Origin: Euprymna scolopes | Lineage: Eukaryota | Length of the DNA stretch: 64,000 nt | Assembly (NCBI GenBank): GCA_053919585.1 | Contig: CM132783.1 | Strand: one strand, 5' to 3' | Shown: piece by piece, positions 1-64,000 of the stretch | Numbering within the stretch: the first letter of the stretch is position 1 | Layout: each line of letters starts with the position of its first letter | Made by a program: the position numbers and the translations under genes | Notes under the pieces: model-generated | Databases searched by the model: none | What the model was told of the DNA's origin: nothing | The model's input: only the letters and a program-made list of their open reading frames with translations

Positions 1-1639
1 CCTTGATAAGTAGTGATTCCTATGTAAAAAAAAAACCCTTCGTGTAAATCCAGTCTTTTAGCTGATTGAATAATGAGTTATCCTCTTGTAATAGAAATCC
101 TCCGAGATGCACCTTCCCCACTTACATGTTTGTCTTTACATACTGGAAGAGCACCCACATTTCTGCTAACTGAATCCTCTGTTTTCCTTTTTTCACCCCA
201 ATTAGATTCTACTTTCATTTATTGATAGATTTATTTTATTTCGTTCTGAATAAACGGAAATAAAATGTTGTTTGTTATTTAAAAGGATTGGGAGGCAGCC
301 ATAACAGGCGAACTGTAGCAATTGTACTATTATAAAAATGATGGCAACTAAGACGACATCGGTTGTGTCAACGTAAGTTTAACCTTAATAACAACAGGAA
401 AGAGGATGAATAGAGTAAGGGAGAAACAGATAGGGAAAGAAAAACGGATATGAAAACGTAGCATACGAGACAAATATAAAACTATGAAAAATTAGCTACG
501 CAGCTACGCAGCAATTCCTACATCTCCATTAAATAATACTTATGTTTGTTAAAGAAAAATAAAACAAATCATCACTCGAATTAGATGGTATTAAAGAAAA
601 CAAATATAATAGTTTCTGTGAAATAAACAATCCGTTCAATTTTACGAGAGTGATGAAGCTTATATTTTTGTATTGTCAAGAAATAGCGTTTTAATTTACT
701 TTGTAATGCCGTTAAAATGCATTGTTAGTCGGTGTTTTAATCGGTGACGGGCATTGTGTTATTTATCTTTATAATGCTTAATAAATTTGTTCAGATCATG
801 AAAATAACTTAATAATGGTTAATTCCAAAAAATAAATCATTTAATTCTAAATAACTGAATAAATGAAATCATGAAAAAAACAGCGAATGCAAAAGAAACA
901 AATATTCAATGAAATATGTTTGCATATTGATTTCGCGAATAACATCATTGTATTCGACCTAAATAGAAATTCCAGTTTATTTTATTTCGAGAACATAAAA
1001 GATGTGCTAACCTCCGTAATTGTATTATATAAATGCATAAAAAACAATTTTTCAAACTAATAAAATTCGAAATAATTTATAAAACTGATCTAAAACAAAG
1101 TAATTATCCGGATATTGCATTTTTATTCGCGTAAGAACATTTTGATAAAGTCAATGTTTAAATCGTTTGGATAGCAAAATTTTCCACGTCTAATTTATAA
1201 AAATTTCTATGTTTGTCCGTGTATTTTCATTTTAGACGCAATGCCGCAAAGCAATGTGAAGTGGATCAAATGATAGCATCTTTATGAACCAGTATTCAGC
1301 CGGTAAAAATAGCTGCTAAGGGGCAGAATTGAAAAAAACATTGGTAACTTGGAAGGCGAAAGTCAACAGAGTGTCTTGTCCGCATGAGCAAATATATGTT
1401 TATTGGTTAGAGTCGGTTGATATTGAACTATTTCTCATTCGTCTGACAATAACTGAAACAGTCACAACTTAGGGTAGAGCGTTAAATGCTTTGGTTTTAA
1501 TTCTAGCTGATGACATCCAAGTGATATATTTTTTGAACTTTTAAAATCGCTACTAAAAATTGGGCATAATATAATAATCATTAAAGAATTCGCTACATAA
1601 TAATAAAATACGAACTTTGATAAATTAACATATCATATT

Positions 1640-1681
1640 TAAGAGCATTTTACGACGGGGTAATGCCGGGCGCCCTGCTAG
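1640..1681 (+). mobile_element. Helitron-like 3' terminus (GC hairpin + CTAG)
   Basis: agcattttacgacggggtaatgccgggcgccctgCTAG|t; related ends at 7110-7149 and 18071-18101. Confidence 0.45.
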
Positions 1682-1955
1682 TAGTATTGTAAAAGACAAA
1701 AAATGTACGCAACTATTCATAACCGGAAATATATTTTTTTCTCTGCAAAAATTTACGTTTAGTGGCAATAATAATATTCCTTATTTATTATAATTATTGT
1801 TTTTTATAATACTCTGCCAATATAGAATATAGTCGATTAAAACAGAATTCGGCCCAAGAAAAAAATCCGTTGTTTATTTTGTTTCAAGAACATGTCTTAT
1901 CACACTTGATACATTTCTAGCTACATATTTCGACCTACCTATGTTATAAAAAAAC

Positions 1956-1961
<6 letters not shown>

Positions 1962-2022
<61 letters not shown>
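1962..2022. repeat. (TA)n microsatellite (others at ~17642, 18102, 20328, 27661, 40511, 48633, 49154, 54970, 63927)
   Basis: Directly visible. Confidence 0.97.
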
Positions 2023-2024
<2 letters not shown>

Positions 2025-2029
<5 letters not shown>

Positions 2030-3100
2030 CGTCGAAAGTACTCAGAAAAATTAATATAATTTATATGTTTCTGGAGACAGTTTGCTTAATTGTTTATTAG
2101 TAGTTATAATTATACATGTTGACAAATAAAAAGACAAATGTAAAAAATGTACTTGTTTGGGATCGAAAATAGGAGCCCATTTTAATTAACTTTAATTATA
2201 AAAGTACGATACGAATGATGAAGCCCAACGGATTGCAACTCAGATATGGTATTATATAAAAAGAAGAAAAAAGATAGAATCAGACTAGTAAATGCTAAAG
2301 TTTCCTGAATAATAATAAAGAAGAACTAAGAAAACACATAATATATAATAAAGAGAGACCGAATATTAAAGTAAGACCAAAACGTATAATACCAAGACCA
2401 GTGAAAGGAAAACAAAAAGAACAGACATGAACAATATAAGGAATCTACTTCATTAACTATATTTTACGTTGAACTATAACATTTCTATAAAAAATATGTG
2501 AACATGTAAAAATAAAAAAAATAGTCGATAGTAAGAATCACAATAAAACATGTCAGAGGAAACTACGTAAATAGACAAGAGCCAGAGAAAATTGTAAAAT
2601 AATATCATAAATATTGAAAAACCGACAATCCAGTTATGCCAGAAGGGATATAAAAATTAGGAATGACTGTCTTGGGATCAGTTGAGACATGAAATCATTT
2701 TAAAATTAGTGCTTGAAAAAAATAGAGAAAGCTATTTGAAACTGATTTGTATAGTAAAAACTTAATAAAACGAATAAATGCGTGGTTACTCTTCATAATA
2801 AAATATATAAATTGGACAGACGAATAACCCTGGAATCAGAATCAAATAAAAAGTACACCCATTCCAAAATATAACACCCAGAATCCGACCAATGATATTG
2901 AGCGAATAAGAGGAGAGAGTACTGGGAAATAGTTCCGATAGTTCCGATAGTACGATAAAAATTAAAAAATAGGCGCATGTAAACACGTGGACATGACTTG
3001 GAGGATATGACATAGAGATTATAAATCATGAAAAAAGCAACGCTATTCTTATTGTTGCAAATAATAGAAAAATTCACTCAGGTAAACAACAACACTATTT
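2025..3100 (+). mobile_element. Highly decayed Penelope-like element fragment
   Basis: Broken frame around 2790-2900 gives IGQTNNPGIRIK*..H.FQNITPRIRPMILSE, resembling a GIY-YIG endonuclease. Begins at a (TA)n tract. Boundaries approximate. Confidence 0.35.
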
Positions 3101-3479
3101 AAATCAGACGAAATTGTTAGAAAAGTCCTAGATTGCTACAACCAACTATAATATTCCGGTGACAGCAATAAATCACAAGTACGTTTCATAAAATAGCGCT
3201 GCATTAAGTAAACTAAAAATACACAATTAACATAAGACGTAAACAAGGTAAAAGCAGTTTATATAAAACAATTAAAATAATTATTAAACAGAATTTGCTA
3301 AATGAAGACAGTTGCATCAACATCGGTATGAAACACACCGCCGTTATCAGTGAGGTAAACGAATTTTATGAGAAAGCAAAAAGATTTACAACGATGATAA
3401 AATGACGCTCAGAGTAGTTGATATCGGGGGAAATTTGGTATAAATCGTATTCACAAAATACTTCCTATTTTGTCAGTTA

Positions 3480-4031
3480 TTAAAAACTCTTCTTAAAAAA
3501 AGAATGGGAGAGATTGGGATTAGAAGGATGGCTGGGAAGATACAACAGATAACAATAATAAAAATTGCAGAAATATTAACAAAATCATGGAATGTGAACA
3601 TTAATATCACACTTGAACTACAAACAGCTGCAAGTGTTAAACACAAAACAACATCACAGGTACTACTATGCGGCTCTGCGTTCTGGCTACCCTTTTTTGT
3701 ATGTGCGTGTGTGTGTGTGTGTGCTCCACATGAAATAAGTAAGAAGGGTCAAAGAGGATGGAAAGATCGAAGAGAGAAAGCCCTCCGCTGGATGAGTGCG
3801 AAGACTGGGACTTTGGGAGGGCTTATTACCAACTAAATCCCAGCAAATACCAATGGTCGCTGACAACGGGAAATCAATGGTAAGCGACTGTTGCGATGAC
3901 GCAAATTCTTTTTGGAAATGTTATCGAAAGAAGTGGAGAGTACTGGAAATCATGGAAGACTTGTTGCCACGAAGATCCCAGAGAACAGCACAAGTCGTTC
4001 TTAAAGAGAAATCATTGATGATGGCCTGCGT
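3480..4031 (+). mobile_element. RLE-type (R4/Dong-like) non-LTR 3' fragments
   Basis: MGEIGIRRMAGKIQQITIIKIAEILTK resembles the C-terminal tail of restriction-like-endonuclease retrotransposons. Confidence 0.35.
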
Positions 4032-4271
4032 NNNNNNNNNNNNNNNNNNNNNNNNNNNNNNNNNNNNNNNNNNNNNNNNNNNNNNNNNNNNNNNNNNNNN
4101 NNNNNNNNNNNNNNNNNNNNNNNNNNNNNNNNNNNNNNNNNNNNNNNNNNNNNNNNNNNNNNNNNNNNNNNNNNNNNNNNNNNNNNNNNNNNNNNNNNNN
4201 ATTGCCAGCGAGAAATCATAATAATAATATGACGGATATAATGAAAAGATGAGGAATTTAGGAATAGTGAA

Positions 4272-4430
4272 TTATTTTATTTTATTTTTTATTTATTTAT
4301 TTTTTTACACAGTGATCACCACTTATCAAGGCCCGGAAGCCACTCAGGGATAAGGGTTATTGCAAGTACATTACGTTAGTGTGGAGATTTGATGAAGTGT
4401 TTACTTAAGGGGGCGGTTCATTAGGAATTT
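4272..4430 (-). mobile_element. CR1-group LINE 3' end with A-rich tail
   Basis: Near-identical reverse complement of 9028-9160. Confidence 0.8.
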
Positions 4431-4694
4431 CTTTTAAAAATAGAAACAAGTTGTAATATAAGAAGCAACTACAAAAAATTGTCTATTCATTGTGACAGAA
4501 CGAGTGAAATTATTCGAAAGGTTTTTAAGCCTTATCGTATAAAGAGGGTTCGTTTTTTGTCATAAAGTATTATCACTTATGCAGAAATAATGATGGGTTT
4601 ATTTTATCATTGCTTTCTTAAGATTGTGTGCTTTTTGAGAATACGCATACCGATTATATATAAAGGAAATATATCTCAACAACTTGGAACTTAC

Positions 4695-4725
4695 CAGCCA
4701 AAATTGTGATGATTTTTGTTGCCAT
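4695..4725 (-). CDS. suckerin: Suckerin paralog (gene 0), first coding exon: signal-peptide start MATKIITILA(G); downstream exons not found in window
   Basis: Reverse complement reads tttcacag|cttattaatctacagaagtc-ATG GCA ACA AAA ATC ATC ACA ATT TTG GCT G|gtaagt. This is the same 31-nt phase-1 coding segment as gene 1 (MAAKIITLLA) and gene 2 (MSAKVITLLA). Exon spans ~4695-4745. Confidence 0.85.
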
Positions 4726-5611
4726 GACTTCTGTAGATTAATAAGCTGTGAAATAAACAAATAAAACAATGCTTTTAGTATTTTAGCTTTTAGTATCTAT
4801 TTCGAAAAATGTAAAACGTGACTTCTGTTAAATCCTTCAACGGATGGAAATATTATACAGTTTCACACATGAACATACAATTACAATTAGAGACAAGAAT
4901 ATTATACGTTACAACATAACCGATTATCTTCCCCACACGGTTTAATTCTACATTAAATATAGACTCGAAAAATATGAATAAAACTCTTAACTAAAACATT
5001 CGTCAAAATTTACTTGAAAACTGTTATACGCTGGACAGTTCAATGAGTGATTTTGTTAACTGATTAAACATTATGCTTATATAGGATTGACAATCGATCC
5101 GAATAAAAAAAATGATTTAAATCATGCCGTGCGACTGATTATGATATTAAAATATATATTTAAGGTTTTGCTATTAATTTGAAAACTCACATTAGGAGCC
5201 ATTGCATGTTTATATCTGCCTTTATTGCATTTTTCTAACTTAGATAACAGTTCGGATTAGCACCGACTTCGCTTCGATAAATCCGATGAAAAATTACTAA
5301 AGGAGATGTTCCGAACGAAAGCTATTTAAAAAAGGTGAATTTAATTAAACATTCGACATTTATAATAGAATTATGTCGGTTATTAAGAAATATCCAACTC
5401 GCTAGTTATTATAGATTAAATATTGTTTTTTAATTTAAATCTTGATTATAACTTGATGTAATCTCTGATAAAGATATATTTCTTTTAATAGAAATGTTTT
5501 TTCTACTAAAGTGTACATGCTTCAGGGCAGTTTATATATTAAATTGATCTAAACAATTTAATGAAAATTTAAAACAAAGTAGAATTGAAGAAAAGGAATA
5601 TGAAGACTTAC

Positions 5612-5653
5612 CAGAAATGGATAGTCACACGAAAATTGAGCAAAGCGGAGACT
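5612..5653 (-). other. Gene 0 non-coding exon 1 (TSS approximate)
   Basis: Minus strand aagtctccgctttgctcaattttcgtgtgactatccatttctg|gtaagt aligns with gene 2 exon 1 (agtctctgctttgctcaacctttgagtgactatccatttccg|gtgagt). Confidence 0.75.
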
Positions 5654-5850
5654 TCGAAAGGAAGGTTCGCGAGCTGGCTTTTATAGCAAACAGTTAGACA
5701 CATTCTGGAAGAACTGCTTTGAAAATAAATCTTTTACGATTGAGCCTGAAAACCAAAATAACTACAGGTCGTGGGAACAACAGGGTGTACCTTTATTGAA
5801 TCGTTTATTATTAATTGTTATCTTAATTGACCAAAAACTCGTAGATTTTA
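5654..5850 (-). promoter_or_regulatory. Gene 0 core/proximal promoter, TATAAAA at 5685-5679
   Basis: Minus strand ...cacgacctgtagttatt...tattttcaaagcagttcttccagaa...tgtttgcTATAAAAgccagctcgc, homologous to the promoters at ~14130-14301 and ~57485-57674. Confidence 0.8.
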
Positions 5851-6598
5851 AATAAATTCAATTGTTTCTTTTTAAGGTATTCTTTCATTAACATTTAAAT
5901 GTATGAAGGAAAATTATAAAAAGAGAGACGATCGGTCAAAATTAGTGCACGCGTAACAATATAGCTTGTATACGCTCGATGACGTAACAACATCTAAAAA
6001 ATTAATAATTGTTTCTATCTGTTAAGAAAAATTAAATATAGAACGTGTTGACCAATTCACCGTACATACGCACTCGGCAACTACGGAATCCACAACACGG
6101 CAATGCATGTTATAGCAATGTTATTGCGTACTATGTTTGTATTGCCTTCTCTATTGAAAAATTGCTTAAACTTCCACGATAGAAATAAATATAATGATAT
6201 TATTGTGAATCTGTTACAGCATTCTCCCCGGTGGTTTGAGCCAGCTTCAAAAGAAGGTTTTAGCGTTGTTTCGCAAGGCGTTCATCCATATCCATGGATG
6301 ATTTTTTTCAACGCATAATTGTCACGCTTTTATAATCAAATGCAACTTCTAACTTAGTTGAGACAAGTCCACAGCCGACCCGGAAATGGATCCGAATTTA
6401 TTGCCTCGTTTATCTTTTTCTGATTTAATACTTTTACATAGAATCTGCCAGATAAGACAAGCTTATACCTACTGAAGCTCAAAAGAATTTTAAGGAGATA
6501 CTCATTCGGGCACATTAACTCCTTCCCTCATAGCTATTGAGCGATGGGATTATTTTCAAACCGGTTCGTATGTGGAAGAGTACATCTCGCTCTTTTTA

Positions 6599-7149
6599 TC
6601 TATACATTAATGGGATAGCGTGTGTGTTATTTTTGTATGTCACGCTTACATCAGAGTGACTGTCGTTTGATTGTTATTGACTTCCATTTCTTATAATAAA
6701 TAATTTTACGAAGAATTCTCCATAAGTTTTGGTTTCGGTTTCGATTATAGCTGATGGCACTCCAGTAATCTATTTATTGTAAATAATTTATCAAGAATTC
6801 TTCATAATTTTNNNNNNNNNNNNNNNNNNNNNNNNNNNNNNNNNNNNNNNNNNNNNNNNNNNNNNNNNNNNNNNNNNNNNNNNNNNNNNNNNNNNNNNNN
6901 NNNNNNNNNNNNNNNNNNNNNNNNNNNNNNNNNNNNNNNNNNNNNNNNNNNNNNNNNNNNNNNNNNNNGTTTGCCTTCGATTCAAGCTGATGCACCGAAG
7001 TCATATGAATATTTTTTTTTTTTTTTGAAATCGCAACTTTATGATATATAAGAACCTTAGCTCTGTTATAATATATACGAAATGTGCAAGAATGAAAATA
7101 TCGTTTAAAGCATTCTTTACGACCGGGCTACGCCGGGCGTCTCTGCTAG
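6599..7149 (+). mobile_element. Non-autonomous Helitron-like element (contains N gap)
   Basis: Starts a|TCtatac, carries internal ~85-bp repeats, ends gaccgggctacgccgggcgtctctgCTAG. Confidence 0.45.
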
Positions 7150-7559
7150 CTTACGTGCTTTTGCAGTTTAAACAAAATAGCTACAATAATATCAGAGCGT
7201 CTCCATTTACGCTGAATATCTACAGAATGCCAACATCAATATATTAAAATACGAATGAATCGTTTGCGGAACTTTCACAGTTTCTGCTTTTTTTTTCATT
7301 TAAGTAATGTGCCGTTTTTGCTTTTCATTCATTTTTAAGTGTCAGACAGATTCCATATTTTTGTTGAAAACTAACCTAACATATATGAATGTTATATTTC
7401 TTAAACAAAATGAAAAGTATTTTAAAAATACCGTCTGCTTTTGTACTCCATCCCTCTTCTTTTTAGAATTGCTATTCGTGGGAACTGCCACGCCATTTAT
7501 TTCTCCAATGGTTGACAAAGATAACACTGGGAAACAACTTGTTTCTTTTAATGTTACCT

Positions 7560-8800
7560 AGATTTCTACGGCTCATTCGGTTTATTTTAGCATTGCTGAA
7601 TGGAAAAAATTCACCCGTTTTCTCCTCAGCTAAGGATTTGGTGCTAAGTTGATTTTGAAATAAATCAGATCTTGTGACAAAATTGATTACATTTTTGTGG
7701 CATTATCCGCAGAATTTAGTCAATATATATCATCCATGTTTTTAATAAATAATCTTTTTGTCAACAGTATATATTATTACCTGGTAGAAACATCTATTAC
7801 TGTAAATTGAATGGTGAGCATAAGTAAATATAAGTACACGCTAATTGTTTGTCGCTTCAACATTGTTCAAACTTCAGGGTTTAAATTTGTTAGAACTCCT
7901 GAGATTATTCAACGGCTTGAAGGTATCTCTTTAGATTCTGACAGTAGTCAGCCATCATTATTGCGTTCCAGTAATACTGATATATTTTCCCCTCTCTTTC
8001 AGATCCTGATGGAATCTCTCTTTTTCTCGTCACTCATTAAACAAAGGTTCTCAGAAAACGGATCCACATTTGAAAATCTTGACGATCATGTTTCAGCCCA
8101 TGTTTCTGAAATCAGTCAACATTTTGCTGACAAGTTCTGCGTAGTTTCTGATCTTGATATTGCCAAAGCATTCTTACTACCAGCACAAGTACTTTTCTCG
8201 TTTCCAATGAGTACCAATTTTTTTTAAGATTTCGAAGTTTTATGGCATCATCCTCATCCCTTTCCAACATAATCACCCAGAATTATCAGACCTGAATATA
8301 TCTTGCCATTAAAAGAATCATTTCCAATCAAAATAATTATTCAACATAGATTTTTACCTCCACCAGCTATTTAAATGCTTTACATATGCGTAAATGTAAA
8401 CAAAAACATGCAAAACGACATGTAATCATAGTTCAAAAAGAAATTACGTGACTGAGTAACACTAAATGTTCTTTTCGGATTCAACGCGTCGGATTCGCCT
8501 TAAGTCAGTTGTAAAATGCAGAAGAAAAAAACAAAATTTGTTGTTGACGAATGCAATTTTTTCCCTCATTCTATTTCTGCTTTTTCTCTCTAACCATCTA
8601 TTGACTTCTTCCATAATGTTTTCTAATCATAATATGACAATAACAAAAAAGGACTGGTTTAATCCCAGTCCTCTAAATGCTAAAATAAAGCCTCATTAAC
8701 ATATCGCCATTTTCAAGTATCAATCTTTAGCTTACAGTAGACCAACATATTCTTTCTGTACAAAGTTTACACTGAAGATTTCATGATTACAATAAATTTG
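7560..8800 (-). mobile_element. Chapaev3-like (CMC) DNA transposon remnant
   Basis: Minus-strand broken frame ~8180-7930: FGNIKIRNYAELVSKMLTDFRNMG*NMIVK...ENL..MSDE..RFHQDLKE...YQ..W...MMADYC, matching the Chapaev3 motif SDEHGERFHQD..RYQG..MLADYCW. Outer limits approximate. Confidence 0.62.
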
Positions 8801-8864
8801 TATCAATAACTGACCTTCGAGATTACAACATCATCGTGATTTAGCTTACATTCGTAATAGCTTC

Positions 8865-9160
8865 CCAAATGGAGGGATATCTCCCCTACTCTTTATCTGT
8901 GCCTAAATCAAAACCTGGATTCCATGAACAAAGCTTCTTTCTTAGAACTGCACGCCTGTGGAACTCTGTTTCGTCTGCCTGCTTCCCACCTGACTACAAC
9001 TTGGATGTGTTCAAGTCCAACGTTAACAAATTCCTAATGAACCGCCCCCTTAAGTAAATACTTCATCAAATCTCCACACTAACGTAATGCACTTCCAATA
9101 ACCCTTATGCCTGAGTGGCTTCCGGGCCTTGATAAGTGGTGACCACTGTGTAAAAAAAAA
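8865..9160 (+). mobile_element. CR1-group LINE 3' end (ORF2 C-terminus, 3'UTR, polyA)
   Basis: SFFLRTARLWNSVSSACFPPDYNLDVFKSNVNKFL, then 3'UTR and A-tail. Confidence 0.8.
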
Positions 9161-9299
9161 TCTCCTAAACTGGCCCACATGTATTTCAGCGTAACACTTG
9201 CTCTCATGTTATCATGATTGTTAAGTTATCAAGAACCTCAGCGCCAACCAGAGAACGGGCCATAAAAGCTTTTCTATCATAATCACTAAGAAACTGCAA

Positions 9300-10250
9300 C
9301 AGGAATTACCTCTAATTCTCACAAAGTTTTTATGCTGTAGTTTATAAAATAAGGTTTCACATCATGTTGGAAAGCATCATTAATTTTTCCAGTATTTAAA
9401 ACTACAACTTCCTTTGCTCTACTATTTATAAATAAGTTGTCTGAATCTGTAATAATCAAAAATGTTTTTATGTACCTCAGCAATGACAATCTACTCCGTG
9501 AAGTGATATCACACAAAATTAGTGAATCTTTTGATGGGGAGTTTATTTCTTGCGCAATAGCTCCTGATATATCAAAGGCCTTTAGTAAGGTTTGAAGCAA
9601 AAGTCTGTTTCACTCGTTTGTGAGCTATGGAATATCTGGAATTCCCTACTAAACCATAAAACCTTTTCTCTGTGATAGGTTTATAAAAGTAGTTGTTCAA
9701 GGTCAGAAATCTGAAGTTATTTGTTTCATCGCAAGCGCGCACTAAAGATTAAACACACTTCCTATTATTCATCAATGACTTTGCACATTACATTCTAGGA
9801 TCATTTTGTGGTATATCTGAAGGTGACACAATCATTTTATTAGAGTATTTCGAATGACATAAAAGATAAATATATTTTAGCTCTTTTCCGACTTGGATTA
9901 CGTGATAGAAAAAAAAAGTATCTGCTTACTTTTAATATATCTAAATCAATTTCACACACAACACTCAAATTTTCACGTTCCCTAGTTTAAATGAATGAAG
10001 CTCCATTTAAGGAGTGATCAGTTTTCATGATCTTCTTGACCTCATATTTGACGTGAAAGACTTATATGAGATATGTTAGATCATTCAACTGCTCTAGAAA
10101 GTAACTAACTCATAAAAAGATCCTCCACCTAAATTAAAACCTGATGCAGCCCAAGATAGAATACTGTGGCCACATCTAAGAAGGTGCCGCTGAAAAATAA
10201 CTCAGTGATCATAATATTATATAGGTTCAACGAGCACTTTTCAGACTAAG
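9300..10250 (+). mobile_element. Old CR1-group LINE reverse transcriptase remnant
   Basis: AIAPDISKAFSKV, SYGISG, LLFIND and QPKIEYCGHI motifs, with stops and frameshifts. Confidence 0.68.
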
Positions 10251-11347
10251 TTGTTAATAATAAATAATAAGAATATATTATATACACAATTTGACTTAAA
10301 AACCTAAAATGATGTTATACGTCGAAATTCGGACGAGATATGATATGTCGACAGTTGGTTGTCGTCAATGACCCATTTCGGTACATCGATGTTATTGCTA
10401 AGTTCCGCACGAGTAGTGAACCATAACGATTACACATGAGTGGCTGCTGAATGAATAGCATCAATTATTTCTTAGTGGTTACGCGTTTTAGAGTAAGGAT
10501 GAGACCAGTCATTCTTTTGCTGAGCTGCTTTCATATGTTAACACATCTGAATCTTTGGTCAAGGAGAAGTAAATACATACATCACTACAATGGAGTACTA
10601 TAACAAAATAACCATCCACCATTAACCTTTGGATCGAGATGGATGTATTACAATAAAGAAGAATATTTGTCGAGTAAATATACAATGAAACGTTTCGCAT
10701 GTCGGACATGCCTATCTGCCACGTTCATAAAAATCTATTTACAATCGTAGACTTTTATGGGGGGATTGATCTGCACATAGGAATAATTTTTAATCTGAGA
10801 GAACGAACTGATTCGAATGAAAAGCAGTAAGATGATATTAAGATAGCAAAGAAGAGTTAGTTGTTCAAAATCGTTATTCGAAATACTATATCATATAAAT
10901 GCGACTGTATTATATCGTCGGTTAGCGGAATTTTGTTACACCTTCAAATAATAAAAAATATAACGTCGCTTGTGAAGATAGGTTACCAACTAAAGTTTCC
11001 AAGACTGTCAAACAACAGAGCGAAATAATTGAAGCGGCTCAATAGTGCGCTAATTAAAACATACGATAGGTGAGTTTGAAACAATTATAAAATAAGTCTA
11101 ATATATATTGCTTCGAGAATTTTCGCAATTGTCTTCCATCGACATCCAAGAGGAAGCGTGTAAATAACATTTGACATAATCAATGAAGCGTCTACTGGGA
11201 GAAAAATCGTGCCGACTAAATATTTATATGCTTAAAGTATTGGAGCAACGCTGGTGCTCTCAGCCTTGTAAGCTAATTATAAGACACAAATTTGCTAAAT
11301 TTCAATCAATGCCTACAGTAAGTATATCAAACACAAAATTAGGGTTA

Positions 11348-12485
11348 CACTGAAGGGAATGCTTACTTTAGTTTTCTGGTAAAGTGCAGGTTGTACAAAA
11401 TGACACTGAATAGGTAAAAATCTTTATCATTTTACCTTTAATGATTATTTCAGATATTTTACAAACAATATTTTGGCAATTAATTATGGATAAGTATAGT
11501 ATTGAACAACGTACGCAAGTTGTGAAATTGTTTTACCAAAATTAGAGGTCAATTGTTTTGACCCACAAAGCTTATCAACGGCATTTTCATGTAAAAGATT
11601 ACCCAGGTCACAACATAATTCGAAACATTGTGCGCCGATGAGAAAACCAAGGAGCAATACTTGATCTTTCGCGAGCTGGCAGACTTCTTCACAAATGAAA
11701 ATAGGGAAAGAGTTCGAGAGAGCGTGGAGCAGCATCCTAAAACATCAATTCTACGACGTTTCACACAACTTCGGATATGTCGAAGCTGACTACACAATAT
11801 GCTGCACGTTTTAAAACTCTTTCCTTATAAAGTGCAGCTTGTTCAACACTTGACGCCTGGAGATTATCACTGCATAGTGTTCAGTAACGGGGGAGAAGAT
11901 AATTGAACCTTTTTGTTTTTTGAAGATCAAGATGAAAATGCTGTCATCGTTACTGGAGAGAAATACCGGACTATGATTACAGACGCCCATAAATTAAAAA
12001 TAAACCAGGAGTATGGTTCCAACAAGATGGAGCAACAGTACCTACGGCGAAAGACACCATGGAGCTTCTCAGGCAATGCTTTGGCGACAAGATTATCTCT
12101 CGCTATGGAAATGTCAAATGTCCACCACTTCCCCAAGCCTTGACTAGCTCCGAATTTTTCTTGTTTGGATATCTTAAAGAAAGAGTCTATGTAAACAGAC
12201 CCTAATTCCTGCAAGAATTGAAGAAAAACATCAGAAACGAAATAAGGGAGTTAAATCGAAATCCAGAGATTTTGCAATCTGTCATGAATAATGTTCTGAA
12301 AAGATCACAAATATGCGAAGCTAAAAGTGGGCAACATTTAAAATAAATTATTTTTTATAAATAAAATTTTTTCAATTTTCCCTGTTATTTAAAAATATTT
12401 CACAATGTCTTTGTCAGATTGTGTTAAAATTACAGAAGATATCATCAAACATAAAGAATCTATTTAAGTTCGAAACCCTTCAGTG
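11348..12485 (+). mobile_element. Tc1/mariner DD41D (rosa/Visitor-type) transposon remnant; transposase ~11486-12360 disrupted
   Basis: MDKYSIEQRTQVVKLFYQN start, FFED...VTGEKYRTMI, then WFQQDGAT with 41 residues to the third acidic position followed by FFLFGYLKERVYVNRP. Candidate 10-bp TIR cactgaaggg (11348, after TA) / cccttcagtg (12476). Confidence 0.75.
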
Positions 12486-25073: not shown

Positions 25074-26001
25074 AATATTTTCCATAACAATTAGTTCTTT
25101 ATACATATACATGCAAATATTAATACAAGTAGTCGTTCGCTGACAGTTTCATTTAGAGTTTTATTTGCAAAGGATTAACCCAGAATATTTTTTTAAATTA
25201 TTTTCTATCAGCTAATTATTTCGGTATTTAGTTCGCATATTAAATAAACTTAAATGAATGACGACATAAGGTTTTCTAGATTATTGGCGATGTCTCCCAA
25301 GGGACGGCTTCCATGAGGAGACTGATTTGAAAACCATTGTTTCGTCATGTTTGAAAAAAGTGACGTCATTCTGAATCTGTTTTGTCTGTATCGTTTGTCT
25401 TAAAATTTGCATGTCAGCCATCTTTGATTCAACTCTTAGAATTATTGTTTTGCATATCGTGATTATTATCATGCATTCAGTGTAACTCATGTCAAAATTC
25501 ATAAAAGGTTACTTAACTACTATTAGGATAGGATTCTTAATACATAATATATAGACATGCTAAGTTGTTTATATATCAATTATATGTGAGTTTTAATATG
25601 TGTCAATGCAAAGAATAACTTTTAAAAAAATATCTTGAAAGCGTTGCCTTTTACGAAGATTGAATATTGAATAATACCAAATGTAAAGAAAAGAAACACT
25701 CCTATTAATGCTAATAACACTATTACTATTAACAACAATAAAATTTATTCGGATTGTATATAACTTGCAAATAACGCACATACAGATATTACTGAATGAT
25801 GGCCAAAAATATTCATTGCATCAATTTAATATATTTGCATATTATGAATTTAATATATTTATATATTAACAATTTACTATATTTAATATATTTAATTTTA
25901 TGTTTTGAAAATCATAGACTGTTAATCTTCTTATGTATGTGTGTGTGGTGCTTGCCGTAATAAATTATTCCGTGAATGTTTATATTTCACTTATTTTTCA
26001 G

Positions 26002-26130
26002 ACTTTTGTCTAATTTTTAGAACTTCGACCTCTTTAAAATGAAGAAGAAAACGAACGATGAAGACACACATCTCGATTTTTTTGTAATTGCTAATATTGT
26101 AAAATAAAGTGTGGCTCTATATATACTTGT
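26002..26130 (+). other. Candidate terminal 3'UTR exon of gene 1 with polyA signal AATAAA (26103-26108)
   Basis: The donor g|gtaagt at 24962 needs a downstream exon. The best nearby acceptor is ttatttttcag (ends 26001), followed by AATAAA. Inference only. Confidence 0.45.
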
Positions 26131-27657
26131 CTTTGTTATTTTTCTTTTTGAAATATTTATTTTTTTCCATGACATTGTTACAAGCAAAAAATAAATGACT
26201 GTTTTTAACGAAAGGCCAACGAGCATATTTAGTTTATATGTTTAACGTTATATTATCTCTTTGGTCGAAATCGAATTTGTGTTCAAAATTATCCAATGTT
26301 ACTGACTAATTTACATTATTTATTATGTCATTCATAGTTCAGCCAAACTTTGTGTCTGTAATTTTCTCAAATTTGCGCATCAGAAGACCTGATCAGATTT
26401 AAATTTTCTATGATAATATTTATAAGGTCAATAAGACATCAAGCAAAAATAAAACCACAAATTATCTGTTGGCTAAATGGCTTATTTAGTTATTTCTATC
26501 CGGGTAAATACTTAACTCTGTATAATTGTAGTTATAAATATTTACAAATATTACGTCAGCATTTAGAGTTTAAACTCATACATTTGTTTCAGTTTTGTGT
26601 ATTATTTATAACTAGCATGACCCCTAAAAATTTCACAGAGTGAGAAATATATTGAATCAATAAATACATGTTTCTAAATAATGCAAAACATTATTTTTAT
26701 ATGCAGAAAATCTAATAAAACGTAGCAAATATGAGTTTATTAAAAATGTCCATGAAAATAGTGTTTATTGTATTTGACACATAGAACTGCCCCAAATGAT
26801 ATAAATTAATAAATACTAATAAATACCCCGATTATAATATTGTACTGTGTAGTTCAATGCAAATAATACAATCATATTGTAAGAGCCAATCTTTAATTCA
26901 CACCGTCAATCTAGTACCTCTTGGCAGACAATGTCTTCGTGTTTCTTTTTCTTGAAGGGATGGGCGTTTCTTTATAATTTTTTCTTATATACGTAAGATT
27001 TCGCTGAATTCTTTTGTCGATAAAGAACTGCTGCAAGTCTAAATTACTAGGAATTAATTTCTCACACAGTTACAACAATGATCATATATTATTATAATGA
27101 CATTCGAAAACAAAGCTACATCAAAGAGAGGTTAATCTAACATTTTTGTCCGCACTTGCTAGATTGTAATTTTTTTAAGACAACTTTCATGATTTCGGTC
27201 TTTATGTTAGCAATTTGAAATTCAAAAATTGTGTTCTGTATTTTTAAAAGTATAACGTATAGATTAACTGAGGAAGGACAGGCAGAATTGTTTATAAATT
27301 AATGATCATCAACATAAAAGAGNNNNNNNNNNNNNNNNNNNNNNNNNNNNNNNNNNNNNNNNNNNNNNNNNNNNNNNNNNNNNNNNNNNNNNNNNNNNNN
27401 NNNNNNNNNNNNNNNNNNNNNNNNNNNNNNNNNNNNNNNNNNNNNNNNNNNNNNNNNNNNNNNNNNNNNNNNNNNNNNATTCAAGCATGCGTAAACAAAA
27501 GCTTGTTCACTCTAGAAGTCTGCTCAAGATAAAAAGTAAGAATTTTGTTCTGAAATATGTGACGTAAGCCCTAAGAAGCTGACATTAAAGTTAATGCCAA
27601 TCATTAAATGTTTCGTTGAAAAATTCTAAAGTATAAAAACAAAACAAGTACAAATGA

Positions 27658-27733
<76 letters not shown>

Positions 27734-28599
27734 TTAACGCTTGTTTTAGAAAGTAATCATAACTAACACATTTATACACGTATGTAGTCAATAATATCTG
27801 TATAAATAAAGAGAATTACAAATAAGAGCCATCTACTTGCACTATTTATAGAATTCGGAGTTAATCGGATATATAGGAAACCGCATCCATACACTTATTA
27901 CGTATATATTTACATCCGTGTCCCGAGCTTATTTTTAGAGATTTAAAGAAATAAATAAACTATAAATATAACTATTATTTTATCAGTCTTTCTGAAAGTA
28001 AGTAACAAAAGAAGGCAATGTCAGTTATATAAGTGATCAGAATAGGATATAAATTGTTGTAAAAAAACTACCCTTACATCCCCAAAAATAATCAAGGTTT
28101 TAATATCAAAACACAACTTATATGTAAATATTTCATATTAGAGACAAAAATTGTTGTTACGTAACACAAGTTGAGATTTGAGTCAGAAACATTTGAACTC
28201 GCTCTATGTTAAGAACATAGACGCTTACCAGGCACTGTCCTCGAATGTCTAAGGTCTCTCTGTACAAAGGTTTGTCAGGTCAACCTGTATAACGATACTT
28301 TTTGTTACAAGCAAACCCTTAGCAAATATTCAAAATCACACAGTATTCGTGACCAAAATAAGATCGCTACACTGTATTTTATGAGGACTGATGCACATTC
28401 TCCAATGATATTCCATCAAGTATCAGCACGAAGCTGGATACTCCACTAGTCAAGATAAATTCTTGTCCTGGAATTAAGTAAGCCCAAGAAACCACATTAT
28501 ATCATATTTAAACGATCAATTGGAAAAAGCAAAACTATGTTCTGAACTTTATTATTAACTCAGTGTTTGAGAAGTAAAGATAATCATTCATACATTATT

Positions 28600-29950
28600 C
28601 GAATCTCTCTTTTTTTTATTTTACTTCAGTAAGTTTTAAGAGATAAAGGGGCTCCCTTCTGGAACTAACACTTGATTCTCTTATGATTAAAATTTATATC
28701 CGAGGGCTCTTTTAAGAATAGATGCTGTTCTGTTTATGGCTGCTATCTGTATTTCGTTACATCTTGGTCTTCCAGGGATTGCTTCTAAGTATTTATGAAG
28801 TTTTTTTTTTATTAATCCAGTCGCTCCTATCACAATTGGTATAATGCTTATTTCTTTCAGAGACCATATCGTTTTTAGATCATTTTTATCTCATAAATCT
28901 CATGTGGAGGTATATATTTATCAATTTGTGAGACTATAGAGAGTAATTTTTTGGTTGTAGTTGCCTCCAGTTTTTCTCTTGGTAGATCCGTTTTTTTTTA
29001 TTTGGCCCTTGAATATTTTTTCCTTGCATCAACCACATTTTTTAAATCTTAAGTATTTGAAGCAGTGAAGGATATTTTCTTTTCCGCAATCAACCAATTC
29101 ACTGTTTTATAATTGCGTTTTCTTGTGGTCTTTGTTTAGTTTTGCCGGCGTCCAGAATCAGTATTTGTCTGGTCTGGTGGATTCTCCAGCATAGTGTCAC
29201 TACCTGTAGTAGTATTACTGGGAAAATTTGCACTGTTATTTTCCACGTATGACCCAGTGTTTACTTTTTATTATTTTCTTGTTCATATATTTTTTTGGGA
29301 ACATTTGATTGGGGTTTACTTCCTGAAAGAAGCATCCTCATATTTGTATATCAATCCATGTCCCTTTGCAGGGGCATTCTGAGATATACTAATATACCCC
29401 CTTTACAGAGAGCCCGAAGACACAGGAGGTCTGTATCTAGTAGGCTTTCCCATTCTCTCCGTTCTTTTTTATTTAACTTCAGTAAGTTTTAAGATATAAA
29501 GGGGCCCCCTTCTGGAGCTAACACTTGATTCTGTTATGATTCAAATTTATATCCAAGGGCTCTTTTAAGAATAGATGCTGTTCCCTTTATGGCTGCTATT
29601 TGTATCTCGTTACATCTTGGTCTTCCAGGGATTGCTTCTAAGTATTTATGAATTTTTTTTTTATTAAACCAGTAGCTCCTATCACAACCGGTATAATGTT
29701 TATTTCTTTCAGAGACCATGTTGTTTTTAGATCATTTTTTAGGTCCTGATATTTTGTTATCTTTTCCCGTTCAGCTCTATTGAGGCCAAAATCAAAATGA
29801 AAGAAGTATACTCATATTTGTATATCAATCCATGTTCCTTTTCAGGGACACTCTGAGGTACACTAATAACCCCTTTATAGAGAGACCGAAGATACAGGAG
29901 GTCTGTATCTAGTAGGCCTTCCCATTCTCTCCAGTAGGCTTTCCCATTAT
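28600..29950 (-). mobile_element. Two head-to-tail, internally deleted R4/Dong-like (RLE) non-LTR elements
   Basis: EREKITKYQDLKNDLKTTW..IIPIVIGATG..KYLEAIPGRPRCNEIQIAAIKGTASILKRALG. The 3' block occurs at 28600-28890 and 29460-29800; the 5' block occurs at 29310-29460 and 29800-29950. Confidence 0.72.
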
Positions 29951-32159
29951 CTCAATATCTGTGTATCTCGTATAGTGACCAAGTGTTAACCCAAGGAAGT
30001 AGTGCCTCTTTGATTTCTAAGAACTTCGACTGGAGCAAAAGTAGATCATAGAATTTATGAGTCTTATTTCCAAGAATGTTACTTTTCTTTACAGCATTAT
30101 ATTCCGAAGTGATGCACAAATAGTTATTGTTTGAAAACTTTAAATTCTTGCGGACAACGTTAAGACACGCACATTTCTAGTAAACAAATACACCGAAAAA
30201 AATAAACGGTGACATTTTGAGTTCTACTACACTACTGTATGTAATCTCTTTTGTTCTGTGTTAACGAAGGAGAAATTATAATAGACTGAAGCACTTATAA
30301 ATAGATGTTCTAACAATTGAGCAACCGTAAATCGTGAAACAATAAAATTATTACCGTGTTTAAATCGAGGAACATCCATTTGAATTTTATTTAAAAACAT
30401 TTTAGATCACCATTTTCGAACAAAACTCAGAAAAGTACCCACATTATTATCTGTAGCACAATTTTTCTCAGCAACCACCATAAAAATCTTAAACATCAAA
30501 ACATAATTAATGTGTTAAATAATATGTATTTTGAACAAAACTTGTTTTAAAGCAATTAAAGTCAGAATATGAGTCAAAATACTTATGTTTCTATGCTTAT
30601 GCATTTGAACATGTAATGTTCAATACAATTTATGAGTCGTATTTTCAGGTGCGGATCTACATTTCTTTACAGCAATAAAAATTGTATTTAAGTTGCGTAA
30701 CTTACTGACATAGGATTCTTTTTCTGATTGTTTTATTCAGAAGTGATACGATAGTAGTTATTATTTCTTTTTTATTTTTGACTATGCAACAGGGAAACAC
30801 ATGATCTGATAGGAAACAAATAAACTGATCAACTAAACTGTGACCATCTTTCTCTCTATGGTAATATTGCATATCGAGTCTCTGCTATGTCCTGGAAAGA
30901 AATCTTTTAGGCAATTATGAATTTTATTTTTAGGCAATTATTAAAGAGATGAGTTTTATCAGTTAAGCAATAATAAGCAGCGAAACAACAAAAAATATTT
31001 TAGAAAATATTTTATGGAAAATGCATAAACTATAATTCTATTTCGATTAATAACAAACGTCTCATGTAGGTTTATTAATAAGAAAATATCTAAGAGTTTT
31101 CTTAGAATGGAAATTGTGATATACAGTGAGATATTTCTTTATTCTTCGAATAATGACTGGAAAAACCAGTAGAATCAAGGAAGCATTCGTTTTGTATATC
31201 AAGGATTGAACATTTTATGCAGAAATACAATATTTTTTAAAGTAATATGTAAAAGGATAATTAATGTTGTAAAAATAATTTTGTAAACAAAGCATGTTAC
31301 TGAATGATAAACCACGAGACAGAATGTTCTAATTTCTAATTATTTTTGTTTAGTGTTCAACAAATACATTCGATTATTCCAGAATAGAATTGAAGGCAGC
31401 CAATCAAAGCGGCGTAAAATTAAGAAGAATAAGCTCTATGCGTATTCGGTTAGCTAAGGTATAATATTTACGAAAGCAAATGAATAAAACAATGACGGAA
31501 GTATTTAGGAATGTATTATATAAAAAAGTTGTCAAAATGTAAGATTGTGGTTGTAGTATATTTACGTATGAGTAAACGTTAATTTGACTTCTTGTACATA
31601 TAACTTGTTTGGTCGAGTTTTATATGCCGGGATTTATATAAGAATTTTACAATCGAATATATTTGACTGCTAATTTACGGAAATAAGTGATTGCCATAAA
31701 GTGTGATTATATTGGAATTATATACGGCGCATGTTTAAAGGGCTATTATGTCTGGAAATTGACAGAAAAAACTGAATTCACTTTACTATATCGAAGAAAA
31801 GGTTCATTAATTAATGTGTGAAAATTTCCAAAATATTTTAAGAGAGGTCCTTTGATTAAAGATTGGATTATACTAATACTACTGCTAGTAATAAAATAAA
31901 GTAGTGCTACTAGTACATCCAATAGTAAAACATTTTAACTTTCACAAACAACAAAAATAAAAAAGCATAAAACAGAAGAAAAAGAAAGAATGAGAACTGT
32001 TTATCAGAAATAACCTATAAATAAAACTAATACGAAAATAAGTTGTAAAAGCATGAAGCAGATAAAACATAATAATTAGTAGTTTTATATATTTATGTTT
32101 ATTTTTCGAAGATAATAAAATGCACTTCATTGCATATATATATATAAATATATATATAT

Positions 32160-32605
32160 ATATTCCATTCCATCAGTAGTTCGTCGTAATTCGACGATGA
32201 CATGATATACTTAATACCTGTAAAGTAAATGTGAGGCCAACCTAATTGCTCTCTTAAAATTTTTAGTACAAGTGACACATACGTAGACCGCTTCAGATGG
32301 AGGTACTCTCTTTATCATACTTAATCTCTTGTCTGTTAGCGACAGTACATATTTTTCCTACCGGCGTCTGCTGCGTTACCCATCGCCTTCTTTCAAGACA
32401 GGATTTTTTATTTTTCCCCTCTAGTTATTGTACTTACTGGGCCTCTTTAAATATCTCTAGAACACGTTTTTATAGCAAAGTCTTAGTGATTTGGCCTTCT
32501 TTTAGCTCTCCATAAAAAAAACTTTTGATAGTCTGCTGATGTCCATATGTATAACTGGCATGTCCCATCCACCTTGTCTGACACGTGGTAATCATTACTT
32601 ACTTA
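32160..32605 (-). mobile_element. RTE-clade LINE 3' fragment
   Basis: Minus strand RWMGHA...RLSK.FFYGELKEG motif and a gtcatcgtcg...cgacg hairpin tail with short tggaa repeats. Confidence 0.55.
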
Positions 32606-32609
32606 AATG

Positions 32610-35210
32610 ATACGAATGTAAAATTCATGCTGTTCTCAAAATTGCTGGAGTGTCAGTAGACAAATAATTTGCAATCAGGTTGGAATGGTGTGATCAGTAA
32701 ATATACCCATCTCAGAGACTATTTTATCAGGGAGGTCATTTATGAATATTAGGAATAATGAAGGTCTAAGGATAGACCTCTGAGGTACACCCGTATTTAT
32801 ATCATATTGTTTAAATGTACGACCGTTGAGGAAACCTGGATTCTTCTATTATTTAAGAACGATTTAGTAAAATTAAGTATTCGTCCAGTGATACCGTGTG
32901 ATCTGATTTTCCTGAGAAATACCCGGTCAAAAGACTTAGATATATCTACCCTGTCCTACTTTGTCTAGTGTATGGTATATACTTTCAGAGGTTACACTTA
33001 GGATATCTGCTGTAGAACGGGCTTGCCTGAGTCCATATTGTTGGTCGATCATAAGTTAAGCATCTTTAAGGTGATGGACTAGACCTTGATTATTTATGGA
33101 CCGAAATATTTTGCCGAAAAGCAGGAAGAGGCTGATGGAGCGATAATTTAATTTAATTTAATTTTCGCCAGAATTCTTGTAAACTGGTAGCACAGAAGCA
33201 GTTTTCCAGCACTCATGAAAGCAGATTCGTTTAGGCACATGTTGTAAAGCCTCAGCATAGCATGTTTTTAATAGCACAGCTGATATGAAATCGAGTCCAT
33301 ATGCTTTTGAAGTGTCAAGGGTTTTTATGATATAATGCAGCCGAGAAGGAGTAATTTTCATATCCAGTGTGGCGTCAGTCCGCAAAGAAGATTCAGGGCG
33401 GAAGTGGTTTGCTGGGTTCAATGTGGAGTTTGAGGCAAACCGACTGCTAAGCATGTTAGTCTTCTCGTTGCCGTTCAAACAATCTCATGATTGTTTGATA
33501 GCGGGGGAATTGTTGATTGCCCGTTATTTACTACATTGTTGTAGATATCTCAGAAATCACGGGTTCCTAATTTCTGTGCTTTGGTTTCAGTATTTTCTCT
33601 CTTAGCTGTCGCTATTTCTTTCTTATAATTACTTCTAACTTCTATATACTTTTGTCTGTTTGTACTGGACTTATGTCGGTAAAATCTACGGTATGCATGC
33701 TGCCTTTGTGCAATGGTAGTTGCACAAGTAGAAATAAACCATTGAGGAGCGAGGTGTTTGCAATAAAATTTCTGTGTGGGAACATGTGCTTCAGTTGCCG
33801 TTTTGAATCATTCAGTTGTCTTATTTGCGCACTGTTCAGCAGGAAGAGAACAGATATTTCCCCATGGGGCATCTCTGATGAGACCCCTGCTGACTTCCCA
33901 GTCAGCCTTCTTATAATACCTTGTCGTTTTGAGTAGTCAGTCTCCAGTTTTTGGTCAAGAATTAATATTGGTGTAATAATTCACAGCGTGAACAGCTTTC
34001 CGGGATATGTCATGGGCATTCGTTACACGGTCATCGGGAACTGTGATACAAATAGATTTAGAAGTCGTGTTGATCTTGCTGATCTTGGAAGCGTGTCGGA
34101 AACGGACCCGTTTGTGATAGGGAATGAGATATAGAGAAGCTATGTGTATGCTACTAGCTGCGTCTGTATAAGTAGAGAATCCAAGCCAATTACTGTGGTA
34201 GACATTGAAGTCACCAAATACATGCACTTGTGCGTTAGTATCCAGGGAGAGTGCTATATCTATGCTTTCAGAGACTTGATTGATTAGCGTACAGTCCTGG
34301 ATCGAGAAGGTAGTGAAAGTATAAGTAGCTAATGTTATGGTGCATGGTAAGTTTAAAGCACATAAAGGCCTGATCGTCTGATTCGAGTTTTGTTTCTCTA
34401 GTCAAGGGACGGGCGTTTTCAATATAGACTCCAAGCCCGTGCATATGTCTGTCAGAGTCCTTACGGCAAAGTGGAAGATAACCAGACCTGTTAAAGTAGT
34501 TTGAGGGACTAGAGAAGTTTCACTTAGCACTAAGATATCCGGGATGTTTGCTAGGAGAAATGATTCAATATCATCTAAGTTAGTTCTAAGCTCGTGGATA
34601 CTCGTGAATGCGAGCCCCAAGGGAGGAGGCACATTCGTTTTGTTTGGGTTTAAGCCTGGTTTAAGCGTAATATTGATCTGGACAAAGTGGTTGTGCAGAA
34701 TACCAAACATACAACACAAGTAGACCGTCAGTTGGCTCCTTATCTACAGGATCGTGGCCTCGAGAAAGCCCACCGACATGGCACTAAAACCATCCAAATA
34801 TTATGCAACTGATGATGGAGCAGCCGCTCTAAGTGCTACCAAGGAATTAGGGCTTATCTACTGTCAGCCGGAAACAGCAGCTGGAACCTGTCAATCCGAT
34901 ACCTATTAGACAAAAACCAACTCAATCCAATTGCATTGGCGTATATGGCACTCAGGCACCCCCAAAGTGTCCAGTTTGGGCGGGAGCGGGGAACGGTGTT
35001 CCATGCCTTAGTCAGGAAACAAGGTCGAAAAGTGAGTATTTCTGCCGAGTCGCTGTGCTTGCACCTCTGCGTCTGGCAAATAGGCAAAAAAGAGTATAAA
35101 AGCCGGACGATAGACAGAGCGTAGTTACTATTTAAGCAGTTTAGGTTTGCAAACCGGTAATTTGTTCGAGTCACCAGCTTTGGAAGGTCGTTGTTCAGGA
35201 CTAACAAGGC
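32610..35210 (-). mobile_element. CR1-group LINE, 5' two-thirds (5'UTR, AP endonuclease, RT N-half), decayed
   Basis: APE motifs PDILVLSET and HVFGDFNVYHSNWL; LDTSKAYGLD, WKTASVLPVYKN and VPQ..ILRP. Clear nucleotide similarity to 51560-52180. Confidence 0.85.
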
Positions 35211-35744
35211 CTATCTCCCATGATAATTGCAAATTCTGTAGTCCACGATAGTATCTATTAGAAACTGGTGAAAATGTTAAGTATGTCCGTCTGCTAGTAA
35301 AATTACTTATTTGGATATCTTTATTGATGTTAAAACCTGAATTCTATGTGCCTCACATATTCAGCCGCATGTCTGTTTATTTAAACAAAATAAATTCATG
35401 ATGCGACATTTAATTTGTTGTTCATACTTATTTTACAATAACTATTCCCATGTTTTGTAGGAACGTTGCAGTTTTAATTCAATACACAAAATAAAAAAGT
35501 ATATATGAATGGCTGAGGGTTGACTAGGTATTGAAGTGGCCAACTGTTGTCCCTGTGTCTACTCCAATAGCAGCTATACTACAAGGTCTTCATTTTTGGT
35601 TGATTTTAATCATTTTGATACAAAATAACGCTGTGGTTGTTAATGTTCACAAATACGTAGGCATCTAGGGCTTCAACTCATATATTTATACTAGGTTTTG
35701 TGTTTCTTTCCGTATAGTATGAAGTATATATATTATAAATAAAT

Positions 35745-35745
<1 letters not shown>

Positions 35746-35787
<42 letters not shown>
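35746..35787. repeat. (CAT)n microsatellite
   Basis: Directly visible. Confidence 0.95.
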
Positions 35788-38559
35788 CTGTCTGCGGAAA
35801 AAATAAACTAAAACGCAGTCAACTAGCGTTTATGGAATACTCACAACTTCTGCTTCACCCTCGATTGTCCAAATGTATGCGCCTGTATTCAGCGTTTAAT
35901 AGTTCTTAATTTCCCTCACTCACGAAGCAGTTGTTTGCTTTCTTTGAGGTAAAGGCGCAACAAATGAAGCAAAAGTTGTCTTCGTCAATGTGTTTGAATC
36001 GTATGATCGGCAGGATCTGTAATCCCTACACTGATTGTGTAAGCAAAGAATAATTAATATTTACTTATAAATACATATATACAATTTATATGTACCTTAC
36101 TATTCAACATTGATTCAGAATCGACTAGGATTAAAACAATGGTTTCAATAACCGTTGTTTCGAATTATAACTTGGTAATTTCTAGATCAAGCTCTTACAA
36201 TAGTTTAAATAAACGGTTTCAAATATACATTGTGTTCAAATGCTTTTACTTGCAATAACTTTAAATTGCTAAGATAGTCTTTTATTGGTTTGAATGGATT
36301 TTATGAAATTGATTCAAGCAATTCTGTGTCATCATTTAGGTAATGACTGCAAAATCAGCACCAGTAATATAGTTTCTAATATTTGATTTTCTCTTATAAA
36401 TATTTCATGTCTTTCACAAAATAAAGGTTTAAAAAATCACTGTCGATGACATTAAAAGTTCTAGTTATCGTGTTACGTAGAAATTATTTAAAGAACTTAC
36501 TCAAAACATTTTTTTCGAAACATCTGTGAATCCAAGCAGAAATGTGGGTAAGCTACGAATTTAATATATTAGAATTAATATCGATTGGTTTTGAAAATAT
36601 AACGATTTTCTATTTATGAAATATCTCAATTGAATGTTATCCAATTGATTGGGAATATGTTTCTGGTCTCGCAACGATTTCCACGGAATTGATATCTGAC
36701 AGAGAAAACATATATAACATGTAAATACTTTCTTGTACACAAAACAGGTAAACTGAAATACATATTTCAAAGGACATACCTGTAAGTATAAATCTTTACT
36801 GCACATAAGCTACGACAAGTGTGCTTGATGGATATGACGGAAGCGTCAGTCATAAAACCCAACCATGGTCTTAGAATATAAAAACAATATTTTACAAACT
36901 TTAGCTTCATTTCAAAGATTCAGTTTTAATGTTATAACGTAAGCATACTTTACGAAATAATTTCATTACATATGATTAAACAGTTATCTAAATGATATAA
37001 CGGTGCCAGTACCATTAAACATTAAGGAACTCATTTTAAAGAAATGACTTCTGCTAAATTCATATTAATATATTCATTAGATATAGTAATACTGTTGTAG
37101 GCACTGCTTTTTGGGACGTATGTGTAACCTGTTATTTTACGCATTGAATATGTAAATGGAATAATAGCGGTTTTTATTTACAAGGAAGCAAGCTCAAACT
37201 ATTAAATTGTATATTAAACCGTAAAAGTGAATGCTTCGAGCAACATATGATCGCATTTGTTTCATTACTGTGAACAAGAGTCGGTTGTTTTAGGTGTCGA
37301 TGATATTGTACTTTTCAGAAATACGCAAACATATGCACGTTTACGATTCTATTCATAAGGATTATATATTATTCTATATGATTCAAAATTTTTAATTGGT
37401 ATCTTTTATATTATACTGTGTATTTAGGCAGCGTGTTTTCATTTAGACAGACATTGCTGAACAGCACCGAGTGTTTCTGTTTTATATTATATGTTTAGTT
37501 GATTTCATTTATCCGATTAATTTAATTGAAAACGATTAAGATTGAAGCTATTAAAGTAATATGATAAAAACATGTTTAGTCATATGTTTTAAAAACATTT
37601 CTGTAAAATTGAGAATTGTTTTAAATTAAAACTGCAACAGAAAAAAAAAAACACCAGAACAATTCTGTAAACATTCATAAAAATACTCAATATAACTTTG
37701 AATAAAATACACAAACACAAGCATACGGTATTGATTAATATGAAATATTTTAATGCCCGTCTCTAATTGCAACACTCCCTTGTTTCCAATGGTTTTTGCT
37801 CATGTTAAACGTGGCATGTCTTGTCAGTCAGCACTTTGTTGTACATATCACTAACTGATCTGACTTGATAATTCTTGGCAACAATAATATCTCCTTAGCT
37901 AATACAGGTTATCCTCTACTAGAGGATATGAACACATTTCATAACGATACACGGAATCTTTTAATATTCAATAACATTTAGATATTTTGTTTATTTCTGA
38001 CCTGATAAGGAACGCGCTAAATGCGGCAAAAATCAACAGCAGAACACATGAACTAATAACTCGTGTTTAAAAATAAATTGTATATGTGTTTTTTTCTGTC
38101 TAACACATTTTCTTAATTGTTTCTAGTCTTCTTTCTCATTGAAAAAAGCAACCTTAGCAGTCACTGATAACTTACCAATAAAAAAAATCACGAAATCCTT
38201 CATTCTATACTTTTCATTCTTTTTTCAAGAAAACCACAAACCCCGGAAATATATCCGTTTTCTATTTCCTCTATTGCTTTTTTTTCTTTTACATATGCGT
38301 TATAGAAAGCTTCACATGATTATCTTTATGAATAAACGTTTGTGCACCACAAAAACATGTAATTGCTTTCCTCTACTTTAACACAGAGATACAAGAAAAA
38401 CTTTTCGCAGACATGTGCATTTACATGCGTATCGTATACACAGAGCATTACTCGGACGATATGTTCAACTGAATAAGGTTCCTTTAAAAGAGAGAAGCAC
38501 AGTCACAAGCACAGGTTCTTCACGTTTACAGGAGAGAGAATATAGACGAAAAAAATATA

Positions 38560-40519
38560 CACATTATTTTCTATGTCGTCAGCTAAGAGAGAGAGAAAAT
38601 CTTTGCCTGGGAATAACATGATTTCGTGACTACCGTTTTAATACTCTTTAATGACTATTTACATTTTAACCAGTAACATTTAAACCTTTCTGATCAAACA
38701 TGTTCTTATTTCATTGTTATTTTTTTGCATTATTTGTGATTAAAGATTTGTTATTACGTTAAATAATTAGCACAAAAATCTGTTAGTTTTTCTTTTACTT
38801 TTAATCATAATCGTCCCTGTATCACATTGTAGACAGATTTCCTTTCTCATTTATCAACTACGAAGAAGATACAAGTATTCGATTTATCAAACACCTGTTC
38901 TATATATTTACAGTGAAAGTTAATTAATATTAAAAACTAATCACAGTTTGTCCTTCTTTTTATATAACATAAGTCTGTGAACATATATCTATGCACATGG
39001 AAGAGTTTACTCAACACTAAAAAATCTCACACAATCACTGTCACTCGCTTACGTTTGAAAAAATAGTAATCACTAAATGCATTTAACATATCTCGCACAT
39101 ACATTTTAAATCATTTTTTAATTCAATAACTAAATATATAACTATGTGAAAGATACTTAAAAAAGAAACTAGGCTAATTTGCCTCCTATCCCTATAAAAT
39201 ACATTGTCAAATTACAAACCTGAAAATATAAGTAGAAAAAAAAATAACGACATTCCGTAGACAGAAATAACTGGCAATGTATAAAAAATAAACTTGAAAT
39301 TTCACAAAGTTAATGAAAATATTAGTCATTGGTTAACTTTTTTCATGTTCACAAATCGTCAGAACGCTGATGTCTATGTATACGTGCACGTGCACAAACA
39401 ATTGTATTTAGTGGCAAAGTTTAAAACATTTTTATTTCCCTTATCATTTGCATTTGTTCATACGATTTTTCTATATTTAATTTCATTGTACCTTTTTTTT
39501 ACTTTTCTTGTATTAACATAGTTTACATATCCTTCATTTAATGAAGTTTCTATTTATATAAATACTGTTCTTGTAATTTCGCTTGTGAATTCGTGTTTAT
39601 TTTGCTTGTATAAAAGAGAAAATCAATTCACGTTGTCTGATTCCATTAGAAATGCTCTCTCTCCCTGTTACCACTTTCCCCTTCTTTTGTTCCCTTTTTT
39701 GTTCAATTGTTTTTTGTTTTTTTTTTGTTAGTGTAACTGTCGTCATCGTTCTTTGTTTTTTCTCTCTCGGGCGTCCGAATCGTCTGGAGAAAATTTCTTC
39801 CCTTTCTTTTCTCTTAGTCGAACTCCTTTCCCGTGGTCATTGTGTAACCTGGGTCGCACTTAATATACTTTTATTGGATATAGCAAGGTCACGGCATCTA
39901 TTCAAATATATTTTGTATATTTGTATCATTTCAGGTGCGTATGATTTCATTAGATAAACCATAACCGCATCTTGTAGACTTGACTCATCGATATATACAT
40001 TCGAAATTTCTTTTAAATGGGGATTTTATAGCTTAATGCCTACGTAGCTATACGATGTCAGAGATTAAAGTGAGATATACATGACACAATATTCCAATGT
40101 ATTAAAGGGAAAAGAAAAAAAACAGGAGAGTTAATAAAAATCCAAGTCGTCATTTACGTTAGCTGACATTGTTCACCCCCCCTCTCTCATCCTCATTGGG
40201 TTTTCGAATGAGTCGTTTTTCGTGACCACTTACTAAGAGAGATCGCTAAACTAAAAATAAAAAATATATATTTTTTCGGAAATAAATGAAATTCTAAAAT
40301 GTCATTGACTCGCTGTGGTTAACACTTGACGTCTGATCTAAAAATCATGTCAGCTGTTCTATCGCCAAGGCCCTAGCATTCCAACTATGGAATGTCTTTA
40401 TATAACTATATATATATACAGAAGCAACAATAAGTAATTTATTCTATCTGTTTTCGATGTATACATGATGCATCACATAAAAGTATTATTTTCTTATGAT
40501 ATCATAACATTATATATAT

Positions 40520-40579
<60 letters not shown>

Positions 40580-41030
40580 GAGAAAAAGTTGTCATGACAC
40601 ATTGCTGGCAAATAAATGTGTTCGAGTATAATACTATAGTAATGCAAGGGATCGGATGTTGACGTGATGTGAAGTATGAGTGAAAATAGATTAACGATAG
40701 AAGATATTGTCTTGATTGTATTTTATCTTCGTATATACACTTACTTTCCCAAAACTATCACAAATACGAATCAGTAAATTTAGACTTACTCTTTTATGTA
40801 ACCGGGATTATAAGAGTCTTTAATATTTCAAGAATATCATGTCTTTTCCAAAAGAAAATTACGAAAAAAGTGTCGTTAAAAATGTAAACTATTTTAAAAC
40901 TGAAACCAGATGTTTTCCTATATAATGATAATGAAAGTGATTGTAAGATATATATATAAACTTTAGGCATCAGTATATATAAGTTACACAATAATTCGAA
41001 TACTAAACTAAGTCCTATTTCTGCCTGGCA
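38560..41030 (+). repeat. Old local direct duplication, copy A
   Basis: Colinear with 46890-49150, e.g. ttggatatagcaaggtcac, aggtgcgtatgatttca, ccgcatcttgtagacttga, ctaagagagatcgctaaa, ctatagtaatgcaag. Confidence 0.85.
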
Positions 41031-41589
41031 GCTTAACTAATTCCACTTCTGGTTCTGTTTTACGGTATTTTCTTTTTTTAACGACATTAGTTCCCTGTTT
41101 ATTTGCAACAGAGTTGATATTCTCAAAAAATTAAAGACTTCTACCATCCCGGTTATCTCAAACAATTAGTCCATATTAACTGATTTGTATTAATGATTGT
41201 TTTTGGAAAATAAATATATAACCCCTATGTGCACGCTTCTCACTGAAAGAAAAACACAGAAAAAGAAAATACATCGGACCGTCTTTAGATTTGGTTTGGA
41301 GTAAACCAAAAATATGCATAAGGATATTTAAAAGCGTTGTGGAAACAGTTTAACTTCACAGCAAAGTAAATAGCCATTACAGAGAGTGTAATACAATATA
41401 CATTTATTTATCAGGAAAATAAAAAGAAACAAGCACCCTTCTAAGAATAAATATACTCATAGATAATAAAATACGTCGACGATGTTGTATGCTTTGTAAT
41501 AATATACTTTGAACAATTAATAAAAAACAAGGCGACATCTTTCCCTGATAATAAATCTGACAACCCCCGAATAACCCGTTAGCAAATCG

Positions 41590-41880
41590 CCTGTGGGAAC
41601 GTCCACGGTACTCTGGTTGTAGCCATCGATCGGACACCAACATTTTGCAAACAGTTTTACTATCAGACAATTGGCAACAATACCCACGATTTCACGGTGG
41701 TAGTTACCGACTGCAGCATAACACTGCTAGATCACTGGTTGTAGCTATCGATAGACATTTTTAAAAGCGGTGCACTATTGTTATAGTGACAAACAGCATT
41801 TAGTACATGGTAGATATCAACTGCAGCATATTGCTAGCAAGTCACTGATAAAAGCCATTGACGAGCAATCAATGTAAGGC
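41590..41880. repeat. Degenerate tandem repeat, ~3 units of ~110-130 bp
   Basis: Recurrent ggtag...actgcagcata...tgctag...cactg...agcc/tat(c)ga. Confidence 0.55.
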
Positions 41881-42370
41881 AAATCCGTACACCAGCGATC
41901 TGCCACCAATTATCACCAAATTGAAGCTAAAAACATACCCATTTAATATAGAAAAATATGTATAAAGCAATTATTTACTAAATTTACATTTGATGACGTG
42001 GATATTTTTACGTGTGCCATTAAATTTAAATATATAGAAGTAAAATAAAAATTGTCAATGTTTTATTTTAATAGATTTATATTGTTTTTTTAGTTTTGTT
42101 TAGTAAGATACGAATTGTCATTAGATGAGAATAGCATTAGAATAATATTATCTACCTAAAAATTATAGATTTAATCTGTGGAAACGGATTGTAAAATGTG
42201 AGAAAAATTAAGATTCTACAGTAGCGAACGCGTAAGATAACTATAGATATATGTAATATGATCACATGGCTATAGATGAAATTTGAATAAGGGTGATGCA
42301 CTTACATACACACAGATACAACGTGGAAAAATCAGAGTTAAAGTTGAACAATAAAATTTAAGTTACATGT

Positions 42371-42713
42371 TGTGATGGACATAGAGAGAACCTACCTCAG
42401 AAACGGGCGAGAATCTGTCTCGCCAGCAGGCTGAAAGACAGAAAAAGAAAAAGAGAGGCCAAGATGACGGCTGTTGTCTTTTAAAGCTTCCGGTCACGCG
42501 TTGATCTCGAGAAGTTTCGTGTGGTATATGCAAATTGGATGTGCCCGAAACATTATAGAAGTGTTTAAGACATGCGAATAGAGAACGTTGACGTGAATCT
42601 CGTGTTGTGAACAACGAACTCTACTCGACTCAACTTGTGACTAGGGAATCTCTGCTTGACATTTTAATACAAACCGTTTTGTTGCTTTGCATTAGACAAA
42701 GACTTCTGATACA
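42371..42713 (+). repeat. 5' LTR (343 bp)
   Basis: tgtgatggac...gacttctgataca; direct repeat of 46289-46653. Confidence 0.93.
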
Positions 42714-42737
42714 AGCTATTTCGGCTGTATTCTAATC

Positions 42738-45700
42738 ATGGCTCTAAGACAGTTTGACCTCCGACTCATCGCCGAGTTTAGTGGCGCAGCAACTGACGTT
42801 TCAATAGTAGAATGGCTAGAGGATGTAGAATTTACGTGTGAGCTGTGCGAGGTAACCTAGGTGGAGCGAGTACTGCCGCGTCGGCTGAAGGGTGCGGCTC
42901 GTGAGAAGTATCGGCAACTCTCGGAGGACCAACGGAGTGGCCTCGAGGAAATCAAGCGTGCCCTTGTAAAGGCTTACGGGACGGATTCGTTTAAACAGTT
43001 CACCGCCCGCCGCCTTCGGCCAGCGGAACCGTGGATGAGTTTTTGACGGATTTGCAGCGGCTAGCACGTCTGGTAGATGAAATGCCACCAGAGTGTTGAA
43101 TAAAGGGAGCCTTCGTGAATGGATTGTCATGCCATGCAAAGGGACGTTCTCAAGCCTCAACCCGAATGGACAGGCTGTCATTGAAAGAGCTGTTTCAGAG
43201 GGTTCGTGCCGTTAACTGCTTCAGATGCGGGGGCCCAAACCATTGGGCCCGTGATTGCCTTTCGTCGCGGTCAACAACCCAGAATCCTAGCGGACCGCGG
43301 TGTCACAAATGCAAAAACTGGGGAGGAAGTTACAGCGCCAGTCTTCTCCCCAGATCGTCATTAAACAAGGCGCTGTCTGCGGTGAGCGTACGTGTTAACG
43401 ACGTGAGTGCCACGCGCTTGTGGACACGGGTTACATCCAGACACTTGTGCGCAAAAAACGTTGCGACACTTGGAAAACGACAAGAACTCTTTTGCGTACA
43501 GTAGTCGAGAGCTGGTTGTCCTCTTGCGGAGAAGGTATCATCCACATAAGCATCGGTAGCGGCCCTGAAGTAGCCGTGCAAGCTCTGATTATGGACCGGG
43601 AGCTACTTGGGTACGATTTACTCTTAGGAATGGACGCAATTGTGCAGCTGGGTGGAGTCGTAGTTGATGGAGCCGGAAACGTGACGTTCTCCCAACGCGA
43701 AGAGTGCGTTTGCGCGACACTCACCCTAGATAAGCCTGATTGTCGTGCGGAGTGCGACCAGTGCACGAAGTCCTGGACTGTGGCTTCGAAGTGGTCGGAC
43801 GAGCAACCGCCAGAGAATTTTTTCAATACAGTGCCAGAGTACAAGATTTACCCCGGAGCTTGTGTAGGGAACTACAGACCTTGATCGACAGTGGATGGCT
43901 CGTTCCTTATATTGAGAAGGCATTGAGGCCTCCAAAGTGTTTAATCCCACTAGTGGCGGTCTTCTAGCAAACAAACAAAAAGTGACGCCGGTGCTCGAGT
44001 ATTGGGAGTTAAACAAATACGTGGACCCTTTTACGGCCCGCGCAGACCTTTACGCTGATAAATTACAGGAATAGCGGCAAGCAGGGTCTAATGTGTGCGT
44101 ACTTGATCTTCGGAAGGCGTACCTTCAAGTGCGTGTACACCAGTTACTATGGCCTTATCAGACAGTTCTGGTTAAAGAGAAGAGATACCGCTTAACCCGT
44201 ATAGGGTTCGGACCCAACGTGGTGCCATCAATTATAAAAACGATTTTTAACACCATTCTGGCTCAAGAGGAGCGCATAAGGCAGGCAGCATCTGTATATA
44301 TTGATGATGTATACGTGAATGAAGGGGTTGCATCCGCGACGCGTGTAGACGAGCATCTCCGCAACTTTAGACTTCTCAGTAAGGAGTCAGAGATAATACA
44401 GGATGGCGCACGGGTGCTCGGTTTACAGGCCCGGAGAGAAGACGGCGTCCTACATTGGAAACGGGGAAATAAAGTCCCAGACATGCCCCACGATGTCACG
44501 CGAAGAAACGTATTTTCTTGGTGCGGAAAATTGGTTGGACACCTACCTGTGGGCGGCTGGCTTTGTGTTGCGGTGGCGTTCATAAAGAGGAGAGCGTCTG
44601 AGGTAACTACTGGATGAGATGATGTGGTACACGACGCCCCTCTCAACACAATTCTGGAGGAAGTCCTCTCCAGTGTGCGAAAGGAGGACCCTGCACGGGA
44701 CAGATGGTGCGTCGACAACCGAGACCTGAGTTTCGGGTTGATGCGAGCCCTCTTGCTACGGGCGTATCAATAGTCCTTGATGAGGCCGTGGTGAACAATG
44801 CCTGCTGGTTACGCCCAGAACGGGACTCCCAGGATATAAACCTGGCAAAGCTTAATGCCGTCATCAAAGGGATAAACTTGGTGATCGTCTGGAAGTCGAC
44901 TACCCTGCGGTTATTTACATATTTTGCCTGCATCCACAAGTGGATTTCGGACACCCTTACTGGGAGGGCCAGAGTACAAACTAAAGCTACGAGCGAGATG
45001 CTCATCCAATGGCGGCGGCTTGATACCATCATGAGGATCAAAAAAGAATATGCGCTGTCAAAGGAAATCTCCCTGGTCAGGTCCAGCCTGAACAAGGCCG
45101 ATTGTTTAAGAAGAGTTCTCCGCAGATAGATTGAGGCCACAAGAAGAACCATCGAACCCATACAACCGGCCTGCGCCGCAGCCGCGTGTTCTGCTCAGTT
45201 TGATTGAATCAATGAAGCCCTCCACCAAATTGGACATCCAGGGGTCAAGCGGACCTTGTATTTTGCTAAGGTGGATGACCCTGAAGTACGAAAAGCAGAC
45301 CTTAAAAGAGCGGTTGAGAGTTGTGTGTGCCAATCTATCGAACCGGCACCCGTTCGCTGGGAAAAAGGAAACTAGACGTAAAGAGCCACTGGAGCCGGCT
45401 GGCGATAGATGTTACTCACCACGACGGCGACAATTACATAACACTCATTGACTGCGGCCCATCTAGGTTTGCGATATGACGGCCGCTCCGCCGGCAAGTT
45501 ACGGCAGCACTCATCCGTCAGGCAAACTGCATCTTCTTCGAACATGCCCTCCCAATGGATATACTAACTGACAACTGCACCGCTTTCACCAGTGGACAAT
45601 TCAGAAAGTTTGCCGATGGATGGTGAGTAAATCTGCGGTTTCGATGTGCCTACGTATCGAGCGGGAATGGGATTATTGAGCGGAACCACAGAACTGTCAA

Positions 45701-46050
45701 AACTATTGCCGCGAGAACGGCCTGGGCGGTTTCTGAAGCAGTTTATTTATACAATATTACCCCAAAGGATGCTGTATCACCCTCTACAGCGCCGATCGAC
45801 ACATTGTACAGGTATAACGCTAGGGTGAAGAACATAGAAACGAACCCAGTACCTGAGATGAAAGTAACTGGAGGGAGGCTGGAAAAAGATGTTGTCTGGA
45901 TCAAAAACCCGCGCGGTAAATGTACGACTCAGTATGGACTTGGACACATCACTGAAGTGATCAGCAAGCAAGCAGTGTGTGTCGACGGTGTGCCCCGTCA
46001 CATTAACACTTACGACCGACAACACACTCGCGGCTACCCGTGAACAAAGG
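42738..46050 (+). pseudogene. gag-pol of the Gypsy element, with multiple stops and frameshifts
   Basis: Gag FDLRLIAEFSG..VEWLE; CCHC knuckle CFRCGGPNHWARDC; protease ALVDTG; RT LDLRKAYLQ...YIDD; RNase H VDAS; integrase HQIGHPG..C.VC, D(VTH)-D(NCTAF)-E(RNHRT). Confidence 0.92.
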
Positions 46051-46288
46051 GAGCGAGTCTGACTCCGAGTCAGGGACCAGTGAGACATCGCTCTAGTTCA
46101 CAGCAGCTCCCCCAGAAGGTGACTCTGATATCAGTAGCCTCTCAGCGGAAGCGGTATTCTTCAACCCCCACTTCGCGGACGATAGCTTAAGCGATGAAGA
46201 GGCATGTATCGTTCCCCTTCGGAGAAGCACCCGGCGACGGCGATCACTACCCCATTGCCATTTCTGTGATCACGAGATCAGGAGGGAA

Positions 46289-46653
46289 TGTGATAGACAA
46301 AGAGAGGACCTACCTCAGAAACGGGCAAAAATCTGTCTCGCCAGAAGGCTGAAAGGTAGAAAAAGAAAAAAAGAGGCCAAGATGGCGGCTGTTGTCTTTT
46401 AAAGCCTCCGGTCACGCGTAGATCTTGATGCAGTCTCATGTGGTATATGCAAATTGGGTGTGCCTGAAACATTATAAAAGGCGAGTCGCTAGGAAGAGTG
46501 GGAGAAGCGTTTAAGACATACGGATAGAGAACGTCGACGTGTATCTCGTGTTGTGAACAACGAACTCTGCTCGACTTGTGACTAGCGAACCTCTGCTTGA
46601 CGTTTTAACCAAAAAGTGTTGTTACTTTGCGTTAGGCAAAGACTTCTGATACA
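46289..46653 (+). repeat. 3' LTR (365 bp)
   Basis: tgtgatagac...gacttctgataca; carries ~26 bp absent from the 5' LTR. Confidence 0.93.
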
Positions 46654-46889
46654 CATGTTGATATATGTATTTTTTAAAAGTAAGAAAACAAGATAAAAAG
46701 AAGATAAATACGCGTGCGTACTATTTTTTCCGTTATGAATAAGGATTGGTGACATCGCATGAAAAAGGGTGTGATTCTTTAAATGATCTTACGATTTACG
46801 CACCTGTGAGTAAAAGTATTTTATAGAAATCTTACGGATAGCCACGTTATGTATACTGCTCATCCTTGGAAAGCATTCAGACGTGCGCT

Positions 46890-48633
46890 TTCTTTTTTTC
46901 TTATCATCTCATTAGCAAAGAGAGAAAATCACATCGTTTCGTGACTCCCATTTTAATGACCCTTTACAGTTTAACCGTTAAGCATGTCGACCAGTATGTG
47001 ACACTTGCTTCATTGTTATTTTTATTACAGCTTTCGTTATTTAGAATCTGTTTTCATGGTGAAATATTGTCCATTAGAATCTGTTAGTTTTTGTTCTTTT
47101 AATTTGAATGATAGTCACGATTATACTATATTTAAGGAACAGTTCCATTCTAATTCATCGACAACAAGGAAGTTATATGAGCAGGCATATTAAATCTATA
47201 AAAACTGTTCTAAATATTTACAGTTTAAGTTAATTAATATTTAAATACAAATCTGTTTTTCTTTCTTTATACATGACCTTACTTTGCGAATATATGTCTC
47301 TGCACATGGAACAGTTAACACACAAAATACTCACTCAATCGCCCTCGCTTGCATTTGAAAAATAGGTATCACTAAATGCATTAAACATATCTCGCATATA
47401 TCTTTTTTGCTGTTTAAATTTTTTTTAAATTCAATGAACAAATAAATATATAACCAAGTAAGAGATACCAAAAGACTTTTGAGTCCTATCCCTCTAAAAT
47501 ATATTGTCAAATTAAAGACAAGAAAAATGTGAGTAGAAAACACAAAAAATGACGATATTTTAGACAATGCTCACATACGATTCGAACATCAATGGTCCTG
47601 TGCACGTATATGTGCATGCGTTCACAATTGTATTTAGTTGTTATGTTTAGAACATATTTTCATTTTTTCTATCATTTTATACTAATTTTATGTGTAATCC
47701 TATTGTAGATTTTTTTTTACTTTTCTTATATGAACACATTTTACATTCCCTTCGTTTTATTTATGCTTGTAATATCGCTTGTGAATGCGTTTATCGTTTG
47801 CTTGTATAAAAAAGCAAAATCAATTCACAGTTTGGTGCTATGAGAAATGCTCTCTACGTTCTCATTTACCTCCCTTTTTTCCATTTCGTTTCCCTTTTTT
47901 ATTAGCCTTGCTGTCGTCATCATTCTTTATTTTCTCTGACTAAGACGGCCTTTTAGTTTGGTTACATTTTCTTCCTTTTCTTTTTCCTTAATCGTAATCT
48001 TTTCCCATTGTTAATATGGTGTTGGATATAGCAAGGTCACAGCATCTATTCTAATATATTTTGTATACTTATGCGTCTGAGGTGCGTATGATTTCAATAA
48101 GTAAACCATAGCTTATACGCCGCATCTTGTAGACTTGATTAATCAACATGTACATATGATACTTTTTGTAAATGCAGATTTAATAGCTTTATACTTTAGT
48201 GGCAATACGGTGACAGATATCAAAGACGGTTGTACAATGTATTGAAGGGAAAAAAAATAATGGGAGAATTAATATAAATCCAAGTCATCACTTATGCTAG
48301 CTTACATTGTTCCCCCAATCCTATCCCAACTGGGATTTCGATTATGCCGTTATTCGCGACTACTCACTAAGAGAGATCGCTAAAACACGCATAGAATATC
48401 ATTTTTGTAAACATCAAACTAATATTCATTTGCCCGCTGGGTTTATCATGTGATGCCTGATTGAAAATCATGTAAGCTGTTTTATCGTTACAGCCCTCTC
48501 TCGCCAATTGAGGTATTTTATTATACATAAGAATTAATTACTAATTTATCTTCTATCTATTTTCTATCTATACATTACATTATAAGTCATAAAAATAGTT
48601 TTATTACTATCTTTTATAACGTTATAGTGTATC

Positions 48634-48692
<59 letters not shown>

Positions 48693-49150
48693 TGCGTGTG
48701 TGTATACGTGTGTGCGTATACGATAAAGGCAGTTTTCTTGACGCATTGCTAGTAATTAAATGTGGAGGAGTATAAGGCTATAGTAATGCAAGAGACTAGA
48801 TGTTGACGTAATGTGGCGTATGACCATAAATGGACTAACGAAATAAGGTTCTGTATAGTTTGTTTTTATGTTCGTATATCCATTGAATTTTCAAGAAAAA
48901 TCTCAAATACAAATCAGTTAATATAGATTTACTTTTTTATGTAATCTGGGCGTTTTTAATATTTCGAGAATAGTATCTCTTTTTAAAAGACAAAGCTAAC
49001 CAAGAATGTCCTTAAAAATGGAAAATATTTTAAAAACAGGACCGAATGAATTCTTTTTAAGTGATAATAATATGAATGATAAAAGATGATGAACCTTATA
49101 CATCAGTATATATAAAAACACAATGATTCGAAGTCCTATTTTAGCTTGCC
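46890..49150 (+). repeat. Old local direct duplication, copy B
   Basis: Colinear with 38560-41030, including a (TA)n tract at the equivalent position. Confidence 0.85.
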
Positions 49151-49198
<48 letters not shown>

Positions 49199-49199
49199 T

Positions 49200-49470
49200 T
49201 TATCAAAACGCAACATCCATCACAGCAATGTATGCTGCACCCTAACAGACTGGCCAATGAACACCACACTACATACACGGTATATCGCATACTATGAACG
49301 ACATGTAACCAATCATATATCTGTAGCAAAGTGAGACATCTGCATATGAGAGTCAAGTAACACTTAAAAACACAGGCCTCTTCTATCCACAAGCACTTCC
49401 ACACATACGGCAATACAAACAATTCCAGCAGAGTAGATATTTTAGCCACTAAACGCAATAAAATACTAAA
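49200..49470 (+). mobile_element. Penelope-like GIY-YIG endonuclease remnant
   Basis: TVYRIL*TTCNQSYICSKVRHLHMRVK*HL...SSIHKH fits the VY.I.C..C...YIG.T.R.L..R..EH consensus. Confidence 0.68.
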
Positions 49471-50351
49471 TAACAGGTTTCAGGCTATTGTTTGCTGCGA
49501 ATCTGTTACTTCTTACAAGAGCGGTTTTAATTCTAAGTCGAAGAGATCTTTCGCGAAAATTTATAAGACACGGATATCCCATCAGACCAGCTGATACAAG
49601 TAATCACAGTACAAAAATAAATAAAATGTGTATATGAAATATATAAATACACATGTATTTGCAATTGTGTCAATGAAATTATTCTTCATCTGCTTCAGTT
49701 TGTGTCTTTCCGTTAGGATAATGCAGAACGCAACAATTAGCTTTTGAGCTTATAGTGATATCAATAAAGAAAAAAATGACGATATAAAATTATATATTAA
49801 TATATTAAGATTTATTCAATAATGGTATATATCAATTATAGGTGTAGAGTAAGTGCGAGCCTTTTATATCACTGCATTTCGAAGCTTAAATCGTCTCATC
49901 AGGAGAGAAGATGCCTGGAAACATAATATAGAGGCGACGCCTAGCAATGGTTACATTAGGAGCGAAGCAAAATACTGAGACTGTTTGGGGGAACTAAATT
50001 GATCTATGTGATGTAGAAGGTGTATAGGATTTTATTATATATTGCAGATAAATACATTGTATATCTGCGATAATGGGTTTAATATACACAGGCGGCAAAA
50101 AGAAAGTCCGGACTTGTATTTTTTTCAAAAACTGCAAATTTAAGCTAAATTTAATGTAGCTGTTTAAACTAACTATACCTCATTTGATTGATCTTTGATT
50201 TTTCTATAATTTTATTTGTTCATATTGGACTTTTAATTGAAATATTCTAGTGTTCAATTTAAAAAAATAACTTCAAATTGAGGAGACCAACAAAAAGTCT
50301 GCACAATTATATTAATGTAACACTAATGAAACAGGAACACAATGAACTAGT

Positions 50352-51305
50352 TTATATTTATTAGCATCGCCTTTCTGTAATTTGACAGTCTGCAATCTTT
50401 TGGGAATTCCTTGAATCAGACTGCAGCAATACTTCGGGGAAAGGGCATCCCACTTTTCTTTAATTTTTGTCCAAATTTGAAATTTTATTATTACGTAGCT
50501 GGTGCTTGATGTAATGCTATACGTTTTCGATAGGATTGGGGTCTGGAGATTGTGCACGCCAATCCAAACACGAAACCTCTTGACATTGCTAGCTGTGTGA
50601 ATGGGAGCATTATGCTGCATGAAGATGGGATTATCATCCAAATTCCGACCAAAGTAGGGTAGAAAATGCCTAGTCAATATATTAATGTACTTTGTCGAAT
50701 TAATTTGACCTTGCCAGCGAACTATAGGCCCTGGGCCATTGGTACTAATAACGCTCCACACCAAAACTGAAACTCCACCACCTTGCAGCCTTGAAACTGT
50801 GCACCTAGGATTAAATTATTCGTCTTTCCTCCGATGGACATACTGTCTACCATCACTGCCTAGCTTATTGAACTTGCTTTCATCGCTAAAAAGCACTTTT
50901 GACGAATATGCAGAGTCATGATCTTCATTGCTTTCTCTTCTTTACAGAAATCATTGGCTTGCGTCTTGCAACATATCCTCGCAAATTAAATTCCTTTAAT
51001 CTGTTCTTGACAGCAGAAAGAGAGCACTTTTTAACAAGTGTGCACTGTTGTTGGATTTCGGGAGACGTTTCAAATCTGTTTCTTAGGCTGCGAATCTTGA
51101 TAGCATTGTCTTCCCTGTTAGAAGTAATACTAGTACGACCAGATTAAGGGGCATCACGAACTTTGCCGGTGTTTTGGTGCGTTTGCATAGTCTTTCGTAC
51201 CATTTTTTCATCACCTTTCAATCTACGGTCGATTTCTCGATTGGATAAACTAGAAAGGTGGAGATTAATGAACTCCTGACGATCAGTAAGAGAAAGTCGT
51301 ATCAT
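50352..51305 (-). pseudogene. Tc1 transposase (DD34E type), disrupted
   Basis: MIRLSLTDRQEF.., SGR, ARRKP, VLFSDESKF, GGG.SVLVW, FMQHNAPIH (catalytic D replaced by H), SPDPNPIENV; several stops. Confidence 0.88.
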
Positions 51306-51559
51306 ATGAACTAAATGTTACGTTGTAACATCTGTAACAGCAACAATTGCAATTAGAAATGCTTTGTTGCCTATTGGTGGATATTTTAACTGATTTAGAT
51401 GTGATAATTTAAGCTGGTTTTAAACGAATTTGTTATTACGGACTTTCTTTTAGCCTCCTCAATTTGAAGTTATTTTTTTAATTGACGTGAACACTAGAAT
51501 ATTTAAATTAAAAGTAAAATATAAACAAGTAAAATTTTGGAGGAATAAAAGGCGAATCA

Positions 51560-53075
51560 GTTCTCACGAAACTCTACAACAAATGCCTTAATGAAGCTTG
51601 CTTTCCAGGCTGTTGGAAAACTGCTTCTGTTGTACCAGTATTCAAGAATTCTTGCGATAGAACTGACCCATTAAATTATCGCCCTATTAGCCTCCTCAAA
51701 CTTTTTGCCAAAATATTTGAGACCTTAATTAACCATGCTCTAGTCCAGCACTTTACAGATGCTAAACCTCTGACCGACAAATAATATGGATTTAGACAAG
51801 CCCGTTCCACAGCAGACATCCTCACTGTAATCTCTGAACGCATATACGATTCACTGGACAAAGCGGGAGAGGGCAGAGCGGTAGCTCTAAATATATCTAA
51901 GGCTTTTGACAGGGTATGGCATGAGGGTCTCCTCAGGAAGATTAGATCATACGGTATCACTGGTTGAATACTTAACATAATTAAATCCTTCTTAAATAAG
52001 AGAAAACTCCAGGTTGTCCTCAACGGTCGTACATCTAAACAATATGATATAAATGCGGGAGTGCCCCAGGGATCTATCCTTGGACCTCTACTGTTCCTGA
52101 TATTCATAAATGACCTCCCCGGCAAAATTGCCTCTGAGATAGGTATATATGCTGATGACACCACACTCTATAGCAGGCACGACAGGAAAACAAATGAACA
52201 TATATATAAAGTACTGGCAGATACACTAGCGAATGACCTCCAATCAGTAGTGGAATGGGGACAAAAATGGATGGTCACGTTCAATGCCGCCAAGACTAAA
52301 CTGGTTTCATTCAATAATTACAAGAAACCTTCTCTACTACCTATAGCAATGGCCAACGACTCTTTATCTGAGAGTACGTCTTTCGAGCTCCTTGGCCTAA
52401 CGTTCACAGGAAACATGAGGTGGAACAATTACATCGAAGGCATTGCCAGAGCCGCTGCAAGGAAGGTGGGCTCTCTCTACCGTGCTAGACAACTACTAAC
52501 ACCAGAAAGTATCCTGTACCTCTATAAGGCAACCATTCGCTCATGTATGGAGTATTGCTGTCATATTTGGGCTGGTGCATCGGTTAGTAGTCTATCGCTC
52601 CTTGACAGGGTTCAAAAGAGAGTCGCAAATCTGATAGGCCCTTAACTGGCTACTAAGCTTCAGCCTCTGTCCCATCGACGAAACGTTGCATCCCTCTGCC
52701 TGTTCTACAAGTATTTTAATGGTGAATGCTCTGATGAACTGCAAGCACTTGTGCCCCCACGACGTGAACACCCTCGACAGACCCGACAAGCTGCAAAATC
52801 CCACCCCCACACTGTAGAGATCCCTAGATGTAAAAGATCTTTCTACTCCGGTAGTATCTTCCCCAGAACCGCTAGACTTTGGAATTCCATTCCAGGTCAC
52901 TGCTTCTCCAACTGTACTGACAAAAGTTCAAGTGCAACGTGAACCAACATCTTTCTGCCCAAATCTCTACATAGTACCCCAGTAGTTGTTTCCCCTGATA
53001 GTATCCTCCTACACCAAAGTGGCAATGTGCCTTGTTTCGGGTGAAAATGTAATAAAAAAAATAAAAAAATAAAAA
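51560..53075 (+). mobile_element. 5'-truncated CR1-group (CR1/L2/Crack-like) LINE with RT domain and A-rich tail
   Basis: NYRPISLL, YGFR, ISKAFDRVWH, VPQGSILGPLLFLIFINDL, YADD, MEYCCHIW, LSHRRNVASL, RTARLWN. In-frame stops present. Tail aataaaaaaaataaaaaaataaaaaa. Confidence 0.93.
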
Positions 53076-54099
53076 AATGAGGTATAGGTTGTTTAAACAG
53101 TTACATCAAATTTAGCTTAAATTTCCATTTTTTGAAAAAAAATTATAAGTGCAGACTTTCTTTTTGCCGGCACTCTATGTGGACAATATGTGTGATTAAA
53201 CTCTTAGGAGCATATAGGGTAAGTTAATTGAAAAATTTTGCTTATCTAATCATATTTATTTATAGCTATGGATTGGGTTTACATGAAATAAGTGGTTTAT
53301 CTTATGTCGATATATTTTAGAAAGTGCTTCTGAAATTATTACAGTACTTAAATGAAATATAAATTATTAGGAAAATAGTAAGATAATAAATATTAGGGGA
53401 TAAATTATTAGAGATAAATTACAGAATGTTTTACTTTAAGTGAAAGAATACCCGAGAGTTTAATCACACAATAGGAATAAAAGAACGTGATGGTGTCTAA
53501 ATTGTTTATGTTTGTATTTTATTCATGAACTGGAATGCTTTTTGTTTTGTATATATCTATTTGTATATGTATATTGTATTTTTAATGCGGGAAGAAACGC
53601 AGCAGCAAGTTTATATCAGACGTTTATTTTATCTTTTACGGAATAATTATTTGAAGAAAACTGTTGCTAAAGTGCATTGAAGAAAATTGCATGTTCAAAT
53701 AAGTGATCACCGTATAAAGTTTAATGGCTTAGGACATTGGTCTTACGTTTACCTGATAAATTATTTTACTGTTTTGGGGTGATTCTCCGAAAACTTTGTT
53801 TTGAGTTTATGGAGTAAATTCTTCTGTTTTACACAGTATGACCGGGCTCGTGTAGAACATGGCATTTTATTGTCCAATCATACGATCCTGGAATGACTGG
53901 TTACCAACCGGATGAAATCCATGGATAATTTTCCCCACATATGGAAAAGCAGGCGGTAAATAATTACGTTTTGAATCAGGAAAAGTAACAAAAGGAAAGA
54001 AAAACATGCTAAAAATAATGCTGCAGTTGTATAACGGATCAAAAATATATTAATTTTTAATGAAGTTGAAATTGGGTCACATGTGGGAATTATTGGGTT

Positions 54100-54300
54100 G
54101 TAAGTTGTAAAAGGCTAATATTTGGGACGAGATATGCATGGATACTATCTAGGGAGTTGGTTAGCAAGATGTCTGTTCACATTACATTTGAACTTCTGTA
54201 TGTGAGTATAGTTGGGGATGATCGGATGAACAGGAGTTGTGGATTATTACTCAGAGGCAATGCGTAGTATCAGGGTTTGTCTTAGTTGCCATAACAAAAG
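54100..54300 (-). mobile_element. CR1-group LINE 3' fragment
   Basis: Minus strand IQKFKCNVNRHL, similar to 52920-52950. Confidence 0.45.
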
Positions 54301-54967
54301 CTGAAAAGAGTTTTTCGATTTGTGTGAATGCAGTAAACGAAGACATTTTTGGATTCTTGAGTCATTATTTTTGGCTTGAACTTTAGAAAATGTCATTCGT
54401 CATTTGAACTAAACTCACCTTTCACAAAAGCAAAAATATTTAGCCATGCATATTCTAATGTTCTACTGAACATATTCCTCTCTATTTCAATATTTGCTCT
54501 ATCCCAGGGAGAAAAATTACAACTTCTCATCAAGTTGGCATAATTCCGTTCTATAGTGTGAAGAAGCATTGGCCCAAAGACAACCTCCCCAAAAACCTCA
54601 AATATTTTACAGTTATTTTTTATAGTTATATCATTCTGTTATATTCCATCCTGAACAACGGCTGGACACAGTTCCTGCCAGTTTTTATAAATAATTCTAG
54701 GAGAAAAGATTAATTTATTAGTTTTACGTTCTTTCATTTATTTTTATATAACATCTTATCTAATAATAATCAATAGAAACGAATTCTGATATAATTTTCC
54801 AAATTAAGTACATAATATATAATATAATTTTTTCTCTCTTTTTCTTTGCTATGATGTCGAGTGGAAGAATGTTCAATGAATTAAGTTCACGTGATATTAG
54901 CTGCGGGGTTTTTATGTAGTCGGAGAGAACGCCTGGTCGCGCCTGGTCGCGCGGTTTGAAAATGTGG

Positions 54968-55052
<85 letters not shown>

Positions 55053-56544
55053 AAGGAGTTTATCTCCGTATTATATTTCTTAAAAAATAAACACTCGTTT
55101 ATTTTATAAAAATTTCGCGTTGCAGTTATTTGGCTTCAAATGTGTTCAATACGTATCTTATTTTGGTTTCAAATTTCACTCAACGCTTCTAATGGATATA
55201 AACAAAAAACTACTCTATGTTATTTTATATTATTTTATGAATTATTTTCCTCTTTTCAAAATGAATAATGTAGAAAGAATCTTGATATATTTTTCTGAAA
55301 TATATGTCAGTGTTTCATTTACCTTTACATTTTTTGTCATTAATTTCACTATTCTTATGCATCCTCATATCTTTCAACTCAAATTACTAAAATACTTTTG
55401 ACTGAAGATAACTAAGATATCCGAATATATTTATCTCTTATTAAAGTAAACGTAGTTCTCCGCCTGCGGTCATTCTTGCGAGTCGCCAGTGGCAGAATAG
55501 CTTGGTGAAAGACAATGATATGACCGTGGATAGACGGAACTGCGGGTCAACGGCGCACAACCACCGGTAAACGTCACGTGGCATGCTATCATCTTCAATA
55601 TATGGATTCAAAAAGCACTGAACATATTTTTATAAGAATTTTACCATAACTAGAAGTTATATGAAATATAATAAGCTATGTTTGATATGTTTTCTCAGGG
55701 AAGCAACGGAGCAACACTTAAAAATAAATGTATCTACTAATTACAAAACTTACTTGGTGTAAAAGGGATTATTTTAATAGATCATTTAAGAGAAGCAAAT
55801 CCACTATTTGAAAAAATACATACACATAAAAATGACACTTTACAAAGTGACACTTCAGTTTGTTTTTACATTATTATAAAAGGACTACTTCATAGTGGAA
55901 TCACTTGGTCATCGAGTATGTACATTTAGACATATGTGTAAATGTATCTGTAATATAATACATCAAGTTCTGGCGTCAATAATTATTGGCAAACTGTTTC
56001 ATTCTAAATAAAGCAGACTGTTATTTAGAGAGATTTACGGAAATTGTATGAGATCATTAACTTATCAACAACGGGTATCAGCTTATAAGCAGAACCTTGT
56101 CAAGTACACAGGGACAATCATCAACATTTTTTTTAGGAAATCTTTCACGAGTTTGAAAAAGATTAATCTTCTACATAGTTCAAAACTGCACTTTTCGGTG
56201 CAGTGTAGTAGAGATTAATTATAAATGCTTAATAAAAAGTATACATCCGTCATTCTTTCCATCTCAACAAGTCGCTATTGATCTGAATTTTTATGAAGAA
56301 TTAAAATATGTTGACACACATTTACAGCCATGGGACAAAGAACCGAAAAAATAGTAATAAAAATCTGCAAGTAGGGTTGTGCACTCTACCGTTTGTCACT
56401 AAACTCATAACTAAAACGCCAAATACGTTGAAGCTTTGTTTTTACAATGTTATTCTCTTGTATATTATTTAATTGGAATTCATTATTGAGACGAGTATTA
56501 TTAATTTACTTATTGCAGACTATTATCCTCATCTTTCTTAGTTG

Positions 56545-56599
56545 CTGTTTTACGACGTTTCAGCCAACTATTCCTCTGGCCATCTTCAGGTGGTAACAG
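56545..56599 (-). ncRNA. Minimal PLE-type hammerhead ribozyme motif (inverted copy)
   Basis: Minus strand cac-CUGAAGA-u-ggcca[gaggaauagu]uggcu-GAAA-CGUC-gua. Confidence 0.58.
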
Positions 56600-56707
56600 C
56601 GGCGGGATGGAGACTTACTTGGCCAAAACGTGGTGAGACGACAACAACTATGGATGGCAGTAATTGCTGAGAATGCAGTTAGGAGATTCGCAGTTCCTCT
56701 CCCGTCG

Positions 56708-56763
56708 CTGTTACCACCTGACGAAGGCCAGAGAAATAGTTGGTCGAAACGTCGTGAAACAAC
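56708..56763 (+). ncRNA. Minimal PLE-type hammerhead ribozyme motif
   Basis: cac-CUGACGA-a-ggcca[gagaaauagu]ugguc-GAAA-CGUC-gug: both core boxes, 5-bp helix II, palindromic ACGU helix III, GUC cleavage triplet, short cac/gug helix I. Confidence 0.6.
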
Positions 56764-57484
56764 AACTAAGAAAAATGAGGATTAATAGTCCGCAATAAAT
56801 AAGTTATTCTATTATTTAGAAATTGCCAACATATCTATATTGGAAATGTTAGTATTATCAATTATTGCAGGGAGAGTACAGTGGCTTGACCACACTCATC
56901 GCCAGTTTTAAACACACCTGATTCATGATATTACTGTGCTAGCGCAAAATAGAATAGAGAAAATCAACTAAAGACATAAATTGCGATGGGTAAGATTGAC
57001 ATAAGATTGTAGACGGTTCGCGAATGTTCGGCGTTTTGAAATGTAATTGGAACAAACTGAATCGATAGTTTTGAACGAGGATTAGTCGACTTGAGAAATT
57101 ACACTGTAAATTCACTTACAATCGACTTAGTTAATCTTACACATACCCATGTTCAGACTCATCTTCTCAATCTTTCCGTGGTGCTTTTGGACGACAAACA
57201 TTGTACGTGATTAGATGTATACCCCATTGATAGTGAAAGTACCGATAGTTCTAGTTTTGTGTTTAATTATTTTCCCAAAATAGCCCGTATAAATACAACG
57301 ATTATTCTTTCGTTAATGTGTCGTAGCCTCATTAACCAGATAAAATCCCTATTATTAAGCACTTGCCTTACTGACACCTTGAGAGTTTTTTCTTCTTGTT
57401 TTATTCTTTTCTCCTTCTTATACTTAAATAATGTCAATGGCGTTGGTGTCGTGCGAATAGATATTTAAATTTATTTAAAATATA

Positions 57485-57674
57485 AGGGATTTTGTGTCAA
57501 TTGACAAAATAATTTATATTAAACAATTAAATGAAGATTCACAATGTTATTTCTCACGACCTGTAGTTATTCCAGTTCATAATCTCCACCGCAAAAGATT
57601 TATTTTCAGAGCAGTTCTTCCAGAATTGGCTGATTTGTTTGCTATAAAAGCCAGCTCGCAAATCTTCCTATCGT
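57485..57674 (+). promoter_or_regulatory. Gene 2 core/proximal promoter, TATAAAA at 57643-57649
   Basis: gtcaatt...cacgacctgtagttatt...tattttcagagcagttcttccagaa...tgtttgcTATAAAAgccagctcgc, shared with genes 0 and 1. Confidence 0.8.
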
Positions 57675-57716
57675 AGTCTCTGCTTTGCTCAACCTTTGAG
57701 TGACTATCCATTTCCG
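57675..57716 (+). other. Gene 2 non-coding exon 1 (TSS approximate)
   Basis: Starts ~30 nt after the TATA box, ends in canonical donor ccg|gtgagt at 57717, conserved in all three paralogs. Confidence 0.75.
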
Positions 57717-58964
57717 GTGAGTCTTCGCATTTTCTATCATTTATTTTTTTTGTATCAAATTGTTTAAATCTACTCTAATTTGCAGTATCAAAACTTTAGT
57801 AGAAAATATTTTTCAATCAGAAAAATATATCTATTTCTCAGAGATTATGTAGATATATAATTAAAGGTATAATTAATAAATACTATTCAATCTACAATTG
57901 CAAGTGGGTTTGACAATTCTTAATTTTATCATACATAATTTTTTAACAAATTTTAGATCAAAATTTAGTATGTAGAATTAAAATACATTGAAGTATTAGA
58001 AGAATTTCCGTCGCTTATTAATTCCTGAATGTTTCAGAGCAACGCTAGTGCAAACTGAAACTATCGTATTCGTTAGGAAAAAATAGAAAATATGGTATTC
58101 ATAGTTTTATAATGTTAAGATATTTTTGTTACCTAATACTCTATTGCATGCTATTGTCTAAGTTCCTTATTATACTGGTTGTCCCATCTAAATTGCATTT
58201 TTAAATAAATTCTTATCATGCTTCATATAAATGTTATTGCGTTATTTTACAATTGTTTAACGTCATATTATGATTACATTTAATGCGTCAACTGTTACTA
58301 CGACTCAAACAATTAGTGAAAGCAAACTATCATATGATGTAGAATAATTATTTCATTTTATAAAAAAGATCATAAAGTAGAACTAGAACCATCTGTACGC
58401 ATCGATAAAATAGGCACAATGTTTTCCGAGTCAATTTTCAACACATTAGGTATAATTACAATATTGAGTCTGTTCACAGTAACAGACGTTAAAAATATTA
58501 CAGTTTTCAAATCCAAATTTGTGAATATGTATATTTACGCGTTTTACTAATCATACTAGATTTTATCATTATCTAAAATAATAAATGCTCATTTTTTTAT
58601 TCTTGGTTTTAGGGGGTTTAATCAATAATAAAGTGATACTACACCCGTTGTGGTATTACGCCTGACTTATGCGCTGTGTATTTCTCGTTGTGCGTGTCAT
58701 TATATAAAGATCCATGAGTTTAATGATGTGTAATAATTTGTTACTCGGACATCGTAATTAAATGAGGAATTTAATGAGATCAGATTAAACATATATCTCA
58801 TCTAGGTAAATGATGTATGTAATTTTAAAATTACATGTTTTCTTGTGTGAATTTGTTGTAGAATTTGTTTATTTAAAAAGTCTAACCGGATTCGTGTTTT
58901 ACAATTTTAAGATAAACGTTTTATTTATTTATTGTTTCATAGAGTTCCAATCAACCAATAAAAC

Positions 58965-58995
58965 ATGTCAGCGAAAGTCATTACCCTTTTGGCAG
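58965..58995 (+). CDS. suckerin: Suckerin gene 2, coding exon A (MSAKVITLLA-)
   Basis: Acceptor tttcatag ends at 58942, aaacATG at 58965, donor G|gtaagt at 58996. Confidence 0.9.
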
Positions 58996-59934
58996 GTAAG
59001 TACCTCATTATTTACATTTTTATTTGTTTGTAGAATATAGCAACTGCAAGCGTACAAACACTTATAATATTAGGACGGTTATGATCAAAATATGAATAAT
59101 ATTAATACGACTAAAATGACTATCACAAACCTAAACTCTCTCCTTGTGGAATGCTTAATAGTGGGTCTACCTTCCAACTGACCACAATATAGTCGTCTAA
59201 AAGTCCAATGTAAACAAGTTCTTGCCCAACTCTCCCCTTAAATTATCAAATTCTATCCAATTTACACCACTACAGATCACTACGCTGTTGTCTCACTGAC
59301 AACTCATTAAGCCGTATCCTCGAGTGGTGTTCATGCCGTGATAAGCGACGATTTCTTTTGTTAAAATATAACCGATGATACTTTTTTGACAAAGAAAACT
59401 CATCCTCTTTATTCGAAAAAGCACTTCAATAAACATCCGAACAATTTCATTTCATCTATCGCAATGAATAGATAATTCTTAATAAATGCTTATTATATTG
59501 AAAAGTGATTCTTAAAAAATATATTTAAATATATTCTTGAAATAAGCCAGTTTATTATCATAAATGTATTATTATAAATAGTGTTATTATTATTATTATT
59601 ATTAGTAGTAGTAGTAGTAGTAGTAGTAGGTATAGAGTAATAATTATTGTTTTTCATCTCTTTCGACATAATAGTGAATTGATTAAATTTAAATATTGAA
59701 TTACTTATTTTTAATCTTACTCTTATCGGTGTCAGTGTCTCTTTACTCCAGAAACAAATTTAAATAAGCATTAATATTACTGCTACTTTATTCGTTCTCT
59801 GGGTAACCTGATCAGTGTTTAGTTAGTAGTAATATTTCGATAACAAAAGGAATGGTTGAATACCAGAATAAATGTGACTGAAGCGGATTTGCTATTTAAA
59901 TATAATATATTCATATGAAAATATGTATCAGGAA

Positions 59935-60652
59935 TGTTTTTTTTACTCACATTCAAACAAAGCATATCACCACTTGACCGCAAGGAGGTTCTATTTGGAA
60001 CCATGCCAAGGAAAGTTTAACAAGAGGTTGTTTTAGATTTAAACTTGTGCATATCAGTACAGTAAAGCTGCTAGCATGAAGGAAATTCCAGTCAAGCTAT
60101 TCGAGGGAATAAACTATTAGAATAGAAAGCTTTCTGGAATCTAAGGACCTCAACAGGTAAGGGGTGAGATTTTATTACTAAGCCGGTTTGTCAGGGATAT
60201 GTACGTTGAGGGGACATAAGTACAACGAGTTCATCAGAGTACATTCCAGTAAAATATTTGTAAAACAGGCACAGAGATGCAACATTGCGACGATGGGACA
60301 GGGGTTGGAGCTTAGTTTACAAAGTTAAACCTATTTAATTGAAAACTACTTTTTGTACCCTATCCAAGAGGGATAGTGGTAGATGTACTAGCCATAATGT
60401 AAGGAAAATACTTCATGCATGGTGAATGGTGGCCTAATGGAGGTACAAGATACTCTCATGTGTGAGTAGTCTCTTAGCCCGATAGAGGGAAACCGCAATG
60501 TCCTCAATATATTTGTTTATATTACCCGTGAATGTTAAGCCGAAGAGTTTGAAGGAAGAATTCTCATTATGTCCATTATCCCTTTTTTCTTCTTAAAATT
60601 AAGTCCCTCGCTTTGTACACAATAATGCATTTCATTATTCATGCCTGGGAAC
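59935..60652 (-). mobile_element. CR1-group LINE 3' portion in gene 2 intron 2 (runs into N gap)
   Basis: Minus strand LSHRRNVASLCLFYKYF...FYSNSLFPR; same family as 51560-53075; T-tail at ~59935. Confidence 0.82.
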
Positions 60653-61235
60653 NNNNNNNNNNNNNNNNNNNNNNNNNNNNNNNNNNNNNNNNNNNNNNNN
60701 NNNNNNNNNNNNNNNNNNNNNNNNNNNNNNNNNNNNNNNNNNNNNNNNNNNNNNNNNNNNNNNNNNNNNNNNNNNNNNNNNNNNNNNNNNNNNNNNNNNN
60801 NNNNNNNNNNNNNNNNNNNNNNNNNNNNNNNNNNNNNNNNNNNNNNNNNNNNNNNNNNNNNNNNNNNNNNNNNNNNNNNNNNNNNNNNNNNNNNNNNNNN
60901 NNNNNNNNNNNNNNNNNNNNNNNNNNNNNNNNNNNNNNNNNNNNNNNNNNNNNNNNNNNNNNNNNNNNNNNNNNNNNNNNNNNNNNNNNNNNNNNNNNNN
61001 NNNNNNNNNNNNNNNNNNNNNNNNNNNNNNNNNNNNNNNNNNNNNNNNNNNNNNNNNNNNNNNNNNNNNNNNNNNNNNNNNNNNNNNNNNNNNNNNNNNN
61101 NNNNNNNNNNNNNNNNNNNNNNNNNNNNNNNNNNNNNNNNNNNNNNNNNNNNNNNNNNNNNNNNNNNNNNNNNNNNNNNNNNNNNNNNNNNNNNNNNNNN
61201 NNNNNNNNNNNNNNNNNNNNNNNNNNNNNNNNNNN
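60653..61235. other. Assembly gap (other gaps: 4032-4200, 6812-6968, 20118-20287, 27323-27478)
   Basis: Runs of N. Confidence 1.
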
Positions 61236-61346
61236 TCCTTTTAAATATAAATTAAATCTTAAACATATATAAACACACATCAATAAATGATACGAGTAAA
61301 GCAATGTGATAATATATTTTAATTACTATTTTCTTGTCTCTTTCAG

Positions 61347-61385
61347 TGATTGCTTTCAGCAACTACGTATCTGCCGTTCTTCCAG
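61347..61385 (+). CDS. suckerin: Suckerin gene 2, coding exon B (VIAFSNYVSAVLP-)
   Basis: tctctttcag|tgattgctttcagcaactacgtatctgccgttcttccag|gtaag, 39 nt, phase 1-1. Confidence 0.92.
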
Positions 61386-62292
61386 GTAAGCATCATCACT
61401 GTTTTATCTATCTGTATAAATGAAGACATTTTAACAATGATAAACTTGCAATGTGACTTGTGCGTATTTTTCCAATGTTATTTTGATGCAAATAAATCGA
61501 TCATAAAATAAGTCTTAACTTAGTCAATTTTTTATCGAGTATATGTTAAGTGTTTATATTTGATTATCACTGCTTAAGTAATTAACTATTATTCCGTGCA
61601 CACAATGAGTGTTTTCTTATAAATATATTCAGCTAAAATCATTAGACAATAACCACATATGATTTTTGCTAAACATTCGAATTGGTTACCGTGTTATGTG
61701 TTCATATTTTTACGCAAATCATGTATCAACTGCAGATTTTTTAAATGAAGACAATTATTTGTACTTGTTTATTGTAGAAACACAGCTTTAATTTTACATA
61801 ATCTCCAGAAATAGTGACTGACGTTTCAATGTTATCCTAAACTCAATGCAAAATAAATATATGCTCAAATACAGAAAATAAATACATTCCGAATATGTTC
61901 AATACCGAGAATTCTTTTTTAATAAATTCAACAAAAAGCATTACATAACGTTCCAATACTATTTGAAAAACAAATTTGATTTAGTCACTGCATGTGTGTC
62001 TACTTTTACGCAGATCGCGTACTAAATGCTATCTTTTTCAACGTTGAAAATGTTTATCTTTTGTTCATAACTTTTATTGGGCGAATAAAAGTCATTAAAT
62101 ACTAAATTTAATTTAATTTTCAAATAAAAGTTTAAATGTTGAGAATTGCATTTGTATAAAATTAATCACTTCTAAAATTTACGATAAGTTACCGATTTAT
62201 TTCTTAAGTATTTGTTCTTACATCGATTGTTTTAAATCAAATTTGGGGAGAAAATATTTCAACTTTACAATGTAAATATTTCTTCTTCACAG

Positions 62293-63053
62293 CCGCTACA
62301 ACCGTCAAACAGACAACGCATCACAGATCATATGGATATGGTGGTTTGGGATACCCAGTTGGATATGGACTTGGCGCCACTTCTGTAAGCACACTCCATC
62401 ACCCAGTCGGATATGCTGGATTTGGTCTTGGACTTTACGGTGCAGGATATCCAGCAGCAACTTATACCCACACAACTCATCATGCTCCATACGCATATGG
62501 TGGTCTCTATGGTGGATATGGACTCGGTCTTTATGGTTATCCTGCCGCCGCCGCCGCCGCTACTGTAAGCACAGTCCATCACCCAGTTGGATATGCTGGC
62601 TTGGGTTATGGTTTGTATGGTGCGGGTTTCCATTACCCAGCAGCAACTTCTTATAGCCACACCACTCACCATGCTCCATACGCATACGGTGGTCTTTATG
62701 GTGGATATGGACTCGGCGTCTATGGTTATCCTGCTGCCGCTTCTACTGTAAGCACAGTCCATCACCCAGTTGGGTATGCTGGTTTGGGTTATGGTTTGTA
62801 TGGTGCGGGATATCACTACCCAGCAGCTACTGCCTTTAGTCATACAACTCACCATGCTCCATACGGATACGGTGTATATGGTGGATATGGACTCGGCGCC
62901 TTCGGCTATCCTGCTGCAACCTCTGTAAGCACAGTGCACCACCCAGTTGGATATGCTGGATTCGGTCTCGCAGGTTATGGTTTCGGGTACCCAGCAGCTA
63001 CATCTTACAGTCATACCTTGCATCATCCAGTTGGAGCCTTCGGATATTATTGA
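62293..63053 (+). CDS. suckerin: Suckerin gene 2, main coding exon (9 Ala/Thr/His modules alternating with Gly/Tyr modules); full precursor 276 aa
   Basis: Acceptor cttcacag| is in frame with exon B and the track ORF 62346..63053. Reads AATTVKQTTHH..., PAATYTHTTHHAP, PAAASTVSTVHHP, GGLYGGYGLG. C-terminus HTLHHPVGAFGYY is identical to gene 1. Confidence 0.95.
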
Positions 63054-63727
63054 ACATGATTTACAGATAGATATTCTTCAACATCAAATCTGTAAGTAAC
63101 AAATATGTATATTACTTACAAAATATTTCTAATACAATTTTTAAATATATGCAAAACTTTTCATAAATTTCACAAAATGTTTTCAGAGAGCTGTTCGTTA
63201 TGAAATCGAGGATCCTATCAATAATAATGTTAATATAATAAATGAATACGACTATATTACTACGAGTAAAGCAATAATATACCACTATTACTATCTAGAC
63301 TATCTAAAGTATCTCTAATGATTATAATAATAAGTAACTAAATCTTATACAATTCTATTCTCCATATACTGTATATTGCTGCTGTGTATCTGATGAACGC
63401 ATATGCCGCAATATTATTGTATCATAATTTTACAACGTGAAACATATTCATCTAAATGATCTAGATGTAATTTCAAAATAAATCTGACTAAATGTGTGTG
63501 AGATATTTCAATTCTGTAGACATCTGGCGCTAACGCAACCTCCACAATATTATAGTGCTATCTTTGGATAAGAAAGATGCTACTAGCAATGACTGAGAAA
63601 ACAAAAAAATAAAATATACATGATTTAAATTACATTTTTTCATTGCAGCGTGGTCGAGCAGGCAATTACAATATTTAAAATGTAGAGAAGATTAAAATAT
63701 ATGAACGGAGATAAACTTGCCTTAGTG

Positions 63728-63788
<61 letters not shown>
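63728..63788. repeat. (TAA)n microsatellite
   Basis: Directly visible. Confidence 0.97.
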
Positions 63789-63923
63789 TGCATTATACAT
63801 AGTGCATACCTTTTCAATAATGCTTATAAAGAACAACCTATAAGAAATGGCACGGAACACAAATATAGATAATATTTAATTCGTCAATGTTTTTAGATTT
63901 TAAGATTACCGAATTGTATTTAT

Positions 63924-63983
<60 letters not shown>

Positions 63984-64000
63984 CATACTAAGCTTGTATT

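What the first reader, a model, noticed from the sequence alone, without database searches (positions are those of the whole stretch)
4695..63091. Suckerin gene cluster: three paralogs with a shared split-exon architecture
Seen: two complete genes and the 5' end of a third. Genes 1 and 2 are built as TATA promoter, ~42-nt non-coding exon, 31-nt ATG exon, 39-nt phase-1/1 exon, one large exon holding the whole block-copolymer domain, then a 3'UTR intron. Gene 0 matches this as far as it is visible (promoter through ATG exon). The mature proteins have no Cys, Asp or Glu and strictly alternate TTHH-type and TVHH/TLHH-type beta-strand modules. Established: these motifs define suckerins, the beta-sheet-reinforced thermoplastic proteins of squid and cuttlefish sucker ring teeth, which are known to be clustered. 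Inference: these particular isoforms, which an ORF scan cannot assemble, may be unannotated and are natural length variants useful for biomaterial design.
Basis: partly seen in the sequence, partly recalled or inferred. Interest (0 to 1): 0.85.

Follow-up and report, generated by a model that had tools for sequence, protein, structure and literature searches.

The report
Three clustered squid suckerin genes
The window holds two complete genes and the start of a third for suckerins, the known structural proteins of squid and cuttlefish sucker ring teeth; the predicted splicing of one gene is confirmed by RNA data, so the finding is correct but is an ordinary member of a known, clustered family.

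Summary
Gene 0 is only a promoter, a non-coding exon and an ATG exon. It lies on the minus strand, head-to-head with gene 1.

For gene 2, RNA contigs from three studies carry the joints 57716|58943, 58995|61347 and 61385|62293. They also leave the genome at 63091, so the 3'UTR intron is real and its acceptor lies outside the window.

Three things support them:
- paralogy with gene 2;
- 18/24 N-terminal identity to the Sepioteuthis suckerin-1 protein across both junctions;
- its large exon being present in polyA RNA runs.

The only database relatives are named suckerins. The [Pro-M1-Pro-M2]n design is met, and dN/dS is about 0.15.

All assembly gaps fall in introns or intergenic DNA.

Corrections:
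- The ATG exon is 52-53 nt, of which 31 are coding.
- The module alternation breaks at the C-terminal cap.
- The transcription start site is unmapped.

Suckerin clusters are already published (Albertin 2022). These two isoforms are absent from the protein collections searched, and I found no paper describing the exon layout. Verdict: new members of a known kind, of modest interest. The same scan noted related sub-findings on this window.

The parts
5678..5685 (-). Gene 0 TATA box (TATAAAAG) inside the conserved promoter block (about 5871-5358)
5612..5655 (-). Gene 0 non-coding exon 1. The donor at 5612|5611 is read from the sequence; the start is inferred as about 30 nt after the TATA box
   Evidence: TSS not measured
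4695..4745 (-). Gene 0 exon 2: 5'UTR plus ATG at 4725, encoding MATKIITILA, phase 1, donor GTAAGT. The rest of the gene is not in the window
   Evidence: acceptor at 4745 set by analogy with genes 1 and 2
14276..14283 (+). Gene 1 TATA box
14306..14343 (+). Gene 1 non-coding exon 1 (donor 14343|14344; start inferred)
15134..15185 (+). Gene 1 exon 2 (ATG at 15155; 31 coding nt; phase 1)
23540..23578 (+). Gene 1 exon 3, 39 nt, phase 1/1, second half of the signal peptide
24496..24961 (+). Gene 1 exon 4: whole repeat domain, stop codon at 24921-24923, 38 nt of 3'UTR, then donor GT at 24962
57643..57650 (+). Gene 2 TATA box
57673..57716 (+). Gene 2 non-coding exon 1. The last 23 nt and the donor at 57716 are seen in an RNA contig; the start is inferred
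58943..58995 (+). Gene 2 exon 2 (ATG at 58965)
   Evidence: joints 57716|58943 and 58995|61347
61347..61385 (+). Gene 2 exon 3, 39 nt, phase 1/1
62293..63091 (+). Gene 2 exon 4: repeat domain containing 3.2 copies of a 183-nt tandem unit, stop codon at 63051-63053, 38 nt of 3'UTR, then the donor. The terminal exon lies beyond 64000

Best explanation
These are three paralogous suckerin genes of a decapodiform cephalopod, part of a suckerin cluster.

Gene layout. Each gene has a TATA promoter and a short non-coding exon. The signal peptide is split over two small exons (10 codons plus 1 base, then 39 nt in phase 1/1). One large exon encodes the whole mature protein. An intron follows 38 nt after the stop codon.

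Protein and function. The products are secreted, with inferred cleavage after ASA or VSA at residue 20. They are built of Pro-flanked Ala/Thr/His-rich M1 modules and Gly/Tyr/Leu-rich M2 modules. By the published model, M1 modules form nanoconfined beta-sheets and M2 modules form the amorphous matrix. Together they self-assemble into the non-covalent thermoplastic network of sucker ring teeth.

Length variation. Length differences arise by gain or loss of a 61-aa double module inside the single repeat exon.

Shown here: the exon structure of gene 2, transcription of genes 1 and 2, homology to suckerins, the modular design and purifying selection.

Inferred: signal-peptide cleavage, tissue of expression, material function, the transcription start site and gene 1's junctions.
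For: - The frames assemble with GT/AG sites.
- RNA contigs from three studies carry the joints 57716|58943, 58995|61347 and 61385|62293, and diverge at 63091.
- Gene 1's large exon is held at 0.71-0.89 of its sampled words by many RNA runs, including polyA libraries.
- The only significant relatives are suckerin-1 (S. lessoniana) and suckerin-7 (D. gigas), plus one unnamed suckerin-like protein and two weak unnamed matches (P0004, P0005).
- The N-terminal 24 aa are 18/24 identical to suckerin-1.
- Module parsing gives P-M1(10-13 aa)-P-M2(16-17 aa), 5 times in gene 1 and 9 times in gene 2. Composition is Gly 21%, Tyr 16%, Ala 13-15%, His 9%. This matches the definition in PMC9999432.
- dN 0.06 and dS 0.40 between genes 1 and 2.
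- A shared promoter and exon-1 block in all three genes.
- Published suckerin clusters (PMC9068888).
Against: - Gene 1's junctions and all of gene 0 lack direct read evidence.
- Run names and tissues are coded, so sucker-specific expression is not shown.
- The M2 modules are shorter than the 20-30 aa quoted as typical.
- No SignalP-type prediction was available.
- No Pfam model exists to test against.
- Database similarity is partly driven by biased composition, although it persists with composition correction.
Confidence: 0.93

Rival explanations
1. The genes belong to another Gly/His/Tyr-rich structural family, such as histidine-rich beak proteins or cuticle-type proteins, and only resemble suckerins by composition.
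For: The composition is strongly biased, no Pfam family is available, and E-values are only 1e-9 to 1e-14.
Against: The named hits are exclusively suckerins. The non-repetitive signal peptide is 18/24 identical to suckerin-1. The Pro-flanked M1 motif of the AATxxSHTTHHA type is the suckerin signature. Beak HBPs are described there as built of Gly/His pentapeptide repeats.
Confidence: 0.03
2. Gene 0 is not an intact third gene. It could be an orphan 5' fragment, or its 2.6-kb contig could be misplaced or flipped by scaffolding, since it is bounded by gaps at 4032-4200 and 6812-6968.
For: Only the promoter, exon 1 and the ATG exon are present. No exon-3-like or repeat exon occurs anywhere else in the window on either strand. 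The contig is flanked by gaps on both sides.
Against: The ATG exon keeps an open frame, a phase-1 GTAAGT donor and a conserved promoter. Intron 2 is 2.35 kb in gene 2 and 8.35 kb in gene 1, so exon 3 may simply lie beyond the 4.7 kb available. RNA contigs show further paralogs elsewhere in the genome (loose end at 61344).
Confidence: 0.15
3. Genes 1 and 2 are alleles or haplotigs of one locus duplicated by the assembler, not true paralogs.
For: The assembly is gapped and repeat-rich. The C-terminal 137 codons are about 88% identical.
Against: dS is 0.40 and the length difference is 111 aa. The introns are unalignable and the genes are separated by 33 kb of retroelement-rich DNA. The two genes also retrieve different sets of RNA runs.
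Confidence: 0.02

Closest known systems
Suckerin-1 of Sepioteuthis lessoniana (UniRef A0A081DU96, 138 aa; P0002)
   Same: The signal peptide is 18/24 identical to gene 1's, including the LPG junction residue. It has the same P-M1-P-M2 design, small size, and TTHHAP and STVH(R/H)PVGY modules.
   Different: Identity is only about 47-57% over the aligned parts. The number and order of modules differ, and its C-terminus lacks the TLHHPVGAFGYY cap.
Suckerin-7 of Dosidicus gigas (A0A075LWS6, 177 aa; P0003)
   Same: Its N-terminus, with the signal peptide followed by ILPAATSVSRTTH, parallels gene 2's VLPAATTVKQTTHH. M1 motifs are shared.
   Different: The Dosidicus protein has GGLYGGYGLHHGG-type M2 repeats and a non-repetitive tail that are absent here.
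Suckerin gene clusters of Doryteuthis pealeii (13 genes in two clusters on chromosome 2) and Euprymna scolopes (16 genes), Albertin et al. 2022, PMC9068888
   Same: Tightly linked paralogs of a decapodiform-restricted family that are highly expressed.
   Different: The main text of that paper, and the supplementary passages that mention suckerins, give counts, gene identifiers, location and expression only. They do not give the exon layout, the shared promoter block or the 3'UTR intron. Whether this window is one of those clusters cannot be told, because the organism is coded.

Membership tests
Suckerins (sucker ring teeth proteins) | Significant sequence similarity to named suckerins and not to other families | tested here: met
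   the top named hits are suckerin-1 (S. lessoniana) and suckerin-7 (D. gigas), E 1e-9 to 1e-14. One search shows the similarity persists with composition correction. There are no Pfam hits.
Suckerins (sucker ring teeth proteins) | [Pro-M1-Pro-M2]n block design: M1 of 10-15 aa rich in Ala/Thr/His (AATAVSHTTHHA type), M2 rich in Gly/Tyr/Leu with GGY and GGL, n = 3-13 (PMC9999432) | tested here: met
   M1 is 10-13 aa between prolines, n = 5 in gene 1 and 9 in gene 2. M2 is 16-17 aa and contains GGLYGGYG, somewhat shorter than the quoted 20-30 aa.
Suckerins (sucker ring teeth proteins) | N-terminal secretion signal | tested here: inconclusive
   There is a Lys at position 4, a hydrophobic core over residues 5-16 (mean Kyte-Doolittle 2.2) and ASA or VSA at -3 to -1. 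Homology to known suckerin signal peptides is clear. No dedicated signal-peptide predictor was available.
Suckerins (sucker ring teeth proteins) | Expression in sucker or tentacle epithelium and presence in the ring-teeth proteome | not testable with these tools
   Transcripts are present in many RNA runs, but samples and tissues are coded. No proteomics was available.
Suckerins (sucker ring teeth proteins) | Genomic clustering of paralogs in a decapodiform genome | tested here: met
   Three paralogs lie within 58 kb. Further paralog transcripts are seen as loose ends. The organism's identity itself was not revealed.
Histidine-rich beak proteins | C-terminal Gly/His/Tyr/Phe/Ala pentapeptide repeats and similarity to DgHBPs | tested here: not met
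   No HBP appears among the hits. The repeat unit here is a 61-aa double module, not pentapeptides.

The most novel reading that the evidence does not exclude
The five-exon layout may be the ancestral suckerin gene plan: a non-coding exon, a signal peptide split over two micro-exons, the whole repeat domain in one exon, and an intron exactly 38 nt after the stop codon (too close to the stop to mark the mRNA for nonsense-mediated decay by the 50-55 nt rule). The roughly 250-bp promoter block shared by all three paralogs may be the cis-regulatory module that drives very high expression in the sucker epithelium. Keeping all modules in one exon would let unequal exchange add or remove 61-aa double modules without touching splicing, which would explain the family's length diversity.
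Probability: 0.45. Interest if true: 0.4.

Novelty: new member of a known kind. Interest (0 to 1): 0.3.

Why it matters
Suckerins are studied as recombinant thermoplastic and biomedical materials. Nearly all work uses a few Dosidicus and Loligo sequences derived from transcriptomes.

This window adds two verified natural isoforms of 145 and 256 mature residues. They have no Cys, Asp or Glu, and they differ by exactly two double modules, which makes them a clean natural pair for testing how module number affects properties.

The exon map and the shared promoter block give a starting point for gene annotation, since ORF finders miss the two micro-exons, and for reporter constructs in squid.

None of this changes what is known about the family.

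Tried and rejected
- I searched for gene 0's remaining exons in the window by DNA pattern, tblastn and six-frame motif scans. None were found.
- I searched for gene 2's terminal 3'UTR exon using the 30-nt continuation of the RNA contigs. It is not in the window.
- The Pfam scan of both repeat domains gave nothing.
- The Rfam scan of the whole window at gathering thresholds gave nothing.
- The exhaustive HMMER search of 1.84 billion representatives gave only 5 hits and no closer relative.
- Literature searches for a description of suckerin exon/intron structure found none in the held library.
- I considered reading the promoter block's roughly 70% identity as proof of constraint, and toned this down. 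It equals what dS = 0.40 would give neutrally. The argument for constraint rests only on the introns being unalignable. The similarity between gene 0 and gene 2 runs 235 nt into intron 1, which suggests it partly reflects recent duplication.
- I could not identify the organism; its names are coded.
Full report
**What is in the sequence**

An ORF scan shows two long open frames full of Gly/Tyr/Ala/His/Thr repeats, at 24501-24923 and 62346-63053 on the plus strand.

- Gene 1 exons: 15155-15185, 23540-23578, 24496-24923.
- Gene 2 exons: 58965-58995, 61347-61385, 62293-63053.

Every junction has a GT donor in a good context (GTGAGT, GTAAGC or GTAAGT) and a pyrimidine-rich AG acceptor. The phases agree: 31 nt leaves phase 1, and the 39-nt exon is phase 1/1.

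The ATG exon and the 39-nt exon each occur exactly twice in the window, with none expected by chance.

**Gene 0 and the promoters**

A self-comparison of the window shows that the third copy lies on the minus strand.
- Its ATG exon is at 4725-4695. It encodes MATKIITILA and has a GTAAGT donor.
- Its promoter block is at about 5871-5358.

An alignment of the three upstream regions shows a shared CTATAAAAGCCAG TATA element: three matches against 0.14 expected. It is followed 67-73 nt later by a conserved exon-1 end, GTGACTATC..TTC.G|GT: three matches against 0 expected.

No further suckerin exon exists in the window on either strand. The rest of gene 0 must therefore lie left of the window, or else gene 0 is a fragment.

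**Assembly gaps**

The gaps are at 4032-4200, 6812-6968, 20118-20287, 27323-27478 and 60653-61235.
- None touches an exon, so frame across a gap is not at issue.
- The gap in gene 2's intron 2 is bridged at RNA level (see below).
- The gap in gene 1's intron 2 is not read-tested.
- Gene 0 sits on a 2.6-kb contig with gaps on both sides. The head-to-head arrangement is therefore only as reliable as the scaffolding.

**RNA evidence**

Many RNA runs of the source organism hold gene 2's large exon, at 0.87-0.94 of its sampled words. I laid four runs on 57600-63590. The contigs of three independent studies gave these joints, all GT..AG:

| Joint | Runs |
|---|---|
| 57716\|58943 | X1 |
| 58995\|61347 | X1, X5 |
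| 61385\|62293 | X1, X5, X9 |

In all three runs a contig leaves the genome at 63091 and continues for 110-120 nt with sequence that is not in the window. So the 3'UTR intron is real and its acceptor lies beyond 64000.

The first joint shows that the 'ATG exon' begins at 58943. It is 53 nt long with a 22-nt leader, not 31 nt.

Only the last 23 nt of exon 1 are covered, so the transcription start site and the '~42 nt' figure remain inferred.

Loose ends at 61344 and 61387 carry an ATG exon and a repeat-exon start that differ from gene 2's. The ATG-exon sequence at 61344 also differs from those of genes 0 and 1. Additional expressed paralogs therefore exist elsewhere in the genome.

The raw-read run X21 had no suckerin reads; its tissue is unknown.

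Gene 1's large exon is nevertheless held at 0.71-0.89 by many RNA runs, including polyA libraries.

**Identity**

Word-indexed and exhaustive HMMER searches found the following:
- suckerin-1 of Sepioteuthis lessoniana;
- suckerin-7 of Dosidicus gigas;
- one unnamed suckerin-like protein;
- two weak unnamed matches in the exhaustive search (P0004, E 1.6e-06; P0005, E 4.9e-04).

Pfam has no model that matches.

The non-repetitive N-terminus gives the most telling comparison. Gene 1's spliced first 24 residues are 18/24 identical to suckerin-1, colinear across both splice junctions including the LPG codon that spans the exon 3/exon 4 junction. Gene 2 begins its mature part with LPAAT..TTHH, like suckerin-7. 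This independently supports gene 1's junctions.

**Protein design**

Splitting at prolines gives P-M1-P-M2 units.
- M1 is 10-13 residues of the AATSYSHTTHHA or AAASTVSTVHH type.
- There are five M1 modules in gene 1 and nine in gene 2.

This matches the published definition [Pro-M1-Pro-M2]n with n = 3-13 (PMC9999432). The M2 blocks are shorter than the typical 20-30 residues.

TTHHAP-type and T[V/L]HHPVG-type modules alternate, except at the C-terminal cap. There an xVHHPVG module is followed by TLHHPVGAFGYY. 'Strictly alternate' is therefore slightly overstated.

The mature proteins have no Cys, Asp, Glu or Trp. Gene 1 has two Lys as its only charged non-His residues; gene 2 has one Lys and one Arg.

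The signal peptide has a Lys at position 4, a hydrophobic core, and ASA or VSA before VLP. Cleavage after residue 20 is inferred, not computed with a dedicated predictor.

**Relationship of the paralogs**

Gene 2 equals gene 1 plus 111 residues inserted after the signal peptide. Its repeat exon contains 3.2 copies of a 183-nt (61-aa) unit at 82% identity.

Over 165 aligned codons there are 33 synonymous-only and 19 amino-acid differences. That gives dS 0.40, dN 0.06 and a ratio of about 0.15, so both copies are under purifying selection.

Between the two genes, DNA similarity is confined to four places:
- the promoter and exon-1 block (321 nt, 70%);
- the ATG exon;
- the 39-nt exon with short flanks (88%);
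- the repeat exon with the 3'UTR stub and about 60 nt of the following intron (88%).

The rest of the introns does not align. This suggests constraint on the promoter, but 70% identity is also what dS = 0.40 predicts neutrally. The similarity between gene 0 and gene 2 extends 235 nt into intron 1. The footprint is therefore suggestive, not proven.

In both genes the 3'UTR donor lies exactly 38 nt after the stop codon. By the general 50-55 nt rule for nonsense-mediated decay this is too close to mark the mRNA for decay. That is an inference from general knowledge and was not tested.

**Surroundings**

The 33 kb between genes 1 and 2 is filled with degraded retroelements:
- zinc knuckle, reverse transcriptase and DUF7047 at 43.1-45.1 kb;
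- reverse transcriptase at 52.06-52.65 kb.

It also contains AT/TA microsatellites.

**Comparison with what is known**

Suckerins were defined from transcriptomes and proteomics of Dosidicus, Sepioteuthis and Sepia (summarised in PMC9999432).

Their genes are known to sit in tight clusters: 13 in two clusters on D. pealeii chromosome 2, and 16 in E. scolopes, restricted to decapodiforms (PMC9068888). The supplement passages returned for 'suckerin' list gene identifiers, chromosome and tissue only.

In the held literature I found no description of the exon/intron plan, the shared promoter or the 3'UTR intron. A 2025 review of cephalopod material proteins does not contain the words exon, intron or signal peptide.

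**Verdict**

This is an ordinary part of a known gene family in a known kind of arrangement.

What is new is limited to:
- two isoform sequences absent from the protein collections searched;
- an RNA-verified gene model;
- a candidate promoter module.

Noticed in passing
window 60000-60600 (gene 2 intron 2); related copy at 13574-13676: RNA contigs and polyA reads pile up here (word depth 110-240), with many loose ends at 60285 and 60291 leading into unrelated sequence. It looks like a transcribed dispersed repeat inside the intron, not a suckerin exon.
   Followed up: partly
window 62451-62840: In all three RNA contig sets one contig joins 62451 to 62840 with 25 other letters in between. It is probably a shorter, closely related paralog or a de Bruijn graph shortcut through the repeats, not a spliced isoform.
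   Followed up: no
window 61344 and 61387 (loose ends): RNA contigs attach a different ATG exon (ATGGCAGCAAAAACCATCACACTTTTAG) and a gene-1-like repeat-exon start (TTATTGGG) to a gene-2-like 39-nt exon. This points to further expressed suckerin paralogs outside the window.
   Followed up: no
window 56502-56806: A 305-nt stretch that is 74% self-complementary (a palindromic inverted repeat) lies about 0.85 kb upstream of gene 2's TATA box. The Rfam scan of the window at gathering thresholds found no ribozyme or any other RNA family.
   Followed up: partly
window 42800-46100 and 51600-52900: Degraded retroelements lie between genes 1 and 2. One is a frameshifted gag-pol-like element (zf-CCHC, RVT_1, DUF7047) in a GC-rich island (46-50% GC against about 30% elsewhere). 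The other is a separate RVT_1 fragment.
   Followed up: partly
window 24921-24961 and 63051-63091: In both genes the 3'UTR intron donor lies exactly 38 nt after the stop codon, and the sequence of that stub is conserved (about 81% over 130 nt including the start of the intron).
   Followed up: partly

What the first reader, a model, noticed from the sequence alone, without database searches (positions are those of the whole stretch)
4695..5850. Hidden third suckerin on the minus strand, head-to-head with gene 1
Seen: an inverted copy of the promoter, exon 1, the start of intron 1 and the signal-peptide exon (MATKIITILAG|gtaagt), with all splice sites intact. Its TATA box is ~8.6 kb from the gene 1 TATA box, in divergent orientation. 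I found no matching 39-nt exon in 1-4694. Inference: the gene continues left of the window or into the 4032-4200 gap, so the cluster grew by inverted as well as tandem duplication. Alternatively this is an orphan 5' end.
Basis: partly seen in the sequence, partly recalled or inferred. Interest (0 to 1): 0.72.

Follow-up and report, generated by a model that had tools for sequence, protein, structure and literature searches.

The report
Complete minus-strand suckerin gene
The inverted promoter and signal-peptide exon are the start of a complete, intact gene for a squid/cuttlefish sucker-tooth protein (suckerin) whose remaining exons lie just left of the window; it is one more ordinary member of a gene cluster of a kind already described in other squids.

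Summary
The minus strand at 4695-5871 holds a diverged inverted copy (70-81% identity) of the suckerin promoter, non-coding exon 1, the start of intron 1 and the signal-peptide exon. All splice sites are canonical, and the TATA box lies 8,591 nt from gene 1's.

It is not an orphan. The window is C1:54932001-54996000. Left of it, on the same strand, I found the 39-nt exon 3 (C1:54930582-54930544) and an open Gly/Tyr/His repeat exon 4 (C1:54928386-54927968). Phases match, giving a 162-aa product that is 93% identical to gene 1's. Its N-terminus agrees across both splice junctions with suckerin-1 (S. lessoniana) and suckerin-7 (D. gigas).

Exon 3 is not in the 4032-4200 gap.

The cluster holds at least eight genes in about 300 kb, three of them on the minus strand, so "third" is an undercount. 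Whether the inversion arose by inverted duplication or by later inversion cannot be told.

Two extras:
- A roughly 350-nt tract of exon 4 is 98% identical to gene 1 while the flanks are at most 80% identical. This indicates gene conversion.
- All five nearby genes carry GTAAG exactly 39 nt after the stop, plus a conserved downstream AATAAA block. This suggests a fifth, non-coding exon.

The finding is ordinary: a new member of a known kind.

The parts
5686..5871 (-). Conserved upstream promoter region. Blocks GTCAATTAAG, CCCACGACCTGTAGTTATT and TTTTCAAAGCAGTTCTTCCAGAA are shared with the paralogues.
   Evidence: blastn; seven-gene alignment
5678..5685 (-). TATA box TATAAAAG. The motif TATAAAAGCCA is invariant in seven paralogues.
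5612..5655 (-). Exon 1, non-coding 5' UTR. The 5' end is only estimated, about 30 nt after the TATA box. The donor is CTG|GTAAGT. It contains no upstream ATG.
   Evidence: The start site is an inference.
4746..5611 (-). Intron 1 (866 nt, GT...AG). Its first ~250 nt can still be aligned with gene 2's intron 1.
4695..4745 (-). Exon 2 (51 nt). It holds 20 nt of UTR and the ATG at 4725-4723 in the context GTCATGG. It encodes MATKIITILA plus the first base of codon 11 (phase 1). The donor is CTG|GTAAGT.
1..4694 (-). The window's part of intron 2. The whole intron runs C1:54936694-54930583 and is 6,112 nt, counting the 169-N gap at 4032-4200. It holds a young SINE-like repeat at 4300-4433 and an older interspersed repeat at about 1190-1700.

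The rest of the gene lies left of the window and cannot be given in window coordinates:
- Exon 3: C1:54930582-54930544 = L004:8582-8544. It is 39 nt, with acceptor TCTTTCAG| and donor CAG|GTAAGC, and encodes (V)IAFSNYASAILP.
- Exon 4: C1:54928386-54927930 = L004:6386-5930. It has acceptor TTGGCAG|, 138 full codons of suckerin modules, a TGA ending at C1:54927968, then 38 nt and a conserved GTAAGT.
- Putative non-coding exon 5: C1:54923916 to about 54923800 = L004:1916 to about 1800. It has acceptor TATTTTTCAG| and AATAAA at C1:54923821-54923816. It is inferred from conservation only.

Best explanation
Window 4695-5871 (minus strand) is the promoter, 5'-UTR exon and first coding exon of a complete suckerin gene. 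Suckerins are the secreted structural proteins of squid and cuttlefish sucker ring teeth.

The gene runs leftwards out of the window for about 13.9 kb. Its parts are exon 1 (UTR), exon 2 (ATG plus 10 codons), exon 3 (39 nt, the rest of the signal peptide), exon 4 (the whole mature protein) and probably a fifth, non-coding exon carrying the poly(A) signal.

The product has 162 residues. It starts with a typical secretion signal, MATKIITILAVIAFSNYASA, followed by ILPG. The rest alternates between Ala/Thr/Ser/Val/His blocks (AATSYSHTTHHAP, AAASTVSTVHHP) and Gly/Tyr/Leu/Phe blocks.

By inference from the family, sucker epithelium would secrete it, and it would assemble with its paralogues into the beta-sheet-reinforced tooth material.

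It sits head-to-head with gene 1. It is an old paralogue, since its promoter and introns are only 70-80% identical to any other copy. Its repeat-coding tract, however, was recently homogenised with gene 1 by gene conversion.

What is shown: the anatomy, the open frame, the homology, the conserved promoter and the conversion tract. What is inferred: transcription, the exact start site, the fifth exon, the tissue and the material role.
For: - Location: the window is C1:54932001-54996000. A six-frame search of the genome with gene 2's repeat exon finds an open 154-aa frame at C1:54927971-54928390 on the minus strand, 87% identical and without stops.
- Missing exons: blastn finds the exon-3 homologue at C1:54930530-54930635 (-) and the exon-4 homologue at C1:54927846-54928470 (-), 85.8% identical to gene 1 over 647 nt.
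- Gene model: every donor and acceptor is canonical, phases are 1/1, and the joined frame is 489 nt = 162 codons plus a stop.
- Family: exon 4 matches Suckerin-1 of Sepioteuthis lessoniana (E 1.8e-12) and Suckerin-7 of Dosidicus gigas (E 5.9e-11). Their N-termini, MAAKLLTLLAVIALSNYAYALLPGLMGG and MAAIFTLLAVLAISNYASAILP, run colinear with my model across the exon 2/3 and 3/4 junctions.
- Composition of the mature part: Gly 20%, Tyr 16%, Ala 15.5%, His 10%. This fits the M1/M2 description in PMC11931252.
- Selection: Ka/Ks against gene 1 is 0.24 overall and 0.14 in exons 2-3.
- Promoter: the conserved blocks and the invariant TATAAAAGCCA are kept, as in six paralogues.
- Translation start: the 5' UTR has no upstream ATG, and the ATG has a purine at -3 and G at +4.
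- Gene conversion: exon-4 nt 60-406 differ from gene 1 at 7 of 347 sites, against 11 of 59 just upstream (p 4e-6). Codons with only synonymous changes number 3 of 115 in the tract against 12 of 43 upstream (p 2e-6).
Against: - The exon 2-to-3 splice and transcription itself are therefore unobserved.
- No near-identical protein from an annotation or a transcriptome turned up in the protein database.
- Gene conversion from gene 1 could keep exon 4 open without selection acting on this copy.
- The C-terminus lacks 9 nt relative to gene 1 (HHPVGFY against HHPVGAFGYY). This is in frame, and the length there varies among paralogues.
- Intron 2 contains a 169-N assembly gap.
Confidence: 0.85

Rival explanations
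1. It is an intact-looking but silent or dying copy. The 5' end is no longer used, and the open exon 4 merely reflects repeated gene conversion from the active neighbour, gene 1.
For: A conversion tract covers most of exon 4, so its open frame is weak evidence for selection on this copy. No transcript evidence could be obtained. The gene has a small in-frame C-terminal deletion.
Against: The parts outside the tract have diverged 20-30% from all paralogues. Even so, they keep the invariant TATA motif and conserved promoter blocks, four or five intact splice-site pairs, the ATG, the correct phases and a signal peptide with mostly synonymous change (Ka/Ks 0.14). Decay at neutral rates over that much divergence would be expected to break at least one of these.
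Confidence: 0.1
2. It is an orphan 5' end, or truncated pseudogene, left by a partial inverted duplication.
For: Within the window alone there is no exon 3 or exon 4 on the minus strand.
Against: Exons 3 and 4, and a putative exon 5, lie on the same strand at spacings typical of the paralogues, in frame and open. No other promoter or exon-2 copy lies between them and the window.
Confidence: 0.02
3. It is an assembly artefact: a mis-joined or falsely duplicated inverted copy of gene 1 or gene 2, created near the N gaps.
For: N gaps lie at 4032-4200 and 6812-6968, on either side of the finding. The near-identity of exon 4 to gene 1 could in principle come from collapsed reads or over-polishing.
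Against: The promoter, exons 1-3, the introns and the 3' flank differ by 20-50% from every other copy. This is a distinct locus, not a duplicate of an assembled one. L004 has no N between exons 3, 4 and 5.
Confidence: 0.03

Closest known systems
Suckerin family of decapodiform cephalopods, for example Suckerin-1 of Sepioteuthis lessoniana (A0A081DU96) and Suckerin-7 of Dosidicus gigas (A0A075LWS6)
   Same: It has the same kind of N-terminal signal peptide (MAxK..T.LAVIA.SNYA.A.LP). It has the same alternation of Ala/Thr/Ser/Val/His blocks ending in HH(A)P with Gly/Tyr/Leu blocks, and the same Gly/Tyr/Ala/His-rich composition. Sequence matches are significant, E 1.8e-12 and 5.9e-11 (PMC11931252).
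   Different: Identity to the named proteins is only about 53% over the alignable part, so this is a species-specific paralogue. It is short: 162 aa with about five M1 blocks. No expression or proteomic evidence was obtained here.
Suckerin gene clusters reported in Doryteuthis pealeii (13 genes in two clusters on chromosome 2) and Euprymna scolopes (16 genes) (PMC9068888)
   Same: Many paralogues are packed on one chromosome stretch: at least 8 genes in about 300 kb of C1.
   Different: The passages I read do not give exon structure, gene orientations, gene conversion or a 3'-UTR intron. Those details are worked out here from sequence only.
Gene 1 of this window (165 aa, exons at about 14.3, 15.15, 23.54 and 24.5 kb)
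   Same: The two proteins are 93% identical and share the exon plan and the two-repeat-unit length. A roughly 350-nt core of exon 4 is 98% identical.
   Different: The genes have opposite orientation. The promoter is only 72-76% identical and the introns mostly cannot be aligned. Near the C-terminus there is a 9-nt length difference, and there are 11 amino-acid differences in all.

Membership tests
Suckerin (sucker ring teeth protein) | Significant sequence similarity to named suckerins | tested here: met
   Suckerin-1 of S. lessoniana, E 1.8e-12, 53% identity; Suckerin-7 of D. gigas, E 5.9e-11. BLASTP 3e-10.
Suckerin (sucker ring teeth protein) | Modular alternation of M1 blocks (Ala/Val/Thr/Ser/His, about 11 residues, e.g. 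AATAVSHTTHHA or PAAASVSTVHHP) with M2 blocks (Gly/Leu/Tyr-rich) | tested here: met
   The exon-4 translation shows AATTYSHTTHHAP, AAASTVSTVHHP, AATSYSHTTHHAP, AATSVSAVHHP and AAASYSHTLHHP, separated by blocks of the YAYGGLYGGYGLGAYGY type. The family definition is taken from PMC11931252. The M2 blocks here have about 16-19 residues, a little shorter than the 20-30 quoted.
Suckerin (sucker ring teeth protein) | High Gly, Tyr and His content | tested here: met
   Mature part: Gly 20.4%, Tyr 16.2%, Ala 15.5%, His 9.9%.
Suckerin (sucker ring teeth protein) | N-terminal secretion signal | tested here: met
   Residues 5-14 have a mean Kyte-Doolittle hydropathy of 3.2, and A-S-A sits at positions -3 to -1 before ILPG. 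The N-terminus is colinear with those of the two named suckerins. No dedicated signal-peptide predictor was available.
Suckerin (sucker ring teeth protein) | Expression in sucker or tentacle tissue and presence in the ring teeth | not testable with these tools
Suckerin gene cluster (as in D. pealeii and E. scolopes) | Several paralogues closely linked on one chromosome | tested here: met
   All 20 matches to the gene-2 repeat exon fall in C1:54.76-55.05 Mb. Promoter and exon homologues were mapped for seven genes.

The most novel reading that the evidence does not exclude
The suckerin cluster evolves in concert. Short gene-conversion tracts are exchanged between neighbouring paralogues even when they are inverted (gene 3 and gene 1, whose exon 4s lie about 28 kb apart). 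This homogenises the repeat-coding core while promoters, signal-peptide exons and introns diverge freely.

All genes also share an undescribed 3'-UTR intron whose donor is fixed exactly 39 nt after the stop codon. That places the junction inside the roughly 50-55-nt distance within which, in mammals, an exon junction does not trigger nonsense-mediated decay.
Probability: 0.55. Interest if true: 0.35.

Novelty: new member of a known kind. Interest (0 to 1): 0.25.

Why it matters
It corrects the gene count and gene model for this locus. The 5' end in the window belongs to a whole gene that crosses the window border, and the cluster has at least eight members in mixed orientation.

For people who use suckerins as protein materials, it adds a short (162-aa) natural variant.

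For genome biology, it gives a clean small example of gene conversion between inverted paralogues. It also points to a probable conserved 3'-UTR intron.

None of this changes what is known about the family. Suckerin clusters are already described in other decapodiform genomes.

Tried and rejected
- Joined protein: I searched the spliced model exon by exon, by reference. I did not send the joined 162-aa protein to any search tool, which ruled out look-up of encoding contigs, the listing of cluster members and a full-length homology search. The joined frame was computed only inside scripts from referenced files, for the frame check and Ka/Ks.
- Pfam: no family matches any suckerin exon, as expected for low-complexity lineage-specific proteins.
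- Exon 3 inside the window or the gap: there is no match on the minus strand in 1-4694. The real exon lies 1.4 kb left of the window, so the gap hypothesis is not needed.
- Extended palindrome between gene 3 and gene 1: rejected. Homology stops about 190 nt upstream of each TATA box. The 96% inverted pair 4300-4433 / 9025-9158 is a dispersed young repeat with hundreds of copies.
- Earlier findings of the scan: look-ups by place and by sequence were blank. Look-ups by words gave only titles of notes on this same window.
- Direction of the inversion (inverted duplication or later inversion): this cannot be decided without an outgroup genome. G000 has no relatives in the genome collection.
Exons 3-5 are therefore described in the text of the intron-2 part.

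Full report
**1. The observation**

On the minus strand the region reads, 5' to 3':
- Conserved upstream blocks.
- TATAAAAG at window 5685-5678.
- A short non-coding exon ending CTG|GTAAGT, last exon base 5612.
- An 866-nt intron ending TTTCACAG|.
- A 51-nt exon (4745-4695) with ATG at 4725 that encodes MATKIITILA plus one base, then |GTAAGT.

Similarity to the other two genes is far beyond chance:
- 5358-5861 matches gene 2's 5' region inverted, at 73.5% over 513 nt, E 4e-77.
- 5470-5871 matches gene 1's 5' region at 69.7%, E 1e-40.
- The exon-2 region matches both genes at 71-74%.
- The promoter/exon-1 core is 81% identical to gene 2, and the repeat finder reports a 181-nt arm at 82%.

The two TATA boxes are 8,591 nt apart and divergent. 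No exon-3 match lies on the minus strand in 1-4694.

**2. Where the rest of the gene is**

The window is C1:54932001-54996000 of a 5.9-Gb, 925-contig genome. A six-frame search of that genome with gene 2's repeat exon returned 20 matches. All fall on C1 between 54.76 and 55.05 Mb. One is an open frame on the minus strand at C1:54927971-54928390, 87% identical and 3.6-4.0 kb left of the window.

I fetched 60 kb to the left. blastn then placed an exon-3 homologue at C1:54930530-54930635 (-) and an exon-4 homologue at C1:54927846-54928470 (-), 85.8% identical to gene 1 over 647 nt.

Reading the sequence:
- Exon 3 is exactly 39 nt (C1:54930582-54930544), with acceptor TCTTTCAG| and donor CAG|GTAAGC.
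- Exon 4 begins after TTGGCAG| at C1:54928386 and runs open to a TGA ending at C1:54927968.
- Both junctions are phase 1.
- The joined frame, computed in a script from the referenced pieces, is 489 nt = 162 codons plus a stop.
- Intron 2 is 6,112 nt, including the 169-N gap, and intron 3 is 2,157 nt. Both lie within the range seen in genes 1 and 2.

So the gene continues left of the window. Exon 3 is not hidden in the 4032-4200 gap, and the orphan reading is refuted.

**3. What it encodes**

Exon 4, searched on its own by reference, hits Suckerin-1 of Sepioteuthis lessoniana (E 1.8e-12, 53% identity) and Suckerin-7 of Dosidicus gigas (E 5.9e-11). Pfam has no model for it.

The N-termini of those proteins are MAAKLLTLLAVIALSNYAYALLPGLMGG... 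and MAAIFTLLAVLAISNYASAILP.... My model's N-terminus is MATKIITILA|VIAFSNYASAILP|GLLGAA... The match runs across both predicted splice junctions, which supports the exon 2-3-4 joins independently.

The mature part is Gly 20%, Tyr 16%, Ala 15.5% and His 10%. It alternates AATSYSHTTHHAP / AAASTVSTVHHP-type blocks with Gly/Tyr/Leu/Phe blocks. This is the M1/M2 plan that defines suckerins (PMC11931252).

As the operators asked, the joined 162-aa model was not sent to any search tool.

**4. Is it a live gene?**

These points are shown:
- All splice sites are canonical and the frame is open.
- The 5' UTR has no upstream ATG, and the start context is GTCATGG.
- The promoter keeps the invariant TATAAAAGCCA and the conserved upstream and exon-1 blocks seen in an alignment of seven paralogues.
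- Ka/Ks against gene 1 is 0.24 overall and 0.14 in the signal-peptide exons.

These parts have diverged 20-30% from every other copy and are still unbroken. That argues for selection on this copy itself.

Transcription was not shown. I put about 0.85 on an expressed, functional suckerin gene and about 0.1 on a silent copy kept tidy by conversion.

**5. Gene conversion with gene 1**

Identity between gene 3 and gene 1 along exon 4 and its flanks is sharply stepped:

| Region | Identity |
|---|---|
| More than 100 nt into intron 3 | 40-59% |
| Last 100 nt of intron 3 | 72% |
| Exon 4, nt 1-100 | 87% |
| Exon 4, nt 101-400 | 97-100% |
| 100-nt bin spanning the stop (exon-4 nt 401-500) | 71% |
| Further downstream | About 50% |

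Site by site, exon-4 nt 60-406 carry 7 substitutions in 347 nt, with a longest identical run of 159 nt. The preceding 59 nt carry 11 (Fisher p 4e-6).

Codons with only synonymous changes number 3 of 115 inside the tract and 12 of 43 upstream (p 2e-6). Selection on the protein cannot erase synonymous differences. A recent conversion tract of about 350 nt between the two head-to-head genes is the simplest reading.

Outside the tract, gene 3 is not especially close to gene 1. Promoter identities are 0.79 to gene 2, 0.77 to gene B and 0.76 to gene 1. Its introns align better with gene 2's. One caveat is that over-polishing of paralogous repeats in the assembly could mimic this pattern.

**6. The cluster**

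Mapping promoter, exon-2, exon-3 and exon-4 homologues gives this order on C1:

| Gene | Strand | Approximate span (kb) |
|---|---|---|
| C | + | 54751.7-54760.7 |
| D | - | 54814.9-54806.7 |
| A | + | 54866.0-54876.3 |
| B | + | 54900.6-54907.8 |
| Gene 3 | - | 54937.7-54927.97 (to 54923.8 with the putative exon 5) |
| Gene 1 | + | 54946.3-54956.9 |
| Gene 2 | + | 54989.6-54995.05 |
| E | - | Repeat exon at 55052.4-55053.9 |

Predicted proteins range from 162 to 497 aa. Mixed orientation is therefore the rule here. Calling this the hidden third gene is an artefact of the window.

Suckerin clusters of 13 and 16 genes are already reported for D. pealeii and E. scolopes (PMC9068888). Whether gene 3 arose by inverted duplication or was inverted later cannot be decided. 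Homology to gene 1 ends about 190 nt upstream of each TATA box. The 96% inverted pair 4300-4433 / 9025-9158 is a dispersed young repeat.

**7. A probable fifth exon**

In genes 1, 2, 3, A and B the 38 nt after the stop are conserved and are followed by GTAAG at exactly +39.

Further downstream each gene has a conserved block that opens with a pyrimidine tract and CAG and contains TGTAAAATAAAGTGTGG. Its distance from the stop is:
- 0.5 kb in gene A.
- 1.0 kb in gene 1.
- 1.5 kb in gene 2, just right of the window.
- 1.6 kb in gene B.
- 4.0 kb in gene 3.

Genes C and D give only weak matches.

I infer a 3'-UTR intron and a terminal non-coding exon. For gene 3 that exon runs from C1:54923916 to about 54923800. 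This rests on conservation only and needs cDNA.

**8. Verdict**

The thing itself is an ordinary additional member of a known gene family in a known kind of cluster. The conversion tract and the conserved 3'-UTR intron are modest extras. Interest is 0.25.

Noticed in passing
C1:54927968-54928386 (L004:5968-6386) against window 24496-24923: A gene-conversion-like tract. Exon-4 nt 60-406 of the minus-strand gene are 98% identical to gene 1, while the flanks are at most 80% identical and fall to about 50%. Synonymous differences are nearly absent inside the tract.
   Followed up: yes
window 24924-24962, 25950-26170 and 63054-63092; L004:1800-1916; L018:535-719: Genes 1, 2, 3, A and B all have GTAAG exactly 39 nt after the stop. 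Each also has a conserved downstream block with an acceptor and AATAAA. This suggests an unannotated 3'-UTR intron and a fifth, non-coding exon.
   Followed up: partly
window 4300-4433 and 9025-9158 (inverted); also 1-35: A young SINE-like interspersed repeat of about 140 nt. The first look found at least 329 candidate copies genome-wide, and the scored ones are 97-100% identical. One copy lies in intron 2 of the minus-strand gene, next to the N gap.
   Followed up: partly
window 1190-1700: An older interspersed repeat, with more than 40 scored copies at 71-78% identity on many contigs. It lies inside intron 2 of the minus-strand gene.
   Followed up: no
window 42300-46600: A retroelement fragment between genes 1 and 2, in a stretch with GC up to 50%. 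Its ORFs carry a zf-CCHC knuckle and RVT_1/DUF7047. It is flanked by direct repeats 42371-42630 and 46289-46576 at 91-92% identity, which look like LTRs. I observed it only.
   Followed up: partly
window 50300-52650: A second reverse-transcriptase fragment (RVT_1, E 3e-14) at 52061-52642 (+). Overlapping ORFs lie on the other strand, and an inverted repeat links it to 32686-32832.
   Followed up: no
C1:54750000-55054000 (loci L004-L020): The suckerin cluster has at least eight genes with orientations + - + + - + + -. Predicted products range from 162 to 497 aa. The most distant member, E at 55052.4-55053.9 kb on the minus strand, shows no recognisable promoter or exon-3 homologue at blastn sensitivity.
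   Followed up: partly
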